From a virus (lineage: Duplodnaviria; Caudoviricetes): a DNA stretch of 47,799 nt. Positions 1 to 47,799 of this stretch are shown here, in pieces; positions within the stretch are counted from its first letter, which is position 1, and every line of letters starts with the position of its first letter. A program made the position numbers and the translations under genes. The DNA lies in IMG/VR virus record IMGVR_UViG_3300032075_000005, positions 1 to 47,799 of that record. One strand, written 5' to 3'. Below the pieces are notes generated by a model, which was not told the DNA's origin, did no database searches, and saw only the letters and a list, made by a program, of their open reading frames with translations.

Positions 1-127
1 GAGCCGATAGTCTGGAAGAGTTGCGTCCATACATCGCTGAAATTGCCGCCAGGAATGCTGCCGTCTCGCACTATGAGATCGTAGTCCACTAGCATGTCTA
101 TAGGTGATACCTTAATACGTTGGTCCT
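1..127. repeat. Terminal direct repeat (copy 1); circular-assembly overlap
   Basis: Bases 1-127 are identical to 47673-47799 and lie inside the portal reading frame. Confidence 0.95.
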
Positions 128-1775
128 GAATGTTGAATTGGCGTTGAACTGAGTCGGGCCAATCACCTACTGACTTCACGTAAACATCTTGAGACATGAA
201 TTGCTGTGTATGATAAGCGAACATGTATCCGATGTCTTGCATTACTTGAAGGCCCACTATCTTGGCGATACGTTCGAGTCGGTTAACTGCACCTTGAGCT
301 GTACCTTGAAACTCACGTGCTGAGAGTCGTTCAGGTCCGCCTTTACGTAAGTTGCCCATAACAGCATTATCAGTGCCAGTCATTGTCTGCATGTACTCGA
401 CGATGAAAGCAACATCTTGTAGGTTCGTGCGAGTGATGTCGGTGACAGCGAGTTGTTTAACGGCATTTTCAACACCACGGCCCCAGGCAGGACGACGTAA
501 GCGTACAAGGCCACCTGGTTCTGGATCACGTAAATCTTCGATGTTGAGGAGATAAGGATCAACAATGAGTACATCGTTGATTGCTTTGCGGACGTTCGCT
601 ATGTGTGAATTGAAGAGCCAGTCGATTACTGTTTGCATGCCGCCGAGTATTTCGAGGCGTGAGTATGCTACTGGCGAGTAGCCATCGAAATCAGGAGCGC
701 ATATACCAACTGGAAACATGTCGTGATCGAGGTCGAGAGGATTTGCACGTATAATGATAGCGTCATTAGCAACAGTAAAAAGCCACTTCTCAGGAATGTC
801 TGACGGACCCAGCTTCCACAAACTAGGAATAAGTTTAACGTACACATGAAACTGATCGACAGGTAACGAAATGTTGCGGTCGAAAGAGGTAGCGTCTCCA
901 CGCAGTGAGCGAGTGCGAGAAGTGCGTGAATCAGTGCCCAGAATACCACTAGACTTATTAGCAGTATGGCGTAAATAACGGACATTAAACAGTGTAGGAT
1001 CATCTTGCTCCTCACTAAGTAAGTCCATGTAGTTGGAACGATCTAGCCAGCCTACATACTCACCCTTCTGTACGTCGTGAATGGAGTAGTTTGGATCAGG
1101 TAGATAGTTGTAGGGGTCGATATTGGTGACAGCATTGCCCTCAAAGATGATTACGTTCTCGCGTAGGCCGCGTACTGAGTTAGTTTCTGTGAAGTTACCA
1201 TCACCATCGTAGAATCCTGCAGCTTCACGTGTGCGCTTCTTGCCATAGCGTGTAAGCCAGTATGGAGCAACTGCACCGAATCCGTATGCACATGCGTCAC
1301 GAAACATAGTATGGAGGTTGAGTGCTACTTTGTTACGGGCACACTGTAAGTCAATTACCTTCTCCATTAGGATAGCACCTGCTACGTCCTCAGGTGAAGC
1401 ACCTTCGTAGCGGAACATTGGATTAGGAAAGAATGCAGCTACAAGATATGATACTAATGTTTCGAGTATGGCGTAACTGTAGGGGAATACTATGCTAACG
1501 GGCTTGCGTTGGTCTTTCTTCTTAAGTAACATTTCCTTATCAGATAAAGAGATGTATGCTGTGAGTGTCTTGTTTATCTCATCCCATGCAGGACGACGTG
1601 AGGACTGAACCTTAGCTGCTTCCCACCCGTAGCGAAGTAAGCGTGAGAGCAAGCGTTGATGTAGTTCTTCGCCTGGCTTGAGGTTCATACCTTCAGGGTA
1701 AGCGTACTTGTAATCATACTTCTCTACGTTACCCATGTCTATTAAGCTGTCTGGATTCGTTATACTATAAGGCAT
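1..1775 (-). CDS. Portal protein, 5' part (continues across the junction to 47483; about 654 aa in total)
   Basis: Not in the ORF track. ATG at 1775 reads MPYSITNPDSLIDMGNVEKYDY...KPVSIVFPYSYAILETLVSYLVAAFF.... It is in frame with the 47483-47767 ORF (1775-95=1680). Size and position after TerL fit a portal. Confidence 0.85.
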   Translation of the reverse strand, partial: MPYSITNPDSLIDMGNVEKYDYKYAYPEGMNLKPGEELHQRLLSRLLRYGWEAAKVQSSRRPAWDEINKTLTAYISLSDKEMLLKKKDQRKPVSIVFPYSYAILETLVSYLVAAFFPNPMFRYEGASPEDVAGAILMEKVIDLQCARNKVALNLHTMFRDACAYGFGAVAPYWLTRYGKKRTREAAGFYDGDGNFTETNSVRGLRENVIIFEGNAVTNIDPYNYLPDPNYSIHDVQKGEYVGWLDRSNYMDLLSEEQDDPTLFNVRYLRHTANKSSGILGTDSRTSRTRSLRGDATSFDRNISLPVDQFHVYVKLIPSLWKLGPSDIPEKWLFTVANDAIIIRANPLDLDHDMFPVGICAPDFDGYSPVAYSRLEILGGMQTVIDWLFNSHIANVRKAINDVLIVDPYLLNIEDLRDPEPGGLVRLRRPAWGRGVENAVKQLAVTDITRTNLQDVAFIVEYMQTMTGTDNAVMGNLRKGGPERLSAREFQGTAQGAVNRLERIAKIVGLQVMQDIGYMFAYHTQQFMSQDVYVKSVGDWPDSVQRQFNIQDQRIKVSPIDMLVDYDLIVRDGSIPGGNFSDVWTQLFQTIG

Positions 1776-1777
1776 AA

Positions 1778-2038
1778 TTAATTACTCATCTGTGAGTGCG
1801 CGTCTGCGTGTAAGGATGGATTAAAGGGACACATCCCAGCGTCTGCAATAAAGCTGGTAATATGCTGCTGAATTGCTACAAAGGCGTCATACATTTCCTT
1901 GAATGGAATCTCGTGACGAGTATGAGCCCACATAGAAACAGCACCATCTGAAAACACGTCAAACTCCAGTGCAAGAACAGGGCGGCCTTTGGTCGTGTAT
2001 TGTACGCTACGCTGTCGATTAGTAAATTCTTTACCCAT
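1778..2038 (-). CDS. Hypothetical protein (86 aa) between TerL and portal
   Basis: Tightly packed between TerL and portal on the same strand. Confidence 0.7.
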   Translation of the reverse strand: MGKEFTNRQRSVQYTTKGRPVLALEFDVFSDGAVSMWAHTRHEIPFKEMYDAFVAIQQHITSFIADAGMCPFNPSLHADAHSQMSN

Positions 2039-3553
2039 TTAAACTAGTCTCCAATCGTCATCTAGTGGTGGATCATACTCTAGTGACGAGAACTCATTCT
2101 CTAGTTCGTTAGGATCGTAGTCTGGTGCTGTGAAGTAGCGCCCACCGAGTTCGAGTAACTCGATGATGTAAGCTGTGGCATCAGCAACGTCCACGAGGCC
2201 ACTGCGAGGAAACGAAAGTAGCTGAGCTTCCAGTTTAGCACAGTTGCTTTTGTTGTGGTAGATATATCCTTGTCGGTAGTACGGTGAAAGTGAACCGATG
2301 CGCTTAATCTTACCTTTCTCACCATCAGGAGCGCCGCCTCTAGCTTTAAGCCATATAGGTTCGAAGGAATCGCTAGGACCGCGGCGTAACATTTCGTTGG
2401 TGATTGGTTGCTTGATGAATTCCTCAAGTCCAGTTACCTCAATACCAATGGCGTGAGCGTTAAGGCGACGACGCATTGCGAACATTTCTTCGTACAAATC
2501 GTTGGGGAAGAATTTACCGCTGACAATATCGCGGATGTAGATGGCGTTTGTTGTGTAGTCAATGCCAATACCTACAATAGCGCTGTCGGCTGAGTGCATA
2601 TTGGCAGTTTTGGCTGGATCAACTATGATTACGTTCTCGAGGTGGCGATTGTCGAGTTCTCGTTCCTCGTAGTATTTAAAGTAATCCTGGCGAAATGTAG
2701 CATCTTCCCTAGAAATCGGAAGATTTCTGTATTCCATGTAGAACACGTCAAGCATTCCTTTGGAGCGGTGAGATTCTACTTCACGCTTAAGTTCTTCGGT
2801 GCTGATTAGGTGTGGTGCGAGTGATTCATACTCATCATTGCATAAGTCAAGGCGCATTGAGTGCCATTCAGGGCTTGTGAGAAGTTCTTGTAAGAGTGAG
2901 TCGTAGTGTTTGAGAGTGTCAATGTAGATAACACGCCACTTGTCTGAGTAGCGATCTACACACTTGAGTAAGTCAGAGTTGAACCACTCTTTAAGTTTTC
3001 GGCGATTTTCAGGGTTCTCAAGTTCTTCCTTCTTTTCGAGATCGTCAACTATTATTAGTTGAGGGCGATAGTTCTTATATAGTAGTCCTCGAACTTGCTG
3101 ACCAGCGCCGCGTGGCATGACCAGTGTGGAACCAAACGCAACCCACGACTGTTTGCTAAAGGATTCATCCAGTTCGGGATCATCTGCGTTAATTTGTACG
3201 TTACCGAATATTCGCCTGATTTCACGGTTAGTAACAAGCTCACGCTTTATGTTCTCCGTTTGCATAGTGGCGATAGTTTCACTGTTAGAGACGTAGATGA
3301 CAAATTCGTACTCGCGGAATAGGATTGACTTTTCTACTAACGCGCGGGCCAGGGAAGTTTTGCCTAAGCCACGAGGAGCAGCTATACAGATACGCTGATG
3401 CGGCGAGTCTATGGCATCAAGGATACTTTTGTGCAGTGTGGACCAGGGTGTGTTGAATGCTTCTGGCAATAAAGTTTTGCCAAATACGCCAATACTCTGG
3501 TAGCACATTGCTAGTATGTCTGTAAGGTCAGGCGTAAGTGTCGCTAATGCCAT
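2039..3553 (-). CDS. terL: Terminase large subunit
   Basis: Walker A APRGLGKTS, Walker B LIIVDD, C-terminal nuclease motifs IIVDPA and DVADA. Confidence 0.93.
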   Translation of the reverse strand: MALATLTPDLTDILAMCYQSIGVFGKTLLPEAFNTPWSTLHKSILDAIDSPHQRICIAAPRGLGKTSLARALVEKSILFREYEFVIYVSNSETIATMQTENIKRELVTNREIRRIFGNVQINADDPELDESFSKQSWVAFGSTLVMPRGAGQQVRGLLYKNYRPQLIIVDDLEKKEELENPENRRKLKEWFNSDLLKCVDRYSDKWRVIYIDTLKHYDSLLQELLTSPEWHSMRLDLCNDEYESLAPHLISTEELKREVESHRSKGMLDVFYMEYRNLPISREDATFRQDYFKYYEERELDNRHLENVIIVDPAKTANMHSADSAIVGIGIDYTTNAIYIRDIVSGKFFPNDLYEEMFAMRRRLNAHAIGIEVTGLEEFIKQPITNEMLRRGPSDSFEPIWLKARGGAPDGEKGKIKRIGSLSPYYRQGYIYHNKSNCAKLEAQLLSFPRSGLVDVADATAYIIELLELGGRYFTAPDYDPNELENEFSSLEYDPPLDDDWRLV

Positions 3554-3572
3554 GAGTGAGTCCGTTCGTTAT

Positions 3573-3634
3573 GGTTAGAATTTAACCGAACTCATTGCAA
3601 CTTTACTTACGAGCCGGTCGGTCGCCCTCGACCG
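3573..3634 (-). repeat. Mini-copy (I) of the dispersed element family: hairpin 3619-3634 and palindrome 3573-3587
   Basis: On the - strand: CGGTCG-AGGG-CGACCG, then ACCGGCTCG (element F has ACCTGCTCG), ending AGTTC-GGTTAAATTCTAACC. Confidence 0.65.
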
Positions 3635-3651
3635 AGCTTACATTTAATAGT

Positions 3652-4146
3652 TTACGCATCGTCAGATGCGATTAGGCCTGCTTCATTAGCTGAGGCTAAA
3701 GCCCTCATCTTGATCGCTTCGATATCGTCGCGTGTGAGATGAGTGTTGACTGAGGCAATCTTTTTAACTTCACCAAATCCTGCTCGTCCAAGGTGCACTG
3801 ATGCGTACTTAGCACGAATAGCGATAGGAGCCTCAACCTCTCCACTAATAACCTCTTCAAGTAACTTAAGAGCGACTGGGGCGAATTCGTTTATGCGCGC
3901 ACCGATGTCGATAGCTTCAGCATCGAGTGCTTGACGCAGCTGATCTAACTTGCCCTTGGCGATAGGCGAGTTACGGACGTTCGAAACTGTCTGTGCTGTC
4001 ACACCGCAGGCTTGGGCGATATGCTCATTTGAATGGCCTAACGCAACCATACGTAGCATTTGTTCGTGATTCTGCCAGAGTGATTTAACTTCGTAATTGC
4101 GCTTCTCGACAAAACGCTTGTCATATAAGTACTTAGGTTCGTCCAT
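3652..4146 (-). CDS. Probable terminase small subunit (HTH-containing)
   Basis: HTH-like SNEHIAQACGVTAQTVSNV; lies directly upstream of TerL. Confidence 0.65.
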   Translation of the reverse strand: MDEPKYLYDKRFVEKRNYEVKSLWQNHEQMLRMVALGHSNEHIAQACGVTAQTVSNVRNSPIAKGKLDQLRQALDAEAIDIGARINEFAPVALKLLEEVISGEVEAPIAIRAKYASVHLGRAGFGEVKKIASVNTHLTRDDIEAIKMRALASANEAGLIASDDA

Positions 4147-4149
4147 GAA

Positions 4150-4644
4150 CTAATCCTTTCTTATGTAAGGAGTTAAGCGCTTTATACGCCTCTTAGATTT
4201 TCGTGGCTTAGAATCTCTATAAGCTTGCATGCATTGCCTGCATTGCCTATAGCCACCCCAAGCATATGTATTTTCTTCTGTAAATTCGTGACCTCGTATA
4301 CAGTGCGTTTTATGAGAACGACCTAAACCTCTTTTAAGACGCTCTGGGTGACTAGCGAAATGTTCTGAGTGCGTTATCTGCTTTAAGTGCCTAGGATTGC
4401 AGCACAGTCTGTTCTTGCACTCATGATGTATTACTTTGCCAATATCTATTGGTCCCACGAATATCCAATACGCAAACCTATGAGCCGTTATGCTCTTATT
4501 ACAAAACCAGAAAACTCCGTAGCCAAGTCTAGTATTACCCATCCAATTCCAGCAATCATCATCACTCTCTATGATATCTACTTTATCTACGAAGCGTAAT
4601 AAAGAGTTAGTAAAATATAGCTCACTACTTTTGTACTTTCTCAT
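4150..4644 (-). CDS. HNH homing endonuclease with C-terminal Zn-binding motif
   Basis: CWNW..GYG..AHR..HHECKNRLCCNPRHL and THCIRGHEF..CRQC. Confidence 0.9.
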   Translation of the reverse strand: MRKYKSSELYFTNSLLRFVDKVDIIESDDDCWNWMGNTRLGYGVFWFCNKSITAHRFAYWIFVGPIDIGKVIHHECKNRLCCNPRHLKQITHSEHFASHPERLKRGLGRSHKTHCIRGHEFTEENTYAWGGYRQCRQCMQAYRDSKPRKSKRRIKRLTPYIRKD

Positions 4645-4733
4645 TATTGCTAACCTCTCAAGTTAGCTCTCATTATATTAGTGTAGAAGGGCAGTGAGAA
4701 GCTGCCCGTTCGGTGATCAGCCTATCTACACTA
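4645..4733 (-). ncRNA. Three-way-junction leader RNA upstream of HNH gene (c4-like architecture)
   Basis: Outer stem TAGTGTAGA/TCTACACTA encloses two hairpins, followed by a hairpin GCTAAC/GTTAGC over the RBS. Confidence 0.55.
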
Positions 4734-4779
4734 CTTGCGAGTGGTTTTGGCCACTCAACAAGCCCACATTCTATAATCA

Positions 4780-4808
4780 AGTATAACACATCCCAGTCTA
4801 AGAGTCAA
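4780..4808 (-). promoter_or_regulatory. Sigma70-type promoter for the HNH/terminase/structural arm
   Basis: TTGACT-17 bp-TATACT with extended -10 TG. Confidence 0.75.
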
Positions 4809-4911
4809 GGGCTTCGTAGAGATTTTCACTTAAAAAGGATAGTTTCGGTAAATTTACATTTGAGCCTGTGCTGACCACAGCAGCTTAAGTCACTCGAAAT
4901 TTGTAAGTAAC

Positions 4912-4940
4912 TTGACTTTTTAACCAGAGTGTGTTATAAT
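4912..4940 (+). promoter_or_regulatory. Sigma70-type promoter
   Basis: TTGACT-17 bp-TATAAT with extended -10 TG. Confidence 0.75.
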
Positions 4941-5046
4941 TACGTTTAGAAAGGAGGGGTGATAATTACTTATGAAGAAAAAAGTTGCCACGCAAGAAAG
5001 GTGCTTCTCCCCAGCCGCGACGAACTTGTACCCCCCAGTGGCCTTC

Positions 5047-5112
5047 GCGCGCGTGCGTGAATACAGGCGCGTGCGTGCACCTGAATACAGGCGCCTGAAG
5101 GCGTGCGTGTAC
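5047..5112. repeat. GC-rich short repeat cluster (TGAATACAGGCGC x2, GCGTGCGTG x3)
   Basis: Read directly; lies near the divergence point of the two gene arms. Confidence 0.8.
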
Positions 5113-5154
5113 GGGAATGTACTTTCATTCTATGGCTTAAAGTGCAAATGCGAT

Positions 5155-5183
5155 TTGACAAACCAGTTCCTGTATGCAACAAT
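5155..5183 (+). promoter_or_regulatory. Early promoter (variant -10 AACAAT)
   Basis: TTGACA-17 bp-AACAAT preceded by TGC; duplicated at 5227-5255. Confidence 0.6.
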
Positions 5184-5226
5184 ATAACTGTGAGTGGCAA
5201 CGCGGCACTGGCACAGAAAAAACGAG

Positions 5227-5255
5227 TTGACAAACAAGTGTTTCTGTGCAACAAT
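5227..5255 (+). promoter_or_regulatory. Early promoter (variant -10 AACAAT)
   Basis: TTGACA-17 bp-AACAAT preceded by TGC. Confidence 0.6.
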
Positions 5256-5326
5256 TAAAGTAGGTGGCAAATGGGCCACCAACGGTTCTTTACCATAATG
5301 CGCCAGGAGCGCAAGGGAGCATTCAC

Positions 5327-5683
5327 ATGCCTACCTATGAAGTCGCCGACTTGAAGGTTAACATTGACTTTGAGTGCCACATTGAGGGCAAGCCAGAAAA
5401 TCCTGTTGTCAAATACCAGGCACAGGTGCAGTTCTCGTCACTCGATGCACTGCTCAAGGCAGGTGGTGAGTCTGTAACTCGTAAATTGCAAACTCATGCA
5501 CGCAAAGTTGATGGATTTCCGACTGGTCGCAGAGTACTGGTAGACGAAGCGGGTAAATTTACCAAAACGTCCGAGGAGAAGGCAATGGACGCAATTAATG
5601 ATGCCAACGAAGCAGAACTTGAGGCAATGATGGCGATTGCCAAGGCAAGACTGGAAGCGTTAAAAAAGACCACCAAAAAATAA
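5327..5683 (+). CDS. Early hypothetical protein (118 aa)
   Basis: ATG at 5327 follows AGGGAG and is preferred over the track's start at 5264. Confidence 0.75.
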   Translation: MPTYEVADLKVNIDFECHIEGKPENPVVKYQAQVQFSSLDALLKAGGESVTRKLQTHARKVDGFPTGRRVLVDEAGKFTKTSEEKAMDAINDANEAELEAMMAIAKARLEALKKTTKK

Positions 5684-5745
5684 CAAGGTGAACAAGAAAC
5701 TTGGGCTAGGACAAGGACTAGCCCAACTCATAAAAGGAACTGATA

Positions 5746-5910
5746 ATGTATACCTGTACATTATGTCACGAACAAAAGCCGGACGTAGTAACAGTAGATG
5801 GCGTACCTGTTAAATTCGCACTGTGCGATAACTGTTGCAGTGACCTGCTTGACATGATAGTAGAGCGTGTTGCACGACGCGATGCCGAGTTAGAAACCTG
5901 GAACGATTAG
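5746..5910 (+). CDS. Small Zn-finger-like protein (54 aa, CxxC...CxxC)
   Basis: Below the track cutoff; RBS AAAGGA; MYTCTLCHEQKPD...CDNCCSDLL. Confidence 0.75.
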   Translation: MYTCTLCHEQKPDVVTVDGVPVKFALCDNCCSDLLDMIVERVARRDAELETWND

Positions 5911-5922
5911 TTAACTCACATA

Positions 5923-5962
5923 TGCACTGGGATGAGCACCAGTGCAAAAGGAAAGTACAATG
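5923..5962 (+). repeat. Hairpin+RBS cassette repeat, copy 1
   Basis: TGCACTGG-GATGAGCA-CCAGTGCA followed by AAAGGAAAGTACAATG. Confidence 0.9.
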
Positions 5963-6166
5963 AAAAAGTATACGCATGTAATTCTGGATTATAGAGTGGC
6001 AAAATTGGCACTGCAATTTTGTCAGGTATTCGGTGCGGAGAGTATGGAACTGACTTTCTCTGGTGCGCATAACGACTTCCTTCTGTCTTACAAGGCGCCA
6101 GTTGATTTGAATACTGCGGTGCATCAGTTCATAGAAAGAACCAACGTAGTTATCAACTTGATTTAA
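5960..6166 (+). CDS. Early hypothetical protein (68 aa)
   Basis: ATG follows the repeat-encoded RBS. Confidence 0.75.
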   Translation: MKKYTHVILDYRVAKLALQFCQVFGAESMELTFSGAHNDFLLSYKAPVDLNTAVHQFIERTNVVINLI

Positions 6167-6193
6167 ATAGGAAACTACGGCCCTAATACTAAA

Positions 6194-6234
6194 TGCACTG
6201 GGATGAGCACCAGTGCACAAAGGAAAGTACAATG
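6194..6234 (+). repeat. Hairpin+RBS cassette repeat, copy 2
   Basis: Identical 24-bp hairpin plus CAAAGGAAAGTACAATG. Confidence 0.9.
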
Positions 6235-6513
6235 CCTAACTGTTTTACATTAACTCGCAAAAGTGATCCGGCCGCTGGCCCAGTTAAATTGACACTGATA
6301 GACGAGGAGTTGTGTGCTCATCTCGGCGTAGAAGTACATCCGTCAAACTGGTGTTTTGGATGGTACGATATTGTAGGATTTGCACTTGCTATGGGCAAAT
6401 CCTTTGCTGAAATTAGAGAATTTTGCGAGGATTATGAAGACCTACATCCTATCATAGATTACTTAGACGCTAACTTCACAACTAATGCGTGGGCAGAAAT
6501 AGGCCGCAGGTAA
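6232..6513 (+). CDS. Early hypothetical protein (93 aa)
   Basis: ATG follows the repeat-encoded RBS. Confidence 0.8.
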   Translation: MPNCFTLTRKSDPAAGPVKLTLIDEELCAHLGVEVHPSNWCFGWYDIVGFALAMGKSFAEIREFCEDYEDLHPIIDYLDANFTTNAWAEIGRR

Positions 6514-6526
6514 CACTAAATTCTAT

Positions 6527-6566
6527 TGCACTGGGATGAGCACCAGTGCACAAAGGAACTAGAATG
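6527..6566 (+). repeat. Hairpin+RBS cassette repeat, copy 3
   Basis: Identical 24-bp hairpin plus CAAAGGAACTAGAATG. Confidence 0.9.
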
Positions 6567-6710
6567 ACACCTTGCTCTTTATGTGGTGAACAATGGGACG
6601 TACACAATGTACTGAAAGTAGAAGTAAACGGCACACTGTATATTATCTGTATATGGTGCGCTAATTTAGTCAAGGAGCACCTCGAGGATCATAACAAGGC
6701 TTTAAAGTAA
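6564..6710 (+). CDS. Small Zn-finger-like protein (48 aa), likely paralog of 5746-5910
   Basis: MTPCSLCGEQ...VNG...CIWC matches the CxLCxEQ..V(D/N)G..CxxC pattern of 5746-5910. Confidence 0.75.
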   Translation: MTPCSLCGEQWDVHNVLKVEVNGTLYIICIWCANLVKEHLEDHNKALK

Positions 6711-6759
6711 ACTCACACATGGGCCAGGGGAGAAATCTCCTGGCCTAAAGGAACTAATT

Positions 6760-6846
6760 ATGCTAGCTGCACTTATAGGCCCATTTTCGATACTCGTATA
6801 TATCGCAGTATTCTGGCTCGCCGTGAATACACAGTGGTTATTCTAA
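6760..6846 (+). CDS. Micro membrane peptide (28 aa)
   Basis: Hairpin plus AAAGGA RBS; MLAALIGPFSILVYIAVFWLAVNTQWLF is almost wholly hydrophobic. Confidence 0.6.
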   Translation: MLAALIGPFSILVYIAVFWLAVNTQWLF

Positions 6847-6891
6847 ACTTAGACGCGGGGCTAGCTTCGGCTAGCTCCAAAAGGAGCTGAA

Positions 6892-7080
6892 ATGGAATTG
6901 CCAAAAGAGTATTGGGATGATTTCATGCTGAAAGTACTCGCTGATAACAACAGCAATATCTTAACTAAGCTTGCGCGCCTGAATGAGAAGTATCTCAAGG
7001 CCAGTGACAGAGATAAGTTAGATAACCTCTTTCAAGAACTAGCAGAAGTAGCAAGGAATTGCAAACTCAGAATTAGATAG
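6892..7080 (+). CDS. Early hypothetical protein (62 aa)
   Basis: Hairpin plus AAGGAG RBS. Confidence 0.75.
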   Translation: MELPKEYWDDFMLKVLADNNSNILTKLARLNEKYLKASDRDKLDNLFQELAEVARNCKLRIR

Positions 7081-7090
7081 TAAACAAATG

Positions 7091-7116
7091 GGGCTAGCTT
7101 CGGCTAGCCCTTTTTT
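7091..7116 (+). terminator. Rho-independent terminator of the early cassette operon
   Basis: GGGCTAGC-TTCG-GCTAGCCC followed by T6. Confidence 0.9.
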
Positions 7117-7200
7117 GCGCTCACCCACCTAAGCAACATAGTACAAATAGTCCTAGCTTAGACAGTACTAACTTAGACAGTATTAGTTCTAGCCTATCAC

Positions 7201-7560
7201 TCACCTAGACAGTAAGTTATCCAACTTAGACAACACCTCAGCATATTGAGCACGAACCTTTAGTTCACGTAGACGCAACAGAATAAACTTACGTTTAGCT
7301 TCTAGACTCGTAAAGAATCGATTGCCAGCTATGGAATTGCAGCGTGTGCAGCACGGCACGAGCTGCAGCAGTTCGGCTGGAAACTTATAATATGGTAGCA
7401 GCTGCGCTAGAGATTGCGGCAGGACGTGATCCATAGCTGTCGCCTTGCCGCTGCAGTAATAACACTTAGACGGATCGCACTGAGCATAGACATAGTTGTG
7501 AATATTACTTACGCGCGGGGCCCGGGGGATAAGTTTAGTTATAAATTTAGGCAATGACAT
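7201..7560 (-). CDS. HNH endonuclease (CxxC...DH...CxxCN type)
   Basis: CYYCS..MDHVLP..CCTRCNS. Confidence 0.85.
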   Translation of the reverse strand: MSLPKFITKLIPRAPRVSNIHNYVYAQCDPSKCYYCSGKATAMDHVLPQSLAQLLPYYKFPAELLQLVPCCTRCNSIAGNRFFTSLEAKRKFILLRLRELKVRAQYAEVLSKLDNLLSR

Positions 7561-7624
7561 GAGTATATTCTCGTTCTGTGGTTAGTGTGAGTAAAATTGC
7601 TGCCGAACGCTCATCCTGAGTATA

Positions 7625-7653
7625 ATTATAACACACTTTAGTTGATTTGTCAA
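7625..7653 (-). promoter_or_regulatory. Sigma70-type promoter for the HNH gene
   Basis: TTGACA-17 bp-TATAAT on the - strand. Confidence 0.8.
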
Positions 7654-7682
7654 GCTTAGAATCGCACTGAAAGTGCGATTTT

Positions 7683-7697
7683 GGTTAGAAATTAACT
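7683..7697. promoter_or_regulatory. Solo 15-bp palindrome GGTTAGAAATTAACT between divergent promoters
   Basis: Matches the genome-wide GGTTARNNNYTAACC motif with one mismatch. Confidence 0.6.
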
Positions 7698-7733
7698 ATA
7701 GGAGTGAATGCAGGCTTAAAATTTGCAGGAAGC

Positions 7734-7762
7734 TTGACACTTACGATGGTTTCTGGTATAAT
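7734..7762 (+). promoter_or_regulatory. Sigma70-type promoter
   Basis: TTGACA-17 bp-TATAAT with extended -10 TG. Confidence 0.8.
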
Positions 7763-7779
7763 TTTATGACGTTTAGGAT

Positions 7780-7992
7780 GTATGTGGCGATTGTCGTCAA
7801 ATTCGCTTAGAGGTTATATACTTATAAGCTATAAGTGTTTGCTGTAAGTATTGGTTGTAAGTTATTATGTAGTAATATATATAGGTATAATATAATACTA
7901 TATATATATAAGATATTATAAACAACCCTACAGAAACACTTAAAGTATAAGTACAGGAACCTAAGTAACAAAGTGACAACATCGCCACATAC
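7780..7992. repeat. Long imperfect AT-rich inverted repeat (candidate origin or cruciform)
   Basis: Arm pairs include GTATGTGGCGAT/ATCGCCACATAC, TAAGTGTTT(G)CTGTA/TACAGAAACACTTA and GGTTGT/ACAACC; centre near 7890. Confidence 0.8.
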
Positions 7993-8020
7993 TGCATAAA
8001 AGCCATAAGGAGGATCAGCA

Positions 8021-8788
8021 ATTTCTAGAAGCACTAGAGCTAAGCTGTACGCAACAGACGTACCAGGATACGTATATATAATACGTACACTGAACAAGTA
8101 TCGTCCATACTATATAGGTTCAACTCGAGAACCTGAGAAAAGGTGGTCACTACATAAGTTCTACAAAAGAATAGACTATGAAGGTAAGCATTTATGTGGC
8201 TTCATTCAGTTCAGTACAATGAAAGAAGCCTACACATTTGAGTATGCATTACACCATCACGTAAAAGTACATGGTTACGACGGCCTTAATAGCATAGTAG
8301 AATATGCTGAAGGTATATGGGAAGAAGGAGAACTTGATTTGGATCGCCTAGATACAGTAGTACAAACAGCACTGAATCGTAAAATGGTGGCTAGAATAGC
8401 AAGAAACATGCAGCAGCATGGAGCAAACCTAAGAAGTATGAGTGAACTACTGCGTGAAGTATTCCTCATACACAATGCTATATTAGATCAGCAAGGAGTA
8501 GAGACTGTAGATACAACTGAAGAAGCAGACGCAATACTAAAGGATATGTTCGACGTAAAACTCAATCCTGGAGATAAGTATCTAAAAAGTTTCCTCAAAA
8601 ACCTACAGGAAGAAAGTGGCCGTGTCGAAGCTGACGAGATGAAATTCAACTCAATACCAATGCCTAGAGGTCGTCAGCCTAAATGGACTGATGCTGATGC
8701 AGTAAGAATGCGTGCAGCTGCAGAGAAAGCTGTAATGTCTCCTAAGATGCAAGAAATGCTTGAACGATTGAGGAAGGAGAATAACTAG
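8021..8788 (+). CDS. GIY-YIG-domain protein with probable ATT start (255 aa)
   Basis: The frame upstream of the track's ATG (8219) encodes GYVYIIRT..YYIGSTREPEKRW. TAAGGAGG (8006-8013) lies 7 nt before the in-frame ATT. Confidence 0.7.
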   Translation: MSRSTRAKLYATDVPGYVYIIRTLNKYRPYYIGSTREPEKRWSLHKFYKRIDYEGKHLCGFIQFSTMKEAYTFEYALHHHVKVHGYDGLNSIVEYAEGIWEEGELDLDRLDTVVQTALNRKMVARIARNMQQHGANLRSMSELLREVFLIHNAILDQQGVETVDTTEEADAILKDMFDVKLNPGDKYLKSFLKNLQEESGRVEADEMKFNSIPMPRGRQPKWTDADAVRMRAAAEKAVMSPKMQEMLERLRKENN

Positions 8789-8789
8789 T

Positions 8790-9050
8790 ATGGAGCGCTC
8801 TAATGACGAACGGCTGCTGGACCTTCGCGCATTAGTAAGGCGTCGATTCTCCCGCGATCTAAGATCCTTAGCAGAAATAAGTGATGAACGTCCCGAATTG
8901 TCTCTCCGAGACATGTTAGACGAAGTGCATCACGTATATATACACTATATACAACAGAACATTTTACTCGACAATGCAGGAGCAACTATACATAAGGATG
9001 ATGCTAAGCTACGTGAACAACTGAATAGGTTACGCTCAATTGATTCTTAG
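8790..9050 (+). CDS. Hypothetical protein (86 aa)
   Basis: Coupled to the upstream gene; AAGGAG RBS. Confidence 0.75.
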   Translation: MERSNDERLLDLRALVRRRFSRDLRSLAEISDERPELSLRDMLDEVHHVYIHYIQQNILLDNAGATIHKDDAKLREQLNRLRSIDS

Positions 9051-9080
9051 TCAAAGCAACTGTGTTGCAAGGAGTACTTC

Positions 9081-9257
9081 ATGTGCGATGCTCAACGTAG
9101 TGATGGAGAACGCCGTCCAATACTCCTAAGCGATAAGTCCAGAAAAACAATACTTACATTGGAGCAAATGGAGGAACGTAGGCTAATTGAGACTCTTGAA
9201 ATAACCGAACAGTTAGAGGAGATAATGAAAGAGAGATTAATTAAACGTAAACAATAA
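9081..9257 (+). CDS. Hypothetical protein (58 aa)
   Basis: Below the track cutoff; AAGGAG RBS; MCDAQRSDGERR...IKRKQ. Confidence 0.65.
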   Translation: MCDAQRSDGERRPILLSDKSRKTILTLEQMEERRLIETLEITEQLEEIMKERLIKRKQ

Positions 9258-9265
9258 GTGTATTC

Positions 9266-9516
9266 GGCGACTGAGTGAGTCGCCTCGGAGCGCGGAGCTT
9301 TTACAGGGAAGGAGGCTTTTACGTAAGTTCCGTACCTTTTGAGAGGTAACTGGGGGTCAACATAACCGGCCTTGGTAGCAGGGAACGTTAAGCAGGTGGC
9401 CCGCACTTGGTTGATAGGTGTACCATCACTGTCGCTGCATCCTACAAGATCAGCAGACCACCTAACCCTGGAGGATTGTAGTAACAAGTTCCTTCTGGTT
9501 AAAAACTAACCTCAGC
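9266..9516 (+). repeat. Dispersed structured element A
   Basis: Hairpin GGCGACT/AGTCGCC, then TCGGAGC, module CAGCAGACCA..CTGGAGG, ending GGTTAAAAACTAACC-TCAGC. Confidence 0.8.
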
Positions 9517-9531
9517 ACTGGAGTACTAAGC

Positions 9532-9864
9532 ATGGACCTTAACGAGTACCAACAGCTGGCGCACGCAACAAGTGCATTTGAGCATAACGATGCACAGCGC
9601 GATAATGTTCTCATGGCCACTCTAGGCTTATGTGGTGAATCAGGCGAGGTGGCAGACTTGCTCAAGAAGCATTACTTTCATGGTCATCCACTCGACAGAA
9701 CACAGTTAATTAATGAGCTGGGTGATGTTGCGTGGTATTTAGCTGAATTGTGTACAGCATTTAATATATTACTCAGTGAGGTCGTCGGCGGCAATATTAC
9801 TAAACTCCGTGCACGTTATGGAACTGCTTTCAGCGCCGAGGCTTCAATCAACAGGAAGGATTGA
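9532..9864 (+). CDS. MazG-like nucleotide pyrophosphohydrolase
   Basis: LGLCGESGEVADLLKK..ELGDVAWY..N..KL..RY. Confidence 0.9.
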   Translation: MDLNEYQQLAHATSAFEHNDAQRDNVLMATLGLCGESGEVADLLKKHYFHGHPLDRTQLINELGDVAWYLAELCTAFNILLSEVVGGNITKLRARYGTAFSAEASINRKD

Positions 9865-9866
9865 AC

Positions 9867-10093
9867 GCTGAGGTTAGAATCTAACCGTAACGGCACAGTG
9901 CTCAATGTAGGTTAGGTCCACAAACGTGCTAACCTCCGAAAGGTTATATGGAATGAGCTGCACAGGGCCACTGTTGTTGCAAGCGCCACTCCACCGTCGT
10001 CAACAAGTTCCGATAGCAGGGGGCCGCTTTAGGCAGGCCCACTGCGCTACGTGGACTGCGGTGGTTCCTGCGGCATCGCGGCAACGCTGCCGC
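9867..10093 (-). repeat. Dispersed structured element B
   Basis: On the - strand: hairpin GCGGCA/TGCCGC, then GATGCCGCAGG..GCAGTCCA, ending GGTTAGATTCTAACC-TCAGC. Confidence 0.8.
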
Positions 10094-10118
10094 AACCCAC
10101 GTAAACCTAATAGAATTC

Positions 10119-10147
10119 TTGATAAACGTACAATTCCGTGGTATAAT
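10119..10147 (+). promoter_or_regulatory. Sigma70-type promoter
   Basis: TTGATA-17 bp-TATAAT with extended -10; spacer similar to the 12381 promoter. Confidence 0.75.
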
Positions 10148-10189
10148 TACTGTATAGTTCAAGTGTTCACTAACTGAAAGGAATTACTG

Positions 10190-10426
10190 TTGGAACTAGT
10201 TGATATTCTAACTTCTGATTATCGCAGCACACAATGTAACGCCTCTGTGAAGCGTGAGGGAAAAGCCTATCGTTGTCACCATCAAGCAAACTATGTTGTT
10301 CATGGCTCAACACAACACGTGCGTTTCTGCAAGTTTCATGCAAGTACTCTAGCCAAAGAGCTAGCGCAAGAACTGTTTCAAACTGAGCTCGTACATTGGT
10401 ACGAAAAGGAAACCAAGCATGAATGA
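10190..10426 (+). CDS. Hypothetical Cys/His-rich protein
   Basis: AAAGGA RBS and TTG start downstream of the promoter. Confidence 0.65.
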   Translation: MELVDILTSDYRSTQCNASVKREGKAYRCHHQANYVVHGSTQHVRFCKFHASTLAKELAQELFQTELVHWYEKETKHE

Positions 10427-10553
10427 ACACTTCCATGAATGTCCCGATTGTGATGAAGTCTGGTCGTGTGAAGCACACGATTGTGAGCATTCATCTGAGT
10501 GGCAATGTTCTGACTGTTTCAATCAGCTGAGGCTGATTGACTATATTGATTAA
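10419..10553 (+). CDS. Small Cys-rich protein (44 aa)
   Basis: Below the track cutoff; MNEHFHECPDCDEVWSC...CSDCF; AAAGGA RBS. Confidence 0.65.
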   Translation: MNEHFHECPDCDEVWSCEAHDCEHSSEWQCSDCFNQLRLIDYID

Positions 10554-10597
10554 GACGGCTTCGCCGAACCACCGCGCCATAGTAACAGGAGATTACC

Positions 10598-10768
10598 ATG
10601 CATAGATTTACTTTTACCGATGACGAAGTATTCCAGCTGCTACAAGCAGCAGATGAACGTATACTCGATATGTGTGAGGGTGCAGAGAAAGCTGCACTGA
10701 CTAACGCTGCTACAATGCTTGCCAATGTGCAGCAACTTATCAACGACCGTAACGAAGTGCCTGAATAA
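10598..10768 (+). CDS. Hypothetical protein (56 aa)
   Basis: Below the track cutoff; AGGAG RBS. Confidence 0.65.
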   Translation: MHRFTFTDDEVFQLLQAADERILDMCEGAEKAALTNAATMLANVQQLINDRNEVPE

Positions 10769-10784
10769 CTAAGGAAAATAACTA

Positions 10785-11174
10785 ATGATCTGCCCTAACT
10801 GCAAAGAAGAACTGAAACTCGAAGGTGATTTCTATTCCTCACAAGTGGACCTGGACACTAACAGTGAGGTTGATGGTGAGGTAGTAATTACTTTCACTTG
10901 CGCTGAATGCGACAGCGATCTTGGTGAGTACTCATTCGACCTGGAATTGGATATAGCTGATTTTGCTGCCGAGCATGAAGATGAGGAGGAACATGAGCTC
11001 TCGGTTGATATCTCAGATGAATCCTACGACGAATACGTGAATAAAGAAACTGGCGCTGTGAGTCCTGGCGCGAGTGCTGCTGTTCGTGTTAGCTGCGTCT
11101 GTGGTAAGTCTGTAGAATATCAGTGGACTAATTACGAATCACTCGAGGAAATAGCTACAGCATTTGAACTATAA
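10785..11174 (+). CDS. Highly acidic Zn-binding protein (129 aa)
   Basis: CPNC, CAEC and CVC motifs; about 35 D/E versus 5 K/R. Confidence 0.8.
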   Translation: MICPNCKEELKLEGDFYSSQVDLDTNSEVDGEVVITFTCAECDSDLGEYSFDLELDIADFAAEHEDEEEHELSVDISDESYDEYVNKETGAVSPGASAAVRVSCVCGKSVEYQWTNYESLEEIATAFEL

Positions 11175-11247
11175 CGGCTCTGCCGAACCGCCGCTTGGTA
11201 GTATCACGAATATTACTGAGCGGCCCGGCTTAAAATTTTCAGTTTGG

Positions 11248-11276
11248 TTGACAAACATGCGTTCGTGTGGTATAAT
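11248..11276 (+). promoter_or_regulatory. Sigma70-type promoter
   Basis: TTGACA-17 bp-TATAAT with extended -10. Confidence 0.85.
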
Positions 11277-11322
11277 CACTGTATGATCGGTGATGCGGCC
11301 ACAAACTGAAAGGATGAACTAA

Positions 11323-11715
11323 GTGAAGGTAGGATTTACTGGTACTCACCTCGGTATGACTTTTAATCAACAGGATTCATTACGAAACTTTCTAATGGAG
11401 CCTACGTTCACTGAGCTTCATCATGGAGACTGTATTGGTGCCGATGCTCAGGCTCACGCAATCGCTTTGCCGATGGGCTTTCATATCATAGTTCATCCAC
11501 CACTTGATCCAAGGAAGCGTGCATGGGTAGCTGGTACTGGAGTGCATATACTGCTGCCATGTAAATACCTTGATCGTAACAAGGATATTGTAGATACCTC
11601 TGACATACTGATTGCAGCGCCTAAAGAGATGAAAGAAATACTTCGTTCAGGTACTTGGTCAACTATTCGGTACGCACGTAAGATCGGTCGTCAAATCATT
11701 ATACTGGAGCCGTAA
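11323..11715 (+). CDS. SLOG-superfamily (YspA/DprA-like) protein
   Basis: VGFTG..HHGDCIGAD..RNKDIVD..SGTWSTIRYARKIG. Confidence 0.75.
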   Translation: MKVGFTGTHLGMTFNQQDSLRNFLMEPTFTELHHGDCIGADAQAHAIALPMGFHIIVHPPLDPRKRAWVAGTGVHILLPCKYLDRNKDIVDTSDILIAAPKEMKEILRSGTWSTIRYARKIGRQIIILEP

Positions 11716-11717
11716 CT

Positions 11718-12128
11718 ATGACGCCAGAACAGAAAGCCGAACTGTTAGCGATGCTCAAGGAACTTACTCCTGCCGATCAGCGAGTAATAAAGTATCAGGC
11801 TAAGGGTGGACACAAGTGCACAGACAGCACTAACCTAGTAAACTGTTGTGGCATCTCACGATGCCAAGCGTGTCACATTCCTCATCTGAAGGAGCAGCAT
11901 ACCATTGAGCAATTGCACGCCTATCAGAAGTTCGTAGGCGCAAGATCACTGACATGGCAAGTACGCGAATATAAACTTCCGCTGCCTGCTAAGAAACAGC
12001 CTAAGGTGAACAAGAAAATTACAAGTGCACCGCGTGAGAAGTATAATCCTGCAACTATCGTCAACGCAGTTAGTGAGGATCAACTCGAGAATGTACTGGC
12101 AATGATCGAAGCGAGGCTGAAGAAGTAA
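11718..12128 (+). CDS. Hypothetical protein
   Basis: Coupled ORF with a Cys/His cluster. Confidence 0.7.
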   Translation: MTPEQKAELLAMLKELTPADQRVIKYQAKGGHKCTDSTNLVNCCGISRCQACHIPHLKEQHTIEQLHAYQKFVGARSLTWQVREYKLPLPAKKQPKVNKKITSAPREKYNPATIVNAVSEDQLENVLAMIEARLKK

Positions 12129-12361
12129 TGGAACACGACTGCATAAGTAGTGGTAATCCAATCTACTTTCTAGACAGCATGTTCTTGTGTGCTGGATGCT
12201 ACGCACGGCGTGCATTAAGCGTACATGGTAAAGAAGCACAATTTCTTAATGGTGTGCTGACGATGACCGAGTACAAAGACTTAACGTACTTGAATCCTAC
12301 CAACGAAGCGTTGGTCTTACGAGCTAAATTATACAAGGAGTATCTATCGACTCAAAATTAA
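12128..12361 (+). CDS. Hypothetical protein
   Basis: TAATG overlap with the upstream gene. Confidence 0.7.
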   Translation: MEHDCISSGNPIYFLDSMFLCAGCYARRALSVHGKEAQFLNGVLTMTEYKDLTYLNPTNEALVLRAKLYKEYLSTQN

Positions 12362-12380
12362 CAAGTGGTGCATTTTGTGG

Positions 12381-12409
12381 TTGACAAACTCACAATTTCG
12401 TGGTATACT
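12381..12409 (+). promoter_or_regulatory. Sigma70-type promoter
   Basis: TTGACA-17 bp-TATACT with extended -10. Confidence 0.8.
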
Positions 12410-12489
12410 TACTGACAGTGAAAGGTGGTGCAGCAAAAAGTGTGCTGGACGACTCATTTCATTCAACTAACAATGTGAAAGGTAATTCA

Positions 12490-13017
12490 ATGAAGGCAGA
12501 ACAAGTTAGCGTAAAGACCACTGGAAAACCAGAAATGGAATTCTCCTACAACTTCTCTGAGAATATTGAAGAAGCTGTAACGATGTACGGTGCCGAAAAT
12601 ACTCATGAACTGTTCAAGCGTGCACTTACGATTGCTGCTCAGGCCAACGCACGTAAGATGCTCAGTGCTGGTCTGACCGCTGAGCGTATCCAGAACGATA
12701 TGAGCAGCTGGAAGCCTGGTGTGAAATTGAGTGGTGTGTCTGCTGTTAAGACAGTTGATCCGGTCAAAGTTATCAGTGAGAACTTCGATGACTGGACTCC
12801 TGAGCGTCAGGAAGAAATACTGCGGCTTATTCAGGAGCGTTTTGCCAAGCGTGGTGCTACACCTGAGGTTCCTACCACTAATGGTAGCGAGGGTGAGCCG
12901 ACAGCAGAAGAGATTGCAGCTATCACTGAAGGCGTGAATGGTGGCGAGGAGACTCCTGCTTCTGATGCGACAGCAGAGTACAATCCAGCTGAAGCACGTC
13001 GCCGCCGTGACCGCTAA
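12490..13017 (+). CDS. Hypothetical protein with acidic C-terminal tail
   Basis: ATG at 12490 follows AAAGG; the track's upstream start overlaps the promoter. Confidence 0.8.
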   Translation: MKAEQVSVKTTGKPEMEFSYNFSENIEEAVTMYGAENTHELFKRALTIAAQANARKMLSAGLTAERIQNDMSSWKPGVKLSGVSAVKTVDPVKVISENFDDWTPERQEEILRLIQERFAKRGATPEVPTTNGSEGEPTAEEIAAITEGVNGGEETPASDATAEYNPAEARRRRDR

Positions 13018-13065
13018 GGTTAAAATCTAACCGTAACACGGGCTGGTGCTCACTTTGGCCAGCCC
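13013..13065 (-). repeat. Mini-copy (J) of the element family: palindrome 13018-13032 plus hairpin
   Basis: On the - strand: GGGCTGG..TGAGCA-CCAGCCCGTGTTAC-GGTTAGATTTTAACC-TTAGC, matching the 3' ends of B, C and F. Confidence 0.7.
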
Positions 13066-13086
13066 TAAAGGAACAAGGGAGAATAA

Positions 13087-13446
13087 GTGAGTGAACATAA
13101 GAAAGTATATGTAGTAGCTAAAGGATTTCACGATTGGAATTCTGCTGCACAACATGGTGAGCTTGTGTTCCTGTCAACTGAACCAGTTGGACGAACAGCA
13201 ATTAGTAACATGCTGCGAGAGTTCCTACCAAGAATGGTAGATAGTGAGCCAGAAGATCACATCGTGATTACTGGACTCTCAGTAATGTGCTCAATGGCGT
13301 GCGTGATATTTGCACTCAAACACAGGAGGTTAAACCTATTACTATTCGACGCGGCTACTGACAAGTATGTAAAGCGTACAGTTATGCTGGATTCAATTGA
13401 GCAAGTAGAGAAAGAATTAGATGAAGCTATTAGACATACTACCTGA
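13087..13446 (+). CDS. Hypothetical protein (119 aa)
   Basis: GGGAG RBS, GTG start. Confidence 0.8.
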   Translation: MSEHKKVYVVAKGFHDWNSAAQHGELVFLSTEPVGRTAISNMLREFLPRMVDSEPEDHIVITGLSVMCSMACVIFALKHRRLNLLLFDAATDKYVKRTVMLDSIEQVEKELDEAIRHTT

Positions 13447-14422
13447 GCAAGATACGTGGAACGTAGTAGATCCTTCAAAGCTGAGTGTATACATGGCTTG
13501 TCCACGCAAGTATATGTATGAGCACATATTGCAGTGGAGAGAGGATTACGTTAACAATCACTTACATTTTGGAAGCTGCTGGCACTTAGCTGTCGAGCAT
13601 CTGCTGAATAATCAATACAGTAAGGAGTCGATAGAAGAGGCGTGTTACTTATTCTATAATGCCTACAGATCAAAGTTAAGTGATGAGAGCGATGGTTCAT
13701 TTGCTCCCAAAGATCCGGCTAATGCAATGAAGACATTGATGCAATACGCGCAGCGATTCGCTGGTGATGCTAGGGATTACAAGGTACTCGGTACTGAGAT
13801 AGGAGGCACAGTACTGATTGCACCAGATAGCGCGATGTACTTCAAGATTGACGCGTTACTGCAGCGGGAGCGTGATGGTAAGATTATATGCTTAGATCAC
13901 AAGACCTCACAGCGTCGTATGGGCAATTGGAGTGAACAGTGGTTACTGTCTACACAGATGCTAACTTATCTGCACGTTTTGTACTGCCTGTTTGGAGAGG
14001 ATAATTTGGTAGGTGGCATACGTGTTAGGTGTAGTTTCTTCTACAAGGCTAAGCCGAGTGAATTCGACGAGGCGATAGTAGAAAAAAGCCTTGGCCAAAT
14101 GCAAGCGTTCGTAGATAGCACACGAAACTGGTATGATAACCTAATGTACGATACTCAATACTTGAAGGAGACTGATGATACTGAGAATCCAACGCTGCGA
14201 AGTTTCGCTATGAATCCAAACGCCTGCTTTAGTTACGGTAGGAAGTGTAGCTATTTCGATTTCTGTTCCGCTTGGAGTAACCCCCTCACTAGATGCGAAC
14301 AGGTACCTCTAGGCTTCAAGCGAGAAGTATGGGATCCCCGTGAGCAGCATACTAACATAACGTTGGACTTGACAAAGCCAGCGGAGGATCAGAGTGGGGT
14401 ATCCACCGTACAGTCTAGCTAA
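13421..14422 (+). CDS. PD-(D/E)XK (Cas4/RecB-like) exonuclease
   Basis: CPRKY..FG..WH..KIDALL..LDHKT..Q..Y and a C-terminal C..C..C cluster. Confidence 0.85.
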   Translation: MKLLDILPEQDTWNVVDPSKLSVYMACPRKYMYEHILQWREDYVNNHLHFGSCWHLAVEHLLNNQYSKESIEEACYLFYNAYRSKLSDESDGSFAPKDPANAMKTLMQYAQRFAGDARDYKVLGTEIGGTVLIAPDSAMYFKIDALLQRERDGKIICLDHKTSQRRMGNWSEQWLLSTQMLTYLHVLYCLFGEDNLVGGIRVRCSFFYKAKPSEFDEAIVEKSLGQMQAFVDSTRNWYDNLMYDTQYLKETDDTENPTLRSFAMNPNACFSYGRKCSYFDFCSAWSNPLTRCEQVPLGFKREVWDPREQHTNITLDLTKPAEDQSGVSTVQSS

Positions 14423-14894
14423 GCGTTTAGATATAGTGTACAGCAAATGCCGGAGGGATAATAATCTCTGTTTAATATGGCTGGGTGCTTGTACTAGAAA
14501 TGGATACGGTAAGATTGGTATAGGAGGACGCACACTTGTATTGCATAGGTGGATATGGGAAGTATATCATGGACCTATTCCTGGCAAGCTTCAAGTGAAT
14601 CACCTGTGCAGAGTACGTAATTGTATAGAAGTAAGACATATGGAGCTTGTAACCAGTGGTGAGAATACTAAGAAAGGTGCGCTGCCATTCGTCAACCGAT
14701 TGCGCGCCTTGATGCAAGCAGTGTGCAAGAGAGGACATGAATTTACTCCAATAAATACTGGTCGAACAGCTAAAGGAGGAAGGTATTGTAAAGCTTGCAA
14801 GCGTGAGAACTGGATAACGAAAGAGCATCGTGAGAAGCTAATGAAAGTAACTTTGTGGATGACTCTAAAGAACGGCAACAGAGTCTACCGATAG
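14394..14894 (+). CDS. HNH homing endonuclease
   Basis: CLIWLGA..GYG..HR..VNHLCRVRNC..H..N and CKRGHEF..CKAC. Confidence 0.85.
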   Translation: MGYPPYSLAKRLDIVYSKCRRDNNLCLIWLGACTRNGYGKIGIGGRTLVLHRWIWEVYHGPIPGKLQVNHLCRVRNCIEVRHMELVTSGENTKKGALPFVNRLRALMQAVCKRGHEFTPINTGRTAKGGRYCKACKRENWITKEHREKLMKVTLWMTLKNGNRVYR

Positions 14895-14943
14895 ATAGTG
14901 GTGCTAAGCAGTTCATCGACTTAACAAAGGAGCAAGTATCAGA

Positions 14944-15177
14944 ATGACTATTACTAATCACCTGCAGCGAATCGTAGCATTAGGTTTCGCTGGTGTACAA
15001 GTGTGGGAAGGTACAACTAAAGGAGTGTGGTGTGGATGCTTACTCAGTAACGATCCGTACTGCAAGCCTCTGCACTATACGAACTTATGGAATTACGTAA
15101 GTACGGTAGAAGAAGTGTTTGAGATATTAGCCAAAACCGCTGAAACAATAGCTAAGGAGCAAGCAAGTGCCTCTTGA
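14944..15177 (+). CDS. Hypothetical protein
   Basis: AAGGAG RBS; coupled to the next gene. Confidence 0.7.
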   Translation: MTITNHLQRIVALGFAGVQVWEGTTKGVWCGCLLSNDPYCKPLHYTNLWNYVSTVEEVFEILAKTAETIAKEQASAS

Positions 15178-15982
15178 TGCAAGGATCGAAGCTGAGCGTC
15201 TCTATAAACTGTATCAAGAAGAGGAAAAGAACCAGCAGTTCTCACTACTGTTACTAGGTGATAAAGGTTCTGGCAAGACATTCCTTATGCGTACAGCGCG
15301 CAAGCCAGTGCACATCGACAGCTTCGAGCGCGGTGGCACTATGGGCCTACGTGACTGGATACGCCGTGGTGAGATAGTAGTTGACACCTCATACGAGGGA
15401 GATAATCCATCCAAGCCAGCAGCATTCGCTAAATGGAAGAAGGACTTCGAGCAGCGTAAGCGCGACGGGTACTTCAATCACTTCGCTACATACGTACTCG
15501 ATTCCTGCACCAAATGGCAAGAAGCAATTATGGATGGCATTCTGTATGCTGCTAATAGACCAGGCACGCAGCCACGCTTTCAGGAGGACTATCCTAAAGC
15601 AAAGTATGAGATACACAGCTCGATGATGGCACTCATGACATTATCCTGTGATATAATAGTAACAGGTCATGTAGCACCAGTGAGTGACTCATCAGGTGGG
15701 CCTGTCGAGTACCGCTTCGTATCAACAGGTAAAGAATCCACTCTCATACCAATTAGCTTTGGTGAACAGTGGATCACACACACGAAGGATTCAGCAACTG
15801 GTGTAAAGTACGAGATAATAACTCGTCGTGTGGGTAAGTATCTGGCAAGTAGTAGACTTGCTGGCGAAGGTAAACTCAGTACGTATGAGGAGCCAGATCT
15901 GAAAGCAATACTAAAGAAGTGTGGTTATCCTACTAATGATAAGCCACTGCTATTTACACCTGATAAGAGGGTAAGTAAGTAA
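15167..15982 (+). CDS. P-loop ATPase, Sak4/AAA_24-like recombination protein
   Basis: GDKGSGKT, YVLDS and IVTGH; sits between the exonuclease and the SSB-like gene. Confidence 0.8.
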   Translation: MPLDARIEAERLYKLYQEEEKNQQFSLLLLGDKGSGKTFLMRTARKPVHIDSFERGGTMGLRDWIRRGEIVVDTSYEGDNPSKPAAFAKWKKDFEQRKRDGYFNHFATYVLDSCTKWQEAIMDGILYAANRPGTQPRFQEDYPKAKYEIHSSMMALMTLSCDIIVTGHVAPVSDSSGGPVEYRFVSTGKESTLIPISFGEQWITHTKDSATGVKYEIITRRVGKYLASSRLAGEGKLSTYEEPDLKAILKKCGYPTNDKPLLFTPDKRVSK

Positions 15983-16530
15983 TGCCACGCAAGCGTAGCG
16001 CGCATCCAACTGATGCTGATTTCCGTGCCGATGTAGGTCTACCTCAACTTATGGAAAGGGTTAGTGAAGAAGAAATAGCTAAAGAAGCTGAGAAGAAATT
16101 CTACGCATCTCAAACTGGAGCAAAGACAATGCCTATTATTGATTTCTCAGAATTTGACCTGGATAATATTCCAGAACTAAAGATACTGCCTGCTGGTACT
16201 GAGGCAAAGTTGCGGATACTCGATGTAGCAACAAAGCCAGACAAGAATGGCGACCTCATGTTGAATCTGCGAATGGATGTAGCAGATGAACCACTGGTGA
16301 AGGAAGTGTACTGGCAGTGCCACTTCCCAAAGGGAAGCATGGGTGAGAAGCGTGTTGCAATGCTAAGGCAATTCTTGTCTAACTTCTGTGAGGCATTCGA
16401 CATAGATAAGACTGCAGCTAATGACACCAGTGATTGGCTAGGCAAGGAAGGCTGGGCCATACTTGGTGTACGTACTGATCCAAAGTATGGTGATTCGAAC
16501 GAAGTAAATCGCTGGCTGAAGCAGCAGTAG
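15982..16530 (+). CDS. Probable ssDNA-binding protein (DUF669-like); the start may be 16129
   Basis: LPAG..L.I....K..NG..ML.L..YGDSNEV pattern and synteny with the Sak4-like gene. Confidence 0.6.
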   Translation: MPRKRSAHPTDADFRADVGLPQLMERVSEEEIAKEAEKKFYASQTGAKTMPIIDFSEFDLDNIPELKILPAGTEAKLRILDVATKPDKNGDLMLNLRMDVADEPLVKEVYWQCHFPKGSMGEKRVAMLRQFLSNFCEAFDIDKTAANDTSDWLGKEGWAILGVRTDPKYGDSNEVNRWLKQQ

Positions 16531-16532
16531 TT

Positions 16533-16724
16533 GCGCGTGACACGCGCTCGGTCACTCAGGTGACAGAAGTGGAGACGGGTTGTTCCAAAGAGTTACTCAC
16601 AAGAATTGGTGCAGCCCGTCCACTTTCCCTACACACGTGAGCCAGCACGTGCTTCGAGTTCCGTACATTGGCGCAACTCTGATTGTTGGCTACGGAAAAA
16701 CATGCCGGTTTGTGAGCACCGGTT
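16533..16724 (+). repeat. Dispersed structured element H (ends at a half-palindrome)
   Basis: Hairpin GCGCGTG/CACGCGC, then TCGG. GATTGTTGGCTACGGAA matches element C (GATTGTTGGCGACGGGAA). Ends TGAGCACCGGTT. Confidence 0.7.
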
Positions 16725-16742
16725 GACAGGAGTAGGAGCAGT

Positions 16743-16973
16743 ATGAATAAGTCCTACACACACCGCGTAACATTCGAGGTAACTGATGCCCAGTACAATA
16801 AGCTGAAGCAGCACCTAGAGCACGGAATGCTGAAGCGAGTATTCTCCGTGATTGTAGATGACGCAATAGTTATGCTAGATGAGTTCGGGCCGTACTTCGT
16901 GATAGCAATGCTTAGTCGTGAAGTGAGTTATAGGAAGATGGTTCAGGACTACATGAGACAAGCAGGTGAATAG
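16743..16973 (+). CDS. Possible ribbon-helix-helix DNA-binding protein
   Basis: RVTFEVTDAQYNKLKQHL..G....FSVIVDDAI fits a strand-helix-helix pattern. Confidence 0.5.
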   Translation: MNKSYTHRVTFEVTDAQYNKLKQHLEHGMLKRVFSVIVDDAIVMLDEFGPYFVIAMLSREVSYRKMVQDYMRQAGE

Positions 16974-16979
16974 CGCTAA

Positions 16980-16994
16980 GGTTAAGTTTTAACC
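16980..16994. promoter_or_regulatory. Solo 15-bp palindrome GGTTAAGTTTTAACC
   Basis: Matches the motif; preceded by GCTAA. Confidence 0.75.
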
Positions 16995-17003
16995 GGAGTA
17001 GCA

Positions 17004-17525
17004 ATGGATACTCGTTTAAAATCAGTCTACAAAAATATGCGTATACGTAATAGTGGATGTTGGGAGTGGACAGAAGAGCTTACTAGAGATGGTTATGCTT
17101 TATACGTATCTCCTAACATAGTTGGAAGATGTACTCTTGCACACCAATACGTATATACTATACTACATGGCAAAGTTCAAAAAGACTACGATATACATCA
17201 CATCTGTAGAAATAAGAGGTGCATCAAACCATCTCATTTAGTTAAGCTACATCACAAGGTTCATTTCGCACTACATAGATTAGGTTGGGATGTTATGGCT
17301 ACGCTAAATGACCTACAAATTAAGTCGCTCAGTGAATTACCGCCAGAGGAAGGCCTCCAACTGATCCTATCTATGCGTGAGCGCCGACACTTCGTGCCTG
17401 ATAAACCCGTGCGTGAAAAGAAGCCTAAAGTTCCAACTGAATCTGCTATTGCTAAGTTGAGCGAGAAGCAACTCGCAGAACTATACTACACTTTAATGGC
17501 CAAGCGCCAACAGGAGTTAATGTAG
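17004..17525 (+). CDS. HNH domain fused in frame to a downstream hypothetical protein (internal ATG near 17296)
   Basis: CWEW..GY..AHQ..IHHICRNKRCIKPSHL, followed by unrelated MATLNDLQIKSLSEL.... Confidence 0.75.
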   Translation: MDTRLKSVYKNMRIRNSGCWEWTEELTRDGYALYVSPNIVGRCTLAHQYVYTILHGKVQKDYDIHHICRNKRCIKPSHLVKLHHKVHFALHRLGWDVMATLNDLQIKSLSELPPEEGLQLILSMRERRHFVPDKPVREKKPKVPTESAIAKLSEKQLAELYYTLMAKRQQELM

Positions 17526-18875
17526 ATGCCTACAATCAATTTAGGAATTCTACGCATCGTACCAATGGAGCAAATTGATGCAGCTATGGAATCACGTGGT
17601 CGTCAGTCCTACGGCATCATCCAGGACTTCATGACATCTATCGAAAAGTACGGATTAATTCACCCAATCGCTGTTTACTCACCTAATGGAGAACCACCAT
17701 ACAAACTAATAGCTGGAGGTAGACGATTCCTAGCATGTACTGCACTTAAATGGACAGAGATTAGCTGTCGCATCTACGACAAGCCAATGACTGAACTTGA
17801 GCTTGCCGCTGTTGAACTGTTCGAGAATCTCGACAGACTCAATTTGAACTACGATGAAGAAGTAAAGATGAAAGAGCGCCTACACTTAACACTGGTGCAA
17901 ATCCACGGTCAGAAAATAGCTCGCAGTGCAGACGCACCAGGACACTCTATTCGTGATACGGCACGACAACTTGGTGTTAGCCACGCCACAGTTATTCAGG
18001 ATATGAAACTAGCTGAAGCCATGCGCCTCTTGCCTGAGCTTGAATTAGATAAGGAGAAGAATAAATCAGCAGCAATGAAGAAGCTCTCACGCTTCGCTAA
18101 TGTAATGACGAATAAAGTTGCTGTTGCTGAAGCTCGCAAGGACGCAGTGCTCTCTGGACGTATGTCATCACCTGATGATCCACTCAGTGCATATGTAGTA
18201 GGTGACTTCTTTGACAATACACTTGAGTCAGGACAGTTCAGTTTTATTGAGTGTGATCCACCGTACGGAATTGACCTACAAGAACAACGTGCCGATGGTG
18301 ATAGCGATGGTTCATTACAGCACGATTATAAGGAGATTAGTAACGTAGATTATTTAGCATTCTTGAACAAGCTAACAGATGAGTGCTATCGCCTCGCTGC
18401 AGATAATAGCTTTATTATTATCTGGTGCGGTCCAGAACATATTGCACGTGTTATAAGTGCTATGCAACGTGCGAAGTTCGAAGTTACTAAAATTCCTGCT
18501 ATATGGAAGAAGGGATTATCGCAAGGACAGGCTCAAGGAATGAATACTAACTTAGGTAACTCCTATGAAATGTTCGTGTATGGGCGTAAAGGAAGTGCTC
18601 AGATACGTAAACAGGGTAGGAGCAATGTTTTCGACTTCAATGGAGTCCCATCATCACAACGTATTCATCCAACCGAACGGCCACCAGCGTTAATGAGAGA
18701 ACTCATTGATACCTTCGTTTGGCCAGGATCGAATGTACTCGTGCCATTCGCAGGAAGTGGAGTAACAATACGCACTGCATTCGAGCTTGGTCACAAAGGA
18801 ATTGGTTATGACTTAAGTTCACACTTTCGTGATGCCTATATAAATAGGCTAATACAAGAGGTAGGAGCAAAATGA
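17526..18875 (+). CDS. ParB-like N-terminal domain + HTH fused to an N6A/N4C DNA methyltransferase
   Basis: GLIHPI..LIAGGRR (ParB Arg patch), HTH SIRDTARQLGVSHATV, DPPY, HPTERP and PFAGSG. Confidence 0.88.
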   Translation: MPTINLGILRIVPMEQIDAAMESRGRQSYGIIQDFMTSIEKYGLIHPIAVYSPNGEPPYKLIAGGRRFLACTALKWTEISCRIYDKPMTELELAAVELFENLDRLNLNYDEEVKMKERLHLTLVQIHGQKIARSADAPGHSIRDTARQLGVSHATVIQDMKLAEAMRLLPELELDKEKNKSAAMKKLSRFANVMTNKVAVAEARKDAVLSGRMSSPDDPLSAYVVGDFFDNTLESGQFSFIECDPPYGIDLQEQRADGDSDGSLQHDYKEISNVDYLAFLNKLTDECYRLAADNSFIIIWCGPEHIARVISAMQRAKFEVTKIPAIWKKGLSQGQAQGMNTNLGNSYEMFVYGRKGSAQIRKQGRSNVFDFNGVPSSQRIHPTERPPALMRELIDTFVWPGSNVLVPFAGSGVTIRTAFELGHKGIGYDLSSHFRDAYINRLIQEVGAK

Positions 18876-19090
18876 GTGGTAAGAAGAAGACTCATTGTGT
18901 GAGGGGGCACGAATATACTAAAGAAACTACGCGGTATCAAAAGGATAAAAATGGAGTAACTCATCGCCGGTGTAAGTTATGCCAGAAAATCTCACGTCGA
19001 GAGAGGAAACTATATGTCGAGCTTAGTAGGACCAGACGGAAGCCTATCAGCAAAGATAGCAATAGTAGGAGAACAGCCAGCAAAGTATGA
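18872..19090 (+). CDS. Small basic Zn-binding protein (HNH C-terminal module without the nuclease domain)
   Basis: THCVRGHEY..RRCKLC matches the tails of the HNH genes at 4150, 14394 and 30763. Confidence 0.6.
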   Translation: MSGKKKTHCVRGHEYTKETTRYQKDKNGVTHRRCKLCQKISRRERKLYVELSRTRRKPISKDSNSRRTASKV

Positions 19091-21497
19091 AGTTAAGTAT
19101 GGTAAGCCATTCATGGGTCCGGCTGGAAGGAACTTGAATGAATGTCTACAGAATGCACGCATTGCACGCAGCGCATGTTACCTCACAAATGTAGTGAAGG
19201 ATGTTGAGTTTGAATTAGATCGCTACTTTCAGTTGAGAGGAAAGAAAGCAGGCGTAACAGCGTTGGGACAACGCTACATAGAGGTACTGCGTGATGAGCT
19301 TATGGAAAGTAAAGCGAATGTTATCATCGCACTTGGTAACACTGCGCTATTTGCGCTTTGTGATCGCACTGGAATTACTGCATGGCGCGGCAGTGTTATT
19401 GAGTCGACTCTCATTCCTGGCAGAAAGGTCATACCTAGTTTACACCCTGCAATATACACTGACGAAAAAGTGCTGGCAAATCCTGCAGCGTATCTCGCGA
19501 AGTACTTAATCACTATAGATTTTAAGAAAGCTAAAGCTGAGTCTGAGTTCTCAGAACTCCGTTTGACTGATCGCAAACTGCTAATACATCCAAGTTACTA
19601 CGAAGCCATTAGCTGGCTAGAAGAGTGTAAAGAATACGCAGAATACGGAGGTATAGTTTATTACGACATTGAACTCACTCCAAAGACTCAGGAGCTAAGC
19701 TGTATAAGCTTTGCGACAGGACCAGTTGACGTAATGTGTATTCCTTTTGTAGATGCCAGTGGTGATTACTTTACTGCGGAGCAAGAGTATAAGATAATGC
19801 TCAGTATCGAGGACCTGCTATCTAATGAGCGTTGGATGAAAGGTGGTCAGAATGCTATCTTTGATTCGCATTTTCTATTACGTAAGTATGGCATACGCAC
19901 TCGCAATCTTGTTGGCGACACTATGATTGCGCAGCATATACTATATCCGGATTTTGGAGGTAAGACTTACAGGGGTAAGTCGTTAGAATTTATCACGAGT
20001 ATGTGGACTGACGTACCATACTATAAGCGTGATGGTAAACTGTGGCTAACAGGAGTAGGAGAATACAGCAAAGGATGGAACTACAATTGTTTAGATTCAA
20101 TAGTATGTGCTGATGCATTTCCTAAGCAATTAGCTGAACTGGAAGAGCGTGGTAATTACGATGCATATGAGCGGCAGATAAAACTGATTGGCCCATTAAG
20201 CTATATGATGGAGCGTGGGATTAAGATAGATAAAGAAGGAATGGAACGAGCTGCAAAGAATGCTATATTCGAAGCCAGTGAATTGACACACCAAGTTTAT
20301 TCGCTTACAGGATGTGAGTTCAATCTAGCTAGTCCACAACAGGTAGCAGAATACTTCTACGACAAGTGTAAAATAGAACCCTATCTAAGCAAGAAAGGTA
20401 AACCTACTACTGATGAGGAGGCGCTGAAACGCATAGCTAATAAGGGCTTTAGAGAAGCTAGCTTAATACTCGAGATTCGTAGCTTGCAAAAGATGGCATC
20501 GACATTCCTTAATGTGAATAACGTGGATGAAGATGGGCGAATGCGTTGCTCATACAATCCAGTTGGTACGAGATTCTCACGCATCTCGAGTAGTGGTAAC
20601 ATCTTTGGAACAGGAGTGAATTTACAGAACGTACCACATGAAGTGCTGAGTTATTACGTGGCAGATGAGGGACATATTATATACTCATTAGATATGAGTC
20701 AGATTGAGGCAAGGATTGTAGCGTACGTAGGTAACATCACTCAAATGAAAGAAGTATATGAAAAAGGATTGGATATACACCGACAGACAGGGTCACTCAT
20801 ATTCAATAAGCCGTATGATGAAGTCAGTACAGTACCAGGGTCAAGCACGCTCGGCAATGGAACTTACAGTGAGCGCGATTGGGCTAAGAGAGCCAATCAC
20901 GGTTTCAATTACGGTTTTGGATACAAGTCCTTTAGTCTCGACTACGAAATTCCTGAGCGCCAAGCTAAGTTCGTGTATGACCGATATCATTCAGCTTATC
21001 CAGGGCTTAAAGGAGGATACTGGAAGTATGTAGAAGAATCACTTAAGAAGACTCATACACTGACCAATCTATACGGTCGGAAGATTACGTTCTTAGGTAA
21101 GACATCTGCAAACTTGCTCAATGAAGCATACTCATGTATTCCACAAGGAACATGTGGTGACTTAGTAAACGAGCAAGGACTAAACTACGTATACTATAAT
21201 AGTGATACATTGTTCCGGCATGTTGAGCTGCTAATGCAAGTACACGATTCAATAAGTATACAAGTGCCGCTGTCATTGCCACTAGCGGATCATGCTAGAA
21301 TTCTATTGAGTATTAAAGCATCGCTGGAAGCTCCACTCAGATTTGGCAGGGATGAATTTGTCGTGCCGGTTGATTTAGTTGTTGGTACGTGCTTAAATAA
21401 AAAGAAAGGAGTTGAGCTGACGGGTTCGAAGTTCAGCGAAGATGCTGGTATGCTTGAAGCATACTTACAAGATGCACTAATAATGCTGGGGATATAA
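19014..21497 (+). CDS. polA: Family A DNA polymerase with N-terminal uracil-DNA-glycosylase-like domain and 3'-5' exonuclease
   Basis: UDG-like IVGEQP..PFMGPAG..HPA; exonuclease DIE/NAIFD/YNCLD; motif A DMSQIEAR, motif B KRANHGFNYG, motif C QVHDS. Confidence 0.93.
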   Translation: MSSLVGPDGSLSAKIAIVGEQPAKYEVKYGKPFMGPAGRNLNECLQNARIARSACYLTNVVKDVEFELDRYFQLRGKKAGVTALGQRYIEVLRDELMESKANVIIALGNTALFALCDRTGITAWRGSVIESTLIPGRKVIPSLHPAIYTDEKVLANPAAYLAKYLITIDFKKAKAESEFSELRLTDRKLLIHPSYYEAISWLEECKEYAEYGGIVYYDIELTPKTQELSCISFATGPVDVMCIPFVDASGDYFTAEQEYKIMLSIEDLLSNERWMKGGQNAIFDSHFLLRKYGIRTRNLVGDTMIAQHILYPDFGGKTYRGKSLEFITSMWTDVPYYKRDGKLWLTGVGEYSKGWNYNCLDSIVCADAFPKQLAELEERGNYDAYERQIKLIGPLSYMMERGIKIDKEGMERAAKNAIFEASELTHQVYSLTGCEFNLASPQQVAEYFYDKCKIEPYLSKKGKPTTDEEALKRIANKGFREASLILEIRSLQKMASTFLNVNNVDEDGRMRCSYNPVGTRFSRISSSGNIFGTGVNLQNVPHEVLSYYVADEGHIIYSLDMSQIEARIVAYVGNITQMKEVYEKGLDIHRQTGSLIFNKPYDEVSTVPGSSTLGNGTYSERDWAKRANHGFNYGFGYKSFSLDYEIPERQAKFVYDRYHSAYPGLKGGYWKYVEESLKKTHTLTNLYGRKITFLGKTSANLLNEAYSCIPQGTCGDLVNEQGLNYVYYNSDTLFRHVELLMQVHDSISIQVPLSLPLADHARILLSIKASLEAPLRFGRDEFVVPVDLVVGTCLNKKKGVELTGSKFSEDAGMLEAYLQDALIMLGI

Positions 21498-21499
21498 GC

Positions 21500-22696
21500 A
21501 TGACGAGACAGTTGAGTGATTTCCTGGATGCATACTTATATTTCACTGAGGAGACAGAACCATGCGAATTGTATAGGAAATGGGTCGGCGTGTCTGTAAT
21601 AGCTGCTGCCTTACAGCGTAAGTGTTACTTAAAATGGGGTAGCCAAACATGGTTTCCTAATTTATACATAGTTTTAACCGGTCCTCCAGGTGAACCTCGT
21701 AAAGGTACAGCGATGGCCTCAGGTTATAGTATACTAAGGCCACTTGGTATTAAGTTATCAGCTGATAGGTTGACACCTGAATACTTTATTAAGGAGCTAA
21801 GTTCGTGCTTGATAACTACTCAGTTCGATGCTGGCAAATTTATGAATCACTGCTCGCTAACAGTATTTAGCAAGGAGCTTACTGTATTCATAGGCTACAA
21901 AAATTCACAGTTCTTGGCCGATCTTACAGACTTGTACGATTGTGCGGACGACTGGTCGTATAGGACTAAAGGAGGTGGGAACTTTGAAATAACTGGTGCA
22001 TGGCTTAACATGTTAGCTGCGACTACACCTGAACAAATACAGGCAGCACTTCCAGCTGAAGCTGTAGGTGGAGGATTCGCTAGTCGTGTACTATTTATAT
22101 ATGCTGATAAGCGAGGTAAAACTGTGCCTGTTCCTATTGAGGATATGGAACTGAAGGAGAAGCTTATAGCTGATTTGGAAGAGATCTCGTTATTAGGTGG
22201 GCCATTCCTTGCAACGAATGACTATATAACGACCCGAACTGAATGGTATGTAAGTCAGTCACAAGAAACTCAAGTGATACAAGATGCGAGATTTGCTGCA
22301 TATTATAGTAGGAAAGCAAGTACTGCCACGAAGCTGAGTATGATACTGAGCGCATCACGTAGCGATGAAATGAAGCTGCGAGAAGTAGACTTCCTTCGAG
22401 CGGTGGAAATGTTAGATGAAGCTGAGATACCTATGATGCGAGCACTCAGTGGTGTAGGTAAATCAGACTACGCTGAAATACTTCCGCAAGTTATGGAGGA
22501 GATATTGAAGCATAAAGAAGTGACTATGCGATACTTAATGAATAGGTTCGCACATGACACCACTCAGTTTCACTTAATGAAGATGGTAGAGACGCTTGAG
22601 CTAATGGGAGTATTAGCGTATGCACCAGTTACAAAGAAGGTACACGTAAATCCGGACTTTGGTAAAGGAATATCACAGAACGGGCAAGTTAATTAG
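21500..22696 (+). CDS. DUF3987-like P-loop NTPase (putative replicative helicase)
   Basis: NLYIVLTGPPGEPRKGTA, LYDC..YRTK, GFASR; follows the polymerase. Confidence 0.65.
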   Translation: MTRQLSDFLDAYLYFTEETEPCELYRKWVGVSVIAAALQRKCYLKWGSQTWFPNLYIVLTGPPGEPRKGTAMASGYSILRPLGIKLSADRLTPEYFIKELSSCLITTQFDAGKFMNHCSLTVFSKELTVFIGYKNSQFLADLTDLYDCADDWSYRTKGGGNFEITGAWLNMLAATTPEQIQAALPAEAVGGGFASRVLFIYADKRGKTVPVPIEDMELKEKLIADLEEISLLGGPFLATNDYITTRTEWYVSQSQETQVIQDARFAAYYSRKASTATKLSMILSASRSDEMKLREVDFLRAVEMLDEAEIPMMRALSGVGKSDYAEILPQVMEEILKHKEVTMRYLMNRFAHDTTQFHLMKMVETLELMGVLAYAPVTKKVHVNPDFGKGISQNGQVN

Positions 22697-22699
22697 TTG

Positions 22700-22897
22700 A
22701 TTCCGCGTCTACGCGGGATGCCGCAGGACGAGAAGCAGTCCATTACTGCGCTTTGGTTGCTAACATAAGAAGGGTTTGGGGATCTTCGGATTGTTGGCGA
22801 CGGGAAGATGCGGGCCGGTTAGCACAAGAGGGATTAGTTAGAATAACCCTGAAGGATGTTACTGGCCCGTACAGTTCGGTTAAAATCTAACTTCAGC
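22700..22897 (+). repeat. Dispersed structured element C (at the convergence of the two arms)
   Basis: Hairpin CCGCGT/ACGCGG, then GATGCCGCAGG..GCAGTCCA; C(TTCG)G loop and G-T stems on the + strand; ends GGTTAAAATCTAACT-TCAGC. Confidence 0.8.
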
Positions 22898-22899
22898 AG

Positions 22900-25800
22900 C
22901 TATCTGCTACTTCTCTCCCTTCGCTCTGATCGTTCACGTCCATCTCGCCCGGCTGGCTTTGAATACCAACCCATAAGGCTATCCCACACGTTCTCACCAC
23001 GTACTTGAGCTTTTGCATATTTACCAACTTGGCGTAAATAAGGTACACCAAGGAGCGATCCTGCAGGTTCTATTAATCCACCTACATCTTTTGGTAAACC
23101 AAGATCTTCCATTTGCTTCTTATATGGATTAGATACCAATGGATCTACTCGGCCAGCACGGAATAAATCTTGTACTATTTGTGCTGCTGGACCAGTTACG
23201 CCTTTGCCATATCGCAGTCCACCTCCAACTATTGGAAGTCGCTCGGCCTGACCAACAGCAATATCCCAAGCTAACATTGCAGGCCCGTGCCCTTGCTGTA
23301 TACCTTTACGTACATCTCCAACAGGATCTGGCAATCCTGGCTGCAAATGCAGTATCTTGTACATCTCATTTACAATCTGCGTATAAACCAGCAATCTCAA
23401 TAGGTTTATTGCGAGCTGTGTTTTGCTACGTTTGCCTCCAGTTTCCCAGCTACCAGTACCACTAGGTACTCCGCCTGGAGGTATATTGCCACCACCTCCA
23501 CCTCCTGTCTTACCTTTAGTAAGCACTTCCTCACGTAGAAAATTGAAGTCGTTAATTAAGAACGTTTGAAATTGGGTAAGTAATTTACCTCGCTCATTAC
23601 GCTGCACACCTGTTAAGTCACCTGGCATGGTACTTCCTTGTGTACGTACAACTAAGTCATCTGCATAGCGTACTGCATCCTTATGACTGTAGCCCATCTT
23701 GCTGCCCTTGGCAATTTGGTAGGCAGCATTCCAGCTAACAACTGCTGCTTCCATATCGAATATCTCAAATAACTTGAAGCCGGGTCGGCCTACTGCTTGT
23801 TGCACACTACCAAAATCGCCTACTCGTATTGCGTGCGCAATGTCACCTGGCCTGCGTCCTATGATCGCAGCAGCTGCCTGATTGTACGCCTCAATGAAAT
23901 TGCGAGAACTCAGTACTTCACTATTCCTTATTGCAAAATCACGTGCAGTGCCACCGGAAAATGGATGTGCTATATGCCCAGCTAGAATTTCACCGGCAGA
24001 TTTTAGCGTTGGTACAGCACCCAATGCATAAGTAGTACCAACCAATGCACTTAACTGAATGCCAGCTGATCGTAAGGAACCTGATAGTAGTGCGTAAGCT
24101 AGGTTATTGTTTACTGCACTCATCACTCTTCGTGCAGTAGGATGCAGCTTCGCGTTCGTACCAGTTGAAAGGAATTCCTTCCAATTACTCAGCTCTTCAT
24201 ACAGTCCTGGTTTATTGTCCTTCAATGACCAAGTTTCTTCACCGGTTACTGGATCAGGTAAGTTTGTCTCAATTAGCTCATGTAATTTAGCAATGAATGG
24301 ACTCATGTTAATGTCCTTCAATGCCGACTGAGCATAAGTGTCGAGTATCTTAAGTGCATTCATCTCAGCTGTATAGAATGCGTGCTTACGTACTACGTAC
24401 GGGAAGTTAGAGGCTCGATGCTTGACGTACTGAGCATGAATAGATGCTGAAGTATCACGTGCCAAATCCACCTTAATACCAAGATGGTTAAGCAAGCTTA
24501 TTGTGCGTGCGAAGGTTTGATAGTTATCAACTCTAGCAAGCGGCTCACGTCCTGTCGCCTCACGAGTGATTTGTATGCGGTCGAATAAGTCAGCGTATAT
24601 AGTATCTAATGTTGTCTGCAGTCGCTGCTCGGCGGCATTGAGTGGCTTAGGAGTTACCTTATTAAATGTGAGTATACGCTGTCCGTCTCCGCCTTGACGC
24701 TGATAACCATTAGCACCAATATTCTCTAGTGATTTAGAACTGAAGCCACGGGCAAGCTCTTGCATGTCCGCGTGTAATCCATTCAGCTCAGCGTTGAGGT
24801 TCTTCTGTGCAGTGCGATAGGCATAGTAGAGAAACTCTGTGCCTGCTGCTTTGTGCTGTCGTATAGGAGACTTCAAATCCCACTCAGTACCGCCAGGCTT
24901 AATATCACGCGCACCTTGTAAGGCAGTAACTTCACTTCTCCATAATGGTGGTGCTTCAAGAGATGGAGTAGAGCCACTTGCTTGCCTAACTACTCGATGC
25001 TTAACAACGCGATCTCCTTTTATTATGTTCTCAGGATCGAAGCGCATGTTACGCGGATTCGTTGAGTTAGATGGTACGGGATTATTGATGCTGGCTAAAT
25101 AGTTCTCGAACATTGCTACATCTTCAGGCCTTGCACCGAACAGAAATTCTCGAGTGTTCTTGCCTGCCTTACGCATATCAGCTTGCAGTCGCTGTGCAGC
25201 CATACGCATTTCTCGAGTGAAGTTACCGCCTATTGCACCTTGCTCACCAAGCATAGTGTTCATATCATTAAGTATATCTATGAACGAGCGGCGTTCAGAA
25301 GTGTCAATTCCTGCTCGTTCTGCATCACGCATGGCTTGATAGTGCGGCACTAATTCACTTGGCAATTTATCAGTAATGTCAGTACCTCGCTCTATAGCCT
25401 CCATGATCTCTTTGATTTGAGCAGGTCCAATATCACTTGTTTTGCTCTCAACATACACACCTGCAGCCTCAGCTGATATCGGCGTAGGAGCCAAATCGTC
25501 ACCGCGATTAAGGCGAGCATCAGTCCTGACAACATCCTTAGGAACGAGCTCATAGTTCTTACCTTTCTTCACATACAAGTCTATGCCAGTCTCAGCTGCA
25601 ATGCGCGTTGCTTCACGAGTAAGTTCTTCACCAGTGAACTGATGTGCTTCAGCTAACGGTCTACCTGACAATTGAGCCTGGCGTGCTAAGTTGGCTTGCA
25701 TAGCAGTAGATAATTCAGCACTCATACGACCGCGTTCTGTTTGTGCTTGAATATCAGCAAGTGATGTGCGAGTATTCAGACCAGTGGTATCTATGAATAC

Positions 25801-28725
25801 TGCATCAGGTTTACCACCACTGCTACGCATCTGTATTGCTGCACGTTCAGGAGCAGCTGAACCAGCACCTATTGCAGGGCTTCGTAACCCAGCAACCGAT
25901 GGCACCGAATGATAGCTAACATTACCAGCAGCTGGTGTTGGTGCTACTTCTATTAACGAGTGGCCGCGTACGTGCAGATCGAATGCTGTATCTGTTACGT
26001 CACGTGCAACCTCAGCAGATGCGCCACGACGTGTAAGCATTTCTCTTGCATCTATTGGTCGCACGCCACGATCAAAAGCAGCAGCAATTTCTGGCAATGC
26101 CTCAGCTGGATTGATATTAGCTGAGCGTAACCACTCACGAATCGAAGCACGTTGATTAACTTGTTGTTCACGCAATCCACGCTGTAGTTGTATTTCTTGC
26201 TCAGCATAAGCACGTGTCTCTGGAGTACCTACTTCTGGTGCCTTAACAACTCTACGTTTGCGTTTAGGTTTCTCCACTACTGGCGTAGTGTCTACTACTG
26301 GTTCGGTAGGTGTAGGTATTTCTACTTCAGTTCCTGCCGGTGCGTTCTCGAGTGCAGCTTCGGTTGCTGCAGTCTGTACAGCTGGCTTCGATGCTACTTG
26401 TTGCAGCGTTTCAGTACCAGCCTTTGCTGCACGTATAGTACGTAACTGTTCAGCAATAGCACGTACTTCCTCTCTTGGAAATCCTAGATCAAGTAATCCC
26501 TTAGTAAGATGAGAGCTTCCTGCTGCCTCACGTGCAAGCCTTTTTAGTTCAGCTAGTTTGCCTTCGTTCAGTAATGTACGTGCAGATGAGGGTGGAACCG
26601 CAGCTACCGTTGGCTCTGATGAAACTGGTGCTGGAACAGTTTCGGGAGCAACAGTAGCTGCAGCTTGCGGCGTAGGTCTAAGCTCATCACGCAATCTTGT
26701 CATATATTCGTTCACGCGTGCAGTAAGCTCTGGCCCACCTCCTCCAGCATCTCTCACTTCTGAGTTAATACGTGCAAGCTCTTCCACAGAAGTAATGAAC
26801 CGATTACGTGGTATTTCTACACCTTGCGCCTTAAGTGTGGCACCAACTATTAGAGAAAGCTCTTGACCACCGCCTGGGCTTCGAGTACCACCTTTAGTGT
26901 ACGTATCGTACAGCATTCTTTTGTACTGATTAAATGCTTCTTGTGTAGCACCGCGAAATGCACCAGGAAAATCAATAGGTCCTTGTGCACCAGTAGGAGG
27001 AGTTGGTGCTTGCGTCGCAGGCCTCACTGGTTCAGTAGGTGGTACAGGTGCTTCAGGCGCAGGCCTTGCAATTGAAGTATCTTGTCCAACTACAACTTCA
27101 GACTGAACTTGACGCTCCATTGTAGGAGCGGCTCTTTGAGCCTCAGGTGCGGGTGCTGCTTGAGGCTGAGCACGTTCTTGTTGAGCACGATTAAAATCAG
27201 CTGCTACTCTCTCTGTGTCCATAGGTATATCTTCTGGTGCTAATCCAGCATTCTGCTTTGCTTGAAGTTCTCTATCGACACGCATAACATTAGCAACAAC
27301 CTGTTCACTAGCTCCAGTTCTACGCAAACTATTTTCAAGCGTTTCGCCTGGCTGCATTTTACCACGTAATTCTTGCCAGGCATTATACTGAGCGATTGGA
27401 TCAGCACCTTCTAAGACAGAGTTTAGCCTGACAACTTCCGCTAAAGCATCTCGTGGCTGCGGTTTAGGTACTTTGCCCAGCTCAGTTTCTATCGTACTAA
27501 ATGAAGCACCCTCATTCCGAAGTTCTGCTGCACGCTGCTGCAGTGACTCACTATATACTCTTAAATCATCAGGATGAATAGCTTCTCCACCAGGTGCTCC
27601 TCCAGGAGGCTCATTAGGCCCGCGTGGTGGTCGTCCTGCTTCACGATCAGCTTCGCCTCTAAACTTACCACGAGCTTCATCAAGTGCGTCATTCAGTTTA
27701 GGATTCTTTGCAGCTGCGTCCGCAAGATCACTGGCCACGCCTGCAACTTCAGCATCACTTGTTGCTTTAGACATACGTGTTTTGAAATCAGCTATTTTTG
27801 CTCTAAGTTCTGGTGCGGCCTCACGTATGCCACGATCAAGTTTGTAGAACAAATAAAGTTCAGTGGCAAAGCTAAGTACTTTTGCAGTATCCTCATTCAA
27901 CACGCCTATTGCGGTAAGGCCTTTAGCTGGCAGCTCGGCTACATCCTTAACAAGACCAGTTACAGTACCAATAGCTTTGTTTACATTCTTTGCAATATCA
28001 GAGCGTGGTTCTGGAGTAAGATCAGAAATAGTTTTATCCATGCGTGTGAAAATGTCACGGTAATGTGTTGAGCTTTCAGGTCCACCTGCTAACGGTCCGC
28101 CACGCGCAACACGTGCAAGTTGTGCGTTAAGAATATCACTAGCAGCGGTTGCAGCACCAAATGCAAATGCTCCCATTCCTGCAAGTGTTTGGCCACCAGC
28201 TTCAGCTATATCGCGTACAAAGTTAGCATGTCGTTGTAGCGTGCCATAGATTCCTGATTCATACTGTCGCTGAGGTGCTGGTGCAGCAACAGTTCCAGTT
28301 GCAGGCGGCTGCGTGCCAGTAGCTATTGGAGCTGTAGTCGTAGGTGCTTGTTGATTAGCTGTCGTGCTAGGCGGAATTGTTGTAGTTACATCAGGACCGC
28401 GTGGTGCTGTAATGCTTGGTAATGATTCGTAAATTTGCCCAGGAATTCTTGCAGCAGTGCCAACAGCACTACTTATTGCAGTGCCAGCTTTTTGGAGCAC
28501 GCCAGGTTCAGGAGGTGGCGGTTCTATTGGAGGCGGCAGCTCGCCTGGCTTAAGTGTAGTACCACCTGCTTTATTATAGGCATTTAGAAGCGCGTCTTCA
28601 AGTGGCGGCTTAGTTGGAGGCGCACCTGGCTTACGCTTGAGTCCAGCTGCGCTAAGCAAGTCTTCTTCACCTGCTTCGCCTTCGAGTAAATATCGTTCTA
28701 CATCTATTGGAGTAACAGTTGCCAT
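22900..28725 (-). CDS. Very large internal virion / DNA-ejection protein (1941 aa)
   Basis: Size, Ala/Pro-rich low-complexity tracts and last position in the structural arm. Confidence 0.7.
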   Translation of the reverse strand: MATVTPIDVERYLLEGEAGEEDLLSAAGLKRKPGAPPTKPPLEDALLNAYNKAGGTTLKPGELPPPIEPPPPEPGVLQKAGTAISSAVGTAARIPGQIYESLPSITAPRGPDVTTTIPPSTTANQQAPTTTAPIATGTQPPATGTVAAPAPQRQYESGIYGTLQRHANFVRDIAEAGGQTLAGMGAFAFGAATAASDILNAQLARVARGGPLAGGPESSTHYRDIFTRMDKTISDLTPEPRSDIAKNVNKAIGTVTGLVKDVAELPAKGLTAIGVLNEDTAKVLSFATELYLFYKLDRGIREAAPELRAKIADFKTRMSKATSDAEVAGVASDLADAAAKNPKLNDALDEARGKFRGEADREAGRPPRGPNEPPGGAPGGEAIHPDDLRVYSESLQQRAAELRNEGASFSTIETELGKVPKPQPRDALAEVVRLNSVLEGADPIAQYNAWQELRGKMQPGETLENSLRRTGASEQVVANVMRVDRELQAKQNAGLAPEDIPMDTERVAADFNRAQQERAQPQAAPAPEAQRAAPTMERQVQSEVVVGQDTSIARPAPEAPVPPTEPVRPATQAPTPPTGAQGPIDFPGAFRGATQEAFNQYKRMLYDTYTKGGTRSPGGGQELSLIVGATLKAQGVEIPRNRFITSVEELARINSEVRDAGGGGPELTARVNEYMTRLRDELRPTPQAAATVAPETVPAPVSSEPTVAAVPPSSARTLLNEGKLAELKRLAREAAGSSHLTKGLLDLGFPREEVRAIAEQLRTIRAAKAGTETLQQVASKPAVQTAATEAALENAPAGTEVEIPTPTEPVVDTTPVVEKPKRKRRVVKAPEVGTPETRAYAEQEIQLQRGLREQQVNQRASIREWLRSANINPAEALPEIAAAFDRGVRPIDAREMLTRRGASAEVARDVTDTAFDLHVRGHSLIEVAPTPAAGNVSYHSVPSVAGLRSPAIGAGSAAPERAAIQMRSSGGKPDAVFIDTTGLNTRTSLADIQAQTERGRMSAELSTAMQANLARQAQLSGRPLAEAHQFTGEELTREATRIAAETGIDLYVKKGKNYELVPKDVVRTDARLNRGDDLAPTPISAEAAGVYVESKTSDIGPAQIKEIMEAIERGTDITDKLPSELVPHYQAMRDAERAGIDTSERRSFIDILNDMNTMLGEQGAIGGNFTREMRMAAQRLQADMRKAGKNTREFLFGARPEDVAMFENYLASINNPVPSNSTNPRNMRFDPENIIKGDRVVKHRVVRQASGSTPSLEAPPLWRSEVTALQGARDIKPGGTEWDLKSPIRQHKAAGTEFLYYAYRTAQKNLNAELNGLHADMQELARGFSSKSLENIGANGYQRQGGDGQRILTFNKVTPKPLNAAEQRLQTTLDTIYADLFDRIQITREATGREPLARVDNYQTFARTISLLNHLGIKVDLARDTSASIHAQYVKHRASNFPYVVRKHAFYTAEMNALKILDTYAQSALKDINMSPFIAKLHELIETNLPDPVTGEETWSLKDNKPGLYEELSNWKEFLSTGTNAKLHPTARRVMSAVNNNLAYALLSGSLRSAGIQLSALVGTTYALGAVPTLKSAGEILAGHIAHPFSGGTARDFAIRNSEVLSSRNFIEAYNQAAAAIIGRRPGDIAHAIRVGDFGSVQQAVGRPGFKLFEIFDMEAAVVSWNAAYQIAKGSKMGYSHKDAVRYADDLVVRTQGSTMPGDLTGVQRNERGKLLTQFQTFLINDFNFLREEVLTKGKTGGGGGGNIPPGGVPSGTGSWETGGKRSKTQLAINLLRLLVYTQIVNEMYKILHLQPGLPDPVGDVRKGIQQGHGPAMLAWDIAVGQAERLPIVGGGLRYGKGVTGPAAQIVQDLFRAGRVDPLVSNPYKKQMEDLGLPKDVGGLIEPAGSLLGVPYLRQVGKYAKAQVRGENVWDSLMGWYSKPAGRDGRERSERRERSSR

Positions 28726-28747
28726 TAGCTAATCCTTTAGTCTACAA

Positions 28748-29004
28748 CCGGACTACCGTCCGGACCTGCGGCCTGCAAGTACCAAGACTGTGACTCAAGG
28801 AGCGTACCGGGCCTCCCACTCAAAGAAGCAGCAATCATCCAACGGACTCCTACAGCAAACTGTTGTCTCTAGGAGGAGATGCGGCGGCGCTAGTAACAGT
28901 GCAATCAGCACCAGGGCCGCTTGACTCAGGATGCTGCGAAAGAGGTTAGTACGTCTACCTCCTAAGAGATGTTGAGCATTGTGCCGTGCGGTTAGATTTT
29001 AACC
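28748..29004 (+). repeat. Dispersed structured element D
   Basis: Hairpin CCGGAC/GTCCGG, then ACCTGC; TCATCCAACGGA shared with F; 3' end GAGGTTAGTACGT..TTGAGCATTGTGCCG..GGTTAGATTTTAACC closely matches B. Confidence 0.8.
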
Positions 29005-29198
29005 AAACTGATGAGTGCCAGTACTTCATCCCATGAGCTACCTCTGAGCTGGAACCGCTCGGTGTTGTGTGATGCTAAACGGCGCCGCTTCTCTTCCCGT
29101 CGCCAACCAAGTCTTTTCGACCAGTTCTCCGTCCTGAGTAAAGCCTTCATCCTGTTGGTGCTACTCGGCATATGAGGGGCTCCGAGCGGTGCCACCGC
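28990..29198 (-). repeat. Dispersed structured element E (shares its palindrome with D)
   Basis: On the - strand: hairpin GCGGTG/CACCGC, then TCGGAGCCCCTCAT and GGTCGAAAAGACTTGGTTGGCGAC, both closely matching F. Confidence 0.8.
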
Positions 29199-29202
29199 AA
29201 AC

Positions 29203-30174
29203 TTATTTAGGTTTAAGTGTACTTTCTACTCCAGTCGCCCAGGGTACAGGCTGCTTAATCATAGGGTAGAACACTTGCTCCATATATTGCTGCACTGTCA
29301 TGCTACGTGCACTAGCCGCATCGTATAGTTCTTGGGCTGTATAGCGATGTCCGTCTACTGTAGGCAAGTCACGACGCTTCATAACTGTATTACTACCGTA
29401 AAGTGCACCTGGCTCTTTCTCCAGCGTGTAGATGTACGGAGCTTTGCTTGTAGCATGAAACTTCTCTATATCTGGTCCAAGCTCACTATGATCACTCGAG
29501 TTTTGTAGTTTGAATCCACCAGGACGTAATGCTTTAAGATTCTTCTCAGCATCAGTAGCCATGTCAAGTTCAGCTCGTTGATCCCTACGAGCGCTAGCTA
29601 TTTTGTCCTGTTGCTCTTTAGCTAGCCGCGCCATCAGCTGAATGTTATCGTTACGTTCTTTAGCTAATTCCATTCCTTTAGCAGTGAACTCCTGACCATT
29701 TATCTTCATCTGCACGTACTCTGCATTCTGCTGATCAAGTAACTTAGCTCGTTTCGGTGCCAGTAATCGTGCTTCTTCAGCATTAGCTCTCGATGCACCA
29801 GCTGATGCTAGGCTCTGCTCGATATTAGCTTTAATGTTCTGCTTCTCATAATCTAGCAATTCATTAACACGCTTCGTCTGTGCTTGATATTGTGCTGTTT
29901 GTGCACGTTCCTGCTCTACTTGGATAGGCAGCAATGTTTCGGCAGTAGTAGCTGTAGCTCGACTCGCGCGTGCTGCTTCTCTATGCTGATCAATTTTAGA
30001 CAGCATCTCTGCTGCTAGATGCGGCTCAACTGCACGTAAGTTTGCAGCCTGTTGCCTGTTGAGATCACCTGATGTTTCACGGTACGCAATTTCACTTTGT
30101 ATATTACGTGCCTCAATAATGCCCTGCACGCTTCGCATACGAAGTGCCTCACGTTCAGTGTCGAGTCGGCCCAT
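29203..30174 (-). CDS. Internal virion protein, probably the C-terminal part of a -1 frameshift fusion with 30234-30770
   Basis: The frame stays open upstream of the ATG to a CCCTTTT slippery site. Confidence 0.75.
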   Translation of the reverse strand: MGRLDTEREALRMRSVQGIIEARNIQSEIAYRETSGDLNRQQAANLRAVEPHLAAEMLSKIDQHREAARASRATATTAETLLPIQVEQERAQTAQYQAQTKRVNELLDYEKQNIKANIEQSLASAGASRANAEEARLLAPKRAKLLDQQNAEYVQMKINGQEFTAKGMELAKERNDNIQLMARLAKEQQDKIASARRDQRAELDMATDAEKNLKALRPGGFKLQNSSDHSELGPDIEKFHATSKAPYIYTLEKEPGALYGSNTVMKRRDLPTVDGHRYTAQELYDAASARSMTVQQYMEQVFYPMIKQPVPWATGVESTLKPK

Positions 30175-30185
30175 AGCTGCAACTT

Positions 30186-30246
30186 GTTCCGGATTTAGCC
30201 CCGCAAGACTTCCACTCTCAAAGCCTCCGGGGCTTAATAAAAAGGG
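30186..30246 (-). other. -1 programmed ribosomal frameshift signal (C CCU UUU plus downstream structure)
   Basis: X XXY YYZ heptamer at 30246-30240; downstream AAGCC-CCGGA-GGCTT stem whose loop is complementary to TCCGG further 3'. Confidence 0.7.
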
Positions 30247-30770
30247 GCAATGTCCGTTATATCAGGTTGCCTTCGCGCTGCAGTACGCATTTGTGCTGTC
30301 GATGTTGGTGCTACTTGTGCTCCAGTTGTAGTGACTGGTGCTACTAATGGCTGCGTGCGTACTGGAGCTGGAGCTGCTGCTGGTTTAATAGTGCTTAGTG
30401 TATTAGAAAAATCTCTATACTCTGGTGTTCCCGTTATTCCTCCAGGATCTTGTAAGTTAAGGTCGAATGCCAGCGAGCCTGCAGGTGTGGCTTTAATACT
30501 ATTCAGGCCGGGCTTGTCAGGAGCTGTTAGTCCGCCGTGCAATTCAATGAGCTGTTTTATTTGTGCCTGTCTAGCTGCGTCACGTTTCTCTACTGCAGTC
30601 TGAGCAGCCTTCGAGGAAATCATATTAGCTGCAGCTCCACCTATAACACCACCTACACCCTCAGGGTCTGCAGCTTTGCCCATGTTAGCAAGAAGTAACT
30701 GGAAGTTAGGATCAGCTAGCATACTAGTAAAACTCCAGCCTGGTGTTGCTGGCGCTGTAGTCTCAGCCAT
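30234..30770 (-). CDS. Internal virion protein (178 aa short form)
   Basis: Gly/Ala-rich; ends GCC CCT TTT TAT TAA. Confidence 0.8.
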   Translation of the reverse strand: MAETTAPATPGWSFTSMLADPNFQLLLANMGKAADPEGVGGVIGGAAANMISSKAAQTAVEKRDAARQAQIKQLIELHGGLTAPDKPGLNSIKATPAGSLAFDLNLQDPGGITGTPEYRDFSNTLSTIKPAAAPAPVRTQPLVAPVTTTGAQVAPTSTAQMRTAARRQPDITDIAPFY

Positions 30771-31191
30771 TTTTTCTCTCCTTGTGATATATACTACGAC
30801 ATGCCTTGCAAAAACGTCTTACAATGCCGTACTTATTCTTATATACGTACGTGTTATCTCTACTAAACTCGTGCCCTTTACGACAGTGAGTTTTTGTGCT
30901 GTTATATTCCTCTCCAGCATGCGCTTGTCGATGCTCTAGCCACGTAAGGCACTCTAAATGATACGGATTTACACACAACTTGTTATGGCATCGGTGATGA
31001 ATGATACGCGCTTCTGGTATAGAACCAAAAAAGTACGTATAAATCCAACGGTGAGATTGCCACATCTTGTATCTGTACTTAAAATATCCGTAACCCCATC
31101 CACTTATATAACCAATCCACATCCAGCACTCATCAATATCCTCGTACTGTTTTACGTACCTTAAAAAGCGTGCTAAGTCTTCCTTATTCAT
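30763..31191 (-). CDS. HNH homing endonuclease
   Basis: CWMW..GYG..SHR..HHRCHNKLCVNPYHL and THCRKGHEF..CKAC; paralogous to 4150-4644. Confidence 0.9.
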   Translation of the reverse strand: MNKEDLARFLRYVKQYEDIDECWMWIGYISGWGYGYFKYRYKMWQSHRWIYTYFFGSIPEARIIHHRCHNKLCVNPYHLECLTWLEHRQAHAGEEYNSTKTHCRKGHEFSRDNTYVYKNKYGIVRRFCKACRSIYHKERKNG

Positions 31192-31290
31192 TATTAGCTT
31201 CCCTTTAGCTAATCCCTAAGAAAGTAAGATTCAGCAGGACAGTAGGGTGCTGTCTTTTCGGGCCGTCGCCCTAGCTGAATCTATTACTTA
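31192..31290 (-). ncRNA. Three-way-junction leader RNA upstream of HNH gene (c4-like architecture)
   Basis: Outer stem AGATTCAGC/GCTGAATCT, then TA-GGGC..GCCC-GAAAA-GACAG..CTGTC, then RBS hairpin TTAGCT/AGCTAA. Confidence 0.6.
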
Positions 31291-31292
31291 AA

Positions 31293-31637
31293 CTAAAACA
31301 AGATATCACCTACAACGAAATGTCCTTTACTGCTGTGATCCTGCCATGGTGAGATAACGAAATATAGCTGCCACTTGTATGTCCCAGCGACATTTAATAC
31401 TCCTGTTTCAACTACGTACTCAACACGCCCGTCGGCCCCATTAGTAATATAACTTAGTGGCTTTGTTACGTGTGTTCCATCTGGCTTAGCAAGTTTTACT
31501 TGCATTACACTTGCATTAGTAAGATCAAGAATCTCGCCCTCATCGAAAACAGTCCAACGTAATTTAGTTCCTATTGCATTCTTGCATATGTCGTACATAT
31601 CAACGCTCCACCGGAACCGAGGGTTCCATGAGAACAT
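31293..31637 (-). CDS. BppU-like / Ig-like virion accessory protein (start probably near 31598)
   Basis: LDLTNA..KPDGT..DGRVEY..LNVAGTYKWQ pattern. Confidence 0.6.
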   Translation of the reverse strand: MFSWNPRFRWSVDMYDICKNAIGTKLRWTVFDEGEILDLTNASVMQVKLAKPDGTHVTKPLSYITNGADGRVEYVVETGVLNVAGTYKWQLYFVISPWQDHSSKGHFVVGDILF

Positions 31638-31818
31638 ACGCTACTAAGTCTTTATCGTGACATACATACGCATTCATTTCTACCGCGCGATTTACTAATG
31701 CATCTACAAGCTCGATTATCTCAGCTTGGCCGAAATCCTCATCTATGAACGGACCAAAGCCACGCGTTACAATATGTCGCGGAGACCAAATTTGCGTGAC
31801 AATGTACTTAGTAGCCAT
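31600..31818 (-). CDS. Hypothetical virion-associated protein
   Basis: Coupled ORF. Confidence 0.65.
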   Translation of the reverse strand: MATKYIVTQIWSPRHIVTRGFGPFIDEDFGQAEIIELVDALVNRAVEMNAYVCHDKDLVAYVLMEPSVPVER

Positions 31819-32372
31819 TAGCTAGTCCGTATGCGCTGCGTCGGCATAGTAGCATCATTCATAGTAAATACCATAGCGTCCGTTACTCCGTCAAGTCGCT
31901 TAGCACGAATCAAGTTTGAGTCTATGACGAATTGTGAGAGTGCTGCCCAAGTCATAAATAATAGCTGGTCACGTGTAGGTGCAACGCCATCAGCTGCATA
32001 AGATTCTGCGATCGGTGAGGTATTGGCACTCGAAATAATAGTATTGATAGATGCTATGTCGTTACTTGTTAGCGTAGCTGTTGGTGCGTCGAAGAATATA
32101 GAACCATCGCCCCACTCAAATTGTGGATCACTCCAAAGAACAAGAATTTTGTCCGCAGTCATTTCAGCTGAATTAAGGCTTACAGTTACGCAGCCGCTTC
32201 CAGCTGGCGTCTCTACTGGTAATGTTGTTAAGTTTGTTGGTGTGCCGTTATCAAGACTTACTTTGAAATCGCCAGCTACAATTGTTGGTGTTTTCTTAAT
32301 GCGTCCAGGCACAAGCGTATCGAGTAAGGTTATTCTAAATGAGTATGCTACACCGCGCTGTGGATTTGGCAT
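31818..32372 (-). CDS. Hypothetical virion protein
   Basis: Beta-rich ORF with RBS. Confidence 0.7.
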   Translation of the reverse strand: MPNPQRGVAYSFRITLLDTLVPGRIKKTPTIVAGDFKVSLDNGTPTNLTTLPVETPAGSGCVTVSLNSAEMTADKILVLWSDPQFEWGDGSIFFDAPTATLTSNDIASINTIISSANTSPIAESYAADGVAPTRDQLLFMTWAALSQFVIDSNLIRAKRLDGVTDAMVFTMNDATMPTQRIRTS

Positions 32373-32375
32373 AGT

Positions 32376-32852
32376 TTATTCCTTATTCCATAAGGCTACT
32401 TCTCGTGCTCGGCGTGTCTGGAGTCCACGTACTACTCTTCCACCAGCATAACACCAGCGCATCATTTGATCCGGAACCGCTGTGTAGTTTCCTTCATTAA
32501 GCAATTTACACAGTGTAGATTCACGGAAAGCGTTTGCTCCAATATTGAAGCAAAATAGCACGAGTGAATCAAACTGATTTTGTGTGAGGCCAACTTGAAT
32601 AGCTCTATCGACTGCTGCTTCAGCCCAGCCAACATCCTCCTGCAATAATGAGTTGATTTCATCATCAGTAAGCGGCCCGTCCTTCCATCGTATTATCTGA
32701 TCTTCACACTGAATTTTGCCGCTCGATAATTCGTCACGCGTGAGTAAGTGCCCACAACCAACAGTAAGAAGGCCAGCGCTGTCACGATAAGGCTCGTATT
32801 CTATTCCTTCTAAATCTTTAAGTAATTCGAGTCCGTTCTGGCTAAGTGGCAT
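32376..32852 (-). CDS. Endolysin, GH24 lysozyme
   Basis: LEG...PYRDSAGLLTVGCGH (E-x8-D-x5-T catalytic triad); FNIG; GLQTRR. Confidence 0.92.
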   Translation of the reverse strand: MPLSQNGLELLKDLEGIEYEPYRDSAGLLTVGCGHLLTRDELSSGKIQCEDQIIRWKDGPLTDDEINSLLQEDVGWAEAAVDRAIQVGLTQNQFDSLVLFCFNIGANAFRESTLCKLLNEGNYTAVPDQMMRWCYAGGRVVRGLQTRRAREVALWNKE

Positions 32853-32861
32853 ATTCCATTC

Positions 32862-33473
32862 CTAACGTATAATAACTTCAACACGTCGGTTCTTTTCTTC
32901 TGATTTACCAGGTACATCAATTATAGGATCTCTAGCACCGCGTCCAACAACACCTATAAATGACCCGGTAATTCCATTTTGCTGAAGTAAGGTACGTACT
33001 GTTTCAGCACGTGACATTGACAAACTATCATTAAGCGTTGTTGTTCCAGTTTGATCTGCGTGCCCTATAATTTGCACGTCAATTATACTGCGCTTTTGTA
33101 TTTCAGCTAAAATAGCCGTCAGTGTAGTACGCCCTTCTTTATTTACTTCACTTTTATTGGTGTCAAAATACAGTATAAATGTCGTTACTGCTTCGGGCAC
33201 GGTCTCTAATACTTGAGCATAGCGCGTTTGTAACGCCTCAGGATTATTGGCAGTAACTTTTACTTGACCACTCGATTCTATATCTGCAGTAGTGGATGAT
33301 TTATCAAGCGTAACCGAACTTGTTTTTGTAGTTACAGTTATATTCTCACCTGGTTCCGCATCAAATACTACTACGTGCTCCGCTGGCTTAGAACAGCCAA
33401 GTAATAAGCTAATCAATATTATGCTTTTGGATTTAGTGTAGGTCGTCGTACCCATTTGAAAATAGGACTCCAA
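32862..33473 (-). CDS. OmpA C-terminal-domain (peptidoglycan-binding) lipoprotein; the start may be 33455
   Basis: Lipobox LLLGC; YFD..GHADQTG..N..LS..RA..V..G.G..P..NRRVE. Confidence 0.85.
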   Translation of the reverse strand: MESYFQMGTTTYTKSKSIILISLLLGCSKPAEHVVVFDAEPGENITVTTKTSSVTLDKSSTTADIESSGQVKVTANNPEALQTRYAQVLETVPEAVTTFILYFDTNKSEVNKEGRTTLTAILAEIQKRSIIDVQIIGHADQTGTTTLNDSLSMSRAETVRTLLQQNGITGSFIGVVGRGARDPIIDVPGKSEEKNRRVEVIIR

Positions 33474-33784
33474 TCATTCTCATAATAACGTAAGAGAACA
33501 TCACCAGTTGGGCACAGTGTTACTCTAACTACTAATCCTTTTGGTCCATCGGCTTCGTAAACTCCTTGCTGTTGAACACAGTCCAGATTGCTCCTCCATA
33601 AACTTTCTTGTTCTTGTACGAGTTGTAATTGTGACCTATCTACACCAAGTTTCCAGGCTTTAACTTCATTCCATATAGTTGGGATCGAGCCACCAATCGA
33701 CAGTACTAATGAAGGGTACACAACTAAATACTGCCAAAATTTACTGGGCAGTTTCGCTGGTTCTGGTGTTGCTGTTACTGTCAT
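33419..33784 (-). CDS. Single-pass membrane protein in the lysis module
   Basis: Hydrophobic segment FWQYLVVYPSLVLSIGGSIP. Confidence 0.6.
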   Translation of the reverse strand: MTVTATPEPAKLPSKFWQYLVVYPSLVLSIGGSIPTIWNEVKAWKLGVDRSQLQLVQEQESLWRSNLDCVQQQGVYEADGPKGLVVRVTLCPTGDVLLRYYENDWSPIFKWVRRPTLNPKA

Positions 33785-34068
33785 AGGAACCTAGCCGCTA
33801 ATTGCGATAACGACGGATAACCATTCTGAATGGCTGGAAGCATGAGTGTTGTTAGTACATAAACACCGTCGTCAACCTGCTGTTTTGTCAACCCAGATAA
33901 ACTAGCTACTTCGTCTAACTCCTCCTGCGTTAGAGTTTCTTTCATGCCTCCAGCACTATCGTATATTTGTGCTAAGCTAGCGAGTTTCGGGTGTATATCA
34001 GAAATAGCTTGCTTCGCTATTGCAAAGATCTTAGCTAAAGTATCAAGTTCTAGCTGATTCATCGGCAT
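33781..34068 (-). CDS. Hypothetical protein (95 aa)
   Basis: ATG at 34068 follows AAGGAA. Confidence 0.7.
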   Translation of the reverse strand: MPMNQLELDTLAKIFAIAKQAISDIHPKLASLAQIYDSAGGMKETLTQEELDEVASLSGLTKQQVDDGVYVLTTLMLPAIQNGYPSLSQLAARFL

Positions 34069-34079
34069 AGTAAATTCCT

Positions 34080-35966
34080 TTATGATTCTAGAGCTGCAAC
34101 GCGAGCAGTTAATATTTCTACTTGCTCCATAAGTTCTTTTATACCAGCTACAAGCCACGGAACTAATTTGGAGTTATCTACCTGTTGTGGCTTAATTGAT
34201 CCGTCATCATTTATTGCTTCAGGGTCACCAGTTACAGATTCGGGAACTATTTGCTGAAGTTCATGCGCTAAAAATCCTACGCCATTACTATCATCAGCAT
34301 TCCACTTAAAACTAATTGGCCGCAGCGCCCGCACACGCTCCAGCGCCGCAGTGAGGGTGGTGATGGCATGCTTGAGGCGCATGTCGCTACTCGTGTTGAA
34401 GCTCGTGGCGCTGCCGGTCGTCGCAATGGATCCCACAGTGGTTCCAGCGAGATTCGCAAAGATCATTGCCGTCGCAATCCCGGTATCGCTATCTTCAGGA
34501 CGGAGCACAATGCCGTAGGTGGTGCCTTTGTTATACTGCACTGTCAGCGCTTGATTGCCTAGCGGAGCAGCGCGCACGCCCACCGTCCCCACCACCTGCA
34601 CCGCGCCGCCAAAGTAGGAGGGCGCGGTGCCATTCCCAAAGAAGTGATGGCGCGTTCCGCCAGCATTGCGACTTGAATAGAAGGCAGTGGAATCACTATC
34701 AATAGAAGCATTAAAAGCCATTCCTTCTATCTGAGCGTTAAATAAGCTCGGCGCAGTACCTTCACAGCGTATACCCCAGCGATTCGATCCTCCTGCGGCA
34801 CTCAGATATGAAATAAAGCCAAACTGATTATCCCCGCTACGGTCAAGCGTCCCTACATTCGCAGTAAACGCCGCACTCCCCCCCGTAATCGCCACCGCGT
34901 TCGCATTCTGCGTTGCCATAGTACCTAAACCAAGTGTTGTTCGTTGTGCCGTATTATCAGCATCGTCAAGTAACGCTAATCCTGCACTTGTAACAACAAG
35001 TTCTGAAGTTAAACCAGAATGCGCTGCTGCAACTAAATACTGTGCATCATTAGGTGCACCACCATCTGCAGGTGTAGAAGCACGTATACCAGCTAATGAA
35101 ATCCCTAAATTAGCCAACGTAGCATCCACAGCACTTTGTGCTGTGAGGGTTAATATATCACCTATAGCAAACACAGTATCGCTTGCCATAGTGAATGTAG
35201 CACTTGTAGCTGCTGCTGCGAAATTAATAGTACCAACAGGGGTGCCATTTCTAGCTATAGTAATTACGTACGCGCCAGTCGCAGCGGCAGTAGAAACACC
35301 TTTTGAAGTAGATAAATTCGCTGGAAATGTTACCTGCCGTGGAAACGGATAACGAAGCAATACTTGATTAGTTGGTATTGTTCCACTCCAGGTTACGCCT
35401 AAATCATAGGCTGTACTTGTAGTACTGCCACCTACTGCTGTAGCTTTTGCCTGTCCTGCTGTAGTAAAATCCCATGTAACTGTCTCAGTATCAGTAAGCA
35501 CACGTTCGCCAGTTAAAGTAGCATTAGTTGAGCTGGTAATATACTCCGCATCTGCAGGCGCTGGTGTATTCCACGTACCGTCGCCGCGTAAGAATGTTGT
35601 AGTATTTCCAGGTAACTTTGGCAATAATCCGTGCAAAGAAGTGCTCGAGTTTTGGGTAGTATTATCACTCAAGTTGAGCATTGATTCAGTAATACTGTTG
35701 TCTCTAACAAGACCAGTAATATAAGGTGTAGTATCATTATACACGTAATCAATAGTTGCTGAATCTTGTAGTATATTACCTACTGCATCCTGAGCTTGTT
35801 CATCAGTATACGTCGATCCACCACCGCCTGGAGTAGCAGATATAGTTAGCACATTTGCCGCGTCGTCATAATTGAGTGTTACATTCTCACCAGCATCAAG
35901 TACTGTAGCAACACGGTCATCTATTACTTCTGATGAAAGTGGCGTTGGCTGAGTTATAAACTGCAT
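34080..35966 (-). CDS. Tail fibre / receptor-binding protein with C-terminal intramolecular chaperone (peptidase S74-like)
   Basis: TSSDMRLKHAI..F.W..GFLAHELQ..PESV followed by a coiled coil; LGLGTMATQNA fibre motif. Confidence 0.85.
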   Translation of the reverse strand: MQFITQPTPLSSEVIDDRVATVLDAGENVTLNYDDAANVLTISATPGGGGSTYTDEQAQDAVGNILQDSATIDYVYNDTTPYITGLVRDNSITESMLNLSDNTTQNSSTSLHGLLPKLPGNTTTFLRGDGTWNTPAPADAEYITSSTNATLTGERVLTDTETVTWDFTTAGQAKATAVGGSTTSTAYDLGVTWSGTIPTNQVLLRYPFPRQVTFPANLSTSKGVSTAAATGAYVITIARNGTPVGTINFAAAATSATFTMASDTVFAIGDILTLTAQSAVDATLANLGISLAGIRASTPADGGAPNDAQYLVAAAHSGLTSELVVTSAGLALLDDADNTAQRTTLGLGTMATQNANAVAITGGSAAFTANVGTLDRSGDNQFGFISYLSAAGGSNRWGIRCEGTAPSLFNAQIEGMAFNASIDSDSTAFYSSRNAGGTRHHFFGNGTAPSYFGGAVQVVGTVGVRAAPLGNQALTVQYNKGTTYGIVLRPEDSDTGIATAMIFANLAGTTVGSIATTGSATSFNTSSDMRLKHAITTLTAALERVRALRPISFKWNADDSNGVGFLAHELQQIVPESVTGDPEAINDDGSIKPQQVDNSKLVPWLVAGIKELMEQVEILTARVAALES

Positions 35967-35978
35967 AGCATATCCTTA

Positions 35979-36167
35979 CTACGTAATAATATTCGTTTGC
36001 GATTGCGGTGTGGTTGTGACTATTGGACTTTCAGTCCCATTCACGCGCAATACTTCAAGCGCTACTTGTGAAAGCTCCACATCTACATTAGTTAATGTAC
36101 GGAGTATTTCTAATATAAGCTGCGAAAGTCTAGCATCTGTAGCCACTATGCTACCTCCGCACCACAA
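35979..36167 (-). CDS. Small tail-associated protein (start uncertain)
   Basis: Internal repeat RLSQLILEILR / ELSQVALEVLR. Confidence 0.55.
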   Translation of the reverse strand: MWCGGSIVATDARLSQLILEILRTLTNVDVELSQVALEVLRVNGTESPIVTTTPQSQTNIIT

Positions 36168-37189
36168 TTAACTGCATTTATTCCGGATTCTGTCCAGGCA
36201 ACAGATGTTGCCGGATCAGTTACTTGTATTTGCAGCGTGTATAATTGACTGGTGCTTAAAGCTATTGTACTACCAAGAATCTCTGAACTACCAGATTTAA
36301 TAAGTGATTTAATACTCCGTGTACCAGCATCGGACTTTAATGCAGCTAAATTTAATTGCGCCCCATAAATAGTACCAGTTGCAGCGGTTAAGTCCTGCAT
36401 ACCAAATAGCTCTCGATGTGTAGGAGTAGAAGAACTCACATAATCCGTTGTATTTGGCGCAGTTTCATCTACTAAAGTATAATGAGTAGTTCCAGTGCTA
36501 GGCGTCCACTGCTGCGGCGTCACATCGGCATTGGGCAGCAACGAATCGACGCGGCAATCCCCGAGGAACGTATTGTGGGGCGCGCTCCCGGTGCCATCAC
36601 AAATATAGAGATCATCAATATCGAGACTCCCAGCGCTACTCTGCACCGTCCCACACTTCAGCACGGTCGCGGTGGCATTAACCGTCCCTTGCGTATCGAC
36701 TCCAGTTAGAGCAAGCCACGAGACGCCATTGACGCGCACCTCCGACTGCCCGATACCCGCATTACCTACGAGGAGCCGCCATTCCAGATAGTAATAGGTA
36801 TTCAGACTCAGGACATTCGTACTCGTCCCCAGCGTTGCGGAGCCCCCACCACGCACCAGTACTGCGCCTGTATTCGTAATGCCCACATCCCCTTGCAAGG
36901 TCACACCATCCAACCACGCCAAGAGCACGACCAGTGTCGTTGGAAAGGCAGTGATACGGACGGCAATACCTACCAGCCACACCTGCTGCGCATCCAATGT
37001 AAGATGGAGACTACTTCCCGTTGGACACCGCAGTGAGGCGGTGCTGCGCCTTCCAGTGCCCGCACTAATAGCCGGAGAGCCCGCCGACACGCCACCCCAC
37101 TTCTTTCCGAAATCTGCTGTCGCGTAATGATCGAAGCCATCTATAAAGCGTAATGCCATACGTAAATTCCTACTATAAGAAGCTGGCAC
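36146..37189 (-). CDS. Tail-associated protein (LamG/ConA-like beta-sandwich); start probably MALRFIDGFD
   Basis: FIDGFDHY..YYLEW..EVRVNG..IDDLYICD. Confidence 0.65.
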   Translation of the reverse strand: MPASYSRNLRMALRFIDGFDHYATADFGKKWGGVSAGSPAISAGTGRRSTASLRCPTGSSLHLTLDAQQVWLVGIAVRITAFPTTLVVLLAWLDGVTLQGDVGITNTGAVLVRGGGSATLGTSTNVLSLNTYYYLEWRLLVGNAGIGQSEVRVNGVSWLALTGVDTQGTVNATATVLKCGTVQSSAGSLDIDDLYICDGTGSAPHNTFLGDCRVDSLLPNADVTPQQWTPSTGTTHYTLVDETAPNTTDYVSSSTPTHRELFGMQDLTAATGTIYGAQLNLAALKSDAGTRSIKSLIKSGSSEILGSTIALSTSQLYTLQIQVTDPATSVAWTESGINAVNCGAEVA

Positions 37190-38042
37190 CTAATCCAAGT
37201 ATTGCACCAGCTGCCATTCCATAAGGGCCTGCAGGAGCACCAGCAGCAGCACCACTAAGTGCACCACCTATTGCACTCACTGCTTGTGAGGGCTTATTCT
37301 TTTGCTGTCCTGCTGCAGCACCATTAAGCACACCTACCATTGCGCGCGGCTCTTCAAACAAGTTCATATTCCATAGCTTATCAGCAGCAGCATATTCGAG
37401 CTGTTTCGTATCTACGTCGATTCGAGTAGCGTAATAAAGCTTGGTCATTTCTAAGTAAGTTGTGATTACGCTCTTATCCCAGTCTAAATGAGTACGCCAC
37501 AACTGACTGCTAAGTTCGATTGCGCTAAGTCGTAATCGCGATTGAAATTCGTTCATTTGTCGTACTGTCGAATCAGCAATTATTGCTTTACCTATAACAA
37601 AAGTGGTTGATTGAATAGCATTAATATCACGCATCCCAGCAAGGAATGTAGGTAAGACTTTAGTTTTAACTTCGTTGTCGAGCAATTCTGCCTGAGCACT
37701 TACTGCAGCTGCAATTTCAGGACCATGAACTGCGTCTTCATATGTGCTGCTCCACAGCACATGAACGTCGAGCCCGGCCATGAACTTACCAAACATATCG
37801 TACAAAGATGGGAAGTTACGTATCTCGTAAGTTTTATCAGGTTCGTTTGGAACGCGTCCAAAGAAAGCATCATCGATGTCGTATTTCTCATAGTCCTTAT
37901 AAACACTTTGGTCGAATGCGTCATTAAGTACACGGAATATTCCGTACTTTGGAATTACTCCACCTGATTCGTCCATTAAACGCTTATGTGCTTGCTCTAT
38001 ATGTGGAGCAAAACGTATAGTTTGTGAACCTGAGCCACCCAT
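37173..38042 (-). CDS. Internal virion protein
   Basis: MGGSG N-terminus and Gly/Ala-rich hydrophobic C-terminus, typical of podovirus ejection proteins. Confidence 0.65.
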   Translation of the reverse strand: MGGSGSQTIRFAPHIEQAHKRLMDESGGVIPKYGIFRVLNDAFDQSVYKDYEKYDIDDAFFGRVPNEPDKTYEIRNFPSLYDMFGKFMAGLDVHVLWSSTYEDAVHGPEIAAAVSAQAELLDNEVKTKVLPTFLAGMRDINAIQSTTFVIGKAIIADSTVRQMNEFQSRLRLSAIELSSQLWRTHLDWDKSVITTYLEMTKLYYATRIDVDTKQLEYAAADKLWNMNLFEEPRAMVGVLNGAAAGQQKNKPSQAVSAIGGALSGAAAGAPAGPYGMAAGAILGLGASFL

Positions 38043-38064
38043 TTAAGTTATCTCCTAACACTAA

Positions 38065-38264
38065 GCGGGCATGCTGCCCGTACCTGCTCGGAGCCCCCTC
38101 ATCCAACGGAGTACACCAAAACCTTGCGAAGGCTCCTCATATAAATTCCTCGGGTCGAAAAGCTTGGTTAGCGACTGGAGGAAAAGTCCCGCCGACCACA
38201 GCAGACCATATAAGCTGGAGGCACCCTGCTTACCGGCCCGTTATGGTTAAAACTTAACCTAAGC
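38065..38264 (+). repeat. Dispersed structured element F
   Basis: Hairpin GCGGGCA/TGCCCGT, then ACCTGCTCGGAGCCCCCTCATCCAACGGA, ending GGTTAAAACTTAACC-TAAGC. Confidence 0.8.
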
Positions 38265-38706
38265 ATTCGAGTAGGTACTCCGTCTTTCCCGTATAGAATC
38301 CAGCTATTGCTAATAGCCGTGCTGCACGTGGATTCGATGTGAGTGCACGTATCTGCTTACAGCCGCTGTCTCGCGCGTACGCCTTTACGTACTCCGTTGC
38401 TTCAAGAGCTATGTCTTCACTGAGTGTGCTGTAGCTGTAGAATGCGTCTATATGCAACCTGTTAATTCCAGTAAGATTCTCCTGCACAATACAGGTGATT
38501 CCCATTGCACTTAAATTGCGGTCCTCGTCAAACATAAGCCAGCATTGATGCGTGCCACTAAGAAGCCCAGCAAACAACGCTTGTGTGTACTCATTTGCTG
38601 GTGGCTCTAGCTCCATAGCGTGTGTTGCACCGTACTTAATCTGCCACCAATACTCACTGATTTGGTCCGGTTGTAGTTGTACTATCACGTGCCACGCTCC
38701 CAGCAA
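38254..38706 (-). CDS. Hypothetical protein, possible GNAT-like fold
   Basis: Size, position before the internal proteins and YARDSGCKQI..GF pattern. Confidence 0.5.
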   Translation of the reverse strand: MLGAWHVIVQLQPDQISEYWWQIKYGATHAMELEPPANEYTQALFAGLLSGTHQCWLMFDEDRNLSAMGITCIVQENLTGINRLHIDAFYSYSTLSEDIALEATEYVKAYARDSGCKQIRALTSNPRAARLLAIAGFYTGKTEYLLECLG

Positions 38707-39790
38707 AAGCGCTTGATCCTAAGTTATGTACCAGTGCACTTCTACTAAACCGCTGATCGGTTGTCTTGAAACTTATATTTAGGTAGTCAATATCGCATCT
38801 TACCACGCGGCGAGCACGTACCTTAATCCTAAAGTCGATCCCTGCACATGCCAGGTACGCAATACCTTCAGTGTTGAGGCGTACCCATTTAGTGCAGCGA
38901 AAATCCTGCTTCATATCAAACCTGTAGTCGTACGCAATTTCGAGCCACTCTGGCACATCCGTACCTACTTGCACGTTAGTTATTGTCTTCTGTGAACGCC
39001 TTCCAAAATCAAGTATGTCTGTAGTGAATGAAAGTGGCTCACACTCAATTAGCGAAGGAGAGCTAACCTTTAATGAGCCACTCTCATACACGTACCCACT
39101 CAGCTTAGCATAACCACTACCCAACTTGTCCGCTGCTAGGACGAAGCCGTGGTCAGCATCACTAATCAGTACGTGCCTCGTGAATACGTCATAATGAAGC
39201 ACGGGGTTCATCAGTACTAATAAGTGCTCACTGAAGTTAAGGTACGTTAGGCCTTCTGCCGTAAGCTTCCAAAGCTGATACTTTTTGTCTATGAAGTAAT
39301 GAATATCATCAGTGCCACATACTGCGTCTTTCGAGAGCAGGCCAAGCGTAGCTAAGTTACGAAAGCTGAATGTGGCACCGGATGGTGCCATTAGCGTAAT
39401 GCCGTTATCTCCGTACACTACAGCACCACGGCCTAGCTGCTTAATGGCGTACACTTCGCCACTCCAGTCCATAGGACGGTAGCCAGCATCGTTAGTGACA
39501 TCTAATACGAAGCTAGCTTCACCTATCTTACTCCAGCCAACCCAGTTACGACGCTGCGATTCTATAATAGGATCAGCATCTAAGCGTAATGATAAGCTGA
39601 TTATGTTGGTACGTGATACTGTACCTTCTGCTATGCCGCCACGAATAATGAGTGAAAGCTCAATTGCTGTTAGGTCAGTAGTAATTGTAACTGAGAGCGA
39701 GCCTCCACGTAGCACTGGCTCTAAGCGTACAGCTCCGTCCTGATACAAACATTCGAAGGTAATATTAAGTTCTGGTCTAGCTTCGCTCAT
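38654..39790 (-). CDS. Tail nozzle / DNA-stabilisation-like protein, C-terminal portion
   Basis: Beta-rich; NWVGWSKIG..AGYRPM; TTDILDFG..KTI. Confidence 0.55.
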   Translation of the reverse strand: MSEARPELNITFECLYQDGAVRLEPVLRGGSLSVTITTDLTAIELSLIIRGGIAEGTVSRTNIISLSLRLDADPIIESQRRNWVGWSKIGEASFVLDVTNDAGYRPMDWSGEVYAIKQLGRGAVVYGDNGITLMAPSGATFSFRNLATLGLLSKDAVCGTDDIHYFIDKKYQLWKLTAEGLTYLNFSEHLLVLMNPVLHYDVFTRHVLISDADHGFVLAADKLGSGYAKLSGYVYESGSLKVSSPSLIECEPLSFTTDILDFGRRSQKTITNVQVGTDVPEWLEIAYDYRFDMKQDFRCTKWVRLNTEGIAYLACAGIDFRIKVRARRVVRCDIDYLNISFKTTDQRFSRSALVHNLGSSAFAGSVARDSTTTTGPNQ

Positions 39791-40206
39791 AATTCTACCA
39801 GTGGGTTTGCTATCGTAAAGGTGCCGCCGTCGTAAGTTGTTAATGTACTGCCAAAATCTATGTAGCCAATGACTGGCTTACTAGCTAAAGTATCATCATA
39901 CAGTATTGCTCCTTGACTTACAATATCACCAGCTGCAGCAAGCCAGGAAGGGTTGTTCCAAGTTGCGATAGTTATATTCGCCCCGTCATCTCTAGTGACA
40001 GTACCTCCTGCCATAGTCTGGCCTCCAGCTGTGTAGCCACTTCCTGTAGGTAGTTCATCTGCTGTTACATCTGAGTACGTATCATGCGTAGCTCTAGCAA
40101 ATGCGAATCCAGCTCGCATAAGTATTACTTTAAATACATCCGCACCAAAGTCAATACCTGCAGTCATGAGTAAATACTTACAGTTGTTTGACGGCTGAGT
40201 TGCCAT
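39787..40206 (-). CDS. Virion structural protein (139 aa)
   Basis: FKVILM..DEL..G.GYTAGG..YIDFG pattern of phage structural proteins. Confidence 0.65.
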   Translation of the reverse strand: MATQPSNNCKYLLMTAGIDFGADVFKVILMRAGFAFARATHDTYSDVTADELPTGSGYTAGGQTMAGGTVTRDDGANITIATWNNPSWLAAAGDIVSQGAILYDDTLASKPVIGYIDFGSTLTTYDGGTFTIANPLVEL

Positions 40207-40214
40207 ATGTACTC

Positions 40215-41408
40215 CTACAATTTAGCGTATTGTTCTCTAAATGGCCAGAACGGAGGATCATTAAGATTAAGAGTTTCCTCAAATGTTTCGTAATAGTTGA
40301 GTGGCGTTTGGATCTCTTGCCAACGCTCACCAAGATTACGTGACATAAGAATAGCAACTACATTTCCTTCTGAGCCATCGACACGCAATTTAGCTTGTGA
40401 ATATACAGTTATTAGGCCAAAGTTGTGAATAGTTGCTCGATCAACAAGTGTATCAAATTGCTGGACTGAATCCCAAGTAATAGGCGTGGACTCATAATCA
40501 TCCGTACGATAATCCGTGCCATCCGCAAGATTATAGAACAGCTTATCTGTTGCTGCAAAATGAACACTGGATTCTTGTAAGTCTCTAGATATAAAGCTGG
40601 TGCAGTTATTAGTACTGTAATAGAAGCATGGTCCAGCTGATATCCAAAAGCGTCCAGCATCTACGCGGAATCCAAAGGTTGTTGGATTACCTATTATTGA
40701 AGTTGTTGATTTAAGTGCCCATCCACTGCCAGTAGTAGTGCCTGAATATACACGCAGTTGGTTAGCAACAGAATCTATAACTGCTACGTACACGAGATTG
40801 TCCGCAGGATTTATAACAAGTGCAATATCTTTGACTGTGCCAGGCACCGTGTATAATAATGAGTATGAACTGCCACCATTGGTTGATCCTTGAACTTGCC
40901 AGGCACTAGATGTACGGATGATGCAAGCGACAATGCCACCGGCTGTTACAGCGAGTTTGCCGCGTCCGTGCAGTTCAGTAGTGCCAGGCCAATCCTTTAT
41001 ATTTACCGTAGTGTTGTTTACAACGTACGTGACCATACGTGGATTGGAAGTGATCTCATTGAACTGTTCACCAGCGATGTCATATGCGTAGTTATGAAAG
41101 GCTCGAACATTACCTGCCAGTGCTGCTGTGCCATCCCAGTTACTGTGTAGTATGTCTTTACGGAATACAGGAGTACTCCACACATTACTAGCGATGTGGT
41201 ACAGCAACATATACAACTCATTTGGTCTGTGGCGTCCAGCGATTACGTACAATACCCACGAGCCATCAGTAGCAATAGTTGGCTCCCAGCAATTAGCAGC
41301 AAAGGTCTCGTGAGAACGCGAAGTGTCACCACCACCCTTATGCCAGTGGCCGCATGGGTCATGAGCACGTAATTGTGGTAGTGGCGGCGCAATCCTAAGC
41401 ATGAGCAA
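40215..41408 (-). CDS. Beta-propeller-like protein with Asp-box/BNR-like motifs
   Basis: STNGGSSY, STNNCTSF and SRNLGERW. Confidence 0.55.
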   Translation of the reverse strand: MLMLRIAPPLPQLRAHDPCGHWHKGGGDTSRSHETFAANCWEPTIATDGSWVLYVIAGRHRPNELYMLLYHIASNVWSTPVFRKDILHSNWDGTAALAGNVRAFHNYAYDIAGEQFNEITSNPRMVTYVVNNTTVNIKDWPGTTELHGRGKLAVTAGGIVACIIRTSSAWQVQGSTNGGSSYSLLYTVPGTVKDIALVINPADNLVYVAVIDSVANQLRVYSGTTTGSGWALKSTTSIIGNPTTFGFRVDAGRFWISAGPCFYYSTNNCTSFISRDLQESSVHFAATDKLFYNLADGTDYRTDDYESTPITWDSVQQFDTLVDRATIHNFGLITVYSQAKLRVDGSEGNVVAILMSRNLGERWQEIQTPLNYYETFEETLNLNDPPFWPFREQYAKL

Positions 41409-42708
41409 GTACCTCTACTTCAATACCATTCTCATATACAATAGGTCCACATTCCAGCACGGAACATGAAAAGTCTTCAGGAATACTTCCTACTCCCAGC
41501 TGACCAGAGATATCTGAACCCCAGGCGTACAATGTTCCGTCAATAGATATAGCAGTATTTGCACGTAGCCCGATGCTGAATGCTTTCCAGCGCCTAGCAC
41601 CAAGTGATGGTGATGTCACAAGAACTGGTGTTTCGTAAGTTGTCTGTTGGCAGAAGCTATCATCTCTGCTTAAGAAGAAGCCATTACCCCAACCCCACAA
41701 ATTACCTTCATTGTCAAGCGCACCAGCCGCTGTGTCAAACACGTCAATTGCTACGTAATTACGATCACCTGGAAGTTTCGTGAATACTATGCTCTCGTAA
41801 TCAGGAGGTCCCACAAGTCCTACATCACTGCCTTTTGCATACACGTCACCGTTAGAAAGCAATACTATAACAGCATTGTACTCGCACTTTATACTTACCA
41901 CACTAACTCCAGCAGGAATAGTAAGTGGCAACTGTATAGGTGTAAGTGGTGGCCCTCCTGTCCATGAGTAATCACCCCAGGCCCAAATCTCGTTACTTTC
42001 AGTGACTATTGCATTCACGTCTGTATTAGCAGTGAATAATTTCACTGGCCCGGGCAGCCACGTCATCTCTACTGGAGTATACGCTTTGAATCCATCCGGA
42101 TATACTGTAGTTGTACCAAATGAGCCATTGTCATTCAAGCCAAGTGCCCAAAGTGATTTATCAGCTTTCTGCAGCAGCGTGTGATACTCACCTGACGCAA
42201 GTGCGATCCACTGATGTCCTTCCAGGCGAGATGGAATAAGTGATATATCACCACCTGATACATAGCGCGGCAATGTACCAGCAACTTGTTGCTTGTGCTT
42301 AACATCTTCTGGCCAGCCGCAGCTACCATAATAGCTACCTCCCCAAGCCCACATATAACCTTCAGAATCAAGTGCGAGATAAAATCTGTTAATATGATCG
42401 CAAGTCACCCAGTCTGATTTTGTGCCTACTTTAACTAAGTAATCTACATAATTGCTGCCAGTAGTATAAGTGTGTGAGATATGCGGATTAAATCCCGCAC
42501 CAGAAGGTACGGGCTCTTGTCCAGTATATGAATTGCTGCTTTCACCCCACACGAATAACTCCCCACGATTATTGAGTGCCATATGATTATCAAGCCCAGA
42601 ACTTACGTGAACAAATCCAAGTGGTTCTGGTCCTGGTGGTGGACAGTCGCCATTATACAGCATTGTCCAACGCGACTTTCGACCAGAAGGTGAAGTAACA
42701 ACTGTCAT
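41395..42708 (-). CDS. RCC1/BLIP-II-repeat beta-propeller protein
   Basis: Repeated SG..H..AL...G.L..WG....GQLG motifs. Confidence 0.8.
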   Translation of the reverse strand: MTVVTSPSGRKSRWTMLYNGDCPPPGPEPLGFVHVSSGLDNHMALNNRGELFVWGESSNSYTGQEPVPSGAGFNPHISHTYTTGSNYVDYLVKVGTKSDWVTCDHINRFYLALDSEGYMWAWGGSYYGSCGWPEDVKHKQQVAGTLPRYVSGGDISLIPSRLEGHQWIALASGEYHTLLQKADKSLWALGLNDNGSFGTTTVYPDGFKAYTPVEMTWLPGPVKLFTANTDVNAIVTESNEIWAWGDYSWTGGPPLTPIQLPLTIPAGVSVVSIKCEYNAVIVLLSNGDVYAKGSDVGLVGPPDYESIVFTKLPGDRNYVAIDVFDTAAGALDNEGNLWGWGNGFFLSRDDSFCQQTTYETPVLVTSPSLGARRWKAFSIGLRANTAISIDGTLYAWGSDISGQLGVGSIPEDFSCSVLECGPIVYENGIEVEVLAHA

Positions 42709-43166
42709 AAAATGCCTCCAACCAATAGCTGTGAGCTAACTTCGCACACGCACAAGCATGGAGGTATCTTACAATCAAGGTACTCAGCAAATATGCCAGT
42801 TTGTGGATCACGTGTAATGAGCGAGCTGCCATTTGTTAGAACAATATATTCGCCAAAGTCAGCACAACTCCAAGTAGTACCAGAAACAGTATTGCAAAGC
42901 AAATCGAGCGTGCCCAATTTGTATTCGTAAATTGCATCCTTATCACATACAAGTGTCATTCTACGCAAGTGAAACAGTTGTGGAAATGGCCACTCAGCAC
43001 CAGGCACACTAATAGGTGCTGGGAGTTCGTCTAACGTACTGAGTACCTTATCGTAAGGAATAGCACCAGCTAGCATAACCAGGAATTGGCTGTTGCGTGG
43101 ATTACGCGGATTTTGTCGTAGTCCATTTGCAAAGCCATCATCGTAAGTAACAGTGTATTCTCTCAT
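42705..43166 (-). CDS. Tail nozzle-like protein, N-terminal portion
   Basis: GLR..FPQLF..W..ADFG..IVLTNG beta-blade pattern. Confidence 0.5.
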   Translation of the reverse strand: MREYTVTYDDGFANGLRQNPRNPRNSQFLVMLAGAIPYDKVLSTLDELPAPISVPGAEWPFPQLFHLRRMTLVCDKDAIYEYKLGTLDLLCNTVSGTTWSCADFGEYIVLTNGSSLITRDPQTGIFAEYLDCKIPPCLCVCEVSSQLLVGGIL

Positions 43167-43510
43167 TTAAGTACACTCCTCGATAAGCGTACTTGCCTAC
43201 GTGCGAGCGGCGCGGCCTCTTTAAGCAATTGTTCAATGTCTACTTGTGGTGACTTGCGCTCGAGTCCTTCGATAACACGTGCAACCACATCCTTGTGATC
43301 TACTAAGTCTTTATTATCAGCGTAAAACTTTTCTGTGAGATCATGTAGCATAACCGTTCTGCGTACTAGATTCTGAATTACGCCCGGCAGAATACGTAGC
43401 ATCTCCTCCACAGCCTTATATACAAGCACTAGTGAGATCTCATGTGCAAGCTCATATTCGTGCGGTCGATTCTGCCAGGCATTGAATTCTTCTTCACTGA
43501 ACAGTTGCAT
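43163..43510 (-). CDS. Hypothetical protein
   Basis: Coupled ORF. Confidence 0.7.
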   Translation of the reverse strand: MQLFSEEEFNAWQNRPHEYELAHEISLVLVYKAVEEMLRILPGVIQNLVRRTVMLHDLTEKFYADNKDLVDHKDVVARVIEGLERKSPQVDIEQLLKEAAPLARRQVRLSRSVLK

Positions 43511-43516
43511 AATTAC

Positions 43517-43699
43517 TCACATCTTATTTTGTTTCTTACGTTTTTCCTGAAAGTCTTCGTCAGGCTCATAGCCCTGTTCGATAGCACGGAGCAAGCGAAC
43601 CTGTTTCTCAGCCTTCTTCTTAGTGGTTCGTTTAGCTTTAACGCCAGAAGGACTTCGCACTTCATATCCACCATCTTTCTTAGTTACTCTGTAAGGCAT
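43517..43699 (-). CDS. Small basic protein
   Basis: MPY..K..G.Y.V..TT..KAEKQVRLL. Confidence 0.7.
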   Translation of the reverse strand: MPYRVTKKDGGYEVRSPSGVKAKRTTKKKAEKQVRLLRAIEQGYEPDEDFQEKRKKQNKM

Positions 43700-43702
43700 A
43701 AA

Positions 43703-44413
43703 TTAACCTTCCATTTGCCGTATAGGAAAAGATTGCTGATCTACAAAGTCATATTCTAGTCCTTGCATCTCGCTACGAATAGCTGTTTCCCAGTCAGTTA
43801 CACCAGCACTGTTACGCTGAGCTATTTCCATAGCACGCATTGCTGCTAGTACTAGTATCCATGAGTGTTCAACGGACCAGAAATTCTTATCCGTATCATT
43901 AACCAGCAACGATTGATAGAAGTAGCCCGTTACCTGCACACTAACTTGCTCACCAGCAGGTAGATCAAGTGCTATTGCATTGTAAGGAAAATTATCCTCC
44001 ATTACAATAGTGCTTGGTGGCACTGTTAATTGACCCGCAATCTCGGGCTGAGTACGAATTGAGCACGGAGCATAGAAGTGTGGACAGCCACCATCCGTTG
44101 TGTTAAGAGAAAAGCAATGACGTATACGTTCAAGAGAGAGTGGCTTGAGCGTAACGACCACACCGTTTGTGTAGCTAATCCACACTCCTCTAATTACACG
44201 GCACTCAGGTACAAGTACATACCAGCCACCTTGTGCTAAAGTAGCATAATAATTAGCGGTAGACTTGAGTATTTCGAATGTACGATCGAGCCACCGCTGG
44301 CCACTAGCTATAAAGAAATCCGCACCAGAATCCTGATAAGATTCAGTATCAGTTATAAGATCGTAGCGACCGGATAACTCAATGAATTTGGTGCGAATTT
44401 CTAGTAGAGTCAT
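43703..44413 (-). CDS. Head-tail adaptor / tail tubular-like protein
   Basis: MTLLEIR..SGR..FFI..GQRWL; position after the capsid gene. Confidence 0.6.
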   Translation of the reverse strand: MTLLEIRTKFIELSGRYDLITDTESYQDSGADFFIASGQRWLDRTFEILKSTANYYATLAQGGWYVLVPECRVIRGVWISYTNGVVVTLKPLSLERIRHCFSLNTTDGGCPHFYAPCSIRTQPEIAGQLTVPPSTIVMEDNFPYNAIALDLPAGEQVSVQVTGYFYQSLLVNDTDKNFWSVEHSWILVLAAMRAMEIAQRNSAGVTDWETAIRSEMQGLEYDFVDQQSFPIRQMEG

Positions 44414-44415
44414 AG

Positions 44416-44640
44416 CTAGTATATCCTCTTGCGCGCTTTCTGACGCCTGTCAAGTTCTTCTTGACTAAGTGGCAATTTCTCTTCTAGTGGACTAGGTGTT
44501 GTTGGAGTAACACGTTGTCCAGCTTTTTGTGCAGCTCGACTTTCTTGCTGGTATGTACCTAGTGCCTCACCAGGATTTTGTTGCCGGTATTGCATATCCT
44601 TGAATATCTGAGCTTCGTCGCGCTTATCTCTCTCAGACAT
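44416..44640 (-). CDS. Hypothetical protein
   Basis: AGGAG RBS. Confidence 0.7.
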   Translation of the reverse strand: MSERDKRDEAQIFKDMQYRQQNPGEALGTYQQESRAAQKAGQRVTPTTPSPLEEKLPLSQEELDRRQKARKRIY

Positions 44641-44653
44641 AAATAGCTCCTGA

Positions 44654-44668
44654 AGTTAGATTTTAACC
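44654..44668. promoter_or_regulatory. Solo 15-bp palindrome AGTTAGATTTTAACC immediately after the capsid stop codon
   Basis: Matches the motif with one mismatch, with a CTGA flank. Confidence 0.75.
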
Positions 44669-45958
44669 TTACGGACGATCCAAACCTATACCGTTAAGCA
44701 ATCCAAATTTCAGTGGATGATGGTACTCTAAGCCGCACTCTGTTAACCACTCCTCCTTGGTTCCATCAAGCCGCTCATGTGAGGGCGAAACTTTCGTGGT
44801 GTCCATGCTCATGAAAGTCGTGTCGTCAATGTAGCGATATTTGAGCATACTCGGCTCAAGTACTACCATTAAATTTCGCGTCGTTAACTCGTAACTGAAT
44901 AGCGGATGTGTCATTAAGTTGATAGTGCCAAAGGGTGAAATCCACTGCATAACCTTAAGCCCATAGGAAGTAGACATTGGTGTGAGGTTAATTTGTCCAG
45001 CTGCTTTTGCAAGGCGGTTAATGCCGAGTATGGCACCGCTGCCTGCAAACACCATCTTATCGCCGCTTCCATAACGGAAGATTACTTCCATTGCTGCATC
45101 TAGCCACGCTTCACCACCAACTATCCAATCAGTACCTGCTGTAATGCCAGCGTCAGTAGTGTAATTGAATACGTTTGTTGGTGCACCTGTCTTAATTGCC
45201 TGAATCAAGCCCATAGTAGTACGTTCGGGCTTACCATTAGTGCCAACGTTTTCAGTCTTGATGCCCCAGAAGAAGGCTTTCTCAAGTTCAATTGAGTGAA
45301 GTTCGAGTGCTTCACGTTTTGCTTCTTTGTACGCATCTTCAGTACGCAGTCGGGTTTTGCGTGCAGTACGAGTAATATCGAGTGGAGTACGAAAGATTTG
45401 CGTGAAGTTATTCCACTTTACTGGATCATAGGCAATAGCATCAGGAATCGGTGCGCCTTCAGCATTGATGTTACCAATAACAAGTATTGTATCGCAGCTG
45501 CCTAATGTAGTAGCACCACCGTTGTCGTCGGCCTCAAGCAGTCTTACGACAAGCTGTGAGTTAGCACCAGCGAGAGTACGGCCAGTAACTTTAGCATTAA
45601 CATCCACGTTGAGATTAGTGCTTACACGCAGCAGAACTTGATGGCCGACACGAAATTCAGTAGCAATAGCTTGTGCTAGTTTAACGTAAAGTGTTGCGCC
45701 AGCTGTACCGCCAGTAGTGTATGCAGTAAGCATACCTGAATCAGTGTACACATCAGTAACAGCGCCACCCTGAGCTGGCAGCAATTTTGTCCACCAATTG
45801 AATTCGGGATCATCAACTACTTCTTCACCCATCTTACTGAGTAAGCCAGTAAGTGGGGCTGATCCATTCGGATACAAATAAAGTATTCCTTGCCGCCAGT
45901 TTTTGGGACGCTCATCAGTTGCCCAGTCACCAGTTCCACGCATTCCCATGAAAGCCAT
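44669..45958 (-). CDS. Major capsid protein (SU10/DUF5309-like)
   Basis: NFTQIFRT..S/T.TA..E.EKAFFWG..TMGL..FGTINL..HPLF..TECGLE. Confidence 0.88.
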   Translation of the reverse strand: MAFMGMRGTGDWATDERPKNWRQGILYLYPNGSAPLTGLLSKMGEEVVDDPEFNWWTKLLPAQGGAVTDVYTDSGMLTAYTTGGTAGATLYVKLAQAIATEFRVGHQVLLRVSTNLNVDVNAKVTGRTLAGANSQLVVRLLEADDNGGATTLGSCDTILVIGNINAEGAPIPDAIAYDPVKWNNFTQIFRTPLDITRTARKTRLRTEDAYKEAKREALELHSIELEKAFFWGIKTENVGTNGKPERTTMGLIQAIKTGAPTNVFNYTTDAGITAGTDWIVGGEAWLDAAMEVIFRYGSGDKMVFAGSGAILGINRLAKAAGQINLTPMSTSYGLKVMQWISPFGTINLMTHPLFSYELTTRNLMVVLEPSMLKYRYIDDTTFMSMDTTKVSPSHERLDGTKEEWLTECGLEYHHPLKFGLLNGIGLDRP

Positions 45959-46013
45959 AATATTATCCTTCGTCAGTTGGCTCTGAAGCCCAGCACTACT
46001 TCAGAAGGTTAAG

Positions 46014-46244
46014 TTATAAAGTTTGCTCTTCTTCTTCCTCAGGAGGCGGAGGAGGCGGAGGAGCTTCTGTAGTTTGAACTGTCAATGTACGTGTTGATAC
46101 TTGTGCTGGTGTGCCAGCATTATATTCGGTGCCGTCAGTAAGCTTGAAAACATGCCCTTCTTCAATTAGGCGCTCTTCAGTAGTGGAGCCTAGTAACTTG
46201 TCTAAGCAGTGCCGATCATAACGCGATACATATATTTCTGACAT
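46014..46244 (-). CDS. Hypothetical protein with Pro/Glu tail
   Basis: AAGGA RBS; lies between scaffold and capsid. Confidence 0.7.
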   Translation of the reverse strand: MSEIYVSRYDRHCLDKLLGSTTEERLIEEGHVFKLTDGTEYNAGTPAQVSTRTLTVQTTEAPPPPPPPEEEEEQTL

Positions 46245-46261
46245 AATTAGTTCCTTAATTA

Positions 46262-46996
46262 CTATAGGTCAACGAGTTCCATTATCTCTTTTTCGATGCC
46301 TACTAATTCAGGCTCGAGATTAGCTTTACGGCCTCGTTGAGGTGCGAAACTCTTACTCGGCTTAACTACGGCATCACGCGCCTCAAGCTTCTTAAGTTTT
46401 AGCGCGGTGCGAACATGAGTTGCAGTTTTCGCGAATACCTCCTGTGGTTTAAGTTCAGGATTATCTCTCGAGATGTCCTTTGCATACGCAGCAACAGTGC
46501 GCCGGAATGGGCGCAAGTCTTCATTTTGCTCATAGAACTCCTTAACCATCTCACTCATTGTGAGTTGCTCTCGCACGTAGCGCGAGACAAGATCTTGCAC
46601 AGAGCCAAGCACATTGTCTGAAGCTCGGCGCATCGACTCGCTAACGCCACGATTGTATACAGCAAGTAGAAGTCGGTTGAGATTCTCGCTACTGCTGAGT
46701 ACTTCGTCGAGGTCAAGTCCATCGAGAAAGTCTGGATCAGATTCTGGCTCTCGAGTAGTTTCTTCATTGACTGGTACCTCACGCTCTAACTGCAAGCGCC
46801 TACCAGTCTCCTCCTCTAAGCGAGCAAGTAGTGCTGATTCGTGATCACCTTCTTCATCAGGTAAAGGTTCACCAGCTGGATCTACAGGCTCATTTGGCTC
46901 CTCAGGAACTTCACGTGGATCAGGCGGTAATTGAGGCTCAGGTTCAGTGTGAGTCGGTTCTGGTCCGAAATCTAATAAGTCAAAGTTCTCGGCCAT
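46262..46996 (-). CDS. Capsid scaffolding protein
   Basis: Acidic disordered N-terminus and helical C-terminus, upstream of the capsid gene. Confidence 0.7.
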   Translation of the reverse strand: MAENFDLLDFGPEPTHTEPEPQLPPDPREVPEEPNEPVDPAGEPLPDEEGDHESALLARLEEETGRRLQLEREVPVNEETTREPESDPDFLDGLDLDEVLSSSENLNRLLLAVYNRGVSESMRRASDNVLGSVQDLVSRYVREQLTMSEMVKEFYEQNEDLRPFRRTVAAYAKDISRDNPELKPQEVFAKTATHVRTALKLKKLEARDAVVKPSKSFAPQRGRKANLEPELVGIEKEIMELVDL

Positions 46997-47228
46997 TATG
47001 CTCTCCTTCTAACGCAAGTATTATATTCTGTGGCAAACTAAGGAAGTGACGACAGGCTTCAGCGATACCCTGAAATCGTTTTATCTCACTCATATCTTCT
47101 TCTATTTCAAGTTTGTTGCGTACGTCATCAAGCCACGCGTCTATTTCGCGTACTAAATCATTCCAGGCAACGGATTCTAGTAAAGCATGATGTTCTGCAA
47201 GTGTTGCGTGTAAGTTTTGTTCTGACAT
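46980..47228 (-). CDS. Hypothetical protein (portal-adjacent)
   Basis: ESVAW..FQG...L.LP pattern typical of small genes after the portal. Confidence 0.7.
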   Translation of the reverse strand: MSEQNLHATLAEHHALLESVAWNDLVREIDAWLDDVRNKLEIEEDMSEIKRFQGIAEACRHFLSLPQNIILALEGEHNGREL

Positions 47229-47240
47229 TTAAATACCTTT

Positions 47241-47487
47241 GCGCGATAGATCGCGCGATTCCGCATCACGGCACGCAGTCCAGTTAGCGTATTAGTTGTA
47301 CTGTAAGATCGACCTACCAAATCCATCAGCGGGCCAACCTGCTTCGCAGTGGCCCTTTCATATAACCCCTCGGAGGGTTAGCCACGGGATGGATGCGGCG
47401 CTGTAAGCGATTGGGCCTGCCAGCGACGGAGGCCGTAGCTCGATCGTGTTGCTCATAGGACCAGTTCGGTTAAATTCTAACATCAGC
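47241..47487 (+). repeat. Dispersed structured element G
   Basis: Hairpin GCGCGAT/ATCGCGC, then GATTCCGCA..GCAGTCCA; CAGTGGCCCT..CATATAACC..TCGGAGG shared with B; ends GGTTAAATTCTAACA-TCAGC. Confidence 0.8.
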
Positions 47488-47799
47488 CCTGTTCCAATAG
47501 TGATACTAATTCACCATTCGCCACCTGATTTAGGACTTGCTCATCTGGCGCAGCTGATACTTGTGCTGCTGGCTGCTGCCGCTCGAAAGCATCTACATTC
47601 TTAGCACCTAATGAAGTGGCGATGTACTTGAAGATATTTACTATGTCAAAGTGCTGCATTAGCTCCGGGTTGGAGCCGATAGTCTGGAAGAGTTGCGTCC
47701 ATACATCGCTGAAATTGCCGCCAGGAATGCTGCCGTCTCGCACTATGAGATCGTAGTCCACTAGCATGTCTATAGGTGATACCTTAATACGTTGGTCCT
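47483..47799 (-). CDS. Portal protein, 3' part
   Basis: In-frame continuation of the ORF starting at 1775; ends ...VANGELVSLLEQG*. Confidence 0.85.
   Translation of the reverse strand, partial: DQRIKVSPIDMLVDYDLIVRDGSIPGGNFSDVWTQLFQTIGSNPELMQHFDIVNIFKYIATSLGAKNVDAFERQQPAAQVSAAPDEQVLNQVANGELVSLLEQG
47673..47799. repeat. Terminal direct repeat (copy 2)
   Basis: Identical to 1-127. Confidence 0.95.

Follow-up and report, generated by a model that had tools for sequence, protein, structure and literature searches.

Plasmids and single-stranded DNA phages are known to carry single-stranded DNA promoters and primosome sites, as one or a few fixed copies. The Frpo/ssi single-stranded-DNA promoters were reportedly described by Masai and Arai in 1997. 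RSF1010 oriV combines iterons, a helicase and the sites ssiA and ssiB on opposite strands with the plasmid's own primase at one origin, and the stoperators of mycobacteriophage L5 are asymmetric 13-mers without attached cassettes. Passages of PMC11541004 and PMC9849209 treat the Frpo/ssi promoters of F and ColIb-P9, and passages of PMC5778457 and PMC3167613 treat the phiX174-type primosome assembly site (n'-pas) and ColE1 ssiA. PMC13037366 describes an RSF1010 ssiA mini-hairpin and reports DNA mini-hairpins of the c(GNA)g type from the priming sites of G4 and RSF1010. Here we compare with these systems a family of intergenic cassettes in IMG/VR record IMGVR_UViG_3300032075_000005 (the whole stretch analysed, 47,799 nucleotides, henceforth 'the window') and in its relatives.

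Results

The window is a complete soil phage genome (47.7 kb). Its replication genes include those for PolA and an MCM-like helicase, and no primase was detected. The AEP, Prim-Pol and Toprim_2 primase families gave no match in any of the five genomes searched, and the PHROGs label 'primase' carried by the 398-aa gene was rejected, as its fold resembles an MCM AAA+ helicase; the claim of the original prediction that no primase is recognisable thus holds. A scan of the window's 57 proteins revealed no integrase or recombinase and no relaxase or transfer genes, consistent with a complete tailed-phage genome rather than a conjugative leading region.

The eight elements (A to H) and two mini-copies (m1 and m2) that had been predicted are present where they had been placed (Table 1), and every named module was located in each element for which it had been listed; one further occurrence each of the GTTRRCNACKG and CATATAACC modules lies in coding DNA, at 33876 and 42352, respectively. 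After the last 28 nt had been trimmed from the elements (H was left whole), 37 9-mers were common to the eight interiors, compared to 4.4 (maximum 14) in 300 dinucleotide shuffles, and 8 12-mers, compared to 0.1 (maximum 3), which upholds the family; only two 9-mers were common to opposite strands, indicating that the modules are strand-specific. A, B, H, C and m2 were found again at 99.9–100% in other assemblies (L001, L009 and L011). Two linkers differ from their description: H has TCGGTC instead of TCGGAGC, and in F a TCGGAGC comes after the ACCTGC. The description of the elements as one uncharacterised family, constant at the ends and recombined within, is borne out by mosaics such as G003_18450L, of which the first 107 nt are C-like and the last 80 nt E-like, with an overlap at the common TTGTTGGCGAC module. 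The proposed comparison with Rfam (Rfam 15 covariance models) matched no known structured RNA family, either to elements of the window (E≤5) or in 60 kb of relatives (E≤1).

Table 1. Positions of palindrome sites, cassettes and selected genes in the window. For cassettes, the strand listed is the one predicted to serve as single-stranded template, which is the reverse of that in the original prediction.
Feature	Position	Strand	Description	In relatives
Site 1	3573..3587		spaced palindrome (m1)	
Site 2	7683..7697		bare; a perfect sigma-70 promoter on either side, the two divergent, -35 boxes 7653, 7734	
Site 3	9497..9511		cassette A	
Site 4	9872..9886		cassette B	
Site 5	13018..13032		m2	
Site 6	16980..16994		bare in window; directly 3' of RHH gene	class II adjoins in L002, G002, G007
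Site 7	22878..22892		cassette C; one mismatch	
Site 8	28990..29004		common to D and E	
Site 9	38245..38259		cassette F	
Site 10	44654..44668		bare; 3' of major capsid gene	present in the eight whole genomes compared, except Desulfofustis phage
Site 11	47468..47482		cassette G; one mismatch	
m1	3588..3634	+	mini-cassette; hairpin and first half of core block; core rank 10	similar mini-copies in G002, L025, L030
A	9266..9496	-	class I; core block 9352-9380, rank 9 (model built without window elements)	counterparts in G001, G003
B	9887..10093	+	class I; core block degenerate, outside top 22 core matches	mosaic kin G003_35702L, G003_31283R
m2	13033..13065	+	mini-cassette; hairpin adjoining palindrome	retained in L002, L013, G001
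H	16533..16724	-	class I; core block 16695-16718; palindrome lost	85% to L111; palindrome intact in L002/L111, G002, G003
C	22700..22877	-	class I; core block 22801-22824, rank 1 (26.1 bits)	91% to L111; slot has class II in G007, bare site in G001
D	28748..28989	-	class I; core block 28872-28895	slot has class II in L002, G002, G003, G007
E	29005..29198	+	class I; core block 29073-29097; opposes D across common palindrome	
F	38065..38244	-	class I; weak core block 38177-38203, rank 15	slot has class II in G007
G	47241..47467	-	class I; core block 47386-47409	slot has class II in L008, L023, G002, G003
Ribbon-helix-helix (RHH) protein, predicted	16743..16973	+	76 aa; candidate site binder; model pLDDT 88.9	
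ParB_N-HTH-methyltransferase fusion	17526..18875	+	alternative candidate site binder	
Family A DNA polymerase	19014..21497	+	UDG-like N-terminus	
MCM-like AAA+ helicase	21500..22696	+	398 aa; no primase domain seen	

Each element had been described as closing on a palindrome (H on a half-site). The elements do end there, but the copies at C and G have one mismatch and D and E use a single palindrome between them. With at most one mismatch allowed, the window contains 11 copies, all intergenic, compared to 0–2 in 20 shuffles, and the three copies without a cassette (7683, 16980 and 44654) had been overlooked. Since the palindrome stands alone in the window and in distant relatives, it is not part of the element: it is an older, clade-wide feature, separate from the cassettes, and distant relatives carry lineage-specific versions of it with the cassettes absent. 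In one of these (G010), the sites are present, a primase was not found and cassettes are absent, indicating that this set of replication genes can do without them. The central bases of the palindrome vary between sites. Across 68 sites, pairing of the arms was no greater than the consensus predicts, i.e. the arms do not covary, and the palindrome is therefore predicted to be a double-strand protein site. The best candidate for binding it is the 76-aa putative RHH protein. The best structural matches to its model (DinJ, RelB, CopASO, NikR, ParR and PutA) are mostly RHH proteins, at Z≤4.0, and matches to Pfam RHH_3 and to NikA-like proteins are sub-threshold, while Foldseek returned no match to the model. 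Its gene is kept across the clade, where it co-occurs with the sites, and a site lies 20–290 bp upstream of it in G002, G003, L002, G010, G014, G017 and G019. Comparison of the RHH beta-strand residues with site sequences gave no one-to-one mapping.

In close relatives, equivalent slots are filled either by cassettes of the window's type (class I) or by cassettes with a sigma-70 promoter in a fold-back resembling Frpo (class II). When 20 class II elements were aligned, one arm showed TTGACA-17..21-TAnnnT-like boxes and the other TGTCAA, with compensatory changes in 13 of 17 predicted pairs; the -35 box is paired and the consensus -10 box on one arm faces a non-matching arm and is hence open. 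Class II elements fold well as DNA (mean z about -4), and their c(GNA)g loops, present in 19 of 20 elements, number 32 on the promoter strand against 5 on the other (5.7 and 5.1 in shuffles); c(TNCG)g loops number 10 against 1.5 expected. Isolated helix mismatches are without G-T bias (18 G-T, 16 A-C). The promoter faces a gene start in 14 elements; in five it is antisense, facing a convergent gene from its 3' end, and one is uncalled. As most have 17–18-nt spacers and face a gene start, class II elements can function like any usual promoter. In G002, one class II copy has no site nearby. The Frpo architecture of a fold-back with paired -35 and presented -10 box was thus seen in class II of relatives only: in the window's eight elements no TGTCAA/TTGACA rod was found and the class II profile matched none.

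Both classes share a core block that lies on the strand opposite to that of the original prediction and always 3' of the palindrome. A core model built from class II alone placed C, E, H and D in the top five of the window and G eighth. Of 120 site flanks, 36 contained the core at ≥12 bits when read with the site 5', and 2 when reversed, the reversed count serving as control because the model was trained on these flanks; core-to-site distances range from 6 to 133 nt. The hairpin-first strand had originally been chosen as the folding strand with G-T pairs in its favour. Neither point is supported. Isolated helix mismatches in the window's eight elements comprise 4 G-T and 8 A-C (14 and 19 in 22 class I elements). 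Class I elements fold weakly as DNA (mean z -1.8), and RNA folding of the three tested gave z values of -3.1 (C), +0.8 (E) and -0.7 (B). Loop asymmetry is absent from class I (15 versus 14 in 22 elements, stem ≥2); c(GNA)g loops number 6 versus 1 in the 22 elements at stem ≥3. In the window's eight elements the counts are 2 versus 5. Given the weak folding, absent loop asymmetry and lack of a class II profile match, the strand and role of class I are borrowed from class II. The octamer TGG(A/T)CTGC, only a lead towards a G4-type DnaG site, occurs on the template strand of 9 of 22 class I elements and on the other strand of none.

For comparison with known priming sites we used what we take to be the positions of the phiX174 primosome site (F-G gap) and ColE1 ssiA in their genomes. 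Similarity to the phiX174 F-G gap was specific to the core strand (z 4.9 for class I and 4.1 for class II; 0.9 and -1.1 on the other strand), and the remaining 20 of 24 comparisons gave |z|≤2.0. In local-alignment scans the phiX174 site ranked first of 286 sequence windows, on the core strand, and the ColE1 ssiA region ranked 5 and 8 of 354. Taken one by one, the alignments with the phiX174 site are short (scores 12–30; window elements 15–22) and partly reflect a GCGAAGC hairpin, and a two-box core model recovered neither this site nor the ColE1 ssiA region. The M13, G4 and ColIb Frpo regions showed no similarity to the cassettes, the G4 complementary-strand origin giving |z|≤0.7 and ranks 43–93 of 200, and BLAST of the cassettes against plasmids gave no similarity.

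Discussion

Our preferred reading, to which we give somewhat less than an even chance, is that the cassettes are mosaic ssi-like DNA signals, in fixed orientation to the palindrome, that may recruit host priming machinery; it is weaker for the window's own class I than for class II. Single-stranded DNA signals were one of the options considered originally, and this option fits the evidence from relatives: because close relatives place fold-back promoter cassettes in the same slots, the cassettes likely act on single-stranded DNA and not as RNAs. The palindrome would be bound by a phage protein in dimeric form, probably the 76-aa putative RHH protein, and unwinding or strand displacement starting or stalling there would expose the strand carrying the site at its 5' side, on which the cassette could fold. 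A class II cassette would then be primed by host RNA polymerase, and the shared core or class I by a PriA-type primosome or another host factor; D and E may serve both directions from one site, and recombination between copies at common modules could have produced the shuffled interiors. The fuller proposal, of a primase-less dsDNA phage lineage with about a dozen RHH-marked start sites and swappable, recombining host-priming adaptors (class II for RNA polymerase, class I a new ssi read by PriA, DnaG or another host factor), is possible though rather unlikely. If true, it would represent an undescribed primase-free replication, in which a clade of dsDNA phages swaps two designs at protein-marked sites and shuffles their parts. 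The roughly 40 natural variants could then serve to define which features of single-stranded DNA are recognised by host priming enzymes, and the clade-wide palindrome with its lineage-specific cores and conserved small RHH protein offers a ready protein–DNA co-evolution system.

We consider it unlikely that the site is a stoperator-like roadblock or RHH operator and that the cassettes control transcription, class II as fold-back or supercoiling-switched promoters and class I as decayed or rearranged derivatives keeping the shared block. The sites lie in short intergenic gaps, often right after a stop codon, and upstream of the RHH gene in the seven genomes or loci given above; most class II promoters face a gene start, divergent promoters flank the site at 7683, and the class I GTTRRCNACKG module resembles a -35 box that has been joined to this block. 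However, a duplex promoter needs no second TTGACA arm, covarying rod or strand-specific mini-hairpins, and five of the 20 class II promoters are antisense. Simple decay is further argued against by the 5' hairpins of class I, which keep compensatory changes between orthologues, and by its strongly strand-biased modules.

The other original option, that hairpin-first-strand transcripts form diversified small RNAs (decoys, sponges or guides) ending at the protein-bound palindrome, now appears distinctly improbable. A 5' GC hairpin and fixed 3' end would suit a stable RNA, as would the strand-specific modules, the c(TTCG)g loop in register in C, the excess of c(TNCG)g loops in class II and the 5–7 GGA motifs in seven of the window's eight elements, but the Rfam search was without match, G-U enrichment is absent and the RNA folding of E and B is no better than that of shuffles. 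In addition, the exchangeable class II conserves promoter hexamers read in DNA, and none of 29 sigma-70 matches is located upstream of element A, B or H and directed towards it. It is very unlikely that the cassettes are single-stranded DNA decoys or rescue signals after host attack, which would titrate RNA polymerase, PriA or defence sensors, or allow fragments to be re-copied, where nucleases or helicases expose strands up to the protein-protected site, with diversification by an arms race or selfish spread through recombination. This would accord with the high turnover of same slots among close relatives, the mosaicism of elements, the Sak4-like annealing protein, exonuclease and several HNH genes encoded in the window, and the distant relatives that have the same replication genes without cassettes; the fixed polarity and the core-to-site distance of 6–133 nt are, however, more simply explained as loading geometry. 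An already disfavoured and scarcely credible alternative makes the palindrome a site-specific recombination site and the elements integron-like mobile cassettes: one site holds different elements in relatives, but each element is flanked by only one, the central bases vary, the arms do not covary and the protein scan revealed no integrase.

With REP/BIME and MITE repeats and T4 PeSL cassettes, the phage cassettes have in common that they are intergenic, mosaic and spread by recombination; unlike those, they lack flanking terminal inverted repeats, no transposase was found and they are not restricted to early promoters. Instead of the repeats on both sides and recombinase of MITEs or integrons, there is one site per element, and bare sites are common. 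L5 stoperators and Arc/Mnt-type RHH operators resemble the palindromes as many short intergenic sites genome-wide with a small RHH protein (here a candidate binder), but the stoperators are asymmetric and cassette-free. RSF1010, compared by description, has a protein-bound site, a helicase, opposed priming signals and CCGAAGG-type mini-hairpins, to which a putative protein-bound site, a helicase, predicted opposed signals (D/E) and such mini-hairpins correspond in the phage; it has its own primase and one origin, whereas the phage has 11 sites, interchangeable cassettes and no primase found. The n'-pas and ColE1 ssiA are missed by the core motif model and per-element similarity is weak, yet on one strand the cassettes have a short stretch of similarity to the phiX174 F-G gap, with GCG(A/T)AGC hairpins. 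In ColE1 ssiA the priming signal lies slightly downstream of the start on the displaced strand, and the predicted signal of the cassettes has the same geometry, slightly 3' of the putative start site on one strand. Compared to Frpo/ssi, the cassettes reside in a tailed dsDNA phage, on both strands and tied to a palindrome, class I has no rod, and class II does not resemble in sequence the three stretches of the ColIb-P9 leading region that were compared (|z|≤2.0); class II of the relatives nevertheless resembles Frpo/ssi in being non-coding, in occurring in several copies per genome and in its long imperfect fold-back with a paired -35 and a -10 box on one arm.

Genome and relatives

With ends that overlap by 127 nt, the window represents a complete phage genome, and the record is graded 100% complete, with terminal repeats. 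Matches among the 57 ORFs scanned include an SU10-type capsid and portal, terminase, family A polymerase, Sak4-like annealing protein, exonuclease, MazG, several HNH nucleases and a ParB_N-HTH-methyltransferase. Among named phages, Desulfofustis phage LS06-2018-MD01 is closest (polymerase identity 40%), and all 15 sequencing runs holding at least half of the sampled words come from soil metagenomes. Matches in genome collections are capsid relatives at 34-57% in mixed MAG bins, which do not identify the host; an OmpA-like protein and a lysozyme only suggest that it is Gram-negative. Pfam and PHROGs gave no match for a 1941-aa protein, and its reading as a virion RNA polymerase found no support, its Atlas neighbours being large polyvalent (LPD/MuF-associated) proteins. 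Further features are collected in the table.

Features accompanying the cassettes (window positions unless a relative is named)
Feature	Position	Strand	Observation
HNH nuclease genes or fragments (six)	4150-4644, 7201-7560, 14394-14894, 17004-17525, 18872-19090, 30763-31191		Most missing in close relatives
24-nt hairpins (three, near-identical)	5923-5946, 6194-6217, 6527-6550		Each stands just ahead of a small early gene's ribosome-binding site; GAGCACC loop found again in mini-cassette m2, cassette H and relative G001
ParB_N-HTH-N6/N4 methyltransferase fusion	17526-18875		Conserved across the clade
Family A polymerase	19014-21497		N-terminal uracil-DNA-glycosylase-like domain
1941-aa protein	22900-28725		Length and sequence vary widely between relatives
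int-alpA RNA motif (Rfam)	31214-31281	-	60.4 bits, exceeding the gathering score; the gene immediately downstream encodes an HNH nuclease, not an integrase or alpA
OmpA-family peptidoglycan-binding protein	32862-33473		Adjoins lysozyme gene; patchy in relatives
tRNA-Leu call (ARAGORN)	34341-34415	+	Within tail-fibre gene, opposite strand; probably false
Complete class II cassette in relative G002	~20980-21190		Lies ahead of a small gene; no palindrome close by

A clade-wide palindrome

The spaced palindrome beside the cassettes (the site), counted at no more than one mismatch, occurs 11 times in the window, always between genes, compared to 0-2 times in 20 shuffles, and the close relatives (G001, G002, G003, G006, G007 and G008; capsid identity 80-83%) carry 7-12 copies each. 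Four distant genomes (capsid 52-60%) have 15-bp versions of their own in 7-11 copies each, two of the four with nearly identical TTGCTAT-type flanks, and no GC-rich cassettes were seen beside the palindromes of these four. The palindrome predates the cassettes. More variants were found in 15 of 68 loci scanned, some being a repeated genome or possible chance. A lineage-specific 6-3-6 spaced palindrome is repeated intergenically in L103 (OP947158; unannotated in the GenBank record), G010, G011, G012 and further loci. Arm pairing in 68 sites of the close group was no more frequent than the consensus predicts, the pattern expected of a dimer that reads duplex DNA rather than of a hairpin under selection for pairing.

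As a putative binder of the palindrome we infer a 76-aa RHH-like protein, found in every complete genome searched (the match in G012 being weak, E 0.02) and missing only in three fragments that are 50-61% complete. Its predicted structure weakly resembles RHH proteins (Z<=4.0), and Foldseek gave no match to the model. The gene for this protein has a site no more than 300 bp upstream of it in seven genomes or loci; no such site precedes it in G011, G015, G016, G018, G023 or the Desulfofustis phage. Another candidate binder is the ParB-HTH fusion, which could be a site-loaded sliding-clamp methylase.

Cassettes of two classes occupy the same slots

All modules named in the original prediction were recovered at the stated places in the window's eight cassettes (A-H), and the interiors have 37 nine-mers in common compared to 4.4 expected from 300 shuffles, only 2 being shared across opposite strands. 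D and E use one common palindrome, and three palindrome copies have no cassette. No element had a match in Rfam; likenesses to a Csr/Rsm sponge, riboswitch, SRP, hammerhead and dif/attC were unsupported by Rfam or alignments. Nothing above chance came from BLASTn searches of phages with the A-B region, or of plasmids with D-E and one class II copy. In viral contigs the linker pattern of class I (the window type) occurred at 13 loci; 10 of these, on other contigs, were inspected and showed no cassette. The pattern of class II, a fold-back promoter type in relatives, occurred at 5 loci, all within this phage clade.

Sorting 151 site flanks by module content and GC gave 24 class I-like and 21 class II elements (two GC-rich G007 flanks were kept out of both), or 22 and 20 once three orthologous duplicates were removed. 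Depending on the relative, one slot may carry class I, class II or no cassette. Class II occupies the D slot in L002, G002, G003 and G007 and the G slot in L008, L023, G002 and G003; in G001 the D slot holds class I, the G slot an orthologue of G, and the C slot is empty. Class I is also mosaic, as G003_18450L, one site flank, agrees with C for 107 nt and with E for 80 nt, and G003_31283R combines the first hairpin of B with the linker of G.

A shared core block and the predicted folding strand

Gibbs sampling found one block common to both classes, T(G/A)CT(A/T)nCnGG(C/G)CG, 0-6 nt, GCATTTT(C/T)CC, with its start at 6-133 nt from the site, on the strand with the palindrome at the 5' side of the cassette (site-5' strand). 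The weight matrix was built from 39 of 42 elements; a clear block was missing in the other three, B and two G003 copies. With the window's elements left out, C, E, D, G and H ranked 1, 3, 4, 5 and 6 in the window, followed by A (9), mini-cassette m1 (10) and F (15); rank 2 was a coding match and B was absent. A matrix from class II alone placed C, E, H and D within the top five. Across 120 site flanks the block lay in site-5' orientation 36 times and reversed twice. Class I folds weakly (mean z -1.8 versus -3.9 for class II) without clear loop asymmetry, and the argument from G-T pairs, by which folding had been assigned to the other strand, fails, as mismatches show no G-T excess in either class. 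The working strand assigned to class I is therefore an extrapolation from class II.

In the alignment, the site-5' strand of class II runs TTTTCCC..GGGGC, an unpaired stretch, CTGTCAAG, an apical loop and then CTTGACA, 17-21 nt, a TAnnnT-like box and GCC..GGGAAA; in this phage's ordinary strong promoters the spacer was 17 nt in all six of the best. Compensatory changes occur in 13 of 17 predicted pairs. The promoters of class II (n=20) point toward a gene start in 14 cases and toward the end of a convergent gene in 5, with 1 counted in neither. Loops of the c(GNA)g type number 32 on the site-5' strand versus 5 on the other (about 5-6 in 200 shuffles), and c(TNCG)g on the opposite strand is also enriched (10 versus 1.5), partly at the same places. 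Under the established chemistry of sigma-70, a consensus -10 marks its arm as the non-template one, and the folded strand would thus be copied toward the palindrome. Judged by this layout, class II looks like a promoter for single-stranded DNA, of the same design as Frpo, as outlined in excerpts of PMC11541004 and PMC9849209, with no sequence similarity to it.

Function of the cassettes

Overall, the results describe a real, hitherto undescribed two-part system in which a clade-wide predicted protein site is joined by lineage-specific, exchangeable, putative single-stranded-DNA cassettes. The best-supported function, which we advance tentatively, is that the cassettes are priming adaptors. The gene called a primase by PHROGs carries a Walker A motif early in its sequence and has a predicted structure matching MCM helicases, and AEP, Prim-Pol and Toprim_2 families were not found in any of five genomes, one of them cassette-free. 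MCM-type helicases move 3' to 5'; one leaving the site in this direction would expose exactly the strand on which the cassettes are predicted to fold.

Action in transcription control appears unlikely. That the cassettes give small RNAs, as the original prediction had allowed, we regard as improbable. Of 22 sequencing runs one was RNA (share 0.05), and its 8 contigs, compared with the cassettes of 9260-29250 only, were scattered, shallow and without these cassettes, which is uninformative either way. A role as decoy or rescue signals is slightly harder still to credit, and we give very little credence to the elements being integron-like cassettes at a site-specific recombination site.

Comparison with known priming signals

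The priming reading was set against six reference regions, scanned with two classes and two strands. Only the phiX174 F-G gap, where we take the primosome site to lie, stood out, with both classes (z 4.9 and 4.1) and on the site-5' strand only. In a blind scan this gap ranked 1 of 286 windows, and the region downstream of the ColE1 origin, presumably containing ssiA, ranked 5 and 8 of 354; the G4 origin ranked 43 or lower of 200, and neither it nor the M13 minus-strand origin showed similarity to the cassettes. Individual alignments to the phiX174 site are short, the core matrix recovers neither this site nor ColE1 ssiA, and its best matches in F and ColIb-P9 lie inside a resolvase gene, with scores that arise by chance in the window. 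Excerpts of PMC5778457 and PMC3167613 describe the phiX174 site and ssiA without coordinates, and an excerpt of PMC13037366 reports GCGNAGC-type mini-hairpins in the priming sites of G4 and RSF1010 as well as in the N4 promoter. The literature searched, outside which lay most subscription papers including the original ssi/pas papers, held no description of such cassettes in dsDNA phages. Against Frpo/ssi the cassettes fail tests of homology and location, and for pas the alignment scan points to a likeness where the core matrix does not; it is in their presumed working that they would resemble these signals.
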